This document shows, one piece after another, positions 1 through 64,000 of a stretch of DNA of 64,000 bases. Source of the stretch: Bdellovibrio sp. GTDB taxonomy: Bacteria > Bdellovibrionota > Bdellovibrionia > Bdellovibrionales > Bdellovibrionaceae. The notes under the pieces were generated by a model that was not told the origin of the DNA, did not search any database, and saw only the letters and a list, made by a program, of their open reading frames with translations. Location of the stretch: the NCBI GenBank assembly GCA_036677065.1, contig JAKFBS010000004.1, positions 608,001 through 672,000 on the forward strand. The letters run 5' to 3'. Position 1 is the stretch's first letter. Every line of letters starts with the position of its first letter. The position numbers were made by a program, and so were the translations under genes.

Positions 1-2190
1 CGTTACAATCACCAGGTCTTGGCGGGTGTAACCAAATTGAATTTCATCGTCTTTATCAATGCCTTCATCGACGTAATTAGAAATGTTTGGCAATTCAAAA
101 ATTCCGGTAATGTGCGAAGTAAAATCCTGTTCAAACGAAAAAACAGTTTGATTGGTGAGCGTTGATTTACGAATGCTGATATCTGAAATTTCGCGGGCTG
201 TGGTGTAGTTCACGCGAAAACGCGCGCGGGTATCAAATAAATACGGCTCAAGGTATCCGGCGGTGGCTTTATATTCGACAAAGTTAATAATCTCGGGATT
301 GTATTTGGCTTCACCTCTTAATGAAGCCCCACGGCCCCAGCCACCGATATTGCGATAAGCGATTCCGGCAAAACCATGCAGAGTTAAATTATTTTCGTTG
401 GTTACCCCGGCCCCTGCAGTAAAAACGCCGGGCTTACGTTCGTTGACGCGCACAACAACCGTGCGTTCTTGTGTGCTGGTGTTGGCTTCAAGTGTGTAAA
501 TTTCAATGGTCGAAAAATGGCCCGTGCGTTGTAAGCGCGTTGTTGATTCATCAAGTTTAGTCGGCGTTAAAAGTTCACCGACTTTAAAATCAAGCTCAGT
601 TAAGATCAGCTTAGCGTGAGTCATGTCGTTACCTTCGATTAAAATCGAACCAACGCGAATTTGTGGACCTTCGAAAATGTCTACACGAATCGAAGCTTCA
701 GTTAAACTGTCAGAGTACTGAATTAAATTTTTATTTTCAGAAAGTAATTTTGATTCGATAAACCCATTATCAGCGTAAAATACTTTTAAATTATTTAAGG
801 CTGTTTCAAGTTCGATAAGGCTTAGTTTTTGCCCTGTTTGAAGAGCTAAAATTTCGTTAATTTTATCTGTCGAAAAAAACTTATTACCAGTGATAGTGAT
901 CTTTTCAATTGTTGCTTGCGGGCCTTCTTCGATTTGTAAAACCACGAGCGCTTTGTTTGACCTGCGGTTTTCTGAGCCGACCTGAATACGAGAAAGTTTG
1001 GCATTTACAAACCCTTCGTTCTGAAGATAAGTGATCAGGTTTTTTGCGGCCTGTTCGACATCAGCCTGGATTAAAACGTGTTCTTGGGTTTTAGATGAAG
1101 ATAATTTTTCGAATAAATTAACATAATACTTTTCAGGACGCGAAATGTTGCCGATGATTGAAATTTTATTAATTTTAACCAGTGGGCCTTCATTGACGTT
1201 TAAGGTGATAATATTTAATTCACCTTCTTTACGTTCGAAATGTAAAACTTCGCAGAAAGCGTAACCTTCAGCCAGATAGCGTAATCTGATTTTTTCGGCC
1301 AGATCTGAACCAAAGTTTTGATCGCTGGTAAAATACTCATCAAGTTTTAAAACTTCGTTAAACAACACCGGTTTATTAATTGAAAGTTCATTGGCATCTT
1401 TATGCTGAAACCGCTGGCCAATGATTTCAATTTTATACTTAGGCTGCGGTGTTAACTTAAAATTTAAACGTGTGCGCTGTTCATCGGCACTGAACGTGAT
1501 CGACGGCGAAGGAATATTTACTAAATAATAGCCTTCTGCATTTAAAGATTTTCTTAAACTTTTGCTGACAATCTTAAGATTGGTGTCAGATAAGATTTTG
1601 CCTTTACCGTTCCAGGTAAAATCGCGCTCAATTTCGAGGGTTTCATCGGCGGGTAAACCATCGACTTTAATCTCAGAAATTTCAGTTTTTTCGCCTGAGT
1701 TAACCTCAATAAATACTTCACGGGTGGTAGTGCTTTTATTGACGATGCGCGAACTAATCTGAACCTTGCGGTAACCGATATTTTTAAAATAATTTTGCAA
1801 ACGTTCAACCGCCGCAGCAGTTTTATTTTCGTCTTGGGCGTCGGCTAAGTTTAAAGCTAAGATTTCTAAAGCCTCTTCTTCATCGATTTCATTAAGATTT
1901 GTGAAATTAATAGCTTCAACTTTTGAGCTTAAGGTGCCGACTAAATAAAGTTCATCGTCTTTTTCGACGACTTTAAGCTGGGTAAAGTTAAGGTCGCGGT
2001 GAATATCTTTGATTAAGACTGAAATTTCTTCAGCGGTAAAACTTTTCTGCAGCAACGCCGGGTGCTTTTTTGCCAGCGGCGCAATGATATCTGCCGGCCA
2101 GTCTTTTAGATTGAATGCAGGGTATGTCTGCGCCAACGCCGGGGCAGTTATAAGTATAAATAAAAAAGAGCAAAGCAGGCTTTTTAGCAC
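1..2190 (-). CDS. Omp85 (BamA/TamA) family outer-membrane assembly protein, 3' end runs off the window
   Basis: Not in the ORF track because it runs off the edge. A GTG at 2190 overlaps the TamB stop and reads MLKSLLCSFLFILITAPALA (signal peptide). POTRA-like segments follow, e.g. EGPQIRVGSILIEGNDMTHAKLILTELDFKVGELL, and the frame is still open at base 1. It lies directly downstream of a TamB-like gene. Confidence 0.85.
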   Translation of the reverse strand, partial: MLKSLLCSFLFILITAPALAQTYPAFNLKDWPADIIAPLAKKHPALLQKSFTAEEISVLIKDIHRDLNFTQLKVVEKDDELYLVGTLSSKVEAINFTNLNEIDEEEALEILALNLADAQDENKTAAAVERLQNYFKNIGYRKVQISSRIVNKSTTTREVFIEVNSGEKTEISEIKVDGLPADETLEIERDFTWNGKGKILSDTNLKIVSKSLRKSLNAEGYYLVNIPSPSITFSADEQRTRLNFKLTPQPKYKIEIIGQRFQHKDANELSINKPVLFNEVLKLDEYFTSDQNFGSDLAEKIRLRYLAEGYAFCEVLHFERKEGELNIITLNVNEGPLVKINKISIIGNISRPEKYYVNLFEKLSSSKTQEHVLIQADVEQAAKNLITYLQNEGFVNAKLSRIQVGSENRRSNKALVVLQIEEGPQATIEKITITGNKFFSTDKINEILALQTGQKLSLIELETALNNLKVFYADNGFIESKLLSENKNLIQYSDSLTEASIRVDIFEGPQIRVGSILIEGNDMTHAKLILTELDFKVGELLTPTKLDESTTRLQRTGHFSTIEIYTLEANTSTQERTVVVRVNERKPGVFTAGAGVTNENNLTLHGFAGIAYRNIGGWGRGASLRGEAKYNPEIINFVEYKATAGYLEPYLFDTRARFRVNYTTAREISDISIRKSTLTNQTVFSFEQDFTSHITGIFELPNISNYVDEGIDKDDEIQFGYTRQDLVIVT

Positions 2191-5100
2191 TATTTAAATT
2201 CCTTTTTATATTCTAGATCCACGCCGTAGTTACCTTTATCATTTTCATTATTTTGAATAATGCTTGTTTCATTCGTATCTGACTGATTTTGATAATTTAA
2301 ATTCAGCGAGTAATCCGGGTGAAACAGCCACTGTAATTTCACTTCATTACTTTGTTGTGAGCCGGTCAAGGGCTTAGAAAACGAAGCATTGATTTTTTTG
2401 CTGATTTTTTTACTAACAACAACTTTCGGTACGGCAATATTCTTAGTTGAGTCCACCGACGGAGCAATTTGTACGTTTAAACCCAGTTTTTCTTGAATTT
2501 GTTTATTAAATTTAGATTGGTTAGAAATCGCCGCAATCACTTCAAGGCCTGTTTGTCTCTGTTGGGTATCTGAAGTTAAGTTCTGATCTTGTTTCGCCGA
2601 CGTAAATCCTAAGGCAAGTAATGAAAAAATATCATTTTCACTTAACGGGGGTTGTGAAGTCGGTTTAATCGACAAATTTTTAGCTTGGCCCGAGATCAAT
2701 AAACTGATGTCGTAATCACTAACCCGTGAACTGGCGTTTAGAAAGATCTCGGGATTTATATCAGCCGTTTTTTGGTCGCCGGGGTTGAAAATCACAAAAC
2801 CTGTTAAAATATCAAAGGGCTTATCTTTAAAGATAAGCTTACTGCCTTGGGCGATATCAACACGGCCGGTGATAATCGGAATTTCAGGCGAACCGGTAAT
2901 GCGTAATTCGCCAGTGGCTGTGCCTTCTAAGATCGAATTTTTAATAATAATCCCTTTAGGAAATTTAGGATTCACATCCAGTAACAGGGTAGGGCTTTGT
3001 TGGTTTAACTGCTGTGGGGGCAGATAACGGCTTGGCGCCAGCGTCAGCTTCATATCCTCGTCGCCGCCAGAAAATTCTTTAGTCACTAAGCCTTGGTCAA
3101 TATTGTAATCAATTTTTAATGTGTACGGCATCCATGACCCGAAGATCTTAACTTTGACTAAACCCGAAGTTTGCATTTGCGGCGGAAACTCTAAATCAAC
3201 GCGCGAGCTTTCAGCCTGAATATTAATATCAATATTTTGGGTGCCTAAAAAATTAATAAATCCAAATCCTGTGATAGGTGATTGGTTTAATTGCGCTTGT
3301 ACATTTGAAATAATTAATTTCGACTGTGAAAAATCAAGAGCCGCATTGATTTCTTTAATCGGGTACGGAAACCCTTTGAATTGCACAACCCCGTTTTTAA
3401 GAGCTCCGTCACCTGCTAAAGATAATTTATGCGAATTTAAATTTAAACCGAAATCAAATTCAAGCTGGCCATTTAAATTTTCTAAAAACGGCACTAGAAA
3501 CTGTAATGGGCGCAGTAAAATTTTGCCGTTAAAATTAATCACCGAGTTATGCTGGCTAATATCAAGACTTTGATCGGCGCCACGTAAGCTAATCGGCGTC
3601 AGTGTTTTTAACCCAGAGGCAAAAACAATTTCACTGGGGCGTTGTAATTTTAAAGTCTGGTTGCTTCGCTGTAATAAAAAATTATTCAGCTTAATAAAAC
3701 CTTTTAAATTAGTTAAATCGATCTTACGAGAGCGCAAATCAATTTCGGCAGTAACCAGCGCCGTTGTATCGACCGAAGGCGGCGGGATTTTGATCAGTGG
3801 CAAAAACGTCAGGGGATTTAAATCACGTAACTGCGCTTTAATAATAAAATCATGGTTATCATTAAATGGCAGTTGCAGTGCCGTCTGGGCTTGGCGCCCA
3901 AACACCTGGCCATTAAAGCTTAAGAAGTTTCTATTAATAACCACATCGCCCTGGCTTGATAATAGCGATTGGCCTTCGATGGTGAAGTCACGCAATGAAG
4001 TTTGACCAGAGATCTGAATGCGATCAATCGTGTCTGTGACTTTGCCATTCAGAGATATTAAGCCCGTTGATTTAGGTAAAAGTTTAACAAAGTGATCCAC
4101 TTCTTCGGCGCGTAAATTTTGCGAAGTAATATCTAAATTGAAGCGGGGATCGTTTTGTTGGGTGTTGATGTGCCCGCCAACGATAATTTGGCCTGAAGGC
4201 TTAGTAAGGATCACGCGATCAAAATTTATTTTTTCGCCAGTGGCGTTAAGATTTGCAATCAATTGATTAAAAGACTCTTCAGCCACAGCACCGCGATTAA
4301 GTTCTGCTTGCAAGCTGTATTTCATTTTCCAGAAGTCTAACGGGCCAGAAAAAGCCATGGCTCCCTGGCCTTGGCCGGTCAGAGTAAAAGGCAGGTAAAA
4401 GCGATCTTTTAAAATCGAGATGACGCTTTTTCCGTAAAGTCTTGGAAGTTTAACATCACCATTAATAGAAGAATCTTGAAAATTTATTTCAAGCCCCCCG
4501 TTATAAAGACTTTTTTCGATTTCGCCCGAGATATTATGCAATGTTAATTCAGAGGCTTTATAACCTAAATCACCAGAGAGTTGACCTAAGTGAAATTTGT
4601 CGATATCAAAGTTTTTAGCATTAAGTTTTGCACTGATAACGCCCCAGTCTGTGGCGCCATTGGTGTTCAGTTCGCCCGAGATAAGACCTTTTAAATTAAG
4701 ATGAGCTAAATTGTCGATATGGGCTAATTCAAAGTTAGTCGCTTTAAACTTCATATCAAAGCCATCATCGAACCCAACTTTACCGGTTGAGGTAAACTCA
4801 GACGTGGCAAGTTTTGCCTGCGCTTCGTAAGCTACACCCTTCAAATTTAAGTTAACTTTGCCGCCGACCAGGGCTTTTTTAACCTGCACGATGTATTTAT
4901 CATTTTTAAGACTGGATTTGACCCAGATATTTTCAGCGATGATTTTGGTGTCGCAATTAGAATCAAAGGGTAAAAGCTGGCCTGTGCAATTTGCTAAAAC
5001 CGAGGCATTCAAATCAGCAGGAATATTTTTTAGTTCAAGCGAGTTAAATAATTTTTGTAAGTTAAATTGGCTAACCTGAACTTTGCTTTTAAATTTAAAC

Positions 5101-6182
5101 GGCTTTTCTTGGCTAAATTGCACATCAGTTAAATGCGCCTGGCCCGCGGGGTGATCAAGGTTGATTTCGTCAAAGGCCACGTTATTGTCTTTGAAATTCA
5201 TTTTAATTTCGGCATTACCGAACTTGATAAAATTGAATTTCAGATTTTCGGTTTGTAATAAGAAGTTTCCAGAATTTTTTGTAAAGCCTGCGCCTTGCAA
5301 TTGGCCAGAAAATTTTAATTGGCCTAAGATCTGTGGCAGGCGTCTGTTTGTCGTATCGAAAAAATAATAAAACGGTTTTAAATTTTCAAATATAAGGGTG
5401 CCGTTTGTTTTGACAGCGAATTCAGGCTTAATCATCGCCATTCTAAAGTTATTTAAAGTGCCGCTGGCATTAATAAATGAGTTTTCAACTTTTGAAGTTA
5501 ATTTATGTAATTCAAGTTTGTTTTCGCTTAATGACGCCTGCCCGGATAGACGTATTGTCGCCCCGGTGATTTTAGAAATATTTTTTGTAACCAGTTCATG
5601 TTCAGAATCAGATAAGGCGATGACCAGGCTTTTCTGTTGATTCGCGACAGTGAGTAAATCGATATTTGATTTAAGCTTTGCAGCTTGGCTTTGAATTTCG
5701 AAAGTGAGCTGGGTGTCGTTGATCACGACTTTGTCGACAGGGATTTTAGGTAATAATTTAAATAACGGCTTTAGATCAATTTCTTTATTATCAGTTTTCG
5801 GTGTTAAGTTTAAAATCGTTTCGTTTAAATTAATTTTAGCATCATCTAAGCGTAAGTAAGATATGTTAAGTTGCCCGATTAATAAATTGAACGGATCAAT
5901 TTGTAGACGAACGCTTGGAACCGTTACTGTATTGCTGGTATCTTTATTTAGCGTAACGCTAATATCGTTGGCATAGGCCTGAAGTTTAATTAAAGAAAAA
6001 TCAAGAGTGCCAACTTCTAGTTTAACCAGCTCTTGCATTTGATTCAGTTTAGGAACTTGGTCTTTTACGGTTTTTAAAATCCAGGGTTTGATGGCGGTTA
6101 ACCACAATACACCCAGTAGCGCTAATGAAACAGCCGGCGTTAATGCCAGGCTAATCTTGGTGGAATTCTTCACGATTTCCAC
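2190..6182 (-). CDS. tamB: TamB/AsmA-like translocation and assembly module protein
   Basis: 1330 aa with an N-terminal TM anchor, a long beta-rich AsmA-like body and a DUF490-like C-terminus (TSQPPLSENDIFSLLALG). Adjacent to the Omp85 gene. Confidence 0.8.
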   Translation of the reverse strand: MEIVKNSTKISLALTPAVSLALLGVLWLTAIKPWILKTVKDQVPKLNQMQELVKLEVGTLDFSLIKLQAYANDISVTLNKDTSNTVTVPSVRLQIDPFNLLIGQLNISYLRLDDAKINLNETILNLTPKTDNKEIDLKPLFKLLPKIPVDKVVINDTQLTFEIQSQAAKLKSNIDLLTVANQQKSLVIALSDSEHELVTKNISKITGATIRLSGQASLSENKLELHKLTSKVENSFINASGTLNNFRMAMIKPEFAVKTNGTLIFENLKPFYYFFDTTNRRLPQILGQLKFSGQLQGAGFTKNSGNFLLQTENLKFNFIKFGNAEIKMNFKDNNVAFDEINLDHPAGQAHLTDVQFSQEKPFKFKSKVQVSQFNLQKLFNSLELKNIPADLNASVLANCTGQLLPFDSNCDTKIIAENIWVKSSLKNDKYIVQVKKALVGGKVNLNLKGVAYEAQAKLATSEFTSTGKVGFDDGFDMKFKATNFELAHIDNLAHLNLKGLISGELNTNGATDWGVISAKLNAKNFDIDKFHLGQLSGDLGYKASELTLHNISGEIEKSLYNGGLEINFQDSSINGDVKLPRLYGKSVISILKDRFYLPFTLTGQGQGAMAFSGPLDFWKMKYSLQAELNRGAVAEESFNQLIANLNATGEKINFDRVILTKPSGQIIVGGHINTQQNDPRFNLDITSQNLRAEEVDHFVKLLPKSTGLISLNGKVTDTIDRIQISGQTSLRDFTIEGQSLLSSQGDVVINRNFLSFNGQVFGRQAQTALQLPFNDNHDFIIKAQLRDLNPLTFLPLIKIPPPSVDTTALVTAEIDLRSRKIDLTNLKGFIKLNNFLLQRSNQTLKLQRPSEIVFASGLKTLTPISLRGADQSLDISQHNSVINFNGKILLRPLQFLVPFLENLNGQLEFDFGLNLNSHKLSLAGDGALKNGVVQFKGFPYPIKEINAALDFSQSKLIISNVQAQLNQSPITGFGFINFLGTQNIDINIQAESSRVDLEFPPQMQTSGLVKVKIFGSWMPYTLKIDYNIDQGLVTKEFSGGDEDMKLTLAPSRYLPPQQLNQQSPTLLLDVNPKFPKGIIIKNSILEGTATGELRITGSPEIPIITGRVDIAQGSKLIFKDKPFDILTGFVIFNPGDQKTADINPEIFLNASSRVSDYDISLLISGQAKNLSIKPTSQPPLSENDIFSLLALGFTSAKQDQNLTSDTQQRQTGLEVIAAISNQSKFNKQIQEKLGLNVQIAPSVDSTKNIAVPKVVVSKKISKKINASFSKPLTGSQQSNEVKLQWLFHPDYSLNLNYQNQSDTNETSIIQNNENDKGNYGVDLEYKKEFK

Positions 6183-7234
6183 TCCACTAACAGGGCTTCA
6201 GCAGAGCGGTAAAAAGGAACAACTTGTAAAATGCTTTCCATTAAGCGGATCGCCAGGTCTTTTTTTCCTAAACCGTGGTAAGCAATCGCTTTTAAATAAG
6301 TAGCACCAAAAGCTGTGTCGGTAGACTGGCTTTCCTGGTTTTCAAGATATTCTAAAATATGTAAGAGCTCTAAGTATTTTCCGGCCTCTAAGAGAGCTTC
6401 AGCGCGCAGCCAGTTTCTGGCAGATGTTTCTGGTGCTTTTTCTAAAACGTTTAAACAGGCTTCATATAATTCAAATTGAAAAGCCAAGATCGCTAAATTG
6501 TATAATTGATCAGGCTGATTTTGTTTTAAGTCATCAGCGATTTTCAGGATGTTGGCATGCATTTCAGTTAAAAACTGTTCGTTGCTAGCGCTTTTATCCA
6601 GACTGGTTTTTGGTTTAACGAGTACACGCTTTGAAATGACCCGCTCTAAAATTTCGTCGGCCTTTTTTTCTAAGTGGGCTTGTTTTAATAAACCGATCTC
6701 TAAATCTTGTGGGTACAGTTTAGTTAACTGCTGGATGACGGCTTCTTCTTGGTCTTGCAATTGCGCTGTACGATAGTGATTGAGTTGTTCGATCAATCTG
6801 GTTTTTTGGCGCAGCCGATCTTCGGTATAATTTTTCTGAATCTCTTTTAATTCTTTTGCGACGCTGACAGAAAAAGTTTTTACGAAGGGCTGCTGTAGGG
6901 CAGTGGCTTCGAAAGGTTGTTTTTCGATGATCTCTTCACAGACATTAAAGGCCTGGTCAGTGATCGGTTTGTTTTGCTTAGATAGGGCTTCAATCAAAAA
7001 GCCTGTCGGAAATAATCCGATTTTTCCGCGCTCAACACATTTTACGTAAAGTTTTTTTAATAAATCAAAGCGGCCGCAAGTGATCAAAAAATGCGAAAGC
7101 CCTTCAATCTCTGAAGGGCTTAGGACTTCCATTTTTTCGTATTTAGCGACTAGCTCGCGGCTGACAAACTCGGTCGAGGTGCCCTCTTGAAAGTAATTAT
7201 GAATTTCAATTTCGAGGCTGTTTGTACCTGCCAA
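6170..7234 (-). CDS. Hypothetical helical protein with C-terminal TPR-like repeats
   Basis: 354 aa ORF with a TTG start after a CAGGGA SD; TPR-like C-terminus (YLKAIAYHGLGKKDLAIRLMESIL). Overlaps the tamB start. Confidence 0.6.
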   Translation of the reverse strand: MAGTNSLEIEIHNYFQEGTSTEFVSRELVAKYEKMEVLSPSEIEGLSHFLITCGRFDLLKKLYVKCVERGKIGLFPTGFLIEALSKQNKPITDQAFNVCEEIIEKQPFEATALQQPFVKTFSVSVAKELKEIQKNYTEDRLRQKTRLIEQLNHYRTAQLQDQEEAVIQQLTKLYPQDLEIGLLKQAHLEKKADEILERVISKRVLVKPKTSLDKSASNEQFLTEMHANILKIADDLKQNQPDQLYNLAILAFQFELYEACLNVLEKAPETSARNWLRAEALLEAGKYLELLHILEYLENQESQSTDTAFGATYLKAIAYHGLGKKDLAIRLMESILQVVPFYRSAEALLVEWKS

Positions 7235-7255
7235 AACTTATCCCTGTATGTGAAT

Positions 7256-7279
7256 GTTCCCACGATCCATCGCGGGAAC
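7256..7279 (-). promoter_or_regulatory. RNA hairpin with AUGGAU loop (candidate CsrA/RsmA site) in the efp-downstream leader
   Basis: Minus strand reads GTTCCCGCGA-TGGA-TCGTGGGAAC, a 10-bp stem with one G-U pair. A second GGA lies in the SD (ACAGGGAT) just downstream. Confidence 0.5.
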
Positions 7280-7305
7280 CAATTTTGATAAATTAAAAAC
7301 TGTAA

Positions 7306-7872
7306 TTACTTTTGACTGACGCGCTCTACGTAAGCGTCTTCAGTAGTATCAATTCTTAAAAGATCGCCTTCATTGATATGAAGAGGAACGTTAACAACTA
7401 ATCCAGTTTCCATCGTAGCTTGCTTAGTAGCACCAGTTACGCGATCACCTTTGATACCAGGTTCAGTTTGCGCAACTCTCATGTTGATGGCTTTCGGGAA
7501 TTCTACGTTCACTGGTTTATCGTTATAGATTGTGATGAACACAGCCAAATTTTCGATTAAATAATTTTTAGCATCGCCTACTTCGTGATCCATCATGCAG
7601 ATTTGTTCGAAAGTAGTTTGATTCATAAAGTTGTAACCGTTGTCATCTTTGTATAAGTAAGTCATCTCGACGTTTTCAACGTTAGGTACTTCAAATTTTT
7701 CGCCAGATTTAAAAGTGCGCTCAAGATTTTGTCCTGTTAACATGTTTCTTAATTTTGTGCGAGAGAACTGATTTCCTTTTCCCGGTTTAACGTGTTGGAA
7801 ATCAACGATCACATAAGGATTGCCTTCAACCATGATCTTTAAATTTTTTCTAAAATCTGCCGTTTCGTACAT
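7306..7872 (-). CDS. efp: Translation elongation factor P
   Basis: 188 aa with the HVKPGKG motif and the C-terminal ATMETGLVVNVPLHINEGD signature. Confidence 0.97.
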   Translation of the reverse strand: MYETADFRKNLKIMVEGNPYVIVDFQHVKPGKGNQFSRTKLRNMLTGQNLERTFKSGEKFEVPNVENVEMTYLYKDDNGYNFMNQTTFEQICMMDHEVGDAKNYLIENLAVFITIYNDKPVNVEFPKAINMRVAQTEPGIKGDRVTGATKQATMETGLVVNVPLHINEGDLLRIDTTEDAYVERVSQK

Positions 7873-7927
7873 ACATACTCCAAAGTATTATTTATTTTAA
7901 TATCTTATGAGTTTAGCTGTTTACGAG

Positions 7928-8788
7928 CTAGTTGTGAACTAATCGCTCATTTTGCATGGCAATTATTCTGCGCAGCAGTAAATCGAGGGCTTTTTGTTTT
8001 TTCTCGATGATAAGTGCTTTTTTAGATTCAGAAATTTTTGATTCTGCTTTAGGGCGTATTTTTTCAGCAGTTTCGTATTGCGAAAGCTTTAGTAAACGCG
8101 ACTCGATTTCAGAATGAGTTCCGAACTCAGATTTGCATTCATAAAGCAATTTAAGCGCTTTAGCGTAATCTTGGCGCATAGAAAAGGCATCAATCAAAGA
8201 TAAAATGCGCTCTAGTTTCGGCGAAATTTGCCCAAACGGTGCCGTGCTTGGTTCGGGCTGGGCAGGTTCTGGAGTTTCGGCCATCTGATTTAAAGATTGG
8301 GCTGAAAAATCCTTATCCGCATCGATGTCCTCATCAGCCGTCAACATTTCTAATTTTGCCACTGCTTTGCGCGCCACTGGGTGCGTTTGATTAAACATTA
8401 ATACTTTTTTAAAATCAGCTAAGGCCTGTTTGTGGCGGCCCATGCGCACATAAAGATCAGCACGCATCAGATAAGCTTGCCAGTTTTGCGGCGCTAGGCG
8501 GATCGATTTTCCGAGCAAGGCTTCAGCTTCTGGAAAATGATTTCTTGTTTTTAAAATGCGAGTTAAAATTAGCATTCCGCTCACAGAGTTTGGATGAAAA
8601 TGTAAGCCCTTTTGAAGAATGTCATAAGCTTCATCAGTCATGTCTTTTTCAAGATATAAATCTGCTAATTGAGGAAAAGATAACGAGCGTGGATTCAGCT
8701 CAAGCTCTGCTTGTAAGCTTTCGATTTTCTTCGTAGATAAATCTTTTTTAGGCATTCCATCTTGTGTCATCTGAATTAATTCTGGCAT
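7928..8788 (-). CDS. Tetratricopeptide repeat protein
   Basis: Several TPR helices (FPQLADLYLEKDMTDEAYDIL; AYLMRADLYVRMGRHKQALADFKKVL). Confidence 0.75.
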   Translation of the reverse strand: MPELIQMTQDGMPKKDLSTKKIESLQAELELNPRSLSFPQLADLYLEKDMTDEAYDILQKGLHFHPNSVSGMLILTRILKTRNHFPEAEALLGKSIRLAPQNWQAYLMRADLYVRMGRHKQALADFKKVLMFNQTHPVARKAVAKLEMLTADEDIDADKDFSAQSLNQMAETPEPAQPEPSTAPFGQISPKLERILSLIDAFSMRQDYAKALKLLYECKSEFGTHSEIESRLLKLSQYETAEKIRPKAESKISESKKALIIEKKQKALDLLLRRIIAMQNERLVHN

Positions 8789-8833
8789 TATATTGATTAT
8801 GCTGCAAGCGTATATGTAACATAGGTGTAGATT

Positions 8834-9361
8834 ATGATTATTTTAGGAATTGACCCTGGGTCACGATTTTTAGGTTTTGCAGCGCTTGAAGTAACGAGCG
8901 TGCAACCACTTATCATGAAGCCCCTTGAATACGGCGTTCTTAAATTTAATGCCGAAGAAAACCTAAGCCAAAGATTACTAGAAATCGGTGAAGGAATCGC
9001 TGATCTGATGAAAAGTTATAAACCAGATCATATGAGTTTAGAAAAAATCTTTTTAGGTAAAAATGCAGATAGCGCTTTTAAATTAGGTCACGCTCGCGGC
9101 GTAGTGATTTATGAAGCCTTAAAAGCGGGTGTCGAAGTTCACGAATACGCAACTCGTGTTGTGAAAAAAGGCATTACTGGCAATGGTGGATCAGAAAAAG
9201 AGCATGTGCGCTTAGTTGTGCAAAATCTTTTAAAACTTCCGCCGGTTAAATCTTTAGATGCCTCTGATGCCTTGGCGATGGCTTGTTATCATGCTACACA
9301 ATTACGTTTTACAGCGCTTAAAAAAACTATCGCAAAAACGAAGCGGGAGATCTCAGCATGA
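8834..9361 (+). CDS. ruvC: Holliday junction resolvase RuvC
   Basis: ILGIDPGSR, KLGHARGV and DASDALAMA motifs; first gene of ruvCAB. Confidence 0.97.
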   Translation: MIILGIDPGSRFLGFAALEVTSVQPLIMKPLEYGVLKFNAEENLSQRLLEIGEGIADLMKSYKPDHMSLEKIFLGKNADSAFKLGHARGVVIYEALKAGVEVHEYATRVVKKGITGNGGSEKEHVRLVVQNLLKLPPVKSLDASDALAMACYHATQLRFTALKKTIAKTKREISA

Positions 9362-9951
9362 TCGGATTTTTAGAAGGTACAGTATTTGATGTAACCGCTG
9401 ATAATTTTATTTTAAAAGTAAATGGCGTGGGTTACGAAATCATGGCCACGACGCAAACTTTATCTGATGCCCAGGTTTTAATGGGCCAAACCTTACCGTT
9501 ATGGATTTATTCACACGTACGTGAAGATGCATTTTCACTTTTTGGTTTTTTAACAAAACCAGAAAAAGAATTTTTCATGCAATTATTAAAAGTAAATGGC
9601 ATAGGGCCTAAGATGGCCTTAACGGCGATGTCAGGGGCTCCGATGGCGCAAATCCAAACTTGGATTGAAGCCGGCGATGCAAAAGCTTTATCGGGTTTAC
9701 CTAAGATCGGTAAAAAAACGGCAGAACAAATCGTACTTACGCTTCAGGGTAAGTTAGTTATTATTGAAACTAAAGGTAAAGCGGGCGTTAAAGCCAGACC
9801 TGAAACTCACAGACAAATTGCTTCGGCTTTAGTGAATTTAGGTTTTAAGTCAAATTTAGTAGAGCAATTTGTTGATTCAGTTCCTGTCAGTGCCACTTTA
9901 GAAGATGGTGTTCGCCAAGGATTACAAAAATTGACTGGCCAAACGCTATGA
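9358..9951 (+). CDS. ruvA: Holliday junction branch migration protein RuvA
   Basis: VNGVGYEI, HVREDAFSLFGF and the HhH motif VNGIGPKMAL; ATGA overlap with ruvC. Confidence 0.97.
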   Translation: MIGFLEGTVFDVTADNFILKVNGVGYEIMATTQTLSDAQVLMGQTLPLWIYSHVREDAFSLFGFLTKPEKEFFMQLLKVNGIGPKMALTAMSGAPMAQIQTWIEAGDAKALSGLPKIGKKTAEQIVLTLQGKLVIIETKGKAGVKARPETHRQIASALVNLGFKSNLVEQFVDSVPVSATLEDGVRQGLQKLTGQTL

Positions 9952-10946
9952 CAAGAATTATTGAATCGGGCCAATTTGAAGCCGAAACAAAATGGGAAAA
10001 CAAACTTCGTCCGCAAAAGTTCGAAGAATTTCCGGGCCAAGATGAAGTTAAAGAAAAACTTAAAGTGTTTTTGCAGGCGGCCAAAAACCGTCAAGAGCCT
10101 TTAGATCACACGTTATTATTTGGCCCTCCGGGATTAGGTAAAACTACTTTAGCGCAAATTATCGCGCATGAATTAGACGTAGAAATTAAAATCACTTCAG
10201 CTCCGGCGATTGATAAAAAAGGTGATTTAGCAGCCATTTTAACAAGTTTAAAACCGTTTTCGATTTTATTTATTGATGAGATTCACAGGCTTCACACTTC
10301 GATTGAAGAGTATTTATATACGGCAATGGAAGACTATTACATTGATATCGTGACCGGCGAAGGCCTGGGTGCTATGTCGATGAAATTTCAATTAGCCCCA
10401 TTTACTTTAATCGGTGCAACGACACGGGCAGGGTTGTTAGATAATCCATTTCGCGATCGCTTCGGTATTCAAGAGCGTTTACAGTTTTATGATAAAGGCT
10501 CGTTACAGCAAATTCTAATCAGATCTGCTAAATTACTAGAATTAGAAATGGAACCTAACGGCGCTGAAGAAATCGCTCGTCGTGCGCGCGGAACTCCGCG
10601 TGTAGCCAATCGGTTACTAAAACGTGTGCGTGATTATGCGCAGGTTAAAGGTAATGGTGTGGTTACAGAAAAAATCGCTTTATATGCTCTTGATCAATTA
10701 GGGGTCGATAAGCATGGCTTAGACGATATGGATCGTCGTATTTTAAAATTAATGGCCGAAAAATATGAAGGCGGCCCCGTGGGAATTGAAACCATGGCAG
10801 CAGCTTTGGGTGAAGACCGCGAAACGTTAGAAGAAGTTTACGAGCCTTTCTTGATTCAAGAAGGTTTAATTCAAAAAACGCCACGCGGAAGAACATTGAC
10901 CCAGTATGCAAAGGACTTAGATGTTTTTTCAAAAAACAATTCGTAA
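9948..10946 (+). CDS. ruvB: Holliday junction ATP-dependent helicase RuvB
   Basis: LRPQKFEEF, Walker A GPPGLGKTT, FIDEIHRL, GATTRAG and RGTPRVANRLL. Confidence 0.98.
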   Translation: MTRIIESGQFEAETKWENKLRPQKFEEFPGQDEVKEKLKVFLQAAKNRQEPLDHTLLFGPPGLGKTTLAQIIAHELDVEIKITSAPAIDKKGDLAAILTSLKPFSILFIDEIHRLHTSIEEYLYTAMEDYYIDIVTGEGLGAMSMKFQLAPFTLIGATTRAGLLDNPFRDRFGIQERLQFYDKGSLQQILIRSAKLLELEMEPNGAEEIARRARGTPRVANRLLKRVRDYAQVKGNGVVTEKIALYALDQLGVDKHGLDDMDRRILKLMAEKYEGGPVGIETMAAALGEDRETLEEVYEPFLIQEGLIQKTPRGRTLTQYAKDLDVFSKNNS

Positions 10947-11826
10947 AACAGTAGAAGTAAAAGGTGTTGGTATTCACTCAGGCGAACCGTGCACTTTGCG
11001 TTTTAAACCAGCTCCGGCAAACACGGGTGTATATTTCATTCGCGCCGATTTGCCGGGAAAACCATTTTTAAAAGTATCCGCAACAAATGTACAAGCGGTC
11101 AGTTACCAAACCGTTGTTGGCGGTGATATGTTTAAGGTGGCAACGATTGAACACTGTGTTTCATCGTTATCAGCTTTAAGAATTGATAATATTTATATTG
11201 AATTAGACGGCCCAGAAATTCCGATCTGTGACGGCAGTTCGATTTATTTCACACAAGCTTTAATGAACGCAGAACTTATCGAATTAGATGAGCCCAGAAA
11301 ATACTGTTATATCACTGAACCGATCAGTTATTCTGAAGGCGACAAACATGCCTACGTGCTTCCATATTATGGATTACGTATTGCTGTGACTATTGATTTT
11401 CCACACCCTGTCATTGGTAAAGAGACAATTGATCTAGAAATCACCGAGCAATCTTTTGCCCGTGAAATTGCGCCCGCAAGAACTTTCGGCTTTTTAAAAG
11501 ATGTTGAGCAATTAAAAGCTTCTGGTTTAGCCAAAGGGGGCTCATTAGATAATTGCATCGTCTTAGATGATACTAAAGTGATTAACCCAGACGGTTTACG
11601 TTACAAAGATGAATTCGTTCGCCATAAAGTCTTAGATGCCTTAGGCGATTTAGTGACTTTAGAAATGCCATTGATGGGCCATTTAATTTTACACAAAGCC
11701 GGTCATGATATTATGAACAAATTAGTTCGTAAAATCGTATCACAGCCGCAAAGCTATCGTTTTGTTGAATTAGGCGCCGATGTCTCAAGTGAAATGAAAA
11801 AATTTGCACAGTGGAGTGTAGGCTAA
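10921..11826 (+). CDS. lpxC: UDP-3-O-acyl-N-acetylglucosamine deacetylase
   Basis: TIEHCVS, EIPICDGSS, EIAPARTFGF and the zinc motif RHKVLDALGDL; overlaps the ruvB end by 26 bp. Confidence 0.97.
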   Translation: MFFQKTIRKTVEVKGVGIHSGEPCTLRFKPAPANTGVYFIRADLPGKPFLKVSATNVQAVSYQTVVGGDMFKVATIEHCVSSLSALRIDNIYIELDGPEIPICDGSSIYFTQALMNAELIELDEPRKYCYITEPISYSEGDKHAYVLPYYGLRIAVTIDFPHPVIGKETIDLEITEQSFAREIAPARTFGFLKDVEQLKASGLAKGGSLDNCIVLDDTKVINPDGLRYKDEFVRHKVLDALGDLVTLEMPLMGHLILHKAGHDIMNKLVRKIVSQPQSYRFVELGADVSSEMKKFAQWSVG

Positions 11827-11830
11827 AAAC

Positions 11831-12265
11831 ATGGGGACGAAGTTATCTCCGGCAGCTGATGTTTTTGTTTTAAATTCAGAAAATAAAGTTTTATTAGTGA
11901 AAAGAACCGATAACGGTTTTTGGTGTTTGCCTGGCGGTAAGCAAGACCTTGGCGAAACACCGGCAGAATGCGCCGTTCGCGAATGTTTTGAAGAATCAGG
12001 TTATAAAGTAAAAATCACCGGCTTATTAGGCGTTTACAGTTCGCAATGTTACGAATACAAAAACTACCCCTGGAAAGACAACGAATTCTGCCATGTCTGT
12101 TATCGCGGCGAAGTGATCGGCGGCGAACCGACATTATCACATGAAACCAGCGAAATCGGCTGGTTTGCAGAAAACGAAATTCCCCCTTTATCAGACGGCC
12201 ACGACGTGCGCATTGAATTAGGTTTCAAAATGCGTAATCAAACTTTAAACGGCCATTTCGAATAA
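11831..12265 (+). CDS. NUDIX hydrolase
   Basis: Nudix box GGKQDLGETPAECAVRECFEESG. Confidence 0.92.
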   Translation: MGTKLSPAADVFVLNSENKVLLVKRTDNGFWCLPGGKQDLGETPAECAVRECFEESGYKVKITGLLGVYSSQCYEYKNYPWKDNEFCHVCYRGEVIGGEPTLSHETSEIGWFAENEIPPLSDGHDVRIELGFKMRNQTLNGHFE

Positions 12266-12285
12266 AATAAATGCTTATAAAACGG

Positions 12286-12328
12286 CGCTCAGGGTTTCAG
12301 TCAACATTGTTGACCTAAACCCCGAGCG
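12286..12328. repeat. 43-bp imperfect palindrome, REP-like element, copy A
   Basis: CGCTCAGGGTTTCAGTCAACA-T-TGTTGACCTAAACCCCGAGCG; 41/43 identical to the reverse complement of 23664-23706. Confidence 0.85.
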
Positions 12329-12390
12329 AAAAAAAATGACACATTATTATTCACTTGTGGAAAGGTTTTAAATCTTTAAAACTGCTCGGC

Positions 12391-12801
12391 ATGGCTTTTA
12401 AGAAAGTGAATGAAAATACGCCGTTTACCAAAGCGGTGATTAAGATGGTCAAAAGAATTCCGAAAGGAAAAGTGGCTAGCTACGGGCAGATCGCAAAGAT
12501 TTCTGGTAATGCCGGTGGTTCACGCGGTGTAGCTTGGATTTTACATGCTTGTTCGAAAAAGTATAAACTGCCATGGCACCGGGTGATTAATTCGCAAGGT
12601 AAGATTTCTTTTGATAAAACCACCAAAGAATTTAGAAATCAGAAAAACTTGTTAGTTAAAGAAGGCGTGATTTTTTCTGATAGCAGTGTCGTGAATTTTA
12701 AAAAATTTCAGTGGAGCAAAAAAAATGCTCCGAAAAGAAAAATTTCTGCGGCTATTTCTGGTGAAGTGCCAGCAAAAAAACAGCCAAAAATGTTTGGTTA
12801 A
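12391..12801 (+). CDS. Alkyltransferase-like (ATL/MGMT family) DNA-binding protein
   Basis: IPKGKVASYGQIA and PWHRVINSQG; Trp replaces the catalytic Cys of PCHR, as in ATL proteins. The ATG at 12391 is preferred to the TTG at 12355. Confidence 0.88.
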   Translation: MAFKKVNENTPFTKAVIKMVKRIPKGKVASYGQIAKISGNAGGSRGVAWILHACSKKYKLPWHRVINSQGKISFDKTTKEFRNQKNLLVKEGVIFSDSSVVNFKKFQWSKKNAPKRKISAAISGEVPAKKQPKMFG

Positions 12802-12815
12802 TTTAAGGATTATTT

Positions 12816-13154
12816 ATGAAATATAAAATGTATGGCATTCCTAATTGTGACACGGTTAAAAAAGCGCGCATGGCTTTAGAGAAAAAGAAAATTGCTTATG
12901 ACTTTGTTGATTTTAAAAAGACTCCGCCGACGGCCGAAGATTTAAAACGTTGGGGAAAAGTTTTTGGTGAGCTTCCGGCAAATAAAAAAGGGCCCACATT
13001 TCGTAAAATTAAAGAGCTGTTTGATAAGGCTTCACCCAAGCAACAATTGGATTTATTGCTGGAAAATACCTCGGCCATTAAACGGCCTATCTTAGAATCG
13101 GGAGCTAAAGTGTTATGCTTTGGTTACGATGAAGACCTCTATAAGAAGCTATAA
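12816..13154 (+). CDS. ArsC/Spx (YffB-like) family protein
   Basis: MYGIPNCDTVKKAR and AIKRPILE motifs. Confidence 0.9.
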   Translation: MKYKMYGIPNCDTVKKARMALEKKKIAYDFVDFKKTPPTAEDLKRWGKVFGELPANKKGPTFRKIKELFDKASPKQQLDLLLENTSAIKRPILESGAKVLCFGYDEDLYKKL

Positions 13155-13340
13155 CTCGTATAGCTAATCTATTGCATTTTCCTGCGTGAAAAATGTGCAC
13201 GAACCTATGGTAAATAGGACATGTGCCTTTGGCTCAGGACCGCCAAAAATTAGATTAATTGCCCTTTTTGAGAGGCGCTGGTAGCTTCGTGGTCTCTCAA
13301 AATTTAACCACGCAAACGCCTTGGGTGTGAGCGGGAAAAA

Positions 13341-13359
13341 GTCGCGTCGCTGACGCGCA
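13341..13359 (+). promoter_or_regulatory. Triloop hairpin directly 5' of the ald SD
   Basis: CGCGTC-GCT-GACGCG followed by CAGGAG; 16/19 identical to 21454-21472. Confidence 0.5.
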
Positions 13360-13369
13360 GGAGTACAGT

Positions 13370-14476
13370 ATGATTATCGGAGTTCCAAAAGAAATTAAAA
13401 TCAGTGAAAACCGCGTTGGTATGACTGAAGCGGGTGCTAAACAGTTCACTAAAGAGGGTCACAAAGTGATCATCGAAAAAGATGCTGGTGTTGGCAGCGG
13501 TATTACGAATGAGCAATACGAAAAAGCTGGCGCAACTATCATCGATACTAAAAAAGAAGTTTACGCTAAAGCTGATATGATCATGAAAGTGAAAGAACCA
13601 CTTCCGGCTGAATATGAATTAATGCGTGAAAACCAAATCATGTACACATACCTTCACTTAGCTGCTGAACCTGAATTAACTAAAGTATTATGTCAGAAAA
13701 AAGTTAAAGCTATCGCTTACGAAACTATCCAATTAGAAAACGGTTCTTTACCATTATTAACTCCGATGTCTGAAGTGGCTGGCCGCATGGCGACTCAGGT
13801 TGGTGCTTTCTACTTACAAAAAGATCACGGCGGCAAAGGTATTTTATTAGGTGGTGTAACAGGAGTTATGCCAGGTAAAGTAACTATCATCGGTGGTGGT
13901 GTTGTAGGAACTAACGCAGCTAAAATGGCTGTTGGTTTAGGCGCACAGGTAACTATCTTAGACGTATCAACGGCTCGTTTAGAGTACTTAGATGATATTT
14001 TTCAAGGTCGCGCACAAACTTTATTCTCTAATGCTAAAAATATCGAAGAAGCAGTTCTTGATTCTGACTTAGTTGTTGGTGGCGTTCTTATCACTGGTCA
14101 CAAAGCTCCGACATTAGTTACTAAAGACATGATCTCAGGAATGAGAAAAGGTTCTGTAGTTGTAGACGTTGCCGTTGACCAAGGTGGTTGTATCGAGACT
14201 TGCCGTCCAACTTCACACACGACTCCTACGTACGAAGTTGATGGCGTAATCCATTACTGTGTACCTAATATGCCAGGTGTTGTGCCTCGTACATCAACTT
14301 ACGCTTTAACTAACGTAACGTTAAAATACGGTTCAATGATCGCTGCTATGGGTGTTGAAGATGCTATCGCTAAAAACAAGCCTTTAATGAAAGGTTTAAA
14401 TGTTTACGGCGGCTACGTATGTTACGAGCCAGTAGCTAAAGATTTAGGTATGGAATACCGTCCGTACAAAATCTAG
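13370..14476 (+). CDS. ald: Alanine dehydrogenase
   Basis: [38 protein letters not shown] and VPNMPG motifs; AGGAG SD. Confidence 0.97.
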
Positions 14477-14491
14477 TGAGCTAAGAATTAG

Positions 14492-15220
14492 CTAGTAGAT
14501 AATCGCCGTGTTGCCCCAGTCTTCAGTTTTGATCAGGGGCACGCGATGATGTTTCAATCGTTTTAAAACCTCTTCATGGGGATGATTAAATTTGGCCATG
14601 CGTGATTGCACGATGGCCATTTTTATTTGTGGCAGGCCCTTTAAGAGTAAATCGCTCGTGCTGGTGCGGCTGCCGTGATGGCCTAACAGTAAATAATCAA
14701 TTTTGTGTGTTTTAAGCCGATTAACCCAGGTTTTTTCCATCTTCTTAGACGAATCGCCGGGGATTAAAATGTTTTTGTATCTGTACACAAAAGAGCTATC
14801 GTTCTTATTTGAAAAATCACTGGGCTTAAAGACACGCTCTTGGTGTAAGTCATTCGACTTTGCACATAAGGCAATCTTGCGGGTTAAACGCTTTGCGGGA
14901 ATCGACGTGTGATCAAGCTCACTCCAGCAGATTTTCGGAATATATTTAACCAGCATCGAATAATAAGCGTAATGATCTAAATCTGGATGCGATAATCTTA
15001 AAGTGTTTTGTTTGTTTTTGCAGAGCTTTAAAAATAAATTCTGATTTTTTCTCCAGGGGCCGAGTTCGCCGCCAAAATCAAAGTGCCTGCATTCATCAGG
15101 CGTGACGGCAGTGATCCATTGCCCTTGGCCAACGTTCCAGAAAATCACGTATAAATACGATGATTTATTTGCACATAAAGTCGAATGCAGAAATAGCCAA
15201 AAAAATATTAGTTTAGACAT
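14492..15220 (-). CDS. ComEC C-terminal metallo-beta-lactamase-fold domain as a separate ORF
   Basis: FWNVGQG, LSHPDLDHY, LIPGD, GHHGSRTST and FNHPHEEVL motifs. Confidence 0.88.
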   Translation of the reverse strand: MSKLIFFWLFLHSTLCANKSSYLYVIFWNVGQGQWITAVTPDECRHFDFGGELGPWRKNQNLFLKLCKNKQNTLRLSHPDLDHYAYYSMLVKYIPKICWSELDHTSIPAKRLTRKIALCAKSNDLHQERVFKPSDFSNKNDSSFVYRYKNILIPGDSSKKMEKTWVNRLKTHKIDYLLLGHHGSRTSTSDLLLKGLPQIKMAIVQSRMAKFNHPHEEVLKRLKHHRVPLIKTEDWGNTAIIY

Positions 15221-16104
15221 GTCACTGGCTTTCTTGCGAAATAATTTAAAAATAAGTGAAGCGCGATAATTAACACCCAGTTGATAAAAATCATTTTTTC
15301 GCTATCGTAAGGGCGAAAAATCACGGTGAGTTCAAGTTTAGATAAAATCATATTCAAACTAACTATTAAAAAATCGAATATTGAACCTAAAAATGGAAAT
15401 AGAAATACAGCTAAAGCGAGCGGAAATAAAACGTACTCTAAAAATTTAGTGAAAACGGTGGATACTCCGATTGATGCTGGTTGTGGAATTCCGATGAAAT
15501 TAAATGTCGCCAGATATTGAAAATAGAAAATAGAATTTTTAAAAAATGAATTCGCTTTGGCGAAAAAATAACTGATCACACTTAAAGTCAAAGCTGCAAT
15601 CCAGCTCATTTGCAGCGATAAAGAATTGATCCACGCTGGCGAAAGAATTAAACAAATTAAACCCGACACTAAAACCAGGTTTTCGGTTTTCCATTTTAAA
15701 TTTATTTTTTCAATAACTGCTAAAATGAGCAGCGCTATAAAACTGCGCATGATAGGTGGATTGAAATTGCAAACGCCACAGTACAAAAATAAGAGCGAAA
15801 ATGTAGCTACTTTGTTACATAATAAATATAAAATTATTTTTCGCAAAATCATGAGGTGAGATGCCGACACAACAAATAAATGAATTAACCCCGACGCGAT
15901 TAATAAATTCGACTGCGCAGGGTCAGAAAAGTTTTTTCCGCACACTAAAGCTTGTAAGGATTCAAAAGATCTTACATGGTCGGACGCTGCTTCAACACAA
16001 GCTGAATGGAGTTGTGAACAAAATCCGATCAAAAAATCAATAACCGAAAAGCGGATGGTGTGTGATATTAACACTATGTAGATTAAAATATAGACGAAGT
16101 TCAT
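15208..16104 (-). CDS. comEC: ComEC/Rec2 competence membrane domain
   Basis: GLIHLFVVSASHL, NPPIMRS and LSLQMSW motifs; multiple TM helices. Confidence 0.88.
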   Translation of the reverse strand: MNFVYILIYIVLISHTIRFSVIDFLIGFCSQLHSACVEAASDHVRSFESLQALVCGKNFSDPAQSNLLIASGLIHLFVVSASHLMILRKIILYLLCNKVATFSLLFLYCGVCNFNPPIMRSFIALLILAVIEKINLKWKTENLVLVSGLICLILSPAWINSLSLQMSWIAALTLSVISYFFAKANSFFKNSIFYFQYLATFNFIGIPQPASIGVSTVFTKFLEYVLFPLALAVFLFPFLGSIFDFLIVSLNMILSKLELTVIFRPYDSEKMIFINWVLIIALHLFLNYFARKPVTCLN

Positions 16105-16289
16105 GCGTTCTATGCAATTGCAAAGCGCACAAATTTAAGATTTCTGAAAAATTTTTTAAGATTTATTGGCTTTTTTAGAAATGATTAATTTAATCAAATA
16201 CTTAACTGAGGTTGAATTATAAGCAAATCGCTGAAAACACTGATAATCAACGGGTCCAAAGTCCAGAAACATGAGTTAATAACATTTTA

Positions 16290-16298
16290 TGTGGATAA
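16290..16298 (-). promoter_or_regulatory. Perfect DnaA box (TTATCCACA)
   Basis: TGTGGATAA on the + strand, immediately followed by a degenerate copy GTCGGATAA (16299-16307), in the divergent promoter region. Confidence 0.45.
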
Positions 16299-16357
16299 GT
16301 CGGATAACTTTATTGAATTAGGTTCAAGAGTTGAGTTTAATTATATCAGGGGGCGAC

Positions 16358-16798
16358 ATGAGATTTTCACTTCTTATCACTTTACTATTTTTTTCATTTT
16401 TTAGCTGCCAGTCAATGAGCAGGAATTCTAAGTCAACAATTTCGGCGCCTAAAAAAACTGTGTCTACTAAATCGCCAGCGACAAAAGTTGCAACAAAAGT
16501 AGATACAGTTAAGCAACCTGCTGTAAATCCGGCGTTGGGGCAAAAAAGTATTTACGAAGAGTTAACTGGTAAAAAAGGCGTGTCTGCGAAACAAGCACCA
16601 ACTCGTATTTTAGAAATGGCACGTGATGCGAAATGGAAACGTGATTACGTTACCGCGCTTAAAAGATACAACACGATTATAGTTAAATATCCAAAATCAA
16701 AAGAAGTGCGCCAAGCTTATTTAGATAAAGCAGCCTTGTACCGCGAGATGGGCTTATTGCAACAATCTAAATACAATATGGAGAAGGCTAAAAAATAA
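16358..16798 (+). CDS. Predicted lipoprotein with C-terminal TPR (BamD/CpoB-like repeat)
   Basis: ATG at 16358 after a GGGGG SD; lipobox-like FFS-C; TPR segment DYVTALKRYNTIIVKYPKSKEVRQAYL. Confidence 0.7.
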   Translation: MRFSLLITLLFFSFFSCQSMSRNSKSTISAPKKTVSTKSPATKVATKVDTVKQPAVNPALGQKSIYEELTGKKGVSAKQAPTRILEMARDAKWKRDYVTALKRYNTIIVKYPKSKEVRQAYLDKAALYREMGLLQQSKYNMEKAKK

Positions 16799-18357
16799 TG
16801 ATTTGTCGCTTTAGAAAAAGCATCTTTGTAACGGCAGCAGCAATCAGTTTTATTTTTCTTCCAGCCTTGAGCCAGGAAGATCCTGCTGCGCCATCTACGC
16901 CTCCTGCTGCTCCAACAGGTCAAGAGATGCCGGCAAGCCGTCCTAAATATGATATCGAATTAAATAAAGACAGTAGTTCGTTTGTTCCGGATCCAGATTC
17001 GTTAGATCCATTGCCATTAAAAAAAGAATCGTTAAAAGAAGACGATGAACCTGTATTAGATGACATCAAATCGATTCTTAAAACTAAAGCTAAGAAGCCA
17101 AAAGCAGGTGCTGCCAAACCTGGCGATGGTGCGACTGCGGCTCCGGTAAAAAAAGCTAAGAAAAAAGTCGCACGCAAAGCTAAAAAATCTGCGCCGGTTG
17201 TTGATACTTCGAACTTATCGCCAGATGATCCAGATTTGGCTTTAGAGCAAAAATTTAACGATATCTATAATAAGTATAACATCAATCCAACTTCTGACGA
17301 TGTTTGGGGAGCTGCTTCAAGCAAAGCCGCTCAAGTGTACGATGTGCAAAAAGGGGATACGTTATTTACGATCAGCCGTACCCTGTTTGGTGATCCGCAA
17401 TTTTGGCCAAAAATCTGGGCCTTAAACAATGGCGGCATTACAAATCCACATAACATTGCACCCGGAACTAAAATTTATTTCTATCCTGGTGATGGCGGAG
17501 CAGCGCCTTCGATGTCAGTGGGAAGTGAGTCTCCTGAACGTGCGGCATGGGTTGATCCCGATGCGCCAGTTATTCGTGATACGACAACGAAACAAAACAC
17601 CGAATTTAATAAATTAGTTCAAGAAGGTGTTAAGGGTAAAACTGATGTGCAAAATATTCCGCCGAGTTTTCCGCCTTTTTCAGTGAGTGCGAAATATTTT
17701 GCTGCGGCGAAGTCGACAAAATTTTTAATTACTCCAGCCGCTGAAATCGTAGATCGTGATCCGGAAAATCCATTTATTTTGACCTCGTCGATAATCACGA
17801 CTGAATATAAGGTGATGGAAAAAAATGCGAACTCGTTAGTTTGTAAAGATAACCAGTATGTTCCTGCGGTTATTAAAATTGGCAAGAACGCAAAACCAGG
17901 CCGCTACAGTATGTTGGTGCAAGAGAGTTTTAACTTTGGTCAGCTAAAACGCACATACATTTATCGCATTATCGGCGAAGCGGATGTGGGAAGTGATGAA
18001 TCACTTCGTATTTCTCAGTGTATTAAGCCGGTTAATACGGATGTGCTGCTTGTGAGCAGCGAAGATCTTGCTGAAGTAAAACCGCCGAATGAGTTGATTC
18101 CAAATACACGCTCACAAATTATTGAAGGCGTTGAAGTGAATGCCCAACAGTATTATTATGCTCATCAATATGTGATTTTAAACATGAGCCAGTTGCCAGC
18201 GCTTGAAGGTGCTGATTTAAAAGTTTATTCGGCATCAGCTGGTGGCGTTGTCGGAGAAATTCGTATTTTAAAACGCACGGGCACCATGGCTATTGGTTAT
18301 GTGATGAATAACGATGACCTGGTTCAAGTGGGTGATCGCGTGATTATTCCGGAATAG
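16798..18357 (+). CDS. Secreted LysM-domain protein, TsaP-like
   Basis: Signal peptide, Pro/Lys-rich linker and LysM domain YDVQKGDTLFTISRTLFGDPQFWPKIWALN. It sits upstream of dprA, as tsaP-like genes commonly do. Confidence 0.8.
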   Translation: MICRFRKSIFVTAAAISFIFLPALSQEDPAAPSTPPAAPTGQEMPASRPKYDIELNKDSSSFVPDPDSLDPLPLKKESLKEDDEPVLDDIKSILKTKAKKPKAGAAKPGDGATAAPVKKAKKKVARKAKKSAPVVDTSNLSPDDPDLALEQKFNDIYNKYNINPTSDDVWGAASSKAAQVYDVQKGDTLFTISRTLFGDPQFWPKIWALNNGGITNPHNIAPGTKIYFYPGDGGAAPSMSVGSESPERAAWVDPDAPVIRDTTTKQNTEFNKLVQEGVKGKTDVQNIPPSFPPFSVSAKYFAAAKSTKFLITPAAEIVDRDPENPFILTSSIITTEYKVMEKNANSLVCKDNQYVPAVIKIGKNAKPGRYSMLVQESFNFGQLKRTYIYRIIGEADVGSDESLRISQCIKPVNTDVLLVSSEDLAEVKPPNELIPNTRSQIIEGVEVNAQQYYYAHQYVILNMSQLPALEGADLKVYSASAGGVVGEIRILKRTGTMAIGYVMNNDDLVQVGDRVIIPE

Positions 18358-18376
18358 ATATTGTATAAGTACGGTT

Positions 18377-19228
18377 ATGAAAAAAGCCGTACTGTTTAAA
18401 GCCCTGCAAAGACATTTAGGATTCCGCAATCCGGATTCTATCTTACAAATCACACCTGACATTATAAATAAACTGGCGCCGCAAGAATTGATCTTGGCTG
18501 AACGTTATTTGCTAAGTCTAAAAGACAAAGGCATTCAGTTTACTTATCCGGGCGATGTGCTTTATCCGGCAAGTTTTCATCAAATGTTAGAGCCGCCGTT
18601 ATTTTTAGAATACGTCGGTGAGCCCGTGTGGATGCATAAACAAATTCTAGCCATTGTGGGCGCACGAAAAATTCATCCCTTTACTGATCGTTGGCTGCGC
18701 TTTGAGATTCCTTTGTTTTTAGAAGCTAGGCCTGATATAGCCATCGCCAGTGGCGGCGCCATCGGTGTTGATCAGTGTGCGCATACGGTGGCGATTAAAT
18801 CAGATCGCCCGACGATCGTGGTTTTGCCGTGTGGTTTAGAGAATTTGTTTCCGAAAAATTTAAACACATTGAAAAAATTAGTTTTGCAAACGGGTGGATG
18901 TTTTTTATCTGAATTTGAGAGTGATCAGAGTGTGCGAAAACATCTTTTCTTTTTTCGAAACCGTTTAATTACCGCTTTAGCGCAAGTCACGATGGTGGCG
19001 CAGGCTGAAAAAAAGAGTGGAAGTTTTCTTACAGTTCATCATGCACTTCAGAATGGACGCACGATGGTGACGCTTCCCGCGCACCCGATGATGTTTGAGT
19101 TCTCGGGAAACCAGCATTTAATGCGTGAAGGGTGTTTTTATGTGCTTACAAACAAGGATTTGCTTAACTTTTGGGAAGCTGAATGTTGGTCTGGTCGGGG
19201 TTTGACACTAGATATAGACCGCATTTAG
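18377..19228 (+). CDS. dprA: DNA-processing protein DprA/Smf (compact form)
   Basis: LAIVGAR, SGGAIGVD, FFFRNRLI and AEKKSGSFLT motifs. Confidence 0.92.
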   Translation: MKKAVLFKALQRHLGFRNPDSILQITPDIINKLAPQELILAERYLLSLKDKGIQFTYPGDVLYPASFHQMLEPPLFLEYVGEPVWMHKQILAIVGARKIHPFTDRWLRFEIPLFLEARPDIAIASGGAIGVDQCAHTVAIKSDRPTIVVLPCGLENLFPKNLNTLKKLVLQTGGCFLSEFESDQSVRKHLFFFRNRLITALAQVTMVAQAEKKSGSFLTVHHALQNGRTMVTLPAHPMMFEFSGNQHLMREGCFYVLTNKDLLNFWEAECWSGRGLTLDIDRI

Positions 19229-19355
19229 TTAAATTGCTTGACCACTGCCACTAGGTCTAGTGATGGCAGTGACTAAGGTCAATATTCGTCAGAAAAGTGA
19301 AATAATCTAAAAAAACCTATTGAGAAAAAAAGAAAGATGCATCTAAAATAATAAT

Positions 19356-19470
19356 AAGGGAGGGGCGATGTGGTCATGGATGACCCTGGTTGTATGGATG
19401 CAGCTACATCGTTCCGTTTTTCTTAAAATTTAAAAATTACAAAGACGAAGTCACTCTTCGTCTTTTTTTT
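19356..19470 (+). ncRNA. Candidate small RNA with two AUGGAU-loop hairpins (CsrA/RsmA-sequestering type)
   Basis: Three-way junction at 19362-19415, sigma70-like TTGAGA-N18-TAAAAT upstream and an intrinsic terminator downstream. The 5' end is estimated from the promoter. Confidence 0.6.
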
Positions 19471-19471
19471 T
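19441..19471 (+). terminator. Rho-independent terminator
   Basis: AAAGACGAAG-TCACT-CTTCGTCTTT followed by a long T run; lies between convergent dprA and lptF. Confidence 0.9.
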
Positions 19472-19493
19472 GTCTTTTTTCTATTCGGGATGC

Positions 19494-20591
19494 TTACGAT
19501 AATTTCTTCTGAATTTGGTTGGCCGACACGACAGCGAAAATAAAATTCGCCACCCATGGGCCCATGTAAGGTGGCAGTCTTTGGCTGCGTGATAAACCTT
19601 CGAAGGCAATATAAACAATAAAGTACCCAACGATAAAAGCCACCGACACCACAAAGCCTGATGATTTGCCTGACCTACGATCGTTGATGACTCCATAACC
19701 AACGCCCACTAACCCGAAAATCAAGCAGGCAGCGGCTAAGGCGAATCTTTTGTGAAACTCAACAGCGAAGCCGACCTTTTCATTATCTTTGAGTGTAGCG
19801 TCGTTTAAGCGTTCTTGTAACTCGTTATAGTTTAATGAGGGCGGAGACTTTTTACGTTCTTCGAATTTAACCGGATCATTTAATAGAACATCGTAAGAAT
19901 CAAATTCAACCACAGTATGAGCTTGGCCGCGACGATGGATCTGGCCTTTGAATAAACGTAATAGCACGCTATGGCCTGGGTTGTCTAAATCAGGAATGAT
20001 ATGACCTTGCGGTGCAATTATAGTTAAAGGCGAACTTGGATTTTTATCATCGTAGATAAATAAATCCTGCAGTAAGCCTTCTTCTGAGTTTACTTTATTG
20101 GCGTAAACCACCATATCAAAAAAGCCTTCTGAGAAAGTGCCCTCTTTGATGCTGGCAGCGGCTTTGGTGTTACCAAGGTGAGTGATTAATAATTCGAATT
20201 GGCGATTTCCCCAAGGTGCAACATAGAATGCAGTTTGCGCTGAGAGGACACTGACCACTAAAGCAAAGGCTACGGCCGGAGCCAGGATTGTGCCGCCGTG
20301 GTAGCCCGCACCTTTAAGGGCGATAATTTCAGAATCAAGAGAAGCGCGGTTGTAAGTCATTAGAATCGCAAAGAGCAGCGACATCGGTAAGATCATGGGT
20401 AAGAATGAAATACTCATATAACCCATGATGTCTAAAATAAATGAAAATTTAATTCCGTGAACGAGCACGAATTCGGTTAGACGAAGGGCTTGAAACATCA
20501 ATAAGATCGATATAAATACCAATACACCTAGGATAAAGGTGGGAACCATTTCAGAGAGTAAATAAAAAAATACGCGGCGTGATTTCCACAT
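19494..20591 (-). CDS. lptF: LPS export ABC transporter permease, LptF/LptG family
   Basis: LPMSLLFAILMTYNRASLDSEIIALKGAG and EFHKRFALA motifs; 3+3 TM layout around a periplasmic domain. Confidence 0.88.
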   Translation of the reverse strand: MWKSRRVFFYLLSEMVPTFILGVLVFISILLMFQALRLTEFVLVHGIKFSFILDIMGYMSISFLPMILPMSLLFAILMTYNRASLDSEIIALKGAGYHGGTILAPAVAFALVVSVLSAQTAFYVAPWGNRQFELLITHLGNTKAAASIKEGTFSEGFFDMVVYANKVNSEEGLLQDLFIYDDKNPSSPLTIIAPQGHIIPDLDNPGHSVLLRLFKGQIHRRGQAHTVVEFDSYDVLLNDPVKFEERKKSPPSLNYNELQERLNDATLKDNEKVGFAVEFHKRFALAAACLIFGLVGVGYGVINDRRSGKSSGFVVSVAFIVGYFIVYIAFEGLSRSQRLPPYMGPWVANFIFAVVSANQIQKKLS

Positions 20592-20652
20592 CTAAAGATA
20601 AGTATAAATAATTTCTTTGCTATCGTCATTGGTTGGATTCTAGAATAGACCT

Positions 20653-21453
20653 ATGGATAGAGTACTTATCGTCACAGAAGAAGCCGTTTTTGCCTCGCAT
20701 GTAGAAAAAACTCTGATCGAGGTTGGTTTTGAGACGGCTTTATTGAATAACGAAAATGGTTTGCAGCACAAAATTTTTGAGTTCAAGCCAGATATTGTTG
20801 TTGTAAAGGGTGGTTCGGCCAAACTTTCTTCGATGCGCATTGGCCAAGTTTTAAAAGAAATCATCAAATACCAAGGTAAAGTCATTCTGATTTTAAATAA
20901 AAATCAAAACATCGATCCCCATGATATTAACCGCGTAAAAATGGATTATTTGTTATTTGAACCAGTTGGTGCAGTTAAAGTAGTTTCTCATGTTTTGAAT
21001 CTAGTCACCGAACATCGTGATGCTATTCGCGGGCGTCTGCAAAAAATCGCTGACAGTGATCCCAACTTTCGCAAACAAGAAGAAAACTTCATGGTTTCTG
21101 GAAAAAATGCGGACCACGAGATGATTCATGTGACCGGTAAGGCTGATAAAACCGCAGTGACCCATGTTAAAAGTAAAGAAGGCCTTGCTCCTGAAGAGAT
21201 GCAGCATATCAAGGCGCAGCTTGAGAAAGAATTGATTGATAATGAGGCGTTACACCACAAGAAAATAGAGGCTTACGATAATGCTATCAGTAATCTCGAT
21301 TCAGACTTGAAGTTGGGCCATAAAAAGAGGCATGCTAATGAGAAGCAAAAGGCATTACGCAAGGAGCTTCTGGTTGATCCTGGCCAAGAAAAGTTGGACA
21401 GTCTAGATCAGGATCGCCGAAAGTTTGCGATCGCTTTAACAAAAAAGAGGTAG
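20653..21453 (+). CDS. Atypical (pseudo-)receiver domain protein with charged helical C-terminus
   Basis: Receiver-like pattern RVLIVTEE...FKPDIVVVKG; Lys occupies the expected phospho-Asp position. Confidence 0.6.
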   Translation: MDRVLIVTEEAVFASHVEKTLIEVGFETALLNNENGLQHKIFEFKPDIVVVKGGSAKLSSMRIGQVLKEIIKYQGKVILILNKNQNIDPHDINRVKMDYLLFEPVGAVKVVSHVLNLVTEHRDAIRGRLQKIADSDPNFRKQEENFMVSGKNADHEMIHVTGKADKTAVTHVKSKEGLAPEEMQHIKAQLEKELIDNEALHHKKIEAYDNAISNLDSDLKLGHKKRHANEKQKALRKELLVDPGQEKLDSLDQDRRKFAIALTKKR

Positions 21454-21472
21454 GTCGCGCCGCAGGCGCGCA
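21454..21472 (+). promoter_or_regulatory. Triloop hairpin directly 5' of the trxA SD
   Basis: CGCGCC-GCA-GGCGCG followed by CAAGGGG and a GTG start. Confidence 0.5.
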
Positions 21473-21482
21473 AGGGGTAAAC

Positions 21483-21806
21483 GTGGCAAAAACACAACCA
21501 GTAACAGATTCAAGTTTTCAAACTGACGTATTAAATTCTTCAACTCCAGTTCTTGTAGATTTCTGGGCTGAGTGGTGTGCACCATGCCGCGCTTTAGGTC
21601 CAAAACTAGAAGAAGTAGCTACTGAATTAGAAGGTAAAGTTAAAATCGTAAAAATGAACGTTGATGAAAATCCAGCGACACCTGGTCAATTTGGTATCCG
21701 CGGAATTCCAGCAATGCTTTTATTCAAAGACGGAAAACAAGTGGGCGAGTTAGTTGGAAATCATCCCAAAGAACGCATCACTGAATTTTTAACGACGCAC
21801 GCTTAG
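21483..21806 (+). CDS. trxA: Thioredoxin
   Basis: DFWAEWCAPCR active site and GIRGIPAM. Confidence 0.95.
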   Translation: MAKTQPVTDSSFQTDVLNSSTPVLVDFWAEWCAPCRALGPKLEEVATELEGKVKIVKMNVDENPATPGQFGIRGIPAMLLFKDGKQVGELVGNHPKERITEFLTTHA

Positions 21807-21843
21807 TTACACTCAATTTAAAAAATTAGTTTAGGAAAAAGTC

Positions 21844-22110
21844 ATGAGCCAAACAGTAAAAGTAACAATGGTTAAAAAAAATCCGTGTCCTTATTGTGAA
21901 CGGGCTATGACTTTTTTCGATAACCGCGGCATCAAAGTAGACATCATCGACTTAACTGGAAAACCAGACGAGTTAATGGAGTGGAAAACTAAGACCGGAT
22001 GGATGACAGTTCCAATCATCATGATCAATGATCAACTTATCGGTGGATACACTGATCTAAAAGCCTTAGACGAAGAGGGTAAGTTAAATCCTCTTTTAGG
22101 CATCGCCTAA
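21844..22110 (+). CDS. Glutaredoxin (GrxC-like)
   Basis: CPYC, TVP and IGGYTDL motifs. Confidence 0.92.
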   Translation: MSQTVKVTMVKKNPCPYCERAMTFFDNRGIKVDIIDLTGKPDELMEWKTKTGWMTVPIIMINDQLIGGYTDLKALDEEGKLNPLLGIA

Positions 22111-22148
22111 GTCAGATTATAGGCCTCTAATTTGTAATCTATTTTAGT

Positions 22149-23183
22149 ATGCGCTTTTTGCTCGTACGCCAATGGCTAATATCAGCTATATTCTTTATGG
22201 TTTCCAGCACCTGTCTGGGAAGTATACAACTGTTCGTCGTTCAGCCAACTCCACAGCATGAGAAATTTTTAATCGTTGCCCAGGACGGGGAAAGCCCAGT
22301 GCAGGCGATGGTTCGTTATAAGACACTTTTGGCTGATAGCCCGCATTTGCAGGTTCTAGTCAGCCCTGAACAATTGCGCCAATTTAGCTATGGTCATGGT
22401 GATTACTTTGAGCTTGGAGAAAAACCAGCCGTTTTGATTTTGGCTAACCGCGGATACGATTTATCAAACGAAGAAAAATCTGGTGGCCAGCAGCGCGTAC
22501 AAAAGTTCAAAGAAAAAATCGGGCAAAGTAATGATGTCTATATTCTTCCGGTAGCAGCAGCTCTGGGTTTGACTAAACCCAACCGAGATTTATTTTATAA
22601 GGCCTTAACTGATAAATTTTCAGGAGTTGTGGCCCTTGGTGGGCCCGATGTTAATCCAAGTGTGTACGGCGATGAAAACCGTGAAGCCCGCGAAGTAAAT
22701 CTATTTCGTGACCGTTATGAAATTCATTTTTTACAACATTGGATAAAAGCAAAAAAAGGATTTTTATTCGGCGTTTGCCGCGGTCATCAAATGATTTCTG
22801 CCGCTCTGGGTTTTAAATTAGTTCAACACATCGAAAATCACGGCGACGGCACGTGGGTAGATCACCCGATTAAATTTCTAAAAACGTCGCAAAACTTTTT
22901 AAGCCGTGCAGCTGGCGTGAATGAGATGGTCGTGAACAGTTACCATCATCAGGCCGTACAATATTCACCGCACCCAGATATAGATTTAGCAGCCGTCGCG
23001 CCAGATAACACAGTTGAAGCTTTAGAAAGCAAAGACGGTCGAATTGTATCCACCCAATTTCACGTCGAATTTATGGAAGATATTTTTTCTAAGCGCATTT
23101 TTTCGCGCATCAACGAAAAGTTTCGCTCAGAAAGTGAAAAGTTCCGTTCCGGGAAAGCTGGCATGTGCGCAAGCCTGTTTTAA
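22149..23183 (+). CDS. Secreted class I glutamine amidotransferase-like / peptidase C26 (gamma-glutamyl hydrolase family) protein
   Basis: Hydrophobic N-terminal signal, GGPDVNPSVYG, nucleophile elbow GVCRGHQ, VNSYHHQAV and QFHVE. Confidence 0.85.
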   Translation: MRFLLVRQWLISAIFFMVSSTCLGSIQLFVVQPTPQHEKFLIVAQDGESPVQAMVRYKTLLADSPHLQVLVSPEQLRQFSYGHGDYFELGEKPAVLILANRGYDLSNEEKSGGQQRVQKFKEKIGQSNDVYILPVAAALGLTKPNRDLFYKALTDKFSGVVALGGPDVNPSVYGDENREAREVNLFRDRYEIHFLQHWIKAKKGFLFGVCRGHQMISAALGFKLVQHIENHGDGTWVDHPIKFLKTSQNFLSRAAGVNEMVVNSYHHQAVQYSPHPDIDLAAVAPDNTVEALESKDGRIVSTQFHVEFMEDIFSKRIFSRINEKFRSESEKFRSGKAGMCASLF

Positions 23184-23530
23184 TCAGCTATTCGAAGCTG
23201 AGCCATTAAGTTAAATCTTTTTTGCAGGCCCGAGGCGTTGTTCTTTAATCCCATTTTCGCTAGATTGCGCGCAAATCGCGAGCGAGCACTTACGCTTGAA
23301 ACTTTGAGCAGAAATTCTTGGCGTTGTTGGATGTTAAGATGGCTGAGTTTGCTTGCTACAAACTCAGCCTTTCTACGTGAAAGCCCTCGCAGGTCACTTA
23401 AGATATAACTTAAGTGGGAGTAATTTAAATTTATATCTTTTGCGAATTCGCGCAGAGAATAAGTGTAATTTAATTTACGCCGGTGCTGAAATTCTTGTTT
23501 TAAAATCTGAATATATTTTTGGCGATCCAT
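23180..23530 (-). CDS. Short XRE-like HTH protein resembling the N-terminal part of the TIGR02147 family
   Basis: MDRQKYIQILKQEFQHRRKLNYTYSLREFAKDINLNYSHLSYILSDLRGLS. The ATG at 23530 is preferred to 23635. Confidence 0.7.
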   Translation of the reverse strand: MDRQKYIQILKQEFQHRRKLNYTYSLREFAKDINLNYSHLSYILSDLRGLSRRKAEFVASKLSHLNIQQRQEFLLKVSSVSARSRFARNLAKMGLKNNASGLQKRFNLMAQLRIAD

Positions 23531-23663
23531 AATTAATTCACACGCAAAGCGTAGACCTGGTGGATGATGAATTAAGTGCCAGAATAAGTCCGAAATGCGA
23601 AAAAATATCCGAAAAAACGCGACACAAAAAAGCATGTAGTATTCTCTGATGACGCGTTAAATT

Positions 23664-23706
23664 CGCTCAGGGTTTAGGTCAACAATGTTGACTGAAACCC
23701 TGAGTG
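23664..23706. repeat. 43-bp imperfect palindrome, REP-like element, copy B
   Basis: CGCTCAGGGTTTAGGTCAACA-A-TGTTGACTGAAACCCTGAGTG, flanked by an outer inverted pair ATGACGC (23649) / GCGTCAT (23721). Confidence 0.85.
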
Positions 23707-23777
23707 CCGAAATTGCGTCATAAATTATAGGATTATAGTGCAGGCATTTTGTGTAACCTTGCAATGAGGCTGAAGAA

Positions 23778-24773
23778 TTAACTGAGTAATTTTTCTAAGT
23801 GGGATTTGAATTCGATCGGTTTTTTGTGGATTTTTACCTGGTCGAAAACTTCGCGGGCTTTTGGTGAGGCTAGGCGTAATTGGCTTAACCATTGTTTGGT
23901 GCGTGCTGTGGCGAAGTGATCGTTTACATAGAGCGTGCACGCGTTGAAGAAGGGAACTACTAAATCTAAAGATTCTTCGTTTTTTGCGGAAGTTGCGTTG
24001 CCAGGTATTACTTTAGTTGCTAAGTGAGCTTTGATGTCTCTAAAAATATAGGGATTTCTTAAGGCCCCGCGGCCGATCATGAAATCTTGGCAGTCGGTTT
24101 CAAGTTTACATTTTTCGAAATCACTGATGTTCCAGATTTCTCCGTTGGCGATGATTTTTACTTTTGTGGTTTGTTTGATTTTTGGAATCCATTCCCAGTA
24201 GGCAGGTGGTTTGTAGCCGTCGGTTTTTGTGCGGCAGTGAACTGTCACCCACGTGGCGCCTGCGTCTTCGCAGGCTTTGACGTTATCTAAACTTGCGCTG
24301 GGATCATCGAAGCCTAATCTTACTTTGGCGGTGACTGGTGTTGATAGCGGAACTGCTTTTCTGACTGTCTCTACGATTTTAAAAACTCGGTCGGTGCATT
24401 TTAATAAACTTGCGCCGCCGTCATGGCGATTTACTGTTTTTGCCGGACAACCGAAATTGAGATCGATGCCTAAGGCTCCCATTTCATGGGCGCGCAATGC
24501 GTTTTCGGCTAACGGGCCGGGTTGTCCGCCTAAGAGTTGCACGAATACGGGAGTTCCGCTTCGGGTTTTTGAACCCGTGGCTAATTCTGGGCAATTGCGT
24601 TCGAAAACTTTGTACGGGTGAAGCTTATCGGTGACGCGTAGAAATTCAGTCACGCATTGGTCGATGCCGCCAAGACTTGTTAATAAATCACGCATGGCCC
24701 AGTCAGTGACACCTTCCATCGGAGCGAGAAAAAGTTTTGGGTGAGTGGTGCTCTTTTCGTGACTGGTTGGCAT
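23778..24773 (-). CDS. tRNA-dihydrouridine synthase (DusC-like)
   Basis: LAPMEGVTD, IDLNFGCPA, TVHCRT, IANGEIW and MIGRGAL motifs. Confidence 0.93.
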   Translation of the reverse strand: MPTSHEKSTTHPKLFLAPMEGVTDWAMRDLLTSLGGIDQCVTEFLRVTDKLHPYKVFERNCPELATGSKTRSGTPVFVQLLGGQPGPLAENALRAHEMGALGIDLNFGCPAKTVNRHDGGASLLKCTDRVFKIVETVRKAVPLSTPVTAKVRLGFDDPSASLDNVKACEDAGATWVTVHCRTKTDGYKPPAYWEWIPKIKQTTKVKIIANGEIWNISDFEKCKLETDCQDFMIGRGALRNPYIFRDIKAHLATKVIPGNATSAKNEESLDLVVPFFNACTLYVNDHFATARTKQWLSQLRLASPKAREVFDQVKIHKKPIEFKSHLEKLLS

Positions 24774-24786
24774 GCCTAGGTAATAG

Positions 24787-25239
24787 CTATTTTTGTCCGA
24801 GTTTGCAAATGTGTTCGAATTCAGCTTTGGTTACAGGGCTTACAGAAAGTCGGCCTTGTTTAAGTAAAACCATCTCTTTTAGCTTAGGGTCGTGTTTAAT
24901 TTGATCTAAGCTTACGAGCTGCTTAAAAGTACTGTGATATTTAATTTCAGTGCAAAACCAGATGGGTTTTTCTTTGGTAGCTTTTTCAGCGTAGTATTCT
25001 GATTTTTTATCAAATTGGAGTTTGTCGGGTTGGGCTAACTGGCTGACTTCGGCAATGCCGATCACTCCAGAAGGCTCTGCATTTGAGTGATAAAACAGAA
25101 CTTGGTCGCCGATTTCCATGGCTTGCATGGAATTACGAGCCGTGTAGTTACGCACGCCTGTCCACCAGGTGGTTTTGTCTTTTTTTAGATGATCAATTGA
25201 GAATACATCAGGTTCAGATTTCATTAGCCAATACTTCAT
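24787..25239 (-). CDS. EVE domain protein
   Basis: MKYWLMKSEPDVFS, WTGVRNY, GDQVLFYHS and RLSVSPV motifs. Confidence 0.93.
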   Translation of the reverse strand: MKYWLMKSEPDVFSIDHLKKDKTTWWTGVRNYTARNSMQAMEIGDQVLFYHSNAEPSGVIGIAEVSQLAQPDKLQFDKKSEYYAEKATKEKPIWFCTEIKYHSTFKQLVSLDQIKHDPKLKEMVLLKQGRLSVSPVTKAEFEHICKLGQK

Positions 25240-25306
25240 AACTTTATTGCTAACACAGCTTATTGAAGATTTGCATCTTTAACTTCTTAGGTTAAGATTT
25301 TGGCTC

Positions 25307-26158
25307 ATGAAAAAAACTACAAAAAAAGCAGATTCCAATGCGAATTATACTTTAGTCACTGGTGCTTCTTCGGGAATTGGTGAACAACTCAGTTACTTAT
25401 TAGCTAAAGAAAATAAATCTTTGGTGCTTGTGGCTCGTCGTTTAGAGCGGCTTAAAAAAGTTCAGGCGCAATGTTTAAAATTGGGCGCTGCTGATGTGCA
25501 GATTTTTACTTGTGATGTTGCTGATAAAAAATCTGTTTTGTTAGCCGCTAAAAAAATTAAATCTACAGTGGTGAATAAAAAGTCTCTTCAGGTGGGTACT
25601 CTGATTAACAATGCTGGTTTAGCTGCGGGCACTGAGTTAGTGCAAGCTGCTAAAACGCGTGATTGGGATCAGATGATTGATACCAATGTGAAAGGCCTTT
25701 TGTGGCTGACGCGTGAATTTTTTGATTCAATAATTTCTGAGCAAGGTCATATTGTGAACATGGGTTCAGTGGCCGGTCGCCTAGTTTATGAAGGTGGAGC
25801 CGTATACTGCGCCAGTAAATTTGCGGTGCGTGCTTTATCTGAAGGCTTTCGTATGGACCTTAAAGGCACGGGTGTGCGAGTGACAAACATCGAACCGGGA
25901 ATGGTGAACAGTGAATTTAGTCTAGTTCGCTTAGGAAATCAGCAAAAAGCCGATGCGATTTACTCTGAAATGTCGCCACTGAGCCCCTTGGACATCGCGC
26001 AAAATATTTTGTGGTGTTTGAGTCAACCTGCGCATGTTAATATTCAAGAGCTTGTTATTTATCCGACCGATCAGGCCAGCGTTGGCCAAGTAGTTCGCGG
26101 TGAGAAAAGTATTAAGAATTTAAGTGCTGCAAAAGCAAAATTAAAAACAAAAAAATAA
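25307..26158 (+). CDS. SDR family oxidoreductase (YdfG-like)
   Basis: [17 protein letters not shown] and PAHVNI motifs. Confidence 0.92.
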
Positions 26159-26177
26159 ATCCAAAAGGGAAATATTT

Positions 26178-27572
26178 ATGAGCGAATTTCGTATCGAAAA
26201 AGACACTATGGGTGATGTTAAAGTTCCGGCTACGGCTTTGTGGGGAGCGCAAACTCAACGTTCAACTGAAAATTTTAAAATCGGTGGCGATCGTTTTCCA
26301 CGCGAGATGATCAAAGCTTTAGGCGTTTTAAAAAAATGCGCTGCGATGACGAATGCTGATCTTGGTTTGTTAGATAAAGCCAAAGCTGAATTTATTATTA
26401 AAGCGGCTGATGAAGTTATTTCTGGAAAACTTGATGCTCACTTTCCGTTAGTAGTTTGGCAAACCGGTTCAGGCACACAAACAAATATGAACGCGAACGA
26501 AGTGATCGCGAACCGCGCGATGACGATGCAAAATTTAACTTTGCCTAATAAAGCCGTTCATCCCAATGATGATGTGAATAAAGGTCAAAGTTCTAATGAT
26601 ACCTTCCCGACAGCAATGCACATTGCGGTTGCGGATCAATTACATTCTCGTCTTATTCCGATGATGCTTAAACTTCATAAAGCTTTAGAAACAAAGTCTG
26701 CTGAATTTAAAGATATCGTAAAAATTGGTCGTACTCACTTGATGGATGCGACTCCGTTAACGTTAGGCCAAGAATTTTCTGGTTACACGACGCAAATGAA
26801 AAATGGCGTTCAACGTATTAAAAATACTTTACCGCATGTTTATGAATTAGCATTAGGTGGAACTGCCGTAGGCACGGGATTAAATACTCATATTGATTTT
26901 CCGAAAAAAGCTGCGGCAGCTATTGCTGCTGAAACGAATATTCCGTTTGTGACAGCTCCAAATAAATTTGAAGCTTTAGCTTCGCATGATGCATTAGTTG
27001 AACTGCATGGTGCTTTAAAAACTGTGGCTGTGTCGTTAATGAAAATTGCCAACGACATTCGTTTGTTAGGATCTGGTCCGCGTTGTGGTTTTGGCGAATT
27101 AAATTTACCAGAGAATGAACCAGGGTCTTCAATTATGCCGGGTAAAGTGAACCCAACACAATCTGAAGCCATGACGATGGTGTGTGCGCAAGTTCTTGGA
27201 AATGATGTCGCGGTTAATGTTGGTGGGGCTACCGGCCATTTTGAGCTTAACGTATTTAAACCAGTTATTGTGTTTAACTGCTTAAACTCAATTCGCTTGA
27301 TCGCTGATGCCTGCGAAAGTTTCACTGATCACTGCGTTGTTGGTATTACGGCAAACACAGCTCAGATTAAAAAACACTTAGATAACTCTTTAATGTTAGT
27401 GACGGCACTTAATCCGCACATTGGTTATGACAATGCGGCAAAGATCGCCAAGACCGCTCATAAAAACGGAACGACTTTAAAGGAAGAAGCTGTTAAGCTA
27501 GGGTTATTAACTGCCGAAAAATTCGATGAAGTTGTTCGCCCTGAAACAATGATTTCTCCACTCGGCAAATAG
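26178..27572 (+). CDS. fumC: Class II fumarate hydratase
   Basis: [22 protein letters not shown] and the [13 protein letters not shown] signature. Confidence 0.97.
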
Positions 27573-27596
27573 AACAGTCAAAAGTTAGGCAAAATA

Positions 27597-28475
27597 TTGA
27601 AGCAACTTAATCCGTTATTAGCAAAGTCGACATGGTTGGAATCTGGTGACATCAGACCTTATGTGTTTGTGCGTCCAGAAAATCAGATTGCTCAACCAGG
27701 GACTCGTCATCATTTGGATTGGTTTATTCATGAACCTATTTATAAAAATCCGTTAAACTTAAATGAGCTTCCTTTTGCCGATGCGATTTATCAAATCGAG
27801 TGGAAGTCATTTGGTAAACAAGATTTAGCGATTCCGCGCTGGGTATTTTATGATTGCGCAGCAATGCCAGGCTTTATTGCCGGTTTTGCTGGTCGCACAT
27901 CTAAATTACCAAAACAATTAGTTAAAGATCTTGGGATTCCGGAAACTGAAGAATGGTGCCCGTTATCTTTATTTATTATTATTCCGACGATGCACAAAGG
28001 GGAGTGGGTTGCCTACGATCTTTGTTCGGTGAATTCATTTTTACCGAAAGAGCAGCAGTACCACGGACTAGGCTTTTTATCTAAGGCCTTTGCTTTGTGG
28101 TATGCCAATGTTGAGCAGTGCTCTGGCATGACCCAGTGGGGATCACCGTCATTAAAATTACATTCACACTACGGCCACTTAGAATTAATTGGTTCGTATG
28201 CTCCGCTACACACGCACGCAAAAACGATGACCTATCGTTGTGATGTGAATACTGATTGTTGGGAAAAGTTTTTTACTAAAGAAGAAGACATGGCGTTTCT
28301 TGAAAAATGCGCCCCTTCTGGAAAAACGATTGATCCAAAAAGTGAACAGTCGATGATTGAAATGCAAAATTTAATACAGCAAAACCTTGGCCCTTATTAT
28401 TTAAGTGCTACCGAAATTGCTAAACAAGAATTATCCGCACCTTTAACAGTCTACCATTTAAAAAAAGAGAGATAA
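27597..28475 (+). CDS. Hypothetical protein, possibly a divergent GNAT fold
   Basis: 292 aa ORF with a TTG start; QYHGLG...SPSLKLHSHYG resemble GNAT motifs A and B. Confidence 0.55.
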   Translation: MKQLNPLLAKSTWLESGDIRPYVFVRPENQIAQPGTRHHLDWFIHEPIYKNPLNLNELPFADAIYQIEWKSFGKQDLAIPRWVFYDCAAMPGFIAGFAGRTSKLPKQLVKDLGIPETEEWCPLSLFIIIPTMHKGEWVAYDLCSVNSFLPKEQQYHGLGFLSKAFALWYANVEQCSGMTQWGSPSLKLHSHYGHLELIGSYAPLHTHAKTMTYRCDVNTDCWEKFFTKEEDMAFLEKCAPSGKTIDPKSEQSMIEMQNLIQQNLGPYYLSATEIAKQELSAPLTVYHLKKER

Positions 28476-28480
28476 AATAC

Positions 28481-28918
28481 ATGGCTGAATTAACGTTACC
28501 CGCAGTTGCTAAATCGTTCCACACTCATTGCAAAAAATGTGAAGGCGATCGTTATCACATCGTTTTAGCTCACACGTCTTCGACAAAAGCGAAAATTGAA
28601 TGTGAAGTTTGTAAATCACGTAAAACGTATACATTACCTAAAACGGGAAGCGCTTCTCCAAGTGCAGTTCGTTTAAGTGCTAAAGGTACAAAAGCAAAAG
28701 CTAATTCGGCAAAATCACACACAGGCCAATACGAAGTTTATAATTCAAACCGTATGGCTGATGAAGCGACTCCTTATTCTATTAAAGGCAGCTTTAAAGA
28801 AACACAAAAATTAAATCATGCTAAATTTGGTATTGGCTTTGTGACTAAAACTTACGATGAAAAAATCGATGTTATTTTTTCTGATGAAGTTCGCACGTTA
28901 ATGCAAAATCGCAAGTAA
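28481..28918 (+). CDS. Zinc-ribbon protein with C-terminal Tudor-like (PcrA/UvrD CTD-like) domain
   Basis: Two CxxC pairs (CKKC, CEVC) and a C-terminal LNHAKFGIGFVTKTYDEKIDVIF segment. Confidence 0.65.
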   Translation: MAELTLPAVAKSFHTHCKKCEGDRYHIVLAHTSSTKAKIECEVCKSRKTYTLPKTGSASPSAVRLSAKGTKAKANSAKSHTGQYEVYNSNRMADEATPYSIKGSFKETQKLNHAKFGIGFVTKTYDEKIDVIFSDEVRTLMQNRK

Positions 28919-28949
28919 TTGCCAAGTAACGCATAAACTACAGATCACC

Positions 28950-30959
28950 GTGAATAAGTGGACCCAAGGACTCAATCCAGAGCAAGGCGATGCCGTGAAC
29001 CATAATCACGGCCCGCTGCTTATTTTAGCCGGAGCCGGCTCGGGTAAAACCACGGTTTTAGTTTCACGCACGGGGCGTTTGATCGACGAAAAAATCGCCA
29101 AAGCCGAAGAGATCTGCGTTTTAACTTTTACGAATAAGGCCGCGCGTGAATTAAAACACCGCGTGCAAGTTAAAGTCGGGATTAAATCAAAAGGCCTATG
29201 GGCTGGAACCTTTCATTCATTTGGATTACAACTTTTGCGTAAAAACCATAAACTTTGTGGTTTGCCGGCACAGTTCGGAATTTTAGATCAGTCAGATTCA
29301 CAAGCGGTCTTAAAAGACTTAGCTAAAAATCTGCGTAACACCACTAAAGATAAATTCGATTTTTCAAAAGTTTTAGATTTAGTGAATCAACTTCGCGCTA
29401 AAAAAACTTTACCTGTTGAATTAGAAGAGTATCACGAAATGGCGATGGCATTAATGCCCGGCTATGAGAAGGAACTTTTACGCCTAGGTGTGGTGGATTT
29501 TGAAGGTTTATTATTAGAACCTTTAAGGTTATTTCAAAAACATCCCGAAGTTCTGGTGAATACGCAAGAGCGTTTCAAACAGATCATGGTGGATGAATTT
29601 CAAGATACCAATCAAGAGCAGATGAAATTAATTCGCGCAATTTCTGAATCGCACACCAATCTTGCCGTTGTAGGTGATGATGACCAGTCGATTTACGGTT
29701 GGCGCGGCGCCGAGATTCAGAATATTTTAAATTTTCCGAAAGAATTTAAAAACTGCCAGGTGATTAAATTAGAGCGTAATTACCGATCGAGCGAAAATAT
29801 TTTAGATTTAGGCAATGCCGTTATCGCCAAAAACGCCAAACGTCATGGTAAAGTTTTACGTTCTGAAAAAGCCAAAAAAATTGAACACCAAAAACCTGAG
29901 GTCTTTGTTTTAGATAACGAAGATGACGAAGCTGACTTTGTTTGTCGTGAAATTCAAACGATCAAAGCTGCCGGTGGTAAAAATCGTGATATCGCGATTT
30001 TATACAGATCTAACACGCAAGGGGCCTTTATCGAGACCAGCTTGCGTAAAGGCCAAATTCCTTACAGCATCACTGGCGGCACTTCGATCTTTGATCGTAA
30101 AGAAGCCAAAGACTGGTTGGCGTATTTAAAACAATCTTTAAATGATGATGAAGTTTCATTTCGTCGTATCGTCAATTTGCCGCCGCGCGGTTTGGGTGAA
30201 AACACTCTAGATAAGCTGATGGCCTACGCAGAAGAAGTTGAACTGAACTTGCCGCAAGCTTCAAAAAAGTGGGATAAAGCAGGGCTTCCTGAAGATAAAG
30301 GTAAAATTTTAGATAACTTTAATGAATGGATGTGGACGTTTCCACAACGTTTATTAGATGACACTTCAATTGGTGAAACCATTTCTAAACGTTTTGAATT
30401 TCTTGTGCGTGAAATTGGTTATCGTGACCACATGATCAAAAACTCTGAAGGCATGGCGTTTGATAAAAAATGGCAAGTCGTTGAGATCGTGGGCCGAATA
30501 TTAGAAAGTTATGTGGGTCGTCGTGAACCTTCAATTGGCACGCTGAAAGATTTCGTTGATAGCATGCAGCTTCGTGATGATGTCGGTAATGAAGAAGTCA
30601 AAGATGAAGTGCAGTTGATGACGTTTCATGCCTCGAAAGGTTTGGAATTTCCGAATGTAATTTTAGTGGGGGTTGAAGAAGATTTGCTTCCGCATAAACG
30701 TTTAGGTGGAGACATCGATGAAGAGCGCAGACTTTTTTATGTGGGTATCACGCGGGCGCAAGAAAAGCTGACTTTAAGTTATTGTCGGCAGCGAAAAAAG
30801 CAGGGCGTGGTTCGTCCGGTGTCACCATCGCGGTTTTTGTTAGAAGTAGATCAAAGTCTTGTTGTGTGTCACGAAATGGGAAATCGTCCCGTTTCGGCCG
30901 ATGAGCGTGAAGATCTTGTTAAAAACTTTTTAGCTAAATTTGATTCTGCAAAAAAATAA
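28950..30959 (+). CDS. SF1 ATP-dependent DNA helicase, UvrD/Rep family, lacking the C-terminal Tudor domain
   Basis: AGAGSGKT, VDEFQDTN, GDDDQSIYGWRGA, LERNYRS, TFHASKGLEF and EERRLFYVGITRA motifs. Confidence 0.95.
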   Translation: MNKWTQGLNPEQGDAVNHNHGPLLILAGAGSGKTTVLVSRTGRLIDEKIAKAEEICVLTFTNKAARELKHRVQVKVGIKSKGLWAGTFHSFGLQLLRKNHKLCGLPAQFGILDQSDSQAVLKDLAKNLRNTTKDKFDFSKVLDLVNQLRAKKTLPVELEEYHEMAMALMPGYEKELLRLGVVDFEGLLLEPLRLFQKHPEVLVNTQERFKQIMVDEFQDTNQEQMKLIRAISESHTNLAVVGDDDQSIYGWRGAEIQNILNFPKEFKNCQVIKLERNYRSSENILDLGNAVIAKNAKRHGKVLRSEKAKKIEHQKPEVFVLDNEDDEADFVCREIQTIKAAGGKNRDIAILYRSNTQGAFIETSLRKGQIPYSITGGTSIFDRKEAKDWLAYLKQSLNDDEVSFRRIVNLPPRGLGENTLDKLMAYAEEVELNLPQASKKWDKAGLPEDKGKILDNFNEWMWTFPQRLLDDTSIGETISKRFEFLVREIGYRDHMIKNSEGMAFDKKWQVVEIVGRILESYVGRREPSIGTLKDFVDSMQLRDDVGNEEVKDEVQLMTFHASKGLEFPNVILVGVEEDLLPHKRLGGDIDEERRLFYVGITRAQEKLTLSYCRQRKKQGVVRPVSPSRFLLEVDQSLVVCHEMGNRPVSADEREDLVKNFLAKFDSAKK

Positions 30960-30967
30960 TAAACCAT

Positions 30968-30984
30968 TGTTTCAGGCTGATACA
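30968..30984. promoter_or_regulatory. Palindromic operator upstream of fibre 1
   Basis: TGTTTCA-ggc-TGATACA, starting 79 bp before the GTG. Confidence 0.7.
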
Positions 30985-31031
30985 ATCCAGTAAACAAAAC
31001 AGATAAAAATCTTTAAAAAATCGTCAATTAT

Positions 31032-31039
31032 GCCGACAA
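31032..31039 (+). promoter_or_regulatory. sigma28/FliA-type -10 box, fibre 1
   Basis: GCCGACAA, 7 nt before the GTG; TAAA lies 14 nt upstream. Confidence 0.7.
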
Positions 31040-31046
31040 GTTACCT

Positions 31047-34000
31047 GTGGTGAACGTACGTTGGCAGACTAAAAATCTGAATCTTTTTGTAATCGTTTTT
31101 GTATTCATGTTTATGAATACATCACCGACATTTGCCGGACCAAATCGCACAACCTATCAAGCTAAAATTGTAAAACCAGATGGCTATCCACTTGAATCTT
31201 CGAGCGTTAATTTTAAATTTACAATTTTAGATCCGACCGGAAGTTGTATTTTATATGCTGAAACTTATTCTTCAGTGAATATGTCTTCAACTGGCGGATT
31301 AATTTCTTTCTCGTTAGGATCTGGCGTTAAAACATATCCAGCATCAGCTACAACATTTGAACAGGTTTTTTCTAATATCACTCCGACGTTATCTTGTGAT
31401 GCCGGTGGACCGCCAAGTTATTCTCCGGCAAGCAGCGACGCGCGAAAAATCGTGATGCAGTTTCATGACGGTGCCGGTTGGCAAACTTTGCCTGCGATGA
31501 GCATCAACGCTGTACCATATGCAATGTACGCCAGTGAAGCTTCTAGCTTAAATGGTAAAACTGATGCTGACTTTGTTCAGCTTGCATCGGTGCCAACGTG
31601 TTTAACAACAGAAGCTCTGCATTACAACGGCACTAGTTTTTCGTGTGTGAATACGGCGAGTGTTTCTGCAGCGGCCGTGGTTTCTGCATTAGGTTATACT
31701 CCCGCAGATGCGGTGAGCGTGACAGCGCTGAGCTCTTCGTTATCGACGACAGATTCGGCAGTGTCGGCTGTATCAGCTTCTGTATTTTCAGTAGCCGCTA
31801 ATGTCGCTTCGGTTTCGTCAAGTGTGTTTGCTGTTTCTTCAACGGTTTCATTATTAGCTAATACAGTTTCTGCGATCACGTCATCGCAATGGACATCAAG
31901 CGGAACAACAGTTTTTTACAATGCTGGAAATGTAGGAATCGGCACAGATAATCCGATCACCACATTAGAAGTGAGCGGAGCAATTACTGCGACTAACGGA
32001 GCGGGCACATTAAATTTACGTGCAGGCGCTGTGCAAGATCATACTTATATGCAATTTTTTGCTCGCAGTGCAAATCCAGCATCACGTACAGGTTATATTG
32101 GATATCCCACAGCTGGCACAAGCCAGCTTAACATCTACAATGAAACTGCAGCTGGCGCCATCGGATTTGGCACTAATGCCACCTCACGCATGATGATCAC
32201 GTCTGCCGGTAATATAGGTATTGGTACAACATTGCCGATGACTAAATTAGAAGTTTCTGGCGGCGTACGCATCAGTATGGAAGCTGCAACTTGTACTGTC
32301 AGTTATGCCGGAACTCTACGTTATAATTCTGGTTTAGTTGAATATTGTAATGGCGCTTCATGGTCAGCATTTGGTGTGGCCGGTGCAGGGATTACTTTAT
32401 TTAATGGTTCATCTTCTGGCACACAAACTTTTGTGACGGGAATCAGTGGAACTAATTTTGATATTACTTCTTCAAATGGCGTTCATACTTTCAGTATTCC
32501 GTTAGCAGCTTCTTCGTCTGTAACTGCCGGTTTATTATCAAATGCAGATTACACGGCGTTCACAAACAAAGTTAGTGCAACTAGTGCTTCTGTAATTTCA
32601 GCTTTAGGTTATGCACCAGCAAGTGCAACAGGCGTTGCGACTTTAACTTCGAATTTAAATACGGTTTCATCGACGGTTTCTAGTTTAACGGCATCTACTG
32701 CAGCAAGTTTTTCTGCAATTACTTCTTCGCAATGGGTTACAAGCGGTACCGCGATTTACTACAACACAGGTGGAGTTGGTATCGGTACATCAAATCCATC
32801 AAGTGGATTAACAGTTAACGGACAAGTTGCATTTCAAAATGGTTCTGGCACGGGAATCGGCGCCGTGTTTAACAATGCAGGATCTTTAAATTTTCAGGCG
32901 AATTCGAATTCAAATGGGTTACAACTTGGAACTTCGACGGCAAATCCAATATCTCTTTATACAAATGGTTCAACAAAAGTAACTGTAACTTCTGGCGGAT
33001 ATATGGGGCTTGGAACTTCGGCTCCGATTTATAATCTGGATATTGCTGGCGGCAGTAATGCAGCCGCTATTGGTATTACAGGCTCAGGAAATAGCGGGCA
33101 CACTTCAACTTTATATCTAAATTCAACTGCGGTTTCTGCAACTTCTTATGTAAGACAAGATTCTTTTGGAAGTTATGCTGCAGGAACTGGTTCGAACGGA
33201 CATGGATTAAACTTTCTATCGGGTCGTCCGGGCTATAGTAATTTTACATTCCGTGATAGCAATGAAAACGTGGGCGTTGCCATCGTTAGTGATTACACAA
33301 AAGTAACTTCAATGCCATATGCTGCCCACTTATTAGTAGGTGGTAATGTGGGTATCGGCCGTATTGCTCCGGTTACAAAACTAGATGTTGCCGGCGGTGT
33401 GAAAATCAGTATGGAAGCTGCGACATGTGCGGCAAGTTATGCGGGTACTCTACGTTATAATTCGGGTTCTGTAGAATACTGTAACGGAACTTCATGGGCC
33501 GCTTTCGGAGTTTCGACTTCAGGTTTAACTTCGTTAAATGGATCTAGTTCGCAAACACAAACTTTTGCAAATGGTGCAACAGGTACTCAGCCTGCGTATG
33601 TTACGACAAATGGAGTTCACACTTTAAATATTCCGTTAGCGTCTGCAGGTTCTGTGACTGCGGGTTTATTATCAAATGCTGATTACGTTTCATTTTCAAA
33701 TAAAGTGAATGCAACAAGTGCAGCTATTATTTCTGCTTTAGGTTATACTCCTGCAAATAATGCAGCGTCGGGAACTTATGCCGTTAAATCTAATAATTTA
33801 TCTGATTTAACTTCTGCAACGGTAGCACGATCTAATTTAGGCTTAGGTTCAATCGCTTTATTAAATTCGGTTGATTTAAGCGGATCGCAAGCGACAGGAA
33901 CTTTAGCTGCAGCACGATTACCGGCACACACGGGCGATGTGCAGTCGTCTGCGGGTTCTGCCGTGTTAACTTTAGCTTCGGTTGGTTCAGGTGTAACAAG

Positions 34001-37000
34001 TGGTTCGCAATACACGAAAGTCACTGTTGATGGTAAAGGCCGCGTAACAAGTGGAGCGCAGTTATCTGTAACAGATGTGACGACTGCTTTAGGTTACACT
34101 CCGGCAAGTGCTTCGGCATCAACGCAGTGGATAACCAGCGGTACAGCGATTAGTTACGTTGCCGGTAGTGTTGGTATTGGCACTGTTAATCCGGAAGGCC
34201 CGTTACATATTTTATCAAGTTCGCCAAACGCCATTATTTTAGAAAGATCGAATTCTAATAATTCACATATTCAATATAAAAATACCGCAGGTTCTGTTTA
34301 TGCGGGCTTAAACATGACAGGTTCTTTTGCTATCGGGCCAAATTTAAATTTATCATCAAGCCCTTTTCTAACTGTGACCAGTGGAACAGGTAATGTGGGG
34401 ATTGGCATTGCCGCACCCCAAGAGCAGCTGCATTTAAGTAGAGTTTTAAAATTTACGAATACCGTAGGAGTCAGTAACTTTCGTGCACCAACAGCCGATA
34501 GTTTCAGAATTTTTAACCACGACGATCAAAGCACTGGTAATGCCTACGGCACTGGTGATAATAACGCGATTATTTTTGAAAATGTTGACAGTAATAATCC
34601 GGCACCAGACGACAGTATGTATTTTGTAAATCATGGGTCGAGCGGACCGGTACATGCCCTGACCATCAAGGGAACTGGCAATATAGGTATTGGATTAATA
34701 AACCCAACTGCTAAATTGCATTTAACTTCTGGTTCAACTTCAGTTGCACCGGTAAGAATGACTGCGGGAAATTTGTTATCGTCTCCACAAGCGGGAGCGA
34801 TTGAGTATGATGGAACTTCTTTTTATGTAACTGATGGTGCAAATTCACGTAAAGCTATCGTTACTGATACGAATGGTTATTACGCTGTTAATACTCTGAC
34901 ATCTGCGGGCCACATGATTTTAGCTCCGACTGGTTCAGTTTTTGTTTCTTCAACCGCAGTTTCAACAAACTCAAACACTGGCGCCTTAGTTGTGAGTGGC
35001 GGTGTCGGCGTTGCCGGAAATATTAATGCTGCTGGAAACATTACAACAACTGCAAATATGCAAGCGGCGTCGATCACGGCAACAAGCGGAATTATTTCTC
35101 CGTATATTGCCGGTAGTGTGGCTTCGGGTGGTGCGATCACAATTGATTCAACAACAAATGCCGGTAAAGGAAATATTTATTTAAACCCTAACGGCGGCAA
35201 AGTGGGTATTGGTTATAATTCACCACTCGGAAAACTTCATATCGGCGGATCAATGTCTGGAGCTTATCGCTCTTGGATGGATAACGGTCTATTGATAGGA
35301 AAATCTGGCGACAGTGATGGTGGTTATTTCGGTCTAAAAGACGAAGGTTTAAATCGTCAAGACACCGTCATTGCCTGGGGCGATGATGCAACTGATGTTT
35401 TAAGATTCATTCATACATTAAGTGGTGGGGCCTCTGATGGTGCTGAAGCTATGCGAATTACGGCTGGCGGTAATGTCGGTATTGGAACATCTGCACCTGC
35501 ACAAAGATTATCGGTGAATGGTGATGTGAGTATTACCGGTGATTTAAGAATGACTGGTAATGATAGCTACATTTGGACCAACGGATCAGGTACTGGATAT
35601 ACAGGAATTTGGGATACAGCTAATTCTAGAGCGTTACTTTTTACTTCAGAAAATTCAGGCAACGTGGGTATTAGAACGACAGCTCCTGTCACAGAGTTAG
35701 ATGTCAGCGGAAGTGTTTTGGTTCGTGGACAAAATATTTTTATGAATCATGATGCTGGTACGAATGTTAATAATGATTATTTTAATTATGATGATAATGC
35801 AGTTTTAGGCGCTGGCGGGGTATTTTCGTTCTTTGCAGATTCTGCGCGTGGTTTAAGTTGGACAGGCGCGAACGGCGCTATTGCCGCTCGAGCTGGTTAC
35901 TTTGTGAATAATGTATCTATCGGAACATCAGCAACGACAAGAACACTTGAAGTGAACGGTTCTATTAACGCCGGTGGTATGGTTGCAGAGACTTTTACTT
36001 TCGGAATCGATGGCACTGTGAATGGAACGTGGGCTATTGGTTCTTTATCAAATAATGGAACTGTCGTGCATGCAACGTTTGATCTTCACGTGCATAACGG
36101 CAGTACTATTGATGCCTTGAAGTTTCAAGTAAGTCTTCCGACCTATTCAAATGGAACTTTCTATTCAGGCTGGCAAGAGCTTCCGGTCGCATTTGGAAGC
36201 TCTGCATGGAATGGTCAGAAAAACTATGTTGTTGATGTATTGCGTACGTCGGCCTCTTCAGGTAATCCGATTTTCTTTCGTGTCAGAAATAAAGGCGGGA
36301 ATGGCTCGGCTTCAAGTATGAAAGTGCGTATGACTTATAACAGTGATCAAACTTTTACCCGTATCACTCACCAAAATACTGTAGGTACTGCATTTAATGC
36401 AGGAACTGCAGCAGCAGGTGGACCGGTTGATGGTATGTATGGTGCTTTAGAGTATTCATTTCCTGTAGCTGTTGGCCAGGGTTGGAGACCGGCTGATCAT
36501 AATGGCCTATTTGTTAAAAACAGTGGTTATGTCGGTATCGGCACAAGCACTCCAAGCGAAATGTTAGAAGTCAGCGGCAGTGTGAAAGCTACAGCTTACT
36601 TATACACTTCTGATCGCAGATTAAAAAAAGATATTATCACTTTGCCAGATGCTTTAGCTAGCGTGCTAAAACTTCGTGGTGTGAATTTCGTCTGGAAAAA
36701 CAATAATGAAAAAACTGTGGGTTTTATCGCGCAAGAAGTTGAAGCGGTATATCCAGAACTTGTAAAAACTGATAAAGTATCGGGCTTTAAAGCTGTTCAG
36801 TACGGAAATATCGTAGCGATTTTAGTTGAAGCGATTAAACAAGAAAATAAAGAACGTTTAGAGGCGCAAAACCGTTGCGAAGCTCAAATTGCAAACGTGC
36901 AACGTTCAGTAGCCAGTGGCAGTGATAAATCGGATGCGCGTATCAATCAGCTTGAAAAAGAAAATCTAGAGCTTAAAAATCGCTTAGAAAAAATCGAGAA

Positions 37001-37025
37001 ATTCTTAAACGAAAAAGTAAAATGA
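31047..37025 (+). CDS. Fibre 1: secreted mosaic trimeric fibre adhesin with C-terminal peptidase S74 chaperone
   Basis: 1992 aa. Signal peptide ending TFA, conserved N-domain (TTYQAKIVKPDGYPLE), GNVGIGT and ALGYTPA repeats, tail-fibre repeat YTKVTVDGKGRVT, and S74 SDRRLKK (Ser codon at 36609) with GFIAQEV. Confidence 0.9.
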   Translation: MVNVRWQTKNLNLFVIVFVFMFMNTSPTFAGPNRTTYQAKIVKPDGYPLESSSVNFKFTILDPTGSCILYAETYSSVNMSSTGGLISFSLGSGVKTYPASATTFEQVFSNITPTLSCDAGGPPSYSPASSDARKIVMQFHDGAGWQTLPAMSINAVPYAMYASEASSLNGKTDADFVQLASVPTCLTTEALHYNGTSFSCVNTASVSAAAVVSALGYTPADAVSVTALSSSLSTTDSAVSAVSASVFSVAANVASVSSSVFAVSSTVSLLANTVSAITSSQWTSSGTTVFYNAGNVGIGTDNPITTLEVSGAITATNGAGTLNLRAGAVQDHTYMQFFARSANPASRTGYIGYPTAGTSQLNIYNETAAGAIGFGTNATSRMMITSAGNIGIGTTLPMTKLEVSGGVRISMEAATCTVSYAGTLRYNSGLVEYCNGASWSAFGVAGAGITLFNGSSSGTQTFVTGISGTNFDITSSNGVHTFSIPLAASSSVTAGLLSNADYTAFTNKVSATSASVISALGYAPASATGVATLTSNLNTVSSTVSSLTASTAASFSAITSSQWVTSGTAIYYNTGGVGIGTSNPSSGLTVNGQVAFQNGSGTGIGAVFNNAGSLNFQANSNSNGLQLGTSTANPISLYTNGSTKVTVTSGGYMGLGTSAPIYNLDIAGGSNAAAIGITGSGNSGHTSTLYLNSTAVSATSYVRQDSFGSYAAGTGSNGHGLNFLSGRPGYSNFTFRDSNENVGVAIVSDYTKVTSMPYAAHLLVGGNVGIGRIAPVTKLDVAGGVKISMEAATCAASYAGTLRYNSGSVEYCNGTSWAAFGVSTSGLTSLNGSSSQTQTFANGATGTQPAYVTTNGVHTLNIPLASAGSVTAGLLSNADYVSFSNKVNATSAAIISALGYTPANNAASGTYAVKSNNLSDLTSATVARSNLGLGSIALLNSVDLSGSQATGTLAAARLPAHTGDVQSSAGSAVLTLASVGSGVTSGSQYTKVTVDGKGRVTSGAQLSVTDVTTALGYTPASASASTQWITSGTAISYVAGSVGIGTVNPEGPLHILSSSPNAIILERSNSNNSHIQYKNTAGSVYAGLNMTGSFAIGPNLNLSSSPFLTVTSGTGNVGIGIAAPQEQLHLSRVLKFTNTVGVSNFRAPTADSFRIFNHDDQSTGNAYGTGDNNAIIFENVDSNNPAPDDSMYFVNHGSSGPVHALTIKGTGNIGIGLINPTAKLHLTSGSTSVAPVRMTAGNLLSSPQAGAIEYDGTSFYVTDGANSRKAIVTDTNGYYAVNTLTSAGHMILAPTGSVFVSSTAVSTNSNTGALVVSGGVGVAGNINAAGNITTTANMQAASITATSGIISPYIAGSVASGGAITIDSTTNAGKGNIYLNPNGGKVGIGYNSPLGKLHIGGSMSGAYRSWMDNGLLIGKSGDSDGGYFGLKDEGLNRQDTVIAWGDDATDVLRFIHTLSGGASDGAEAMRITAGGNVGIGTSAPAQRLSVNGDVSITGDLRMTGNDSYIWTNGSGTGYTGIWDTANSRALLFTSENSGNVGIRTTAPVTELDVSGSVLVRGQNIFMNHDAGTNVNNDYFNYDDNAVLGAGGVFSFFADSARGLSWTGANGAIAARAGYFVNNVSIGTSATTRTLEVNGSINAGGMVAETFTFGIDGTVNGTWAIGSLSNNGTVVHATFDLHVHNGSTIDALKFQVSLPTYSNGTFYSGWQELPVAFGSSAWNGQKNYVVDVLRTSASSGNPIFFRVRNKGGNGSASSMKVRMTYNSDQTFTRITHQNTVGTAFNAGTAAAGGPVDGMYGALEYSFPVAVGQGWRPADHNGLFVKNSGYVGIGTSTPSEMLEVSGSVKATAYLYTSDRRLKKDIITLPDALASVLKLRGVNFVWKNNNEKTVGFIAQEVEAVYPELVKTDKVSGFKAVQYGNIVAILVEAIKQENKERLEAQNRCEAQIANVQRSVASGSDKSDARINQLEKENLELKNRLEKIEKFLNEKVK

Positions 37026-38497
37026 AAAAGCTTTTAGTTTTACTTGTTTTTATGCCCATGCTGATCGGGATTAATAACCTGACCGATGGCTATCGGATTC
37101 CTGCCGCCGGTGGATCAATGCGCATCTATGCGAAAAATGGCGGCGCTCAGGGAGCTTGTTATACGGTTCAAAATAATCACGGAACAAATGACTTATTTGT
37201 CCCGACAAAGTCCACGACCGAGTGGGCATCGTTTATTACTAATGCACCAACCTTTGTTGCAAAAGCTTTATGTCAGCCAAAATCATGTAAAGAGATTATG
37301 ACTTTAATGGGGAATCCTGCTGACGGAGTTTACACCATTGATTCAGATGGCGCCGGAGCCGGTGCTTCCTATCAAACTTACTGTGATATGACGACAGACG
37401 GCGGCGGCTGGACAAGAATTTTTCGCCATCATGTGCAAGGCGGATATTTCGCAACGACATCTGATGCGATCAGTAAAAATACGAACGATGCCAATCACAA
37501 TCTGTATTCGGCATTAGATAAAATTCCTGATTTTATCAGTAATGGAAAATATCGCTTTCGTATGAATTGGCCAGGTTATTCAGAGAAAAATATTTGGATA
37601 CAGACAACGAATCCATTAGACGATGTGGATGTAGCGGGTGTTGTTCCGATTGCAGTGAATACCTTTACACAAACAAGATTACTTAATTGGGGTGGAATTG
37701 AACTGGGTAACGGGACACATGGCCCAACCAACGGAGATGCTTCATTAATTGATGGATCTATTGAACATGGCAATTGGTTTTTTGCCATTGGCAGTGATGC
37801 TCCATATTCTACTCCGCCGGGCATTCCGGCCGATACGCCGCTTCTTGCTAGTGGTGGGGTTTCTGAAACGGTGTTATGGATTAAAGAAGATGATGTCGTC
37901 GTGTCTTACAACTCATGTAAAGCGATTTTAGATGCGGGTGCGTCAACAGGTTCAGGAATTTACACAATTGATCCGGGAAGTCTTGGTTCACCAATTCCGG
38001 TTTACTGTGACATGACGAGCGATGGTGGCGGCTGGACACGAGCTTTTTATCATACCGCTTCGGGATCACTTTTTGTGAACAACGCAGAAGCGCTTTCAAG
38101 TAATCAGACAGCACCGCTGACCACAACAAAATATTCTATTTTAAATCGCCTGTCAGGATTTCTGCGTGCCGGAAAATTTGAATTAAAAATTGATTGGCCA
38201 TTGAGTCCGAATCCTACTATTAGAAATTGGTGGACACAAACCAGTGATTTTACTTCGCAACCAGTGGCAGGTTATGTCGGAGTTTCAATCGGCACATCAA
38301 CACAAGGCTGGGGCGGCTTAGAATACGGAACGCCCGGAACAACGCTTGCTGATGGTTCGGTGGGAACAGGTTCTTATTGGTATGCGATTGGCTTAAATGC
38401 ACTTTGGGGAGCAAACAATCCTGGGTTGCCATCGTCTGAAGAAGTTGCTGGGGCGCCAGACACGGGAGTACCCCGGGTCGAACTTTGGGTTAAGTAA
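37022..38497 (+). CDS. Secreted protein with two fibrinogen-like (YCDxxxxGGGW) domains, partner of fibre 1
   Basis: Two SCK...G(V/I)YTID...YCDMTxDGGGWTR units; ATGA overlap with the fibre 1 stop. Confidence 0.88.
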   Translation: MKKLLVLLVFMPMLIGINNLTDGYRIPAAGGSMRIYAKNGGAQGACYTVQNNHGTNDLFVPTKSTTEWASFITNAPTFVAKALCQPKSCKEIMTLMGNPADGVYTIDSDGAGAGASYQTYCDMTTDGGGWTRIFRHHVQGGYFATTSDAISKNTNDANHNLYSALDKIPDFISNGKYRFRMNWPGYSEKNIWIQTTNPLDDVDVAGVVPIAVNTFTQTRLLNWGGIELGNGTHGPTNGDASLIDGSIEHGNWFFAIGSDAPYSTPPGIPADTPLLASGGVSETVLWIKEDDVVVSYNSCKAILDAGASTGSGIYTIDPGSLGSPIPVYCDMTSDGGGWTRAFYHTASGSLFVNNAEALSSNQTAPLTTTKYSILNRLSGFLRAGKFELKIDWPLSPNPTIRNWWTQTSDFTSQPVAGYVGVSIGTSTQGWGGLEYGTPGTTLADGSVGTGSYWYAIGLNALWGANNPGLPSSEEVAGAPDTGVPRVELWVK

Positions 38498-38517
38498 TTT
38501 TAACAAGATTTAGATTC

Positions 38518-38534
38518 TGTTTCATGTTGAAACA
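38518..38534. promoter_or_regulatory. Palindromic operator upstream of fibre 2
   Basis: Perfect arms TGTTTCA-tgt-TGAAACA, starting 80 bp before the GTG. Confidence 0.75.
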
Positions 38535-38582
38535 ATCCACTAAACAAAAACCAAAATTAATCTTCATTTTAATGTCAAAAAT

Positions 38583-38590
38583 ACCGACAA
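38583..38590 (+). promoter_or_regulatory. sigma28-type -10 box, fibre 2
   Basis: ACCGACAA, 7 nt before the GTG. Confidence 0.65.
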
Positions 38591-38597
38591 GAATGCT

Positions 38598-41500
38598 GTG
38601 ATGGACGTTGCTGGAACCACTAAAAATTTGAATGTTTTTAGATTGTTAGTCGTTTTTATTTTTATAAACGCGTCGCTAGCTTTTGCCGGTCCAAATCGCA
38701 CAACCTATCAAGCCAAAATCATGAAGCCTGATGGTTATCCCTTAGAAGCTTCAACTGTAAATTTTAAATTTTCAATTTTAAGTCCGGCAGGCGATTGTAT
38801 TTTATATGCTGAAACTTATTCTTCTGTGAATATGTCTTCAACGGGTGGATTAATTTCTTTTGCTCTTGGTTCTGGAGTAAAAACTTATCCAGTATCGGCG
38901 ACGACTTTTGAACAAGTTTTTTCTAACATCACACCAAGTTTATCTTGTGATGTCGGCGGCCCAGGTAATTACGTGCCCCTGGCCAGCGATTCAAGAAAAG
39001 TTGTTATGCAGTTTCATGACGGTGCCGGATGGCAGACGCTTCCTGCAATGAGCATCAATGCCGTGCCATATGCGATGTATGCCAATGAATCTTTAAAATT
39101 AAATGGCAAAGCTGACACTGACTTCGTTCAGGTGGCTGCGATTCCGACATGTTTATCAACTGAAGCCCTTCAGTATAACGGAACCAGTTTTTTATGTGTA
39201 AGTACGACAACTGTTTCAGCAGCCGCTGTTGTTGCAGCTCTTGGTTATACACCGGCAACGGGTGCAAGTGTTACGGCACTTTCATCTTCATTATCAACAA
39301 CAGATGCAACTGTAGCTTCAGTTTCATCAGCGGTATTTTCTGTTTCTTCAACGGTATCAACTTTAGCAAGTTCTGTTGCGGCAAGTTTTACTTCGATTAC
39401 TTCTTCGCAGTGGTTAACTAGTGGCACGGCAATTTCGTATGATTCTGGAAATGTTGGCATCGGCACGACAGCACCAGTAACTAAATTAGAAGTTTCTGGC
39501 GGCGTGCGTATAAGTATGGAAGCCGCAACTTGTACTGTCAGTTATGCCGGAACTCTACGTTATAATTCTGGTTTAGTCGAATATTGTAATGGCGCTTCAT
39601 GGTCAGCGTTTGGCGTGGCCGGTGCAGGGATTACTTTATTTAATGGTTCGTCTTCTGGCACACAAACTTTTGTGACTGGAATTAGCGGAACAAATTTTAA
39701 TGTTACAACGAATAACGGAGTTCATTCTTTTAATATTCCGTTGGCAGCATCGGCTGCTGTGACGGCGGGTTTATTATCAAATGCAGATTATGTAACTTTT
39801 AATGCGAAAATGAATGCAACCAGTGCGGCGGTGATTTCAGCAATGGGTTACACGCCGGCAAATTCAAGCACGGTAGCAACACTTTCTTCAGTTTTAAATA
39901 CAGTTTCTTCGACGGTGACTAGTTTAACTTCAGATACTGCCGCAAGTTTTGCGGCGATCACTTCATCACAATGGGTAACTAGTGGTTCAACTATTAATTA
40001 CACTGCCGGCGCTGTAGGGATTGGAACTACGAATCCGGGTGCATTATTAGATTTAACTGCAGATCTTGGCAGTGGACCATCGCTAAATATATACAATACG
40101 AACACATCTGATGGTCGTTCGGTTATGCATTTTCGTAACGATAGAGTTTCAAGTCAAAGATACGAAGTGGGTATTGACCCAGGTGGTTCGACTACAAAAA
40201 ATTTCGCTGTTCGTGATTTGACAGCCTCGGGTTCACCAGTGCGCTTTGCGATTGCGCCCAATGGCAGAGTAGGTCTCGGCACAGCAAGCCCGCTGGCGCC
40301 GTTAGATGTTTCAGGAACAATTCGCAGTGCGATTACTGCTGATGGCAATTTTTTTACATTGCAAAGAACAGGAAATAGAATTCACTATGTGCAAGGCACA
40401 GGACAACTTTTACGATTAAATTCTGATAGTCCGACGACTTATGATTTTCAATTAGATGCGGCAAACGGAAATATTTTTATGGCCACAGGTTTTGGTAACG
40501 TGGGTATAGGAATCGCATCACCTAATGCAAGACTTCATTTAGCTTCGGGATCAATGACGGTAGCTCCGCTTAAAATTACCTCAGGTACACTATTGTCTGC
40601 AGCGCAAGCTGGTGCTGTTGAATATGATGGTTCTTATTACTACATCACTGATGGAGCAAATACCCGTCGCGCGATTGCAACAGTAGCAAATCCAGGAACC
40701 TACGATAACGCTTCAAATATTTCTTCTACAGGAAATATCACGATGACTCCAACGGGATCAGTGATTGTTTCAAGCACAACAGCTTCAACAAATTCTAGTA
40801 CTGGTGCTTTAGTTGTGAATGGTGGCTTAGGTGTAGCGGGCGCGATCAATGCCGCTGGCAACATTGCAACGACAGCAAATATCCAAGGAACATCGATCAC
40901 GGCAACCAGTGGAATGATCACTCCTTATATCTATGGATCGACGGCAGCGAGTGGAGTGTTAACTTTAGATTCAACAACGAATGCGGCTAAAGGCAATATA
41001 GTAATGAATCCATCCGGTGGCAATGTCGGCATTGGAACATCAGTTCCCACAACTAAATTAGCTGTAAATGGTGCAGCTGGAAGTGGACACGTATTTACTG
41101 TAACAAATACTTCAGCGTCAGCAGGCTATTCAGGTAGTTTTAATTTAGCCGCACCCAATTTAGCAAATGGAGAGACTTTATTTTTTAACATGGGTAAAGC
41201 AGCCTCAACAAATAATCGTGCAGCTGTTACCTATGTACATGCGGCAGACGGAAGTGCGAGCAACAGGATTTCTCTTGGATTTTTTGGGAACGACAATATA
41301 TTAAATACACTCGCAAGTGGAAACGTCGGTGTGGGAACAAGTGCTCCGACAACAAAATTATATGTAAGCGGAAATGGTTCTAATGCACAAATGACAATAG
41401 ATTATGGTGTAGGTGGAAAATTTGCTGAATTTAGAGCTGGAACTACTGGCTCTGCAATTGGTTACGACGCATCATCTGCTTTTAACATTGGACCTGTAAC

Positions 41501-44084
41501 AGGTCATGGGCAAGCCAGTTTAGATAGTGTTGCAATGACTTTTAATGCAGGAAACGTTGGTGTGGGAGTTACGGCACCAAGTGCAAGACTTCATTTAGCT
41601 TCGGGATCAACAACTGTAGCACCGCTTAAATTCACATCAGGAAGTTTATTAGCATCTCCTGCATCTGGTGCTGTTGAGTATGATGGTACTTATTACTACA
41701 TCACTGATGGAGCAAATACTCGTCGCGCGATTGCGACAGTAGCAAATCCAGGAACCTACGATAACGCTTCAAATATTTCTTCTACAGGAAATATCACGAT
41801 GACTCCAACGGGATCAGTGATTGTGTCTAGCACGACAGCTTCGACGAATTCACAAACCGGCGCACTCGTTGTAAAAGGTGGTCTTGGTGTTGCGGGTAAT
41901 ATTTATTCAAGCGGAACAATCGTAACCTCTTCGAATATCGAAGGTAATGGTATTAAAACTAAAGGAACAACAGCTTATTTAGAAATGCACGATACAAACA
42001 CTCTGTATTCAGCAAGCCCACAATCTGCACTAGTTTTCAGAGATAGCGGAAATTCACAATACAGTTTTATCGGGCCAAGCAATGGTTCGATGATCTGGAA
42101 CAGTTGGTTGCCTATCGAATTAGACACCACCGGTGGTGTTGATTTATATGTAAGTCTAAATGGTAAAGTGGGTATTGGAACATCGTCACCAACAAGTAAT
42201 TTAGATATTAGCCCTGTTGGTAGTATTGCAGATAATACATCAGCACTAAAAGTTGGCGGAACAGCTTCGGCTCCGATTGCAGGAAGTTACGGAAGTTCAA
42301 AAATTTCACTGAGCGCAAATTATATAGGTTACGGCGCTGGCCCGCGCGCGATTAATCTTTATCCATCTACGCAAGTTGACGGGCATGGTATTGGTTTATC
42401 AAATGGCTTAACAGAATTATACTCTAACGGAAATTTTGGTTTCTTTGTTAGACCAAATCGCGCTGATGTGAATGGAACATATGCTTCAACAGAAGTGGTC
42501 AGAATGACTTCGACGGGACGTATGGGTATCGGCACCAGCGCGCCAGCAACGCAATTACATATTAAAGGAACTGGTCCGTATATAGCTTTTGAAGACTCAG
42601 AAGATCCTAATGGTTCATACGGTACTATTACGCAGTTTCAAAACGGCAACATGTTCTACGATGCGGATTTTAATAATACGGCAACACCAGGTGGTCATGT
42701 TTTTAGAACAGACGGCGGCGCAAATACGATTATGACTATGACCAGTTCAGGTCATGTCGGCATTGGCACAACAGCACCAGAAGTTAATCTACATGTTAAC
42801 AATACGACAGCTCCGCATGCTTCGGGAACCGAAATACTTCGTTTAACTGCACCTCATCTAGGTGCAACTATAGGTAGCGGCGGAATTTTAAAATTCACAA
42901 ATAATGTGGCTACAGCAGATGCTGCCGCTATTAAAACTTATACTCACGGAGCGAATGACGTTTCATTAAAATTTATGACTGGATACGGGTCTGGAACTTT
43001 GCAAGACCGTATGACAATTGCCAATAATGGTAATGTGGGTATTGGTACGGCAACGCCAGCGCAAAAATTATCTGTCGTCGGTGATGTGTCTGTGACTGGT
43101 CAGGTCACCTCAAAAGATTTTTTTGAAAAATCAATTAACATTGCAGATGGCTGGGCTATCGGAGATTATGTTGAAATAGTTCAAGGCTGGCCAAATGGTG
43201 CCGGGGCTTCAAGTAATTGGGAAGTGCATGTGGGTGGTACGCGCGGTAATTGGACCGAAGGCACGACTTATCTAATCACAGGAACGCATGCTGTGGGCAA
43301 TGCATGGAGAGAAGCACCTCATAGTTCTGAAAGCGGCTATACTGGCGGTAGTAAATGTTTTACCGTTGATATAAATGGCAACGGAAATTCTCCGCAATTC
43401 AGAATCAGAGCCGTAAAAGCTAGTGTTAGTTGTGGTACGGCTGGACCTGTGTTGCCATTAAATTTCAGAATAAGATCACTTGGAAATAACACGACTTGGA
43501 CAAGTTTATCTGCGACCGGCACTGGCGCAACAGTAGTTGGTATGCAGCCTATGGGATTATCTTGGAATGTTTATACAGGAAATCCGCAAGGTAATGGCAA
43601 TTTGGCCATTCATGCAAATAGTGCCGGCAATGTCGGTATCGGAACAACTGCACCGAGTGAAAAGTTAGAAGTCAGCGGCAGTGTGAAAGCTACAGCTTAT
43701 TTATATACTTCGGATGAACGTCTGAAAAAAGAAATTATCACTTTACCTGATGCACTGACAAAAGCTTTGCAGCTTCGCGGTGTGAATTTCGTCTGGAGAA
43801 ATAACAACGAAAAAACTGTGGGCTTTATTGCCCAAGAAGTTGAAGCTGTTTATCCTGAGTTAGTAAAAACTGATAAAGTTTCTGGGTTTAAAGCCGTGCA
43901 ATACGGCAATATCGTAGCGATTTTAGTTGAGGCGTTAAAACAAGAACACGAAGAGCGCGTCAGATCAGTGGCCAACGTGGCCGAAAAATCTGAAGTTCGT
44001 ATGAATCAACTTGAAAAAGAAAATCAGGATCTTAAAGCGCGTCTTGAAAAACTAGAAAAATTCTTTAGCGAAAAGAAAAAATGA
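38598..44084 (+). CDS. Fibre 2: mosaic fibre adhesin with S74 chaperone
   Basis: 1828 aa with the same N-domain, an internal duplicated module and SDERLKK (Ser codon at 43710). Confidence 0.9.
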   Translation: MMDVAGTTKNLNVFRLLVVFIFINASLAFAGPNRTTYQAKIMKPDGYPLEASTVNFKFSILSPAGDCILYAETYSSVNMSSTGGLISFALGSGVKTYPVSATTFEQVFSNITPSLSCDVGGPGNYVPLASDSRKVVMQFHDGAGWQTLPAMSINAVPYAMYANESLKLNGKADTDFVQVAAIPTCLSTEALQYNGTSFLCVSTTTVSAAAVVAALGYTPATGASVTALSSSLSTTDATVASVSSAVFSVSSTVSTLASSVAASFTSITSSQWLTSGTAISYDSGNVGIGTTAPVTKLEVSGGVRISMEAATCTVSYAGTLRYNSGLVEYCNGASWSAFGVAGAGITLFNGSSSGTQTFVTGISGTNFNVTTNNGVHSFNIPLAASAAVTAGLLSNADYVTFNAKMNATSAAVISAMGYTPANSSTVATLSSVLNTVSSTVTSLTSDTAASFAAITSSQWVTSGSTINYTAGAVGIGTTNPGALLDLTADLGSGPSLNIYNTNTSDGRSVMHFRNDRVSSQRYEVGIDPGGSTTKNFAVRDLTASGSPVRFAIAPNGRVGLGTASPLAPLDVSGTIRSAITADGNFFTLQRTGNRIHYVQGTGQLLRLNSDSPTTYDFQLDAANGNIFMATGFGNVGIGIASPNARLHLASGSMTVAPLKITSGTLLSAAQAGAVEYDGSYYYITDGANTRRAIATVANPGTYDNASNISSTGNITMTPTGSVIVSSTTASTNSSTGALVVNGGLGVAGAINAAGNIATTANIQGTSITATSGMITPYIYGSTAASGVLTLDSTTNAAKGNIVMNPSGGNVGIGTSVPTTKLAVNGAAGSGHVFTVTNTSASAGYSGSFNLAAPNLANGETLFFNMGKAASTNNRAAVTYVHAADGSASNRISLGFFGNDNILNTLASGNVGVGTSAPTTKLYVSGNGSNAQMTIDYGVGGKFAEFRAGTTGSAIGYDASSAFNIGPVTGHGQASLDSVAMTFNAGNVGVGVTAPSARLHLASGSTTVAPLKFTSGSLLASPASGAVEYDGTYYYITDGANTRRAIATVANPGTYDNASNISSTGNITMTPTGSVIVSSTTASTNSQTGALVVKGGLGVAGNIYSSGTIVTSSNIEGNGIKTKGTTAYLEMHDTNTLYSASPQSALVFRDSGNSQYSFIGPSNGSMIWNSWLPIELDTTGGVDLYVSLNGKVGIGTSSPTSNLDISPVGSIADNTSALKVGGTASAPIAGSYGSSKISLSANYIGYGAGPRAINLYPSTQVDGHGIGLSNGLTELYSNGNFGFFVRPNRADVNGTYASTEVVRMTSTGRMGIGTSAPATQLHIKGTGPYIAFEDSEDPNGSYGTITQFQNGNMFYDADFNNTATPGGHVFRTDGGANTIMTMTSSGHVGIGTTAPEVNLHVNNTTAPHASGTEILRLTAPHLGATIGSGGILKFTNNVATADAAAIKTYTHGANDVSLKFMTGYGSGTLQDRMTIANNGNVGIGTATPAQKLSVVGDVSVTGQVTSKDFFEKSINIADGWAIGDYVEIVQGWPNGAGASSNWEVHVGGTRGNWTEGTTYLITGTHAVGNAWREAPHSSESGYTGGSKCFTVDINGNGNSPQFRIRAVKASVSCGTAGPVLPLNFRIRSLGNNTTWTSLSATGTGATVVGMQPMGLSWNVYTGNPQGNGNLAIHANSAGNVGIGTTAPSEKLEVSGSVKATAYLYTSDERLKKEIITLPDALTKALQLRGVNFVWRNNNEKTVGFIAQEVEAVYPELVKTDKVSGFKAVQYGNIVAILVEALKQEHEERVRSVANVAEKSEVRMNQLEKENQDLKARLEKLEKFFSEKKK
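40609..41824 (+). repeat. 160-bp direct repeat inside fibre 2 (40609-40768 and 41665-41824)
   Basis: 4 mismatches in 160 bp by manual alignment; in-frame offset of 1056 bp. Confidence 0.9.
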
Positions 44085-45541
44085 AAAAGCTTCTAGTTTT
44101 ACTTATCTTTTTGCCAATGCTGATCGGGATTAATAATCTGACCGATGGTTACCGCATTCCTGGCGCCGGTGGTTCATTGCGTATTTATGCAAAAAGCGGT
44201 GCTTCTGTAGGTGCCTGTTATGTTGTTCAGAATAATCATGCGACAAATGATTTATTTGTTCCGACAAAAACGCCGGCCGAGTGGCTATCTTTTATTACCA
44301 ATACGCCTGGCTTTGCTACAAAAACTTTATGCCAGCCGAAATCATGTTTAGAAATTAAGAATCTACTGACAAGTTCTACTGACGGAGTTTACACGATTGA
44401 TTCTGATGGTGTCGGGGCGGGTGTAAGTTACCAGACTTATTGTGATATGACTTTAGATGGTGGTGGATGGACGCGAATTTTTCGCCATCATGTGGCTGGC
44501 GGATATTTTTCTACCACTGCAGATGCGATTAGTAAAAATACCGGTGATGCCACAAATAATTTATATTCGGCACTTGATAAAATTCCAGATTTTATCAGCA
44601 ATGGTAAATACCGATTTCGTATGAACTGGCCCGGATTTTCGCAAAAAAATATTTGGTTGCAAAGTACGAATCCGCTCAGTGACGTCGTCACCGCAGGCGT
44701 TGTTCCGATTGCGGTAAACGCGTATTCTGATACCCGCATCCAAAATTGGGGAGGCCTAGAGCTTTCAAGCGGAACCCACGGCCCACCGATTGGATCATCT
44801 TTACTTGATGGTTCTGTGCAACATACTAACTGGCATTACGCGGTCGGAAGTATTGCAGCTTATTCTACTCCGCCGGGAATTCCCGCCGATACCAGTATTT
44901 TAACAGGTGGTGTTTCTGAAACGGTGTTGTGGATCAAAGAAGATGATGTTGTGACTTCGTACAATTCGTGTAAAGCGATCTTGGATGCAGGAGCTTCAAC
45001 TGGAAGTGGTCTTTACACGATTGATCCCGGAAATCTGGGATCACCGATTTCGGTCTTTTGTGACATGACAACAGATGGTGGCGGTTGGACAAGAGCTTTT
45101 TATCATACAGTTTCAGGCGCGTTGTTTGTAAATAACGCCGAAGCATTAAATAGTAATCAGAGTGCACCCCTCAATAAGATTAAATACTCAATCTTAAATC
45201 GTCTTTCTGGATTTTTACGAGCCGGAAAATTTGAATTAAAAATAAATTGGCCAGACAGCGGAAGCGCTGCGCGCAATTGGTGGACACAAACCAGCAACTT
45301 CACGTCGCAACCTGCGGCTGGTTATGTTGGTGTAGCCATTGATTCTACAAGTAATTATTGGGGTGGCTTAGAATTCGGAAGTGAAGGTACAACTTTAGCA
45401 GATGGTTCAGTTAATCATGGTAATTGGTTTTATTCTATTGGGGCACAAACCACATGGGGAACTCCTGATGGGCTTCCGGCTTCAGAGCAACTTTTTCCTG
45501 GCGGGGTGGGTGTGCCTAAAGTCGAACTTTGGATCAAGTAG
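44081..45541 (+). CDS. Secreted double fibrinogen-like domain protein, partner of fibre 2
   Basis: Full-length paralogue of 37022-38497; ATGA overlap with the fibre 2 stop. Confidence 0.88.
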   Translation: MKKLLVLLIFLPMLIGINNLTDGYRIPGAGGSLRIYAKSGASVGACYVVQNNHATNDLFVPTKTPAEWLSFITNTPGFATKTLCQPKSCLEIKNLLTSSTDGVYTIDSDGVGAGVSYQTYCDMTLDGGGWTRIFRHHVAGGYFSTTADAISKNTGDATNNLYSALDKIPDFISNGKYRFRMNWPGFSQKNIWLQSTNPLSDVVTAGVVPIAVNAYSDTRIQNWGGLELSSGTHGPPIGSSLLDGSVQHTNWHYAVGSIAAYSTPPGIPADTSILTGGVSETVLWIKEDDVVTSYNSCKAILDAGASTGSGLYTIDPGNLGSPISVFCDMTTDGGGWTRAFYHTVSGALFVNNAEALNSNQSAPLNKIKYSILNRLSGFLRAGKFELKINWPDSGSAARNWWTQTSNFTSQPAAGYVGVAIDSTSNYWGGLEFGSEGTTLADGSVNHGNWFYSIGAQTTWGTPDGLPASEQLFPGGVGVPKVELWIK

Positions 45542-45558
45542 TGTTTCATTGTGAAACG
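45542..45558. promoter_or_regulatory. Palindromic operator upstream of fibre 3
   Basis: TGTTTCA-ttg-TGAAACG, starting 80 bp before the GTG. Confidence 0.72.
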
Positions 45559-45606
45559 AAAACTTAAAGATTTTACTCCAAAAAGTTTTATAAAAGCGTC
45601 AAAAAT

Positions 45607-45614
45607 ACCGACAA
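45607..45614 (+). promoter_or_regulatory. sigma28-type -10 box, fibre 3
   Basis: ACCGACAA, 7 nt before the GTG. Confidence 0.65.
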
Positions 45615-45621
45615 GTTAAGA

Positions 45622-48600
45622 GTGAAAAGTACACGTTGGCAGGATAATTTTCTGAACCATTTTGCGTTTTTATTTTTTGTGTTTACACTGCTAAACACAT
45701 TGAATGCATTTGCAGGTCCAACACGCACAACGTACCAAGCTAAAATTGTTAAACCCGATGGTTACCCGCTGGAAGCCGCAAGCGTAAATTTTAAATTCAC
45801 GATTTTGGATCCTTCAGGAAGCTGTATTCTTTTTGCTGAAACTTATAATTCAGTGAACATGTCTTCAACCGGTGGGTTAATTTCTTTTTCACTGGGTGCA
45901 GGTGTAAAAACTTTTCCGGTCAGTGGTACAACATTCGAACAAATTTTTTCTAACATTACGCCGAACATGGCTTGTGATACGGGCGGTGCACCTGCGGTTT
46001 ATACGCCGATGGCTAATGATGCCCGTAAGATCGTGATGCAGTTTCATGATGGGGGCGGCTGGCAAACATTGCCTGCGATGAATATCAATGCTGTGCCTTA
46101 TGCGATGTATGCCAATGATTCACAAAAATTTAATGGCATGGCTCCATCTGAATTTGTGCAAGTGTCGACAATTCCAACGTGCACAGCTTCAGAAGCTTTA
46201 CGCTACACAGGTTCAGCTTTTCAATGTGTTGCCGCTGGTGGATCAGGACCTGTCAGTTCAGGTTCTGTTATCACAGCACTTGGTTATACGCCGGCAGATA
46301 GTGCAACTGTATCGACAGTTTCTACATACGCATCGAATGTAAGTTCAACGGTGTTTTCAATTTCTTCGACGGTTTCGTCATTTCAATCTTCAGTGGCGGC
46401 AAGTTTTTCAGCCATTGTGAATTCACAGTGGATAACAAGTGGCACTGCTATTGGCTATGATGCGGGTCGAGTTGGTATTGGCACTTTAAATCCTGCGTAT
46501 AACTTACATGTCATGCAACCAGTGAGCGGTCCAACCAGCGTTATGATCGATGCTTTTTCTGGAACACCTGGAATTTATTTTCGTAAAGCTAACGGCACGG
46601 CAGCGGCTCCGCAGGCCGTGTCAAATGCCACAGCCCTTTTAGAAATTGCAGCAGTTGGCCACGGGCAAACGGCATACCTTGCAAGTTCAGCGGCAAAAAT
46701 GATTATGGCTGCCGAAGAAGATTGGACAGACGCAACAGGTGCAGCTTCGATTCGTTTTCACACGCGTGGTTCAAGTACAACCACAGCTTCATCAGAAAGA
46801 ATGCGTATCGATAAAAATGGTAACGTCGGTATTGGCACTGTTACACCAATGACTAAGTTAGATGTTTCAGGCGGTGTGCGTATCAGTATGGAAGTTGCAG
46901 CCTGTGCTGTAAGTTTTGCCGGTACTCTTCGTTATAATTCTGGTGTTGTTGAATATTGTAATGGATCAGCGTGGACTCAATTTGGAGTAAGTGGTGCAGG
47001 CATCACAGCGTTGAATGGATTAGTTTCTGGATCGCAAACTTTTGCGCTCGGAAATTCGGGAACGTTACCAAATATTTCTTCAACAGGTTCGGTTCATACT
47101 TTTAATTTTCCGTATGCGGCTTCAGCAGGGGTTACTTCAGGTTTAATTTCAAACACTGATTACGCAACTTTTAATAATAAACAATCAGCCACAAGTGCTG
47201 CGATGATTGTAACACTTGGGTATACTCCGGCAAATGCTGTGAGTGTAACAACTCTGTCTTCAACGCTAGCAACAATGCAAGCTTCTGTTGCCACCATCAC
47301 AAGTTCACAATGGGTAACCAGCGGGTCTGCGATTTATTACAATGCAGGTAATGTAGGTATCGGCACAAGTTCTCCGGCGTCTCGCTTAGATTTATCAGCT
47401 AATGCTGTTGTTGATGCCAACACTTTAACATTTAGTAATTTGACTCAAAGTACAAATGTCATTCTGCGCACAAAAGACTATATGAATAATTTAGGCTGGC
47501 AAATCGCAGCAGCCGGTGGTTCGCAAGAATTATTTCATATTCGTGATGGCGCAGGTAACCCAAGATTATTTATTAACACAGCTAACAACACAATGGGTGT
47601 GGGTGCTGCAAGTGCTACCGCAAGATTACATATTACTTCTGGTACAGCCGCTATTCCTGCCTTCAAATTTACTTCTGGCACATTAGTAACTACACCACAA
47701 TCAGGTTCGATGGAATTTGATGGGTTTAATTTTTATTTAACAGATACCTCAGGAATTCGTCGTGCGATTGCGACAGGTGCCAGTTCAAGCAGTATTGATA
47801 ATGCGTCGATAATTAATTCATCAGGCAATATCACGATGGTTCCGCAAACGGGATCAGTGATCGTGTCGAGCACAACGGCCAGCATAAATTCAGCAACGGG
47901 TGCGCTTATTGTAAATGGCGGAGTGGGTATAGCAGGGGATGCTAATATTGCCGGAACACTAACCGCAGGCCATGCGATTATGGGATTATCGACGGGAATG
48001 GTTGGCATCGGTGCTTCAACGCCGACGACAAAACTTGATGTTAGATCTGAAGGAGCGATCAAAGTCGCGCGCATTCAGTACAGTGGCTCTGGTTTTTCAA
48101 CTCAGCCTAATTTAGAAATGTTTCGCTCGCGCGGAACAATTGATTCGCCAACGGCAGTTTTAGCTAATGATGTATTAGGTTCTTGGTCTGCCATCGGTCA
48201 CAATGGTGTATCGTTTGGTGCAGGATCAACAGCTGGGATCTTAATTCGTGCTACCCAAAATTTTTCGGGTACAAGTGCTGGGTCATATATGACATTTAAT
48301 ACGACGGCCTCAGGTACGTCGACCCAAGTTGAAAGAATGCGTATTGATAATCTGGGTAATATGGGTTTAGGCACGACAGCTCCAGATGCTCGTTTAGATG
48401 TGGTTGGGGCAATTAAAATTACCGGATTTTCATCTGGAACTTTCATGTATGTAAATGATAATGCCAGTAGCGGTACGCCGTTAAATGACGGAGCCCGTTT
48501 CGTTTACGATGGTAACGCTTTTGGAGGTAACTATGATGCCATTGTTTTTGAAAAAACAGATGCAAACAATGTAGTTCCTGATGGCGGATTTTTATTTGCC

Positions 48601-50367
48601 AATCGTGGCTCAGATAATATTCGTCAGCCGGCGATGGCAATTCGCGGTACAGGAAATGTCGGTATTGGTACTATAGCTCCTGTTGCGGGATTACATATTT
48701 CAACAACGGGAACTTCAACTCGCGCTCTTCGTATCGTAGCTACAACTTCAGCTACAGGGGGGTATGCCGAAGCCCAATTTGCATCTGATGCACGCGAATA
48801 TCGTATCGGTGTGGGCAATTCGACTGAAGTCGCCCACAATGTTGCCGGAAAATATTATCTTTACGATGGAGCCTCAAATACCATGCGTTTAGTTGTTGAT
48901 CAGAATGGCAATATCGGTGCTGGTACAGCTGCGCCGATCACACGCCTTGATATTTCGCGCCCGACGACGTCAGGTTCACAAATGTCATTACGTAATAATG
49001 GTAACGGTGGTTTTTTAACAGTGCCTTCATCAAGTGATGGAGTCATCTTAACTACAGCTAAATATGATGGTGGTATGTGGATCACCAGTTCACCACAAGC
49101 GAGTGCGTTCACAGTCGGCGAAGGTACGATTCAAATGTTTACTAATACTGGCTTAACGCCAGGAGCAAGTTTTTCCTATGCTGAGCGCGTACGTGTAGAC
49201 AATCAGGGAAATTTTTTGATTGGTACAACTAATTCCACACACGGGCGTTTAGCCGTGGAATCAAGTGGTACGGCGTATTTATCGTTAAACACAACGAATG
49301 GTACGCACAAACGTTCGGGAGTTTATTTTAGATCAGGTGGCGTACCACAAATGGAAATCGGTGTTGATGCCGGTGTAAATGGTGCACGTGATTTTTATAT
49401 TTACGATAGCGTGTCTGGTGCTTCACGTTTACATGTTAATGCGAACGGCTATGTGGGTATTGGTACCGGTGCACCTAAATTACCATTAGATGTGATGGGA
49501 ATTATCGGTACAACGTGGGGAACAGCGTTTAATACATCTTTCAATGGTTCTTGGAATCAGACTACAACTGGTTACGCTGGTCTTTTACAGTTTGAACCCT
49601 CAACCGGTAAATTTTATTTCTGGAATACGCCGGCTACTGCTGCAGCTGGCGCTGCGAATCCATTTCCCGTGCAATCAATGACGATCGATAAAGATGGTAA
49701 AGTGGGTATTGGAACTGCCAGTCCTGGAGCAAAATTTCACGTCAATGGTGACGCTCGAATTAACAGTATTATGGGCGGAGAAAACAATGGTTCTGGTAAT
49801 TTTCATTTAGATGCCTGGGGCAGTGGAGCAGATCGTTCAGTGTATTTAAACTGGGCTAGCGGAACTGGAGGAGCCAAAGTCGGTAACGGAAGTTCTACGT
49901 GGGGGCCGATTGCGGCTTCGGCGTTTAACGTGTCATCAGATAGACGTCTGAAAGATAATATTAAACCAATTGAAAATCCGTTAGAGAAAATTTTAAAAAT
50001 TGATGCTGTTACTTTCACTTGGAAAGAAGCCTCTCGTCATAAAATGGAAGGCGAACGTATTGGTTTAATTGCCCAGAATGTTGAAAAAATATTTCCGCAA
50101 GCTGTTAAATTAGATCATAGTGAAAATGCATTGCCGGGTGGTACAAGATTGGTGAATTATCCAGACTTAGTTTCGCCAATCATCGCTGCGATTAAAGAAT
50201 TTTATTCTTTATGGGTTAACGATTCAAAAGATTTACATCGTGAAATTGCTTCGGTTAAACAAGAAAATGAAACGCTTAAATTGCAAAATATTGAAAAAGA
50301 AAAACAGCTTAATGATATTCGCGCCTACCTGTGTGCCAAGGATCCGCAGGCTCCGATCTGCCAATAA
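45622..50367 (+). CDS. Fibre 3: mosaic fibre adhesin with S74 chaperone
   Basis: 1581 aa; N-domain, SDRRLKD (Ser codon at 49936), GLIAQNV; ends YLCAKDPQAPICQ. Confidence 0.9.
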   Translation: MKSTRWQDNFLNHFAFLFFVFTLLNTLNAFAGPTRTTYQAKIVKPDGYPLEAASVNFKFTILDPSGSCILFAETYNSVNMSSTGGLISFSLGAGVKTFPVSGTTFEQIFSNITPNMACDTGGAPAVYTPMANDARKIVMQFHDGGGWQTLPAMNINAVPYAMYANDSQKFNGMAPSEFVQVSTIPTCTASEALRYTGSAFQCVAAGGSGPVSSGSVITALGYTPADSATVSTVSTYASNVSSTVFSISSTVSSFQSSVAASFSAIVNSQWITSGTAIGYDAGRVGIGTLNPAYNLHVMQPVSGPTSVMIDAFSGTPGIYFRKANGTAAAPQAVSNATALLEIAAVGHGQTAYLASSAAKMIMAAEEDWTDATGAASIRFHTRGSSTTTASSERMRIDKNGNVGIGTVTPMTKLDVSGGVRISMEVAACAVSFAGTLRYNSGVVEYCNGSAWTQFGVSGAGITALNGLVSGSQTFALGNSGTLPNISSTGSVHTFNFPYAASAGVTSGLISNTDYATFNNKQSATSAAMIVTLGYTPANAVSVTTLSSTLATMQASVATITSSQWVTSGSAIYYNAGNVGIGTSSPASRLDLSANAVVDANTLTFSNLTQSTNVILRTKDYMNNLGWQIAAAGGSQELFHIRDGAGNPRLFINTANNTMGVGAASATARLHITSGTAAIPAFKFTSGTLVTTPQSGSMEFDGFNFYLTDTSGIRRAIATGASSSSIDNASIINSSGNITMVPQTGSVIVSSTTASINSATGALIVNGGVGIAGDANIAGTLTAGHAIMGLSTGMVGIGASTPTTKLDVRSEGAIKVARIQYSGSGFSTQPNLEMFRSRGTIDSPTAVLANDVLGSWSAIGHNGVSFGAGSTAGILIRATQNFSGTSAGSYMTFNTTASGTSTQVERMRIDNLGNMGLGTTAPDARLDVVGAIKITGFSSGTFMYVNDNASSGTPLNDGARFVYDGNAFGGNYDAIVFEKTDANNVVPDGGFLFANRGSDNIRQPAMAIRGTGNVGIGTIAPVAGLHISTTGTSTRALRIVATTSATGGYAEAQFASDAREYRIGVGNSTEVAHNVAGKYYLYDGASNTMRLVVDQNGNIGAGTAAPITRLDISRPTTSGSQMSLRNNGNGGFLTVPSSSDGVILTTAKYDGGMWITSSPQASAFTVGEGTIQMFTNTGLTPGASFSYAERVRVDNQGNFLIGTTNSTHGRLAVESSGTAYLSLNTTNGTHKRSGVYFRSGGVPQMEIGVDAGVNGARDFYIYDSVSGASRLHVNANGYVGIGTGAPKLPLDVMGIIGTTWGTAFNTSFNGSWNQTTTGYAGLLQFEPSTGKFYFWNTPATAAAGAANPFPVQSMTIDKDGKVGIGTASPGAKFHVNGDARINSIMGGENNGSGNFHLDAWGSGADRSVYLNWASGTGGAKVGNGSSTWGPIAASAFNVSSDRRLKDNIKPIENPLEKILKIDAVTFTWKEASRHKMEGERIGLIAQNVEKIFPQAVKLDHSENALPGGTRLVNYPDLVSPIIAAIKEFYSLWVNDSKDLHREIASVKQENETLKLQNIEKEKQLNDIRAYLCAKDPQAPICQ

Positions 50368-50389
50368 CCTGCGAAACTAGACCAGTTAA

Positions 50390-50428
50390 CGATTCGCTTT
50401 GAGACAAAACCTGTTTCAAATTGAGTCA
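50390..50428. promoter_or_regulatory. Two degenerate operator copies upstream of fibre 4
   Basis: CGATTCG-ctt-TGAGACA (50390-50406) and TGTTTCA-aat-TGAGTCA (50412-50428). Confidence 0.6.
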
Positions 50429-50445
50429 TTCCCTGTATCTAAAAT

Positions 50446-50472
50446 TAAAAACAAATTCAATTATTCCGATAA
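50446..50472 (+). promoter_or_regulatory. sigma28-type promoter, fibre 4
   Basis: TAAA-N15-TCCGATAA with canonical spacing, 7 nt before the GTG at 50480. Confidence 0.75.
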
Positions 50473-50479
50473 GTTAAGA

Positions 50480-53400
50480 GTGAATTTACCGCCGCGCAAG
50501 AATAAAACTCTTTCGATGTTTTTATTTTTCGTATTCATTTTTATGAATGCGATGTCTGCCTTTGCGGGACCAAGACACACTACCTATCAAGCAAAAATTA
50601 TTAAACCTGATGGGCTTCCCCTAGAAGCAGCAAGTGTTAATTTTAAATTTTCTATTCTTGATCCAGCTGGTGCTTGTGTTATTTATGCTGAAACTTTTTC
50701 TTCGGTGAATATGTCAGGGGCGGGCGGGCTGATTTCTTTCTCGCTAGGTTCAGGAGTTAAAACCTATCCTGTATCTGCCACAACTTTTGAGCAGGCATTT
50801 TCAAATATTACTCCAAGTTTATCTTGTGATGCTGGCGGGCCGGTAAGTTATTCTCCGCTTGCTGATGACGTTAGAAAAATAGTGATGCAGTTTCATGATG
50901 GTGGCGGTTGGCAAACATTACCTGCGATGAATATCAACGCCGTACCTTACGCAATGTATGCAAACGATGCGCAAAAATTAGGTGGCGTCAGTGCCACAGC
51001 TTTTGTGCAAGATACAGATTTAGCAACCTGTGCTGGCGGCCAGGCTTTATTTTATAACGGCACAAGTTTTTCGTGCGTGGCTGTTGGCGGCGGGGGAGTC
51101 ACTTCTTCGACGATCGCGGCAGCCCTGGGTTACACCCCGGCAGATGATGCAGCGATGACTTCAAATGTTTCTAGTGTATCGACAACTGTATTTTCGGTTT
51201 CATCAACAGTGGCCAGTTTATCAAGTTCAGTTTCAACATTATCTAGCACGGTGGCCGCATCTTTTGCGGCGATTACGAATTCGCAATGGGTAACCAGTGG
51301 CACAACCATTAGTTATAACGGTGGCTATGTTGGTATTGGCACAAGTGATCCGAAAGGAGTGCTAGATGTAAGTTCATCGGGCACTACGAATTTGGGAGCT
51401 GTTACAGCTCTGCCATTACAGCTTCGCGGAAGTGGTAGTGATACTACGGCGACAGGTATAGCGATATACAATCCAAGTAATCCGACAGGTTCTTTTTTTG
51501 GTATTACTTTTACAGGCGCTTCTTTTACCGGAACGCGATTAGGCATACCAAATCTTAGTAATGGTGTATTATTGTATGGTAATTCTGCGGCAACACAGCC
51601 TGTATCTTTCGTAGCCATCGGAACTTCAACTGCGGCTCCTATTTATCTATCAACGAACAACGTTATCCGCCAAACGATCGCACCTTCTGGCAACGTCGGT
51701 ATCGGTACAACAACTCCGGTCACAAAATTAGATGTTAGCGGTGGTGTGCGTATCGGCATGGAGTCAGGTTCTTGTGCTGCAGATTTAGCAGGAACACTAA
51801 GATACACTTCGGGCAATGTTGAATATTGTAACGGCACAACATGGCAAGCGTTCGGTACAGGCGGCGCGGTGACCAGTTCATCAATTGCAGCAGCGCTGAG
51901 TTACACTCCGGCGAATACGACAACAGTAGAAACATCATTCACGACATTAACAAATTTATTTAATACCACCGGCACTTCAGTTACTACGCTTACGAGCACA
52001 GTTAATAATTTATCTTCATCATATACTATTTTAGCTTCAGCAGTTTCTGGAATTACAAATTCACAGTGGGTCACAAGCGGAACAGCAATTAGTTACTCAT
52101 CTGGAAATGTCGGCATCGGAACAAGTGCTCCAACAAAATTATTTCAGGTTAATTGGTCGCCGTCAGCTGGTTGGGAAATGCAGCATGAATTCGATGTAGC
52201 TAGCAATGGGCCAGCACTTAATTCGGCTTACGATCTTGGCCCATCAGGTGAAGGCCGTTTTAATTTTGTAAAAGCCCGCGGCACACTGGCTAATCCAACT
52301 GGCGTTTTAAATAATGATTTTTTAGGAACTATTTCTTTTCGCGGCGCCAATGCCTCGGGCACACTTGTGCATGCAGCCATCATTCGCGCGATCGCAGCCC
52401 AGGATTTTGTAAATACATCCGCTGGGTCACATTTAGTTTTTCAAACATCAAGTTCAGGATCAGCAACGCCGTCAGAAAAAGTCAGAATCGATTCACAAGG
52501 TAATGTCGGCATAGGTACTACGACTCCAACTATCAATTCAACAAGTGCCACAACATTACATATTCACAACTCTTTAGGTAAAGCAGCAGGTATTCGGTTC
52601 ACAAATAGCGGAACCGGAACCACCGCAACCGATGGGGTTATTATCGGTAAGTGGAACGATGATTCAACTTATGGGAATGGCCCAATTTTTTGGAACTACG
52701 AATCTAGTCCGATAACATTTGCAACATCTTCAACCGAGCGAATGGTTATTTCGGCTGTTGGCGATGTCGGAATTGGTGTAACATCGCCAACAGCAGCATT
52801 GCACATCAAAGCAGGAACTTCTGCAACAGCTGCATTAAAATTAACTTCAGGTACTTTGTTAACTTCACCGCAATCAGGCACCATCGAATACGATGGTTTT
52901 AATTTCTATACCACAAATGGCGCTGGTGTTCGCAGTGCGATTGGTTCTTCTGAGGTATCTTCAACAATGAGTTTAATGGATTCAGGCGCGACATTTGGTT
53001 CAGGGCATAAAACTGTTATGGGTGGATATGATCCAAACGGTTTAGTCTGGCACATTGGTGTTAGCGGAACACAAGCTTTGGATATTAATTCTCGTTATCC
53101 AGGTGGGCCAATCACGATGACTATTGGTGGCTCTGAAATGATGCGCGTGATGGGAAGTACTGGTTTTGTCGGCATCGGCACACAAACCCCAACCCAAAAA
53201 TTAGACGTGCATGGTTACATGCGCTCGGCTGCAGGTTCTGGTGGAACACCAACTGATGGCGGACGCTTATATTTTGCCACGAATTCTTCAGGACCAAATT
53301 ATGATTTATCTTATGTCGGTGGTTACACTGATCAAGCCGGCAATGACGGATCTGGTGCTGGTTCGCGTGGCGGACTTGTTTTTGCGACGAAATCTACAAC

Positions 53401-55465
53401 CGGGGCTTCAGCTGCGACTGAAAAAATGCGTATCGATTTAAACGGTAATCTTGGGTTAGGAATCAATGCTCCGCTTGTTCCACTACATGTGCAAAAAGAT
53501 GCACCCGGTGGTTTAGTTGCCTATTTTCAAGGTGTAGGCTCGGGCGGAACCATTGTCGGTACAAATCAAAGCAATCCAGCTTCCGGTGGTTTAGTGCAGG
53601 GTATTGATGCTGCTGGTTCAGTCGGTACGTTAGCTTTAAATCCAATGGGCGGATTGGTGGGTTTAGGTACGTCATCGCCTCAAGGTAAGTTCAACGTTGA
53701 TTTGATAACTAACATAAACACCAGTGAAGTTATCCAGGCATATACATTTTCTTCTTCTCCAATGTGGGGTTTGCGTTTATCGCAGCGAAATAACAACAAC
53801 GTGATTTCATATGACTGGAAAACCAGAAATGCCTCGTCGACTGATATTTTAGCTATGACTATGGCCGCTTCTGGTCTAATTGGTGTCGGAACAAATGCTC
53901 CTCAAAAAGGTTTGCATGTGGTCTCTGGTTCAATGATTGGAACAACCGATGGTTTTCCGACAGAGTATGCATCAGTGCATAACGAATTTAATTCTGGCGT
54001 CTTAAAAAAATGGACAGAAACTTCTGGCAACCATGTTAATGCCGGCACCTATTCATTGGTATCTCCTGTATCTAATAGTGCGAAGGCCAGTCATAGTTTA
54101 GTAAATATTTTATTCATGGATGTGGCCTCGGGCGTGACAGTGACCGGTTCAAATCATAGTTTTTATAATTTTTCTTCACGTAATAGATATGCAGCTAATA
54201 CCGATAATGGTCATGTGAATCTGATGGTGGCTATTCGTAACGAATACGGCCACGAAAACAGTGTTCCTGCAAATTCTCCAACAACCAGCCAAGTATACGG
54301 GGCTCTATTTGTTCCGAATGCATTCACCGGCACGATTTCTAATTTGTATGATCTTTATATCAGTCCACCGACTGGCACTGGTACGATCGGAAAGCACTAT
54401 TCTATTTATCAAGCGGCTACGAGCGCTACAAATTACTTCGGCTCACGTGTTGGGTTAGGTACGGCAACTCCAGATGGTTCGTTGCATGTGGTGACTTCGT
54501 CATTACAATCTAATTCTCCAGCGTCAGGAATTTTCTTCGGAAAAAGTTTAGCTGATGATTACCAAATGCAATTAACGCAAAATGGCGGCACTCCTCATAT
54601 TGATTTCTCTCGTCTTTCGGGTCGCGACTATGATGCGCGAATTTCAACTCCGGCAAACAGCACTTTATCACTAGGAACCGCTTCGCAAAGCATGTTATTA
54701 AATTTATTTAATAGTTATGTCGGTATCGGAACGTTGACTCCGACCCGAGCATTGCAAGTAGGAACAACTTCTGGTTGGCAAGATGGTTCAGGAATTTTAG
54801 TTAAAGGTTCAAATCCTGGAGTTGAATTGGCCGATACGCAAACTGTTCCACAACGTTGGTTAGTGGCCAATGGTGTGACTGTACCCAATGATGGTAATCT
54901 TGGATTAGCGTTTAACGTAAACACCAGCACGCATAATATCGTGGTCACCTCAGGTGGCTTGGTAGGGATCGGCACGTTAACTCCCGATGATAAATTTATG
55001 GTGTATAACGGAGTATCAATTGGCCGTTATACAACGACCGGGTGGACACACGTTTCAGATGCAAGATACAAACATGACATTAAAGATTTAGACAGTTCGT
55101 TAAATAAAATTCTGCAACTTCGCGGTGTAGAATATAAATTTAATAATGATCCAGAAAATAAAAATCAATTAGGCTTTATCGCGCAAGAAGTTGAACCTAT
55201 TTTTCCTGAAGTTGTTGTGACAGACAAAAAAGGATTTAAATCAATGGTGTATGCCAACTTAGTGGCGCCTTTGGTCGAGTCGGTAAAATCGCTGTATGTC
55301 CAATTAAAAGAAAATATTCTCGAAACGAGACAGAATTCTCGTAAGATCGCGTCGCTTCAACAAGAAAATGAAAAACTTAAAAACGAAAATCTGCAAAAAG
55401 CCAAAGAACTTGACGACGTCAAATCGCGCTTAGAACGTCTAGAGAAATTGTTAAATTCGAATTAA
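50480..55465 (+). CDS. Fibre 4: mosaic fibre adhesin with S74 chaperone (start re-assigned from 50399 to the GTG at 50480)
   Basis: The in-frame GTG matches the promoter spacing and signal-peptide layout of the paralogues. SDARYK (Ser codon at 55055) and GFIAQEV are present. Confidence 0.88.
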   Translation: MNLPPRKNKTLSMFLFFVFIFMNAMSAFAGPRHTTYQAKIIKPDGLPLEAASVNFKFSILDPAGACVIYAETFSSVNMSGAGGLISFSLGSGVKTYPVSATTFEQAFSNITPSLSCDAGGPVSYSPLADDVRKIVMQFHDGGGWQTLPAMNINAVPYAMYANDAQKLGGVSATAFVQDTDLATCAGGQALFYNGTSFSCVAVGGGGVTSSTIAAALGYTPADDAAMTSNVSSVSTTVFSVSSTVASLSSSVSTLSSTVAASFAAITNSQWVTSGTTISYNGGYVGIGTSDPKGVLDVSSSGTTNLGAVTALPLQLRGSGSDTTATGIAIYNPSNPTGSFFGITFTGASFTGTRLGIPNLSNGVLLYGNSAATQPVSFVAIGTSTAAPIYLSTNNVIRQTIAPSGNVGIGTTTPVTKLDVSGGVRIGMESGSCAADLAGTLRYTSGNVEYCNGTTWQAFGTGGAVTSSSIAAALSYTPANTTTVETSFTTLTNLFNTTGTSVTTLTSTVNNLSSSYTILASAVSGITNSQWVTSGTAISYSSGNVGIGTSAPTKLFQVNWSPSAGWEMQHEFDVASNGPALNSAYDLGPSGEGRFNFVKARGTLANPTGVLNNDFLGTISFRGANASGTLVHAAIIRAIAAQDFVNTSAGSHLVFQTSSSGSATPSEKVRIDSQGNVGIGTTTPTINSTSATTLHIHNSLGKAAGIRFTNSGTGTTATDGVIIGKWNDDSTYGNGPIFWNYESSPITFATSSTERMVISAVGDVGIGVTSPTAALHIKAGTSATAALKLTSGTLLTSPQSGTIEYDGFNFYTTNGAGVRSAIGSSEVSSTMSLMDSGATFGSGHKTVMGGYDPNGLVWHIGVSGTQALDINSRYPGGPITMTIGGSEMMRVMGSTGFVGIGTQTPTQKLDVHGYMRSAAGSGGTPTDGGRLYFATNSSGPNYDLSYVGGYTDQAGNDGSGAGSRGGLVFATKSTTGASAATEKMRIDLNGNLGLGINAPLVPLHVQKDAPGGLVAYFQGVGSGGTIVGTNQSNPASGGLVQGIDAAGSVGTLALNPMGGLVGLGTSSPQGKFNVDLITNINTSEVIQAYTFSSSPMWGLRLSQRNNNNVISYDWKTRNASSTDILAMTMAASGLIGVGTNAPQKGLHVVSGSMIGTTDGFPTEYASVHNEFNSGVLKKWTETSGNHVNAGTYSLVSPVSNSAKASHSLVNILFMDVASGVTVTGSNHSFYNFSSRNRYAANTDNGHVNLMVAIRNEYGHENSVPANSPTTSQVYGALFVPNAFTGTISNLYDLYISPPTGTGTIGKHYSIYQAATSATNYFGSRVGLGTATPDGSLHVVTSSLQSNSPASGIFFGKSLADDYQMQLTQNGGTPHIDFSRLSGRDYDARISTPANSTLSLGTASQSMLLNLFNSYVGIGTLTPTRALQVGTTSGWQDGSGILVKGSNPGVELADTQTVPQRWLVANGVTVPNDGNLGLAFNVNTSTHNIVVTSGGLVGIGTLTPDDKFMVYNGVSIGRYTTTGWTHVSDARYKHDIKDLDSSLNKILQLRGVEYKFNNDPENKNQLGFIAQEVEPIFPEVVVTDKKGFKSMVYANLVAPLVESVKSLYVQLKENILETRQNSRKIASLQQENEKLKNENLQKAKELDDVKSRLERLEKLLNSN

Positions 55466-55493
55466 AAATCATATTATATTTGCTCTAATAACT

Positions 55494-55520
55494 TAATCAA
55501 AGTGCTATAAATTCCGATAG
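55494..55520 (+). promoter_or_regulatory. sigma28-type promoter, fibre 5
   Basis: TAAT-N15-TCCGATAG, 7 nt before the GTG. Confidence 0.65.
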
Positions 55521-55527
55521 GTTAGCT

Positions 55528-58500
55528 GTGAATACGGCTCGTAAGCAGATGCGTTTTTTATTGTTAGTTGCGGTCGCGACAATGTTGTTGCCGGCAATTA
55601 ACACATTTGCAGGCCCAGGGCAGACAACCTATCAAGCAAAAATTATTAAGCCCGATGGTTATCCACTTGAATCTTCAAGTGTGAATTTTAAATTTACAAT
55701 TTTAAATCCGGCGGGTGATTGTATTTTATTCGCTGAGACTTATTCTTCGGTGAACATGAATTCAACGGGTGGATTAATTTCTTTCTCGTTAGGATCAGGT
55801 GTAAAAACTTATCCTGTATCAAGCCCTACCTTTGAAGATGTGTTTTCAAATATTACACCCAGTCTTTCTTGTGATGCCGGCGGCCCAGTAAGTTATTCGC
55901 CATTAGCCACTGATATCAGAAAAATCGTGATGCAGTTTCATGATGGTAACGGCTGGCAAACATTGCCGGCCATGAATATCAACGCTGTCCCTTACGCGAT
56001 GTATGCCAATGATGCACTGAAATTAAATGGCAAAACCGATACTGATTTTGTGCAGGTATCTGTTGTGCCAACCTGTACGGCCAGTGAAGCCATTCGTTAC
56101 AACGGCACAAGTTTTTCTTGTGTGGACATTGGCGGCAGCGGAGCAGTCTCTTCGGGTTCAGTGATTACGGCCTTAGGTTACACTCCTGCTGATGGAGCAA
56201 GTTTAACCACAATCACATCAAATATTTCAAATGTTTCATCAACGGTATTTTCGGTTTCGTCGACGGTGTCTTCATTAACAAATTCTGTGGCAGCCAGTTT
56301 TGCGGCGATCACTTCATCGCAGTGGCTAACATCAGGCACAACGATTAGTTATGAATCTGGAAATGTGGGTATCGGTACATCATCAAATGCTACAAAACTA
56401 GTTGTATCAGGTGGTGTGCGCATCAGTATGGAGCCCGCATCGTGTGATGCTACACTTGCCGGTACGTTACGTTATAATTCAGGGCTTGTAGAATATTGTA
56501 ATGGAGCTCTGTGGTCTGCGTTCGGGGTGGCCGGTGCAGGAATCACGTCAGTGAATGGCTCAACTTCAGGATCACAAACTTTTGCTACCGGAATTACCGG
56601 AACTGTTTTTAATATAACTTCTAATAATGGTGTACACACTTTTAATATTCCGTTAGCGGCTTCTGGTTCTGTGACTGCGGGATTATTATCAAATGCAGAT
56701 TATGCAACTTTCACGAATAAAGTCAGTGCAACAAGTGCTGCGGTAGTTTCAGCTTTAGGTTACACCCCTGCAAGTGCAACAACAGTTTCAGCTTTAACTT
56801 CTAATTTGGCAGCGGTTTCTGCCTCAGTTGCGGCGATCACTTCGTCACAATGGGTAACAAGTAGCACCTCAATTAATTACGTTGCAGGTAATGTCGGTAT
56901 AGGAACTGCAAACCCAACAGGATCTTTACATCTTGCTCTGAATAACTCGGGAACTGCAATGTCTACAATATCTGATGCATTTATTCTGCAAAATAAAAAT
57001 GCTGCAGCAAATGCTTTAACTTCAATAATGTTTGCCAATCAAGATGGCTTTGGTACGGGGCAAATCACAGCTTTACAAAACACAGGTAATTTCGGTTCGA
57101 AGATGATTTTCGGAACAAAATCTGGTGGCGGTGGAGCATGGAATACTTCGCAAATGGTCTTAGATACAAATGGCTATGTTGGTATTGGTACCGCGACCCC
57201 ACAGACACAGCTTGATGTTTCAGGAAGTGTAGTCATTGGAAATCTTGCGGCCAATAATGCCTCTCTTACAATTTATACACCAGATAGTGGATCAGCTTCG
57301 CATGGGGTTATACTTATCGATAAAGATGCCGGCTACGGATCATGGCAAAATCCATCGGGCCTTGATGGAATTGATGCCGATAGTTCGGGAACAGTCATCG
57401 GGTGGGGTCCACTTTATTTCAATTATTATTCAACGGATAATATTGATTTTAATAATGGGGGCGGAAACTCTTCATTTAATGGCCGCGTGGCTATTGGAAT
57501 GGGAAGCGCGCCAACAGCTAAATTGCATATCGCTGCTGGAACTTCTTCAACAGCAGCTTTAAAATTCGTATCTGGAACTTTATTAACTACGCCGCAAACG
57601 GGAGCTGTAGAGTTTAATGGGTTTAATCTGTATATCACCGATGGCACCGGCACTCGTAGAGCTATTGCTACGAGCTCTAGTTCTGGAACAATGGATAATG
57701 TTAGCAATATCAATGCATCGACTAATATGACGTTAACACCGGTAGGATCCGTGGTTGTGTCTTCGACCACGATATCAACATCAGCAAATACCGGGGCCCT
57801 GGTTGTCAAAGGTGGTCTTGGTGTGGCCGGAACAATCAACACCGCAGGAAGTTTAAATGTGTCGGGAACAGCTGCGATTGCTGGAACACTGAATTTATCA
57901 TCTATGACCAGCGGAAGTGTGCTTTTTGCCGGAGCAAATGGAACAGTTACTCAAAATAATTCTAGTTTATATTGGGATGGAGCAAACAGACGTTTGGGAA
58001 TTGGCACCAATGCACCGCAAATGAAACTTCATGTTGCTTCAGGCCCAGTATTAATTGGCGCAAACATCGGCGGCTATTCGACCGAGGGGTTGATCGTAAA
58101 TACCAGCTCGCAAAGAAGTGATATTAGTCTTATGCATTCAACAACTGGTGTTACTCAGACATCAGACGGTTTTAATATGGCTCTGGTTTTTAATAATGTT
58201 GATTTTGATCTTCGTGAAAATGGTTACATGCGTTTTTTAACAAACAGTGCCGAACAAGTTCGTATTACTTCAACAGGTAACGTCGGCATAGGTACAACTA
58301 CTCCTACGCATAAGCTAGATGTTATGGGCTATCTAAAAACATCGAACTACGGATCATCTGCCGGCTCTGCAGCTGGTTTGTATTTATATAGATCTCAGGG
58401 TGGCTCGGCAGGAGCTGAAGTTGCTCCTGCAGGTGGGGTCGGAGTTGGATTTCTTTCTTTTGCTGGCTATCGAGGTGACGCGACACTGGGAACAGGAGCC

Positions 58501-60324
58501 CTCATCGATGCTCAGACGCCGGTAGTTTCGGGCGCTTGGACAACTTCATCGACTCCTGCTTATTTGCGTTTTTTGACAACTGATGTTGGATCAACGGCAG
58601 GTGTTGTGCGTATGACGATTAAGGAAAATGGAGATGTCGGCATCGGCACATCGACTCCTGGAGCGCGCTTGCAGGTAGCAACACCTGCAAGTGGAGGCGT
58701 AAATAACCGTTGGGTTTCTGGTAATTCAAACGGTGATCTTATCGATATAACGGGCAGCAATGGTGATATGTATTTAGATCACAGTGTTGGCGCACGTATG
58801 ACGGCTTCAACATCAACGACAATAAATCGTGCAGCGACATTTAAAATTGACGCCGCACCAAATATAGATGCGGCAGCCTCTTCGACATTAATCGTAAATA
58901 ATCTTTACGCACTATGGGTTGAAGAGGGCACATCACTTTTTGGTGGTAATGTTGGCGTCGGAGTTTCAGGAACTCCGTCTTCGTACGGCCATGGTGGAAC
59001 AAATAAATTTATCGAAATTCAAAATCCAGGCACCACTGTAAATGCGCAATCGCACTTATTTTTAACCACAGGCGTGTCTGCAATTAGTGGAACTTCAATT
59101 GGAACCTTAACCTGGGCCCAGCCAAATGTTTCCAGCGTCAGAAAAGAAGTGGCGTGGATTAGTGCAAGTTCTGACTCGGCCAGTGGCGCAGCGCCAGCAG
59201 CGAATTTTCAAATTCATACTCGTTCAATGACTGATGCATCTCCGATTGAGCGTGTGCGCGTAACTGCTTCGGGCCGTTTAGGTATCGGGGTATCAAATCC
59301 TGTCACAATATTTTCAAATGTGGCATCTACAGCTAACCATTCTAATGTGGGTGATCAAAATGGTACTGGCGAAAATTCAAATTCATTGAGCTGGTCGACA
59401 AATTCAGCTGGTTATTCTGCCGCGATCACGAATACGTCGAATGGGGTGGGAGCGAATGGTTTAAATCTCAGAACGCTGGGAACAACTTCGAGTTACACGA
59501 TTCTATCAGCCGGAGTTGGTGTGAGTTCTACGGCAAATAGTTATGATGTTCTCACTGTAAAAGCCAGTCGACAAGTCGGCATCAATCAAGCTTCTCCGTT
59601 GGGCGCTTTAACAGTTAATGGAACCATGGCTCTTCAGCCCTCAACGAGTGATCATATTTATATGGAATTTTATGCGCGTACGGCAACGCCAACAACGCGT
59701 TCAGGCTGGTTTGGTTATGGCGTAGCAGGAACAAACTTACTTTCAATCACCAATCAAACTACGGGGCATATTAATATTGATCCAGCAGGCGGTGGTTTTG
59801 TAGGTATCGATAACGCAAATCCAACGCGCCTATTGCACGTCGGAAATTCAGCCATTGCGGCAGGAACTCCTGTAGCAAATTTTCAGAATGCTGACGGAAC
59901 ATGTACATTAACACCTGCAGCTGCGGGTTCGGGAGTGGCCTGTTCATCAGATGAAAGATTAAAAGAAAATTTTATTGATCTTGGTGGAATTAAAGCCTTA
60001 GAAAAAATCTTAAAATTTCAAGCCGTAAGTTATAATTTTAAAACAGCAAAAGATTCTGACCGTCACACAGGATACAGAGCTCAAGAAGTGCAAAAAATAC
60101 TACCCGAGATCGTGCGCACAGATGATAATGGTTTTTTTCAAGTTTATTACGATGCCCTAATTCCATGGATCACCGAGGCCATCAAAGAATTGTATTCTTC
60201 GCAACAAACACAAGCGCGCGAGATTGCCTCAGTCAAGGCCGAGAACGCTGAAATTAAAGCAGAGAATATGAAGCTAAAAGAACGTTTAGATCGCTTAGAA
60301 AAAGCTTTCAACGACAAAAAATAG
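55528..60324 (+). CDS. Fibre 5: mosaic fibre adhesin with S74 chaperone
   Basis: 1598 aa; N-domain, SDERLKE (Ser codon at 59947), GYRAQEV and a C-terminal coiled coil. Confidence 0.9.
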   Translation: MNTARKQMRFLLLVAVATMLLPAINTFAGPGQTTYQAKIIKPDGYPLESSSVNFKFTILNPAGDCILFAETYSSVNMNSTGGLISFSLGSGVKTYPVSSPTFEDVFSNITPSLSCDAGGPVSYSPLATDIRKIVMQFHDGNGWQTLPAMNINAVPYAMYANDALKLNGKTDTDFVQVSVVPTCTASEAIRYNGTSFSCVDIGGSGAVSSGSVITALGYTPADGASLTTITSNISNVSSTVFSVSSTVSSLTNSVAASFAAITSSQWLTSGTTISYESGNVGIGTSSNATKLVVSGGVRISMEPASCDATLAGTLRYNSGLVEYCNGALWSAFGVAGAGITSVNGSTSGSQTFATGITGTVFNITSNNGVHTFNIPLAASGSVTAGLLSNADYATFTNKVSATSAAVVSALGYTPASATTVSALTSNLAAVSASVAAITSSQWVTSSTSINYVAGNVGIGTANPTGSLHLALNNSGTAMSTISDAFILQNKNAAANALTSIMFANQDGFGTGQITALQNTGNFGSKMIFGTKSGGGGAWNTSQMVLDTNGYVGIGTATPQTQLDVSGSVVIGNLAANNASLTIYTPDSGSASHGVILIDKDAGYGSWQNPSGLDGIDADSSGTVIGWGPLYFNYYSTDNIDFNNGGGNSSFNGRVAIGMGSAPTAKLHIAAGTSSTAALKFVSGTLLTTPQTGAVEFNGFNLYITDGTGTRRAIATSSSSGTMDNVSNINASTNMTLTPVGSVVVSSTTISTSANTGALVVKGGLGVAGTINTAGSLNVSGTAAIAGTLNLSSMTSGSVLFAGANGTVTQNNSSLYWDGANRRLGIGTNAPQMKLHVASGPVLIGANIGGYSTEGLIVNTSSQRSDISLMHSTTGVTQTSDGFNMALVFNNVDFDLRENGYMRFLTNSAEQVRITSTGNVGIGTTTPTHKLDVMGYLKTSNYGSSAGSAAGLYLYRSQGGSAGAEVAPAGGVGVGFLSFAGYRGDATLGTGALIDAQTPVVSGAWTTSSTPAYLRFLTTDVGSTAGVVRMTIKENGDVGIGTSTPGARLQVATPASGGVNNRWVSGNSNGDLIDITGSNGDMYLDHSVGARMTASTSTTINRAATFKIDAAPNIDAAASSTLIVNNLYALWVEEGTSLFGGNVGVGVSGTPSSYGHGGTNKFIEIQNPGTTVNAQSHLFLTTGVSAISGTSIGTLTWAQPNVSSVRKEVAWISASSDSASGAAPAANFQIHTRSMTDASPIERVRVTASGRLGIGVSNPVTIFSNVASTANHSNVGDQNGTGENSNSLSWSTNSAGYSAAITNTSNGVGANGLNLRTLGTTSSYTILSAGVGVSSTANSYDVLTVKASRQVGINQASPLGALTVNGTMALQPSTSDHIYMEFYARTATPTTRSGWFGYGVAGTNLLSITNQTTGHINIDPAGGGFVGIDNANPTRLLHVGNSAIAAGTPVANFQNADGTCTLTPAAAGSGVACSSDERLKENFIDLGGIKALEKILKFQAVSYNFKTAKDSDRHTGYRAQEVQKILPEIVRTDDNGFFQVYYDALIPWITEAIKELYSSQQTQAREIASVKAENAEIKAENMKLKERLDRLEKAFNDKK

Positions 60325-60331
60325 TCTGCGA

Positions 60332-60348
60332 AATCTCAAATTGAAACA
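60332..60348. promoter_or_regulatory. Degenerate operator upstream of fibre 6
   Basis: AATCTCA-aat-TGAAACA, starting 117 bp before the GTG. Confidence 0.5.
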
Positions 60349-60434
60349 CTCGAAATTTTTTTAGAATGATCTAATTGTAGCAGTCGTTTACCAATGAAAA
60401 TCTGTTTCTGAAGCCTCTAGGAGTAAGCACTTTT

Positions 60435-60442
60435 GCCGATAA
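60435..60442 (+). promoter_or_regulatory. sigma28 -10 box, fibre 6
   Basis: Perfect GCCGATAA, 6 nt before the GTG. Confidence 0.75.
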
Positions 60443-60448
60443 GAAAGT

Positions 60449-63154
60449 GTGGGAACTTACGCACGTCATATACTTTCCATTATAGCCGTTTTAGGACTGG
60501 GATTTTCGTCCTATGCCACGCCTTTGCGTACAACTTACCAAGCTAAAATTGTAAAACCCGATGGCTATCCGCTGGAAGCGGCCAGTGTTAATTTCAGATT
60601 TACTATTTTAGATCCGTCAGCATCATGTGCGATTTATGTTGAAGACTATGCCGCAGTTAACATGCAAGACAGCGGCGGATTAATTTCTTTTTCGCTGGGG
60701 TCGGGCGTTCGTTCTTTTCCGACAAGCGGAACAACAGCCACATTTGCAAATGTATTTAATAATTCAACGCCATCATTTAGTTGTGCAACTCCAGGAATTT
60801 ATTCTCCAACGGTTACAGACAATCGAAAAATTGTTATGCAGTTTCAAGATACGAGTGGCTGGCAAACACTTCCGGCAATGACGATCAATGCTGTGCCTTA
60901 TGCGATGTATGCAGGTCTTGCTGATAATTCAAATTTATTTAATAACAAAGCTGATACAGCTTTTGTACAGTACTCAACGATACCAACATGTACGGCGTCG
61001 CAAGCCTTACAATACAATGGGGCAAGTTTTGTTTGTATAGCCGCAGGCGGTGGCGGGTCATCGTATACCGTAACAGCAGGAGATGTAACTTCGGCACTCG
61101 GGTACACGCCGGTAAGTCCTGCGTCACATTCAACGGTGACTTCGACGGTAAATTCATTAGGTACTTCGCTGACCACAGTCACTTCACTGGTAAATAATCT
61201 AACCAGCTCGATGACAAGTATGGTGTCTTCACAATGGATCACCAGCGGAACATCAATCTCTTATAGCGCTGGCAATGTCGGCATAAGCGGACGTGCGCTG
61301 ATCGGAAGTCAGGCCGCAAGTGCTACTTTTGATTTTGGTGGTATCCTTGGCGCCAACGCGACTTATAAATCACCATTATTAATTCAAGAAACGATTAATG
61401 ATATGGCCTCTGAGTACACCTTGGGTTATGGCTCGTCGTTAAAATTAAATCCGGTTACAGGAACCAACAATATTGCTTTCGGCGGACTTAGTTTTGTGCA
61501 AACTGAATTCAGTAACCCAGCCAGTTATAGTTTGGTCTATGCCCATCACGGCATCGCCGAACATCGCGGTTCTGGAGCTATGACTGATCTTGGCGGCGTT
61601 GGTGGGTTGGCACTTGCGAATACTTCGGGAACACTTTACAACCTGCGTGGTCTTGAAGGTCACGCCTATGTTGTGGGCGGTGCGGTCACACATAGTATGG
61701 GTGGTCAGTTTGAATCACTCAATATGGGTACAACTCCGATAATTAATAATTATGGTGTCAGAATTAATGCGGCCACTGGGTTAATTAACAATAACTATGG
61801 TTTGTATGTGCACAATCAATCTAGCACAGGCACTTCTTCGACTTATAATATTTATTCAGAAGGAACAAATTCAAGTAACGTTTTTATGGGGCTTGTCGGC
61901 ATTGGTACAGCCACTCCAATCACAAAATTAGAAGTCAGTGGCGGTATCAAGATCAGTATGGAAGCCGCAGCTTGTTCTGTAAATTATGCAGGAACATTAA
62001 GATACTCTGCAGGCAACGTTGAATTTTGTAACGGCTCTTCGTGGTCAGCGCTGGGCGTAGCCGGAGCATCCATCGATTTAGGCAGCGCACAGGTTTCAGG
62101 AACTTTGGCCGCTGCAAGACTTCCGGCATTTAGCGGCGATGCTTCATCATCGATTGGATCTTCGGTTTTAACTTTAGCTAATGTGGGTGCTGGCGTAACC
62201 AGTGGAACACAATACACAAAAGTTCGAGTCGATGGCAAAGGCCGCGTGACCAGTGGGTCACAATTAGCAGCCTCAGATATCACCACAGCTTTAGGTTATA
62301 CACCTGGGGTCAGTGGTGCAGGTTCATCGCAATGGGTTACCTCGGGTACAGCAATTCATTATGCATCGGGTAACGTCGGTATTGGAGCGGTAGCACCCGC
62401 TACGGTCTTAGAAGTTAAGGGCGGAAGTTTAGCTGGAGTACAAGAGGTGGCTCGGTTTGGATATAACCTAGATTCAAATACGCCAGGTAAAGGTATTCGC
62501 TTAGGTTTAAATTCATTTGGTACAGTTTTCATTGGTTCACATTACGCATCCAATGCTCCGCAAAGTTATGACATGACTTTTGGTACCTACAATGGCGGCA
62601 CTGCAGAGCGTATGCGTATTACTGGTGCAGGTCATGTCGGAGTTGGCATTTCTGCTCCAGCTTATCCGCTGAGTGTATCAGGAACAATTTATTCAAATAC
62701 CGGTTTCAGATTTCCAGATAGCTCGACGCAAACGACAGCAAGTATCCGACCGCAAATTTTATTAGGGGGAGGTAACATAACCATTACCACTTCAACCTCG
62801 GGTACACTTTCAACCCAGAACTGGGTGGCTCCGGCTACAGGAAATGTGATGCTGACTTTTAATAAAAAACCACCGTACGTATTTTCGGGCTGCGCCGGTG
62901 GAAACTTAGGATTTTCAATCAGAGTCAATGGCACTGAAGGGTCGCTAACAAACCAAAGCTTTATCACCAACATTCACCGCTTAGCTAATGGTGATGTTCA
63001 CTTTGCACCAGCTATCGACATCTGGAGTGTAACGGCCGGAGTAACCTACACGATCACCACAGAATACTTCTCGCAAAGTTTTTCATCATGCACAGTAAAT
63101 ACGACAGGAAACTCATCAGGCGCCGATCACATCAAGCTAGAGTATGTACAATAA
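60449..63154 (+). CDS. Fibre 6: mosaic fibre adhesin without S74, with a beta-rich C-terminal head
   Basis: 901 aa with the same N-domain and shaft modules. No SDxRxK motif; GFRFPDSSTQTTA precedes a ~130 aa beta-rich head. Confidence 0.85.
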   Translation: MGTYARHILSIIAVLGLGFSSYATPLRTTYQAKIVKPDGYPLEAASVNFRFTILDPSASCAIYVEDYAAVNMQDSGGLISFSLGSGVRSFPTSGTTATFANVFNNSTPSFSCATPGIYSPTVTDNRKIVMQFQDTSGWQTLPAMTINAVPYAMYAGLADNSNLFNNKADTAFVQYSTIPTCTASQALQYNGASFVCIAAGGGGSSYTVTAGDVTSALGYTPVSPASHSTVTSTVNSLGTSLTTVTSLVNNLTSSMTSMVSSQWITSGTSISYSAGNVGISGRALIGSQAASATFDFGGILGANATYKSPLLIQETINDMASEYTLGYGSSLKLNPVTGTNNIAFGGLSFVQTEFSNPASYSLVYAHHGIAEHRGSGAMTDLGGVGGLALANTSGTLYNLRGLEGHAYVVGGAVTHSMGGQFESLNMGTTPIINNYGVRINAATGLINNNYGLYVHNQSSTGTSSTYNIYSEGTNSSNVFMGLVGIGTATPITKLEVSGGIKISMEAAACSVNYAGTLRYSAGNVEFCNGSSWSALGVAGASIDLGSAQVSGTLAAARLPAFSGDASSSIGSSVLTLANVGAGVTSGTQYTKVRVDGKGRVTSGSQLAASDITTALGYTPGVSGAGSSQWVTSGTAIHYASGNVGIGAVAPATVLEVKGGSLAGVQEVARFGYNLDSNTPGKGIRLGLNSFGTVFIGSHYASNAPQSYDMTFGTYNGGTAERMRITGAGHVGVGISAPAYPLSVSGTIYSNTGFRFPDSSTQTTASIRPQILLGGGNITITTSTSGTLSTQNWVAPATGNVMLTFNKKPPYVFSGCAGGNLGFSIRVNGTEGSLTNQSFITNIHRLANGDVHFAPAIDIWSVTAGVTYTITTEYFSQSFSSCTVNTTGNSSGADHIKLEYVQ

Positions 63155-63193
63155 AAACCAGCTAAAACTGAACTTTCAATGACGCATTATCAG

Positions 63194-63236
63194 CACTCAG
63201 GGTTTGGGATAACATTGTAATCCGAAACCCTGAGCG
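63194..63236. repeat. 43-bp imperfect palindrome, REP-like element, copy C
   Basis: CACTCAGGGTTTGGGATAACA-T-TGTAATCCGAAACCCTGAGCG, preceded by ATGACGCA as in the reverse complement of copy B. Confidence 0.82.
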
Positions 63237-63289
63237 TCGGAAATTAAGCACATTCTTTTGATTTCAATTTCCGGTGAGCGGATTCTTGA

Positions 63290-63493
63290 GCCAGATACGT
63301 CGAAATTCTTAAAGAAGAGTTTATTCAACGAAGAACAAAAAATGTTTTCTATTCGCTGCGAAGTTTTGCCAAAGATTTAGAGCTAAACCCGATGCATTTA
63401 TGGTCTTTGCCATGCGCGCTAAGACTCATGACTTGCGACGAAGGTCTTAAGGTCTTAACAAGAGCGTTTAAAATTGAGATCTGTTTAAAATAA
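63290..63493 (+). pseudogene. Degenerate remnant of the same HTH family as 23180-23530
   Basis: The frame reads ARYVEILKEEFIQRRTKNVFYSLRSFAKDLELNPMHLW. It is preceded by an in-frame TGA (63287), has no start codon before the homologous part, and loses similarity after HL. Confidence 0.65.
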
Positions 63494-63533
63494 CGCTATG
63501 TTTTAATCTAGGCGCAGCCTAGTTAGGAAACTA

Positions 63534-64000
63534 ATGAGTTTTGAAGTTTACAAACCAACGTATAAGTCTCTGTTTCGTAAAATTGCAATTGGTTCTTGGT
63601 GGAACGCCGGCGACCCCTCTGTGTACGGCATGGTTGATGTCGATATGACTGAAGCTTTAAAATATATTGAAAAAATTAAAAGCGAAAAAAATGTTTCTCT
63701 GACGCCGACTCATCTCGTAGGGCAAGCCGTGGTTGAGTGTTTAAAAGTTCGTCCTGAAGTGAATTCAATCATGATTCGCCATCAAATTTATTACCGAAAA
63801 AATATCGATATCTTTTTTCAGGTGAATATCGAGGGTGACGACGCTGGTGATAAAACAGCAAAAGCTGAATTATCTGGTGTGACACTTCGTAAATTACAAA
63901 ATAAATCTATTTTTCAATTGGCTGAAGAGTTAAAAAACAAGGGCACTAAATTAAAGAAAAATAAAGAAGGTGAACTGATGAAAGTTCGCTCGACGATGCA
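63534..64000 (+). CDS. Stand-alone 2-oxoacid dehydrogenase E2-like acyltransferase catalytic domain protein, partial
   Basis: Not in the ORF track because it runs off the edge. AGGA SD, then MSFEVYKPTYKSLFRKIAIGSWWNAGDPSVYGMVDVDMTEALKYI...LTPTHLVGQAVVECLKVRPEVNS, open to the window end. Confidence 0.75.
   Translation, partial: MSFEVYKPTYKSLFRKIAIGSWWNAGDPSVYGMVDVDMTEALKYIEKIKSEKNVSLTPTHLVGQAVVECLKVRPEVNSIMIRHQIYYRKNIDIFFQVNIEGDDAGDKTAKAELSGVTLRKLQNKSIFQLAEELKNKGTKLKKNKEGELMKVRSTM

Follow-up and report, generated by a model that had tools for sequence, protein, structure and literature searches.

The Csr/Rsm small RNAs of the Gammaproteobacteria (CsrB/CsrC, RsmX/RsmY/RsmZ) are stand-alone RNAs that expose ANGGAN hairpin loops in genomes encoding CsrA. 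ANGGAN is reported as a high-affinity CsrA/RsmE motif in which the N is looped out; its presence matters, its identity does not (PMC4005645). The SELEX core of CsrA is likewise matched by ANGGAN loops (PMC7652899). Outside the Gammaproteobacteria, TwoAYGGAY (RF01731) is presented as a proposed and unvalidated CsrA-binding RNA (PMC4333381; also PMC2864571), in which a shared basal stem carries two GGA hairpins (bioRxiv 10.64898/2026.09.22.753630). In Campylobacter jejuni, a FliW-bearing host, two adjacent GGA hexaloops of the flaA leader, 21 nt apart, bind one dimer and titrate CsrA (PMC4894983). The same paper quotes ~18 nt as the optimal intersite distance for one dimer, a distance whose way of measuring may differ from the one used here.

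According to a 2020 review, it is undetermined if any bacterium combines FliW and small RNAs in acting on CsrA (PMC7652899), and another review calls the two routes mutually exclusive (PMC7366521); between them, these reviews describe the routes as mutually exclusive or anti-correlated. For Geobacter, a 2026 paper states that no Csr small RNA is known (PMC13407953). The CsrA of Bdellovibrio bacteriovorus represses a GGA-hairpin leader in B. subtilis, and the paper reporting this cites a transposon link that implicates csrA in predation and describes its control as little known (PMC13443453). The small RNAs tabulated for B. bacteriovorus (APsRNA1-7, merRNA and the hit-locus sRNA) measure 98-655 nt (and 261 nt), and none of them maps between 1.34 and 3.41 Mb (PMC3627812 Table 2; PMC3818213).

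Here we analyse an element of ~66 nt found in a 64,000-nt stretch of a Bdellovibrio genome (hereafter the window; its genome is G000 in our sample). We put at about 0.7 the probability that this element is a minimal CsrA sponge small RNA matched to one dimer, single copy and likely transcribed on its own. Like the known small RNAs of the genus it is intergenic, but it differs from them in size and place, and in seven named complete Bdellovibrio chromosomes it lies at 2.1-2.5 Mb. We found no published description of it in the literature searched, where supplementary lists of intergenic transcripts could include it unnamed.

As we read it, the element works like a Csr/Rsm sponge, and it belongs to no Rfam family. 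The Rfam models of CsrB and CsrC, and those of RsmX, RsmY and RsmZ, gave no match at E <= 10 in the window or at the loci of eight named relatives, and Rfam as a whole gave no match near gathering score at the element. Unlike the Csr/Rsm RNAs, it has only two (at most three) sites, set in a three-way junction whose closing stem is followed by a U-tract; it also occurs in a different phylum, coexists with FliW and has a NrdR-like operator upstream. The activating system of the Csr/Rsm class is BarA-UvrY/GacS-GacA, and the sites seen upstream of the element are of a different kind. In shape it is closest to TwoAYGGAY, yet RF01731 (168 positions) had no match in the window's genome at E <= 10. 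Its loops are ANGGAN with N mostly a purine, the commonest loop of the family being AAGGAU; AYGGAY in both loops is true of the window itself, not across the family. Moreover, it is ~66 nt long, single copy and preceded by its own promoter, whereas Pseudomonas TwoAYGGAY elements are multi-copy with flanking repeats. The flaA leader of C. jejuni shares the paired GGA loops and the FliW-bearing host, but it is the leader of a target mRNA; the element described here is a non-coding unit in its own right, has no linkage to flagellar genes and persists where flagellin is lost.

A probable small RNA element between dprA and lptF

In the window, the element lies on the + strand downstream of dprA (18377..19228, + strand; Pfam DNA_processg_A, E 1e-48, and synteny) and faces a convergent permease gene of the lptF/lptG family, here called lptF (19494..20591, - strand; Pfam LptF_LptG, E 5e-81). 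A competence-type gene cluster precedes dprA at 14492-18357, in which a ComEC-like gene spread over two ORFs is followed by a small lipoprotein-like ORF and then by a LysM protein.

The features that an earlier note on this DNA had picked out, namely two promoter hexamers, three stems, two UGGA loops, a 5' GGA and a downstream hairpin, are all present where it had placed them. The promoter-like sequence consists of TTGAGA (-35, 19320..19325) and TAAAAT (-10, 19344..19349), both on the + strand with an 18-nt spacer, and matches the consensus at 10 of 12 positions. Within the window's genome alone such a match is not above chance (3 found, 2.2 expected); its significance comes from the relatives, since 54 of 74 upstream regions have TTG and TANNNT in register, whereas 1000 shuffles gave 2.8 on average and never more than 10. 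From this conserved sigma-70-type promoter, transcription would start at 19356 or 19357 and yield a predicted RNA of ~66 nt (19356..19422, + strand; covariance models R1-R3, see below), probably ending within the U-tract.

The RNA would begin with a single-stranded AAGGGA (19356..19361, followed by a further G), whose GGA at 19359-19361 is possibly a third, weak CsrA site; its A is retained in only 58% when members are weighted by genus, and the stretch is absent in one family (f6). There follow, all on the + strand, the closing stem P1 (19362-19371 with 19406-19415), whose sequence core is invariant and which has the U-tract directly 3' of it, and inside P1 the hairpins P2 (19372..19385, GGA at 19378-19380) and P3 (19388..19405, GGA at 19396-19398), each presenting AUGGAU. 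The two loop GGAs are 18 nt apart, start to start. Both the minimum free energy and the centroid structure computed by ViennaRNA for 19356-19471 are exactly the three-way junction previously drawn; the fold has z = -4.1, and none of 200 shuffles was equally stable. The fold is favoured on the + strand, the core reaching -24.0 kcal/mol there versus -13.2 on the - strand, and the + strand folds better in 70 of 75 members.

The length of the RNA had to be amended. The earlier note had relied on a strong terminator to propose a transcript of ~115 nt. A hairpin (19441-19465) with a U-run (together 19441..19471, + strand) is indeed present, and is terminator-like on the lptF strand too, but it occurs in only 3 of 28 congeneric loci and appears to be a lineage-restricted back-up terminator. 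By contrast, at least five T in 8 nt directly follow P1 in 71 of 74 members. Because this U-tract is found across the family while the downstream hairpin is rare in congeners, we take the conserved RNA to be ~66 nt long; a 115-nt read-through form is possible in the window's genome. P1, which closes the two hairpins, would together with the U-tract set the 3' end by termination or trimming.

Distribution and conserved anatomy

The genus sample comprised 30 dprA loci, window included. The whole element is nearly unchanged in 28 of them while the flanks diverge, and the other two are cut by contig ends, one inside the element and one before it. A covariance model built from 18 congeneric loci (R1) matched 76 of 150 Bdellovibrionales genomes, and a second one built from 54 distinct matches (R2) matched 98 of the 150, in five families: 36/37 genomes of f1 (Bdellovibrionaceae, the window's family), 21/22 of f2, 2/2 of f4, 28/37 of f6 and 11/26 of f12. 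The eight other Bdellovibrionales families in the sample had no R2 match. A third model (R3), run on 40 of the 52 R2-negative genomes, gave weak matches in 13, none of which combined a promoter with two GGA hairpins. Two rows were left out of the counts, L108 (G103, E 0.05), judged to be noise and not refound by R2, and L082, a contig-end duplicate of G065; L012 and L031 are truncated by contig ends. Among the listed matches to a 28-letter pattern of the element, 77 of 80 are titled Bdellovibrio, Pseudobdellovibrio or higher Bdellovibrionota taxa, and there are at least 118 matches in all. One record titled Streptomyces griseus (L177) bears a Bdellovibrio-type element, and its label is likely wrong or its bin mixed. 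In G051 (L066), the promoter and the RNA have the opposite orientation with respect to dprA and lptF; dprA is apparently frameshifted and the assembly fragmented there, and this possible assembly artefact was not used.

Of 120 genomes from other orders, 5 gave weak matches (E 0.002-0.04), which on inspection were plain hairpins or unrelated sequences, except for two long inverted repeats in G257. These repeats (L138:480-640 and L139:460-600) are related to each other and capped by GGA hairpins, and one of them directly follows a tRNA pair; their layout resembles TwoAYGGAY, but RF01731 did not match them at E <= 1. L139 also contains another long inverted repeat, at 176-300. The viral contig set held no pattern match.

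Each carrier has one real copy, the extra R2 matches of some genomes being short and weak. The search for paralogues that the earlier note had suggested found none in the window's genome, where BLAST returned only A/T noise and R1 a single real match. The invariant arms of the element and its movement between loci could be those of an inverted repeat acting as DNA, or of a mobile repeat of the kind that TwoAYGGAY forms in multiple copies in Pseudomonas, but the element is single copy, its arm 7-mers are not over-represented, and the 3' arm of P1 shows only C/T variation opposite a fixed G, which is RNA wobble on one strand; we find such a repeat scarcely credible. A DNA uptake-like repeat was rejected since the arm 7-mers are near expectation, and a divergent SRP RNA since the SRP RNA is elsewhere in the genome.

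Conserved anatomy was assessed on 74 distinct cores from 43 genera. Loop 1 carries GGA in 66 and loop 2 in 65 of them, 58 have both and 73 at least one. The GGA starts are 17-21 nt apart in the family, and 18 or 19 nt apart in 52 of the 58 cores with both. All 22 distinct f1 cores have two ANGGA, with all four bases represented at N. Sixteen cores have no GGA at one or both aligned loop positions, and these include whole genera (g34, g51, g70); among the matches left out of model training, 10 of 23 have only one GGA. The loops are conserved, as a check proposed in the earlier note had called for, while the stems beneath them covary. In the model-fitted alignment, 91.5% of cells pair and two-sided changes occur at 12 of 22 pairs, 11 of them within P2 (all 5 pairs) and P3 (6 of 7). 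The covariation score of this alignment, which is fitted to the model, exceeds that of 500/500 shuffles, but the count of two-sided pairs is not above shuffles in alignment A3 (137/500). Since the alignment leans to the model, we added an alignment-free test: of 72 inner regions, 42 have at least two GGA within hairpin loops, where 2.4 would be expected, and 65 have at least one. With MAFFT and RNAalifold on 34 divergent members, P1 was the only helix recovered, and the two GGAs still align at 90% or more. An enlarged version exists in G118 (L078:1505-1599), where 95 nt contain five GGA, with extra GGA hairpins inside the same P1. All together, we consider it very likely that the element is a real structured functional RNA of order-wide occurrence.

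P1 behaves differently from the other stems. With 96% of its cells paired, it exchanges G-C and G-U on the 3' side only, and its core is invariant across the 43 genera with no two-sided change, more so than the loops. The sponge model leaves this invariant sequence unexplained, and it may point to a protective role or to another partner. Within the 5' arm of P1 there is also a Shine-Dalgarno-like stretch before an AUG, from which a frame is open across the element in 22/22 distinct f1 cores, as would be expected of an mRNA for a small peptide. However, the peptide would be 1 to 64 aa long, with a stop already at codon 2 in several members, and the frame does not persist outside f1; the f1 RNA has no stop inside it, changes at the loop N are non-synonymous and the AUG is paired in P1. 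We rejected a conserved small ORF, and a peptide-coding role for the RNA is highly improbable.

Gene neighbourhood, transcription and a NrdR-type operator

The neighbours of the element differ between families. In f1 and f4, dprA lies upstream and lptF is convergent; in f2 and f12, a gpmA-like (histidine-phosphatase) gene lies downstream on the same strand, at 24 loci and at a distance of ~20 to >600 nt; in f6 the neighbour genes vary. Adjacency to dprA is therefore not required, other families having the RNA elsewhere. At the sequence level the element is a stand-alone unit, with its own promoter, a U-tract 3' end, no conserved ORF and three gene contexts, and these differing contexts argue for a unit that would act in trans.

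One could still see in it a mere 3'-end signal, a terminator or stabilising stem for dprA or lptF with no transcript of its own: in f1 it sits between convergent genes and ends in a U-tract, and lptF, for which there is no conserved terminator besides it, has its stop a few nt from it in Bdellovibrio. The conserved promoter, the placement away from both genes in three families and the internal GGA-loop hairpins, which a terminator would not need, make this very unlikely. The RNA could also bind CsrA and yet serve mainly something other than titration: CsrA may stabilise or chaperone it while its invariant P1 arms contact another partner (a protein, or mRNA start regions), or CsrA binding may tune termination at P1 and so attenuate the gpmA-like gene of f2 and f12. 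The absence of two-sided change in the P1 core, the resemblance of its 5' arm to a Shine-Dalgarno sequence with AUG, the same-strand gpmA-like gene and the low sponge capacity of two or three sites all speak for such a role. Against it, the next gene is convergent in f1 and f4 and varied in f6, the distance to the gpmA-like gene is far from constant, and no Hfq was found in the window's genome; we regard it as unlikely.

Expression was looked for in assembled RNA-seq contigs without strand at one locus (L054, G098; 8 runs of 5 studies). Deep contigs of three studies stop at 1564, 1566 and 1568, the predicted +1 being 1566-1567, so that in 3 of 8 runs they end within 2 nt of it; three other runs stop at 1554, 1597 and 1601 (12-35 nt off) and two span the site. 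These contig ends are a weak hint of transcription, and could instead mark where the mRNA of convergent lptF, with its stop 11 nt away, has its 3' end.

Upstream of the promoter, a conserved box with an A-tract (19297..19315, + strand) is found in 18 of 22 f1 promoters and in 0 of 52 in other families, and is unique in the window's genome at <=1 mismatch; it is possibly UP-element-like or a second regulator site. Farther upstream lies a 14-bp palindrome, CACTA-N4-TAGTG (19249..19262, strandless), centred at about -100 from the predicted +1, which we take to match the NrdR box consensus. Of 59 distinct f1 upstream regions, 54 have this strong box with a score of at least 9/10, versus 1 of 60 in f2, f6 and f12, and CTA-N4-TAG is invariant in 54/54 f1 sites. 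Its spacing to the RNA is fixed: it lies 117-120 nt from the P1 anchor in 51 cases and a helical turn farther, at 129-130 nt, in 3. Relative to the dprA stop, by contrast, its position varies from -12 to +50. A weaker box (19217..19230, strandless), 32 bp upstream of the strong one and overlapping the dprA stop, would complete a tandem operator: over the 54 family loci, which as kin are not independent, the offset of -32 has the top score, with a mean of 5.6/10 versus 2.6 +/- 0.6 elsewhere.

The same palindrome occurs upstream of nrdA in 3 of 6 genomes examined (G000, G003 and G098; loci G000:C2:350733, L317 and L322), and these three genomes have only 3-4 exact sites each. The companion box at nrdA scores low (6/10 at -32 in G000) or was not seen. 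For G110 and G039, the one exact palindrome is that at the RNA, and G156 has none exact at the RNA or at nrdA. In G000, which has nrdR, exact palindromes are no more numerous than for other spacings and some lie within coding repeats; a clustering near dnaA in a weight-matrix scan was rejected, there being only 4 exact sites.

NrdR is described as a sensor of dATP and ATP that binds a pair of palindromes separated by three turns, with conserved G-C pairs at a spacing of nine bases (PMC9110341). Unlike typical NrdR sites, the boxes at the RNA do not overlap the promoter, the strong one ending 57 bp upstream of the -35 hexamer and clear of the RNA polymerase site. Since they lie off the promoter, their effect could be activation by bending, a block to read-through from dprA, or nothing for the RNA.

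CsrA, FliW and the predicted role of the RNA

The window's genome has csrA, whose absence the earlier note had named as refuting its reading, in the order flgK-flgL-csrA-fliW, and its CsrA has a C-terminal extension with N55, the residue linked to FliW binding (PMC13407953). Among 151 sampled genomes, csrA was found in 143 and fliW in 133; among 99 carriers of the RNA, csrA was found in 98 and both genes in 93. The RNA-binding core residues of CsrA are conserved in 13 aligned proteins (2 more were not extracted). The C-terminal FliW-binding segment has diverged in the five aligned proteins that come from genomes with csrA but no detected fliW (G113, G124, G170, G176, G180). The sole carrier without csrA, G067, has flagellins and is without flgL and fliW as well, which suggests an assembly gap.

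Five genomes of three genera, 95-100% complete (G109, G113, G124, G161 and G138), have no flagellin and no fliW that we could find, and have kept csrA together with the RNA, whose presence therefore goes with CsrA and not with the flagellum. Of these carriers, G138 has both loops, three genomes of genus g52 have one at the aligned position, and G161 has neither. csrA without detected fliW was seen in G170, G176 and G180 too.

Such losses bear on whether the partner is CsrA at all. A real small RNA bound by another RNA-binding protein, its GGA loops being coincidental or an ancestral trace, would agree with the loss of one loop in several genera with canonical CsrA, and with the many csrA-positive genomes in which no RNA was matched (45 of 143). 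Such a partner would leave without reason the ANGGAN loops with their free N and dimer-matched spacing, the expansion to extra GGA hairpins in G118, and the erosion of both loops in G161, whose CsrA score is the lowest of all carriers; we judge it distinctly improbable. Co-loss with csrA is uninformative here, since the 7 of 8 csrA-negative genomes that are without the RNA come from families where it is mostly undetected. CsrA is the favoured partner, and from its sequence and predicted fold the RNA probably binds it. The sponge function proposed in the earlier note is supported, with amendments for RNA length and the presence of FliW: the spacing of 18 nt (17-21 in the family) fits two loops matched to one dimer, and a sponge is the most likely role.

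A scan of 109 intergenic GGA clusters in the window's genome found only 7 with at least two hairpin-loop GGAs: the element itself, the csrA start region, two unassigned sites, and the leaders of a flagellin (G000:C11:39112-39200, - strand), flgK (first gene of the csrA-fliW operon; G000:C1:684220-684273, + strand) and divIVA (G000:C1:629719-629803, - strand). Each of these leaders shows GGA in two or three hairpin loops. On these predicted folds, the three leaders are candidate CsrA targets, which would include autoregulation and a cell-division gene.

A sequence of events may then be proposed. By analogy with Csr/Rsm structures, the two ANGGAN loops would fill both RNA sites of one CsrA dimer; with CsrA bound, its block on target mRNAs would be lifted, flagellin, flgK and divIVA being among the transcripts predicted to be freed. 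The RNA, which co-occurs with FliW, would act beside it and cover the non-flagellar part of the CsrA regulon. In f1, the tandem operator may, if read by NrdR, tie transcription of the RNA to dNTP or replication status. A bolder reading, to which we give less than even odds, is that in the Bdellovibrionales a one-dimer sponge runs parallel to FliW and that, with the f1 promoter wired to the dATP/ATP sensor NrdR, the state of DNA replication governs how active CsrA is and how far flagellin, flgK and divIVA are translated when the predator switches between attack and growth phase.

If this is true, the element would be the first dedicated Csr small RNA in a FliW-bearing bacterium, and the question of how FliW and small RNAs combine would become directly testable in a culturable model predator. 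The element would also offer a very small natural Csr scaffold, with natural experiments in the lineages without flagella. Finally, as the attack phase is non-replicating and the growth phase replicating, it would be a candidate link from replication state to the life-cycle switch of the predator.

Follow-up and report, generated by a model that had tools for sequence, protein, structure and literature searches.

Results and discussion

Gene content of the locus

The window, by which the whole 64,000-nucleotide stretch analysed here is meant, lies on contig C4 of the 3.39 Mb genome of a Bdellovibrio sp. Between a uvrD gene and a 2-oxoacid dehydrogenase-like gene it carries eight co-oriented genes, namely F1–F6, which encode long fibre proteins assigned below to the mosaic adhesive trimer (MAT) family, and the two partner genes G1 and G2:

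28950..30959, + strand: helicase gene of the uvrD/Rep type, conserved left flank of the slot (Pfam and synteny)
31047..37025, + strand: F1, S74-type MAT fibre of 1992 aa with a GTG start; N-domain at 31137-31532, predicted catalytic Ser codon at 36609
36525..36608, + strand: short aromatic tip of F1, ending in ATAYLYT and running from the last linker to the predicted cleavage site; proposed docking site
37022..38497, + strand: G1, partner gene with a signal-like N-terminus, an N-domain at 37070-37276 and two fibrinogen-like domains; 4-nt overlap with the stop codon of F1
38598..44084, + strand: F2, S74-type MAT fibre of 1828 aa; predicted catalytic Ser codon at 43710
43626..43709, + strand: short aromatic tip of F2, ending in ATAYLYT; proposed docking site
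44081..45541, + strand: G2, partner paralogue of G1, N-domain at 44129-44335; 4-nt overlap with the stop codon of F2
45622..50367, + strand: F3, S74-type MAT fibre of 1581 aa with a non-aromatic tip and no partner gene
50480..55465, + strand: F4, S74-type MAT fibre (the ORF caller starts it at TTG 50399; GTG 50480 fits the family spacing)
55528..60324, + strand: F5, S74-type MAT fibre of 1598 aa
60449..63154, + strand: F6, non-S74 MAT fibre of 901 aa, C-terminal tip without a family match; missing in the sister genome G043
63534..64000, + strand: gene resembling 2-oxoacid dehydrogenase acyltransferases, on the right flank of the slot and cut by the end of the window

The ORF calls bear out the six co-oriented long reading frames that a first-pass annotation had placed at 31047-63154. 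Its count of six holds for the fibres, but not for the stretch as a whole, which G1 and G2 bring to eight. Judged from the sequence around the start, F4 more likely begins at the GTG than at the upstream TTG. The reported absence of phage context also stands, as the flanks are housekeeping genes and none of the 39 Pfam-scanned ORFs of the window matched a capsid, integrase or other phage family; no tRNA gene was found in the window. Contigs from one sequencing run, possibly the source run, cover the stretch evenly at a depth of about 110-135 with zero letter differences; pieces of F1–F5, G1 and G2 also occur at 98-99% in three runs from a single different study. The even contig depth, the identical letters and the pieces in the other study's runs together rule out assembly collapse. 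In three groundwater runs the contig depth of F6 was lower, which was not taken as evidence that F6 is absent.

The fibres belong to a known family

The MAT proteins of B. bacteriovorus have been defined by a signal peptide, an N-domain of ~130 aa, a capping-loop motif and a tip of the S74 or another type, and 21 of them are given for strain HD100 (Caulton et al. 2024, PMC10769870). F1–F6, which range from 901 to 1992 aa, show the features that the first-pass annotation had described: hydrophobic N-termini ending in A-x-A-like sites (judged by eye) agree with a shared signal peptide, the N-domain spans 132-133 aa with 65-86% identity among the six, GNVGIGT-type linkers are present as 4-12 motifs per fibre, and F1–F5 carry a Ser-Lys S74 motif (SDRRLK, SDERLK, SDRRLK, SDARYK and SDERLK, respectively). 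A Pfam search placed Peptidase_S74 (PF13884) in F1–F5 (E 4e-14 to 7e-19) and not in F6. The capping-loop motif V-G-G/N-x-x-x-P-x-x-x-L lies between the modules in 4-12 copies per fibre, and weak sequence matches to the solved tips of Bd2133, Bd2439 and Bd1334 were obtained at these motifs.

All six N-domains are 39-41% identical over 133-134 aa to that of AHZ85081.1 (E 1e-28 to 6e-32; P0265 in our tables), and the S74 motif agrees as well. AHZ85081.1 is the 109J orthologue of Bd2582 (Table S4, PMC10769870) and, by tip and S74 domain, the MAT closest to F2, with 78% identity over the aligned part (residues 1672-1800). The reading as MATs, which hinged on similarity of the N-domain to Bdellovibrio fibre proteins, survives this comparison, and by sequence the six fibres are members of the MAT family. 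The genome contains 16 S74 matches and 22 N-domain matches, of which 21 are strong and one is weak; the N-domain genes occupy 116 kb, equal to 3.4% of the genome, and are spread over the chromosome. Across 33 genomes of the genus, 0-26 N-domain matches were found at E 1e-20 and zero in 10 genomes, counts in which distant members are underrepresented, the profile having been built from this genome.

The array fibres resemble the MATs of B. bacteriovorus in the signal peptide followed by the ~130 aa N-domain, in the capping-loop linker, in a mostly SDxxxK-type S74 domain and in the number of about 21 genes per genome. They differ in being longer, up to 1992 aa, and in standing six to a slot, whereas the HD100 list contains adjacent pairs only (bd0704/0705 and bd3266/3267; PMC10769870 supplement). 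For B. bacteriovorus MATs, self-cleavage, surface display and glycan binding have been established, with one MAT binding prey glycans; a ligand was identified for one of the six tips assayed in the 2024 work, and single MAT deletions gave small predation defects or none (PMC10769870). By analogy with that work, the array fibres may likewise serve prey recognition.

A variable slot and the origin of the mosaics

The UvrD protein of the window shares 91% identity with its counterpart in Bdellovibrio sp. qaytius and 88% with the one in Pseudobdellovibrio sp. HCB154. The closest named relative, qaytius, is an epibiotic predator (bioRxiv 10.1101/506055). Comparison of the array content between strains, which the first-pass annotation had proposed, revealed a variable slot with 0-6 fibres behind uvrD in six genomes: none in G026, two in qaytius, five each in HCB154, G029 and G043, and six in the present genome. 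The UvrD of G026 is 97% identical, yet its slot is fibre-free, as is the corresponding DNA in most of the more distant relatives that have sequence behind uvrD. One G gene is present in the slot of HCB154, one in that of G029 (whose slot spans two contigs, joined here by inference), and two each in G043 and in this genome. Runs of 4-5 fibres occur in HCB154, G029, G043 and G020. The contiguous array had been singled out as the unusual part of the locus, but it is a long case of a common arrangement and not unique; what is unusual is the partner gene, which was absent from that annotation.

Relative to G043, F1–F4 differ in four internal blocks, while F5 is colinear. Six of the eight block ends are no more than 30 nt away from the start of a linker, against an expectation of 15% per site (binomial p 2e-4, a test that carries the caveat that aligners favour repeats); the other two lie 139 and 179 nt from a linker. 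Exchange at the GNVGIGT linkers is therefore the likely source of the fibre mosaics. The description of the array as locally expanded fits part of it: a common origin of the F1–F5 N-domains survived the AU test (p=0.11), but a single origin of all six was rejected (p=0.002), in a tree of 21 genes from this genome and two outgroups with 5000 replicates, a number below the program's advice. Moreover, tips in the HCB154 slot match genes elsewhere in this genome at 58-76%.

Promoter boxes and an upstream palindrome

Each fibre gene is preceded by a short conserved box, and a palindrome was located before the first three:

30968..30984, no strand: palindrome TGTTTCA-N3-TGATACA, 65 nt ahead of the F1 promoter box; likely regulator site
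31033..31040, + strand: FliA-type -10 box of F1, 14 nt before the GTG start
38518..38534, no strand: palindrome before F2
38584..38591, + strand: FliA-type -10 box of F2
45542..45558, no strand: palindrome before F3
45608..45615, + strand: FliA-type -10 box of F3
50466..50473, + strand: FliA-type -10 box of F4
55514..55521, + strand: FliA-type -10 box of F5
60436..60443, + strand: FliA-type -10 box of F6, 13 nt before the GTG

In all six fibres the box reads CCGA(C/T)A(A/G)G and stands 13-14 nt ahead of the GTG; TTAAA or TTAAT is found 15-16 nt before it in F1, F4 and F5, and this element is weak in F2, F3 and F6. The FliA-type attack-phase promoter of B. bacteriovorus has been given as TTAAG-N16-CCGATA, and transcription of Bd2582, Bd3266 and Bd1712 has been mapped to begin at the gene's very first base, at an equal spacing from the box (Karunker et al. 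2013, PMC3627812). In the FliA (sigma-28) attack-phase regulon of B. bacteriovorus, a CCGATA-type box accordingly stands as far from the start codon as it does in the array fibres; attack-phase expression was measured for the HD100 homologues, whereas for the present genes it is predicted from sequence. Since box and spacing are as in the mapped HD100 genes, each array fibre probably has its own leaderless attack-phase transcript. A single operon of the six fibres is excluded, since each has its own box.

Genome-wide, the strict box pattern precedes 13 of the 22 N-domain ORFs (background 8%), and the palindrome, searched as GT(C/T)TCA-N3-TGA(A/G)AC with at most two mismatches, precedes 18 of the 22 (background 3%). 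The shared regulatory cassette noted in the first-pass annotation is thus real, but as box and palindrome are family-wide and precede most MAT genes of the genome, a cassette specific to the array is excluded. A literature search returned no published description of the upstream palindrome. A scan of 45000-64000 for sigma-70 promoters and terminators gave hits at chance level.

The partner proteins and their N-domain

G1 and G2 each consist of a signal-like start, a 70-residue N-domain without a Pfam match and two Fibrinogen_C domains (Pfam). In the AlphaFold2 model of G2 (pLDDT 89.5), the two C-terminal domains are predicted to fold like the recognition domains of ficolins; Foldseek assigned them a probability of 1.0 and TM values of 0.5-0.6, depending on the target, at 14-22% identity to ficolins and their relatives. 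The predicted fold is that of the recognition domains of ficolins, FIBCD1, tachylectin 5A and MFAP4, from which the partner proteins differ in this low identity and in having two tandem domains behind a bacterial N-domain. The fold suggests that G1 and G2 may bind sugars.

Modelled alone, the N-domain adopts a predicted beta-rich fold of the disulfide type (pLDDT 88.9). A fold search gave no clear match among solved chains (best Z 3.2) or viral models, and Atlas matches below 0.9, and a PHROG scan of 90 members yielded no consistent match and two single weak ones. Among 357 genomes of the order, 54 contain the domain, and a profile search collected 2791 representatives at 50% identity, many short members among them. 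It was also encountered in metagenome contigs and in one protein named from Alphaproteobacteria. In viral sequence, a search with one exact DNA pattern for the domain led to 25 stretches, which held one weak fragment and zero S74 neighbours; phage members that diverge from this pattern may still exist. Of the 150 members listed, 147 have the domain starting at residue 60 or earlier, and what follows it varies: a Pfam match behind it was obtained for 27 of 65 longer, hand-picked members, including fibrinogen (2), GP38 (2, in the relatives P0277 and P0327), Gly_rich_2 (3), RCC1 (3), LamG (5) and Lcl_C or Fib_succ_major (6). P0327 groups with phage gp38 clusters at 0.93. Such a layout, with one constant module at the N-terminus and variable binding domains behind it, is that of an adapter.

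Tip type covaries with partner type

Of all S74 fibres encoded in this genome, F1 and F2 alone are predicted to mature to an end made of a bare linker followed by ATAYLYT, and the only two partner-domain genes of the genome, G1 and G2, directly follow them. The same fibre-then-partner gene order recurs in relatives. In a table of loci from the order, comprising distinct S74 tips with at least 400 nt of downstream sequence, 27 of 43 aromatic tips were followed by a G1/G2-type domain and 0 by another partner type, while 0 of 29 FIST-type tips had a G1/G2-type domain and 17 of the 29 had a different N-domain containing Cys and Trp; two other tips had neither partner type. This table is biased, as the tip profile came from partner-bearing fibres and some loci were found through the partner, and related fibres are not independent, so that Fisher values overstate the significance of the pairing. 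The remaining 16 of the 43 aromatic-tip fibres, the ATEFLYT group among them, have no adjoining partner.

A second set, chosen only by the DNA pattern of the partner domain, comprised 84 metagenome stretches with 78 distinct partner genes. For 44 of the 78, an S74 gene ends at most 450 nt upstream; 38 of these upstream tips were readable (37 distinct fibres; the other 6 were cut or unreadable), and all were aromatic, for example ATAFYYS and GPGFFYS. The fibres are alike in the last 4-5 residues before the predicted cleavage site and unrelated further up. Among background S74 tips, taken by position or from this genome, 3 of 29 were aromatic, and those three have a partner. Partner genes without an S74 neighbour are also frequent: of 53 metagenome partner genes preceded by 900 nt of sequence or more, 21 lacked an S74 gene upstream, and among 43 partner genes from genomes farther away in the order only 4 had an S74 neighbour, each of them with an aromatic tip. 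The partner domain therefore has other contexts or works in trans.

Tip type thus covaries with partner type, and we consider it probable that F1 and F2 end in separately encoded caps, G1 and G2, which are predicted to dock on the tip and to bind prey. Alternatively, the fibres could be ordinary MATs and G1 and G2 free secreted lectins, with tip, S74 domain and partner travelling together merely as neighbours. The many partner-domain genes without an S74 neighbour would fit such lectins, and in Bdellovibrionales the three elements could have descended as one block, the S74 domains of F1 and F2 grouping with that of P0265 in a quick tree. Against this, the 37 metagenome fibres are alike only in their last 4-5 residues, which linkage would not keep aromatic, and the second tip type pairs with the second partner type without the classes ever crossing. 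Free lectins are consequently an unlikely explanation.

A counterpart operon in B. bacteriovorus

In strain 109J, Bb109J_c2389 (AHZ85081.1), a fibre with the tip AASYLYT, adjoins the partner gene Bb109J_c2388 (AHZ85080.1), and AHZ85079.1 comes next. AHZ85080.1 and AHZ85079.1 are proteins of the partner family, 46-47% and 60-63% identical to G1 and G2. In HD100, Bd2582-2581-2579 has been mapped as one FliA operon (PMC3627812 supplement), with RPKM values for Bd2582, Bd2581 and Bd2579 of about 3530, 3750 and 2140 against 10-18 in the other condition, a pair read here as attack and growth phase (PMC3627812). From their lengths (475 and 488 aa) and the gene order, Bd2581 and Bd2579 appear to be the two partners. 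A search of the Bdellovibrio literature found no paper naming bd2579, bd2580, bd2581 or bd2582 in its text, and the comparative-genomics papers searched held no passage on fibres.

Co-transcription at similar levels in HD100 and covariation with the tip would suit any helper that binds the tip, so the contact of G1 and G2 with the fibre might be limited to its assembly or export, in the manner of chaperones such as T4 gp38 or Tfa, with no retention as a cap; T4 gp38 is indeed a chaperone (PMC7917993). The fibres, however, already carry an S74 chaperone of their own, and the partner N-domain bears many binding-type domains, that of the gp38 adhesin included, which a folding helper would not need. 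A transient helper role is accordingly regarded as improbable.

A proposed docked cap in the manner of phage gp38

In the arrangement favoured here, in which G1 and G2 are retained as caps, each fibre would, as in the rest of the family, be exported and trimerised with its S74 chaperone, cut itself before the catalytic Ser and, expressed from a FliA-type promoter of its own, be displayed on attack-phase cells. Cleavage would uncover three copies of the aromatic last strand, to which the 70-residue N-domain of the partner may bind, as gp38 does on gp37 of T2-like phages, so that the two fibrinogen-like domains of the cap could read glycans on the prey surface. Shaft modules and caps would then be exchangeable independently of each other. 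The proposal builds on observed MAT membership, gene order, module exchange at linkers and tip-partner covariation.

The precedent is the gp37/gp38 pair of phage S16. In T2-like phages, gp37 loses its chaperone by cleavage and the docking surface is formed by three copies of the last five residues; gp38 docks there through its N-domain, and the last strand, the chaperone and the adhesin gene are exchanged together (PMC7917993). As in S16 and the T2-like phages, an S74 fibre gene is directly followed by its partner gene at the present locus (overlap of 4 nt in both F1/G1 and F2/G2). Chaperone cleavage and adhesin docking are known for the tip of the T2-like long tail fibre, whereas docking is here predicted from the genes. 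G1 and G2 further differ from gp38 in being cellular, with signal-like N-termini, housekeeping flanks and no phage tail context; in an N-domain that has no sequence match to Gp38_N and whose predicted fold appears to be of a different type; and in carrying fibrinogen-like domains instead of the glycine-rich GP38 receptor-binding domain, which is present in P0277 and P0327.

The work on B. bacteriovorus takes MAT tips as part of the fibre chain (PMC10769870), whereas a separate cap is proposed here. The terms fibrinogen, operon and tandem, like any reference to neighbouring genes, were absent in a term search of the main text of that paper. Searches for MATs with fibrinogen, for accessory proteins of MAT tips, and for S74 with gp38 and secreted fibres found no description of a partner, and the literature searches as a whole, with subscription papers and some supplements outside their scope, found no two-part fibre and cap design for these bacterial fibres. 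A known family gains new members with these fibres, and the fibre-plus-cap reading was not found in print.

Docking could also occur without any part in prey recognition, with fibre and cap serving attachment to surfaces, to a host or to kin, or acting as decoys. The occurrence of the partner domain in metagenome contigs and in the Alphaproteobacteria-named protein would accord with such uses, as would the variation among genomes of the same genus (0-26 close N-domain matches). On the other hand, the FliA-type boxes link fibre and cap genes with the attack-phase programme, prey glycans are a ligand of one MAT of B. bacteriovorus (PMC10769870), and the closest named relative is an epibiotic predator; there seems little chance, then, that prey is not the target. 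That the array is left over from a prophage tail or encodes a contractile injection system is scarcely credible, since, although PHROG tail-fibre families match F1–F5 and G1, the proteins have signal-like N-termini and an N-domain matching Bdellovibrio MATs, 0 of the scanned ORFs belong to capsid, baseplate-core, sheath or integrase families, 21 family members are scattered over the chromosome, and the partner-domain pattern appeared in viral DNA as one weak fragment among 25 stretches.

Implications for prey recognition

The fibre-and-cap reading would extend to a plug-and-socket code, to which we give an even chance. The last 4-5 residues uncovered by cleavage would select the class of cap; the partner N-domain, with ~2,800 clusters at 50% identity, would hang lectin, propeller or gp38 domains on aromatic tips; a second tip type would take a second family of caps; stand-alone caps could load in trans; and the prey repertoire would be combinatorial. 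The array alone is of modest interest, as a natural record of MAT mosaics arising by exchange at linker repeats.

How predatory bacteria choose their prey is a long-open question, for which MAT fibres at present offer the lead. Should some S74 fibres be mere sockets, the part that binds would be a different protein, so far unassayed, and in B. bacteriovorus this presumed binding part already maps to an attack-phase operon together with its fibre (Bd2582-2581-2579). If true, a large unnamed domain family would gain a function, and cells, like T-even phages, would split the fibre into a shaft and an exchangeable adhesin.

Palindrome upstream of the fibre genes and surroundings of the array

The palindrome GT(C/T)TCA-N3-TGA(A/G)AC lies upstream of 18 of the 22 open reading frames with the MAT (mosaic adhesive trimer) N-domain in the organism's own genome, and is found in the window at the following positions:

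30968, palindrome
38518, palindrome
45542, palindrome

Genome-wide, 200 sites were present versus 60 in the background, which was one shuffle of the genome, with sites counted per strand in both. The palindrome is likely the binding site for a regulator of the fibre genes.

The spacer 3' of F6, the sixth fibre gene (63154-63534), holds degenerate palindromes and one inverted repeat, and additional genes separate the array from its right flank in the relatives HCB154, qaytius and G029. Positions 1-19228 of the window carry ordinary genes:

within 1-19228, POTRA-domain gene beside a 1330 aa TamB-like gene
within 1-19228, efp, ruvCAB, lpxC, a competence gene, a LysM protein gene and dprA

Fibre genes in relatives

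Tandem S74 fibre genes also occur at a separate locus of the relative genome G020 (five genes; L051, G020:C1:1322001-1342000) and as a second cluster at another locus of HCB154 (L056-L058). The Bd2582 orthologue of strain 109J (P0265, AHZ85081.1) has 1330 aa, compared to 1416 aa for Bd2582 of HD100 (PMC10769870, Supplementary Table S1), which is probably one more between-strain module indel.

Partner genes of the fibres

A second partner family, with an opening domain of the form Cys-x-x-Pro-x-Gly ... Tyr-Cys-x-Gly-x-x-Trp, is encoded behind fibres with FIST-like tips (L120, L126, L129, L136, L141, L144, L152, L158, L160), and one member (own genome, C2:794070-798278) follows a fibre whose tip is neither aromatic nor of the FIST type. 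MAT shafts contain an internal motif resembling this opening domain.

The N-domain of the first, fibrinogen-like partner (the proposed cap) is joined in P0277 and P0327 to a signal peptide and a phage gp38-type glycine-rich adhesin domain within one protein, P0277 carrying two copies of the N-domain. No partner gene lies downstream of the fibres that end in ATEFLYT, which resemble the Bd2582 type closely (L113, L114, L117, L118, L167, L168); their partner would have been either lost or provided in trans. Very short aromatic-tip S74 proteins (open frames of ~200-350 aa) are encoded upstream of the partner gene at metagenome loci including L234, L296 and L307, which suggests that minimal fibre-plus-cap units may exist outside Bdellovibrionales.

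Follow-up and report, generated by a model that had tools for sequence, protein, structure and literature searches.

The fibers of the locus reported here have two close counterparts among described systems. The first is the family of Bdellovibrio MAT fibers, presented by Caulton et al. 2024 as single-gene homotrimers whose S74 tips bind via a side cleft and whose NS74 tips bear fused heads (PMC10769870). Self-cleavage of S74 before its catalytic serine is established for Bd3182, which ends at A781, with S782 as the catalytic residue (PMC10769870). The second is the gp37/gp38 adhesin of T2/S16-type phages. As in the genes described below, an S74-type chaperone is cleaved from a trimeric fiber, a short conserved strand precedes the cleavage site, and a separate modular gene directly downstream encodes a protein whose front domain is constant and whose head varies (PMC7917993). 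In these phages, gp38 docks on the last five residues of gp37 before the cleaved chaperone, and swaps of upstream sequence are possible right at the docking end (PMC7917993). For MAT fibers, the examined portions of the main text and supplements of PMC10769870 hold no separately encoded cap, and the terms fibrinogen, gp38, Bd2581, Bd2580, and operon gave no matches in the supplement portions searched.

The window, that is, the whole 64,000-nucleotide stretch of Bdellovibrio DNA analyzed, is an array of MAT fiber genes (Table 1). F1 to F5 are members of the S74 subgroup of Bdellovibrio MATs, with the MAT N-terminal domain, capping-loop repeats, and a C-terminal S74 domain that has the SDxxxK motif and scores above the PF13884 cut-off in all five. 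F1 is recognized as a MAT by its N-terminal domain (NF053851, E 6e-48), and the first 330 residues of F2 are 67% identical to it. The F1 cleavage position was assigned by analogy to the A781/S782 site of Bd3182, from which trimerization and self-cleavage are likewise carried over to F1 and F2 (PMC10769870).

Table 1. Features of the fiber-partner locus (window coordinates)
Feature	Position	Strand	Remarks
Fiber F1, S74-type MAT, 1992 aa	31047..37025	+	PF13884 at aa 1855-1907, NF053851 at aa 20-179
Predicted mature tip of F1, LEVSGSVKATAYLYT	36564..36608	+	ends before catalytic Ser1855 at 36609
36-bp run, same as 43664-43699	36563..36598	+	opens 1.8-kb duplicated cassette
F1 S74 intramolecular chaperone/protease plus coiled coil	36609..37025	+	PF13884; best PDB match 6F45 (S16 gp37)
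Partner P1, 491 aa: signal peptide, adapter domain, two fibrinogen-like heads	37022..38497	+	ATGA overlap with F1
P1 adapter domain, aa 17-86	37070..37279	+	conserved C, N, FVPT, EW, F, P, C
P1 fibrinogen-related domains, two	37280..38494	+	second starts at ~37910
Fiber F2, S74-type MAT, 1828 aa	38598..44084	+	PF13884
Predicted mature tip of F2	43665..43709	+	precedes Ser1705 at 43710
Partner P2, 486 aa, 74% identical to P1	44081..45541	+	ATGA overlap with F2
P2 adapter domain	44129..44338	+	
Fibers F3-F5, S74, other tips, without partner gene; internal controls	45622..60324	+	

The initial annotation had singled out F1 and F2 as the only fibers followed, by an ATGA overlap, by a secreted protein with two fibrinogen-like domains. 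Indeed, ATGA (-4) overlaps couple F1 translationally to P1 and F2 to P2, with signal-peptide-like starts on both fiber and partner sequences, while F3 to F5, with the mature ends AFNVS, GWTHV, and GVACS, are each followed by another fiber gene. The tips of F1 and F2 are identical and precede the SD of an SDxRLK motif. Across the whole genome, this tip type occurs in 2 of 16 S74 fibers, and there are exactly two adapter-domain genes (profile scores of 77.6 and 68.1 bits; the next best is 10.8). We think it reasonably probable, from sequence and from the analogy with gp37/gp38, that the adapter serves to attach exchangeable heads to the cleaved tip, making a two-component adhesive fiber.

It had also been claimed that F1 and F2 have a common mature C terminus with 36 identical bp, below highly divergent distal domains. 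Both statements are correct: the identical run at 36563/43664 measures exactly 36 bp, and identity is 24% over the ~200 residues upstream of the tips and 80% over the last 30. However, the run opens a block of 1,836 nt (tip, S74, and whole partner) over which the two units are 74% identical; no identical run in this block is longer, and the 36 bp exceed chance expectation only modestly (P of ~0.016 in 5,000 codon-block shuffles). F1-P1 and F2-P2 are therefore one duplication and a single observation. Judging from the sequence, one tip-S74-partner cassette is duplicated or swapped behind differing distal domains. The fact that both window units are one duplicated block could also mean that tip, S74, and the next gene are simply swapped together, the adapter being a general secretion or anchoring module that does not touch the fiber. 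We regard this hitchhiking as quite unlikely, on evidence from the wider family and from other genomes.

The conserved, non-fibrinogen front domain of ~65 residues noticed in the two partners stands as described and belongs to a large secreted family, with 2,165 clusters at 50% identity (profile built on relatives of P1 residues 17 to 86, E <= 0.001). Among 149 new top matches of these clusters, the adapter starts within the first 45 residues in 147, and a crude test found a hydrophobic leader stretch in 135 of the 141 proteins with enough leader. Its two conserved cysteines probably form a disulfide. Sequence searches of Pfam, PHROG, NCBIfam, and the PDB (with a 23-member alignment for Pfam, PHROG, and PDB) gave zero matches for the domain. 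In the structure model (pLDDT 80.5, pTM 0.65), four strands are followed by a helix at the EW..F motif and then by a final strand; fold searches with this model returned no clear match. The adapter is thus predicted to be beta-rich with one helix and differs from the gp38 attachment domain in lacking a sequence match. Since it matches nothing in Pfam, PHROG, or the PDB, we rejected the partner as a gp38 homolog by sequence.

Behind the adapter, a Pfam domain was found in 43 of the 149 top matches and none in 106. Fibrinogen_C (11), LamG (8), Gly_rich_2 (4), Lcl_C (3), and GP38 (2) were counted, and rarer heads include Fib_succ_major, TSP1, Kelch, fn3, CBM96, endostatin, beta-helix, and others. 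The proposal of exchangeable heads is thus borne out insofar as the adapter precedes many head types, and these are not confined to fibrinogen heads. This also sets the family apart from gp38: its heads are drawn from many folds, and its genes can be tandem, scattered, or fused. Whereas gp38 has a polyglycine (GP38) head, P1 and P2 bear fibrinogen heads, and Pfam GP38 heads follow the adapter only in three relatives (P0021, P0061, and P0198), one more than in the count above. That the adapter stays while heads change argues against hitchhiking.

T4 gp38 and lambda Tfa exemplify assembly or stabilizing caps, and the partner could similarly seal the hydrophobic end of the beta-helix, leaving prey binding to the variable distal domain of the fiber. 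Such a role would suit the window, where the distal domains of F1 and F2 differ and the partners are near-identical, as well as those partners that barely exceed the adapter (94 aa in genome G355, 106 aa at locus L300). Nevertheless, the adhesin-type heads of most partners are large and varied, with as many as several fibrinogen domains or a GP38 head; a plain cap would not need them, and we consider a purely structural cap improbable.

The P1 model as a whole has a pLDDT of 89, and both heads have the fibrinogen-related fold (Foldseek E of ~1e-7, TM of ~0.6) and carry the NF040941 motif. The fold is that of fibrinogen-related domains such as those of ficolin, tachylectin-5A, intelectin, tenascin, and angiopoietin. 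Structural matches fall alike on tenascins, MFAP4, tachylectin, and ficolins, at 13 to 20% identity, and sequence matches span just the first 50 to 100 residues of each head; the best matches thus include protein-binding tenascins besides lectins. Since the P1 heads are no closer to lectin than to non-lectin fibrinogen domains, the label "glycan-binding" in the initial annotation went further than the evidence, and glycan binding by the P1 and P2 heads is, from the models, a possibility. The NCBI name for NF040941, "fibrinogen-like YCDxxxxGGGW domain-containing protein," disregards the N-terminal adapter.

Linkage between the adapter and one tip type extends across the phylum. Run on 401 Bdellovibrionota genomes, the adapter profile matched 56, at 88 places corresponding to 87 distinct genes. 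An S74 gene immediately precedes 42 of these genes, another 7 take second place in a tandem that likewise follows a fiber with the same tip type, 37 are elsewhere, and 1 has no room upstream. All 42 upstream fibers end in A-x-x-[FY]-x-Y-[TS] before SD, or in a one-residue variant (F/Y at -4 in 41, Y at -2 in 39, T/S at -1 in 42), so that the genomic association of the FVPTK/EW domain with an S74 tip type, suggested from the window, is confirmed. The motif differs from the gp37 tips LNVS and VYIR, and ~1/10 of S74 fibers bear it. In a control of five relatives chosen for carrying the domain, the tip occurs in 6 of 65 S74 genes, and an adapter gene follows those 6 only; 30 loci were read directly. 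The 37 of 87 adapter genes without a fiber or partner directly upstream (~40% of partner genes are not beside a fiber gene) speak against docking; as orphans, they also count in favor of hitchhiking.

Starting from the tip gave a similar picture. A DNA pattern for the tip had at least 117 matches in GTDB, 80 with flanks, and scoring used translation table 25 where TGA is read through. Among the matches listed, 78 are motif tips, with the adapter directly downstream in 46, nearby in 4, and absent in 24, and with no room in 4. With table 11 only and lineages as labeled, the adapter follows the tip, again among the matches listed, in 18 of 32 cases in Bdellovibrionota, 19 of 26 in Patescibacteria, 2 of 4 in archaea, and 3 of 16 in other lineages. 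In 31 genomes with a tip but without an adjacent adapter or room for one (among the matches listed), the domain occurs elsewhere in 15 and nowhere in 16, many of the latter being small, partial MAGs and a few of the tip matches not being S74. Metagenomes yielded 122 tip-pattern matches, 80 with flanks; after exclusion of 22 loci (9 not S74, 8 without room, 4 duplicates, 1 without a frame), the adapter is directly behind the tip in 35 of the 58 scorable loci, weakly so in 1, and absent in 22. The tips with no adapter directly behind them, 24 of 78 in GTDB (among the matches listed) and 22 of 58 in metagenomes, are an observation against docking. In five CPR or archaeal genomes, the adapter follows all 6 motif tips and none of the 3 tips of other types. 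Because the GTDB loci share members with the phylum sample, these linkage sets are not independent. The arrangement thus extends beyond MAT fibers and beyond bacterial predators. Linkage across both bacteria and archaea weighs against hitchhiking.

At the level of whole genomes, 45 of the 401 have both tip and domain, 3 the tip alone, 11 the domain alone, and 342 neither, counts that overstate independence because the genomes are kin and the sets overlap. The tip pattern had matched 61 genomes, 13 of which were dropped (out of frame, no Ser, or no S74; five of these checked and eight judged by eye). In two of the three tip-only genomes, a weak adapter match lies right behind the tip; G390 has the tip and lacks the domain. 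Of the 11 domain-only genomes, 4 have a variant tip adjacent and 4 more have variant tips elsewhere; in G048, G294, and G375, no convincing tip accompanies the domain. Within the family of the window's own genome, tip and domain occur together in 22 of 54 genomes and never singly, with a patchy distribution of both inside genera. Tip-then-partner adjacency is missing in nine concordant genomes, and in G188, G298, G184, and G271 the tip and adapter genes are far apart. That genomes with unlinked genes still hold both counts against hitchhiking. Moreover, of 28 double-negative genomes picked in the two richest families, 27 carry other S74 genes, 78 in total, which also weighs against it, with the confounder that double-negative genomes have fewer fibers than positive ones. 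In a random draw of 200 Patescibacteria genomes, one carries the system besides the draw's centre genome; this sole new CPR carrier has the adapter directly behind an AASFIYS motif tip, again contrary to hitchhiking. On these sequence samples, the system is rare or sporadic in Patescibacteria and sporadic in archaea.

The docking reading places the contact at the mature tip. Conservation is restricted to the last 13 to 15 residues before the cut, and the shafts upstream may be MAT beta-helices, collagen repeats, or prepilin-like starts. In 72 partnered tips, A-7 and Y-2 are each conserved at 96%, compared with <=39% at any position in 38 other tips, a contrast partly selected by the motif itself. 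The pairing could instead be functional with the contact elsewhere or transient, the adapter binding the released or uncleaved S74, or the fiber escorting the partner during export, after which the head would act alone at the cell surface. S74 domains behind motif tips are indeed mutually related and group together in a tree of poor resolution (17 label changes versus 57.6 when shuffled), so that the adapter's true partner could be a surface of S74. In Azospirillum oryzae, a single open reading frame joins fiber, tip, S74, a signal-like segment, the adapter domain, and TSP1 repeats, tying the adapter to the S74 end. Nonetheless, conservation peaks in the stretch that forms the mature end, and motif tips are spread over several S74 branches of the same tree, which makes an S74 contact or escort role fairly unlikely. 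Because the motif-tip S74 domains cluster, part of the linkage is due to common descent of the cassette. In 69 pairs, tip and adapter showed no residue covariation (top z of 3.9, equaled in 33.5% of shuffles); this null result, which also counts in favor of hitchhiking, and the clustering of motif S74 domains on the weak tree are observations against docking.

The docking reading, which we favor, would work as follows. The fiber would trimerize, and S74, following its established biology, would cut itself off before the catalytic serine and bare three ...AYLYT ends. The conserved FVPT..EW..F surface of the adapter may then bind the aromatic tip end, and the docked adapter would present its head at the distal end of the fiber, as gp38 does on T2/S16 gp37. 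Partner genes elsewhere in the genome may load onto the same tip in trans.

Laboratory B. bacteriovorus has the system as well, its named strains possessing the tip fiber and its partner or partners. At a locus with a fiber and two partners, a 6.9- to 7.1-kb contig covers all three genes in three of four RNA runs, which fits an operon without proving a single transcript. One cluster representative, P0025, is CAE80376.1, and its cluster includes AHZ85080.1, which by accession number adjoins AHZ85081.1, the bd2582 counterpart according to the supplement of PMC10769870. We infer that Bd2582, as far as that supplement goes, is the capped fiber of the model strain.

On the genomic evidence, tip and adapter are a real and widespread two-gene module with strong genomic support. 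The fiber-partner system was not found described in the literature searched, whose scope was papers outside subscription, and the module is apparently previously undescribed. On the fiber side, 6F45 (S16 gp37) is the best PDB sequence match of the F1 tip and S74 (E 1.3e-6). The module would function like gp37/gp38 yet stands outside that system: the adapter is unrelated by sequence, the tip is another one, and the context is cellular, with signal-peptide-like starts on fibers and partners.

A wider and more tentative reading, which we hold to be rather doubtful at present, is a plug-and-socket code for the fibers of predators and episymbionts. The 13-residue tip exposed by S74 would be a socket on any shaft, and thousands of secreted adapters, often several per genome and in trans, would supply interchangeable heads, including those of phage gp38 type. 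Adapter genes outnumber tips in G298 (4 versus 2) and G310 (3 versus 1), and G432 has up to 8 adapter matches. A second orthogonal pair, consisting of FIST-ending tips and a different secreted family, would make plug-and-socket a general code.

Recognition of prey or hosts by Bdellovibrio and other contact-dependent microbes is a standing question. After loss of the chaperone, S74-type MAT fibers lack an obvious head, which a separate cap would supply. A cap role would also give a function to an unnamed domain family of >2,000 clusters. If the plug-and-socket reading is true, prey and host range would hinge on small cap genes that counts of MATs miss.

Motif tips (A-x-x-[FY]-x-Y-[TS], or a one-residue variant, immediately before the catalytic serine of S74) terminate, together with S74, collagen (Gly-X-Y) fibers at three of the fetched loci (L362, L368, and L369). 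At L364, a motif tip and S74 form the C terminus of a fiber with a prepilin-type N-terminal methylation motif, whose gene is overlapped by a divergent adapter gene, which encodes the secreted partner of motif tips; L408 also carries prepilin-like S74 genes similar to this fiber. In Azospirillum oryzae A2P, a single fused ORF runs from a pilin-like start through the tip, S74, an internal signal-like segment, and the adapter domain to TSP1 repeats, and a DsbA-like gene comes next. The tiny L370 ORF, almost only tip and S74, is perhaps a remnant.

Phage S74 fibers bear the motif tip as well (viral contigs L271, L272, L275, and L276). The 164- to 205-aa gene behind them faintly resembles the adapter and is followed in L271 and L272 by a gene that, judged by eye, is thioredoxin-like. 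In the window, the third S74 fiber of the array, F3, ends in AFNVS|SD, close to the LNVS|SD end of S16 gp37, which, according to PMC7917993, binds gp38. Despite this likeness, no partner gene lies behind F3.

In CPR-like and archaeal loci (L183, L229, L231, L412, L414, L450, and L490), the tip gene is followed by a 180- to 260-aa gene with one N-terminal hydrophobic segment. In L183, L229, and L231, where it matches no Pfam family, this gene stands between the tip gene and the adapter gene. Nor does Pfam match the sixth fiber of the window array, a non-S74 MAT protein. Two further non-S74 MAT genes of the source genome, on C8 and C4, are closely followed by large secreted-looking ORFs (at -4 and +10 nt, respectively).

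Locations of the fibers, tips, and possible second pair discussed (G000, source genome; L numbers, fetched loci)
Feature	Location	Strand
F3 tip, AFNVS before SD	window 49891-49935	
Sixth array fiber, non-S74 MAT, 901 aa	window 60449-63154	
Non-S74 MAT gene, source genome	G000:C8:148415-150865	(+)
Non-S74 MAT gene, source genome	G000:C4:100941-104234	(+)
A. oryzae A2P fused ORF, 765 aa	L161:1373-3670 / L360:5062-7359	
Prepilin-type fiber, C-terminal motif tip and S74	L364:1607-3049	(-)
Tiny tip and S74 ORF, 109 aa stop to stop	L370:3765-4094	(+)
Possible second tip/partner pair	L337, L374, L403, L406	
Possible second pair, fiber and next gene	G000:C2:798214-803706	(-)

A secreted family beginning C-x-x-P...YCNG-x-x-W, different from the adapter family behind motif tips, was found behind none of the latter. 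It follows S74 tips ending in FIST at four of eight loci (three of them seeds). In the source genome, a member of 1,386 aa follows, with a -17 overlap, a fiber ending in TITDV, and the family is absent behind the two other TITDV tips. FIST tips and the YCNG-x-x-W family possibly constitute a second tip/partner pair.
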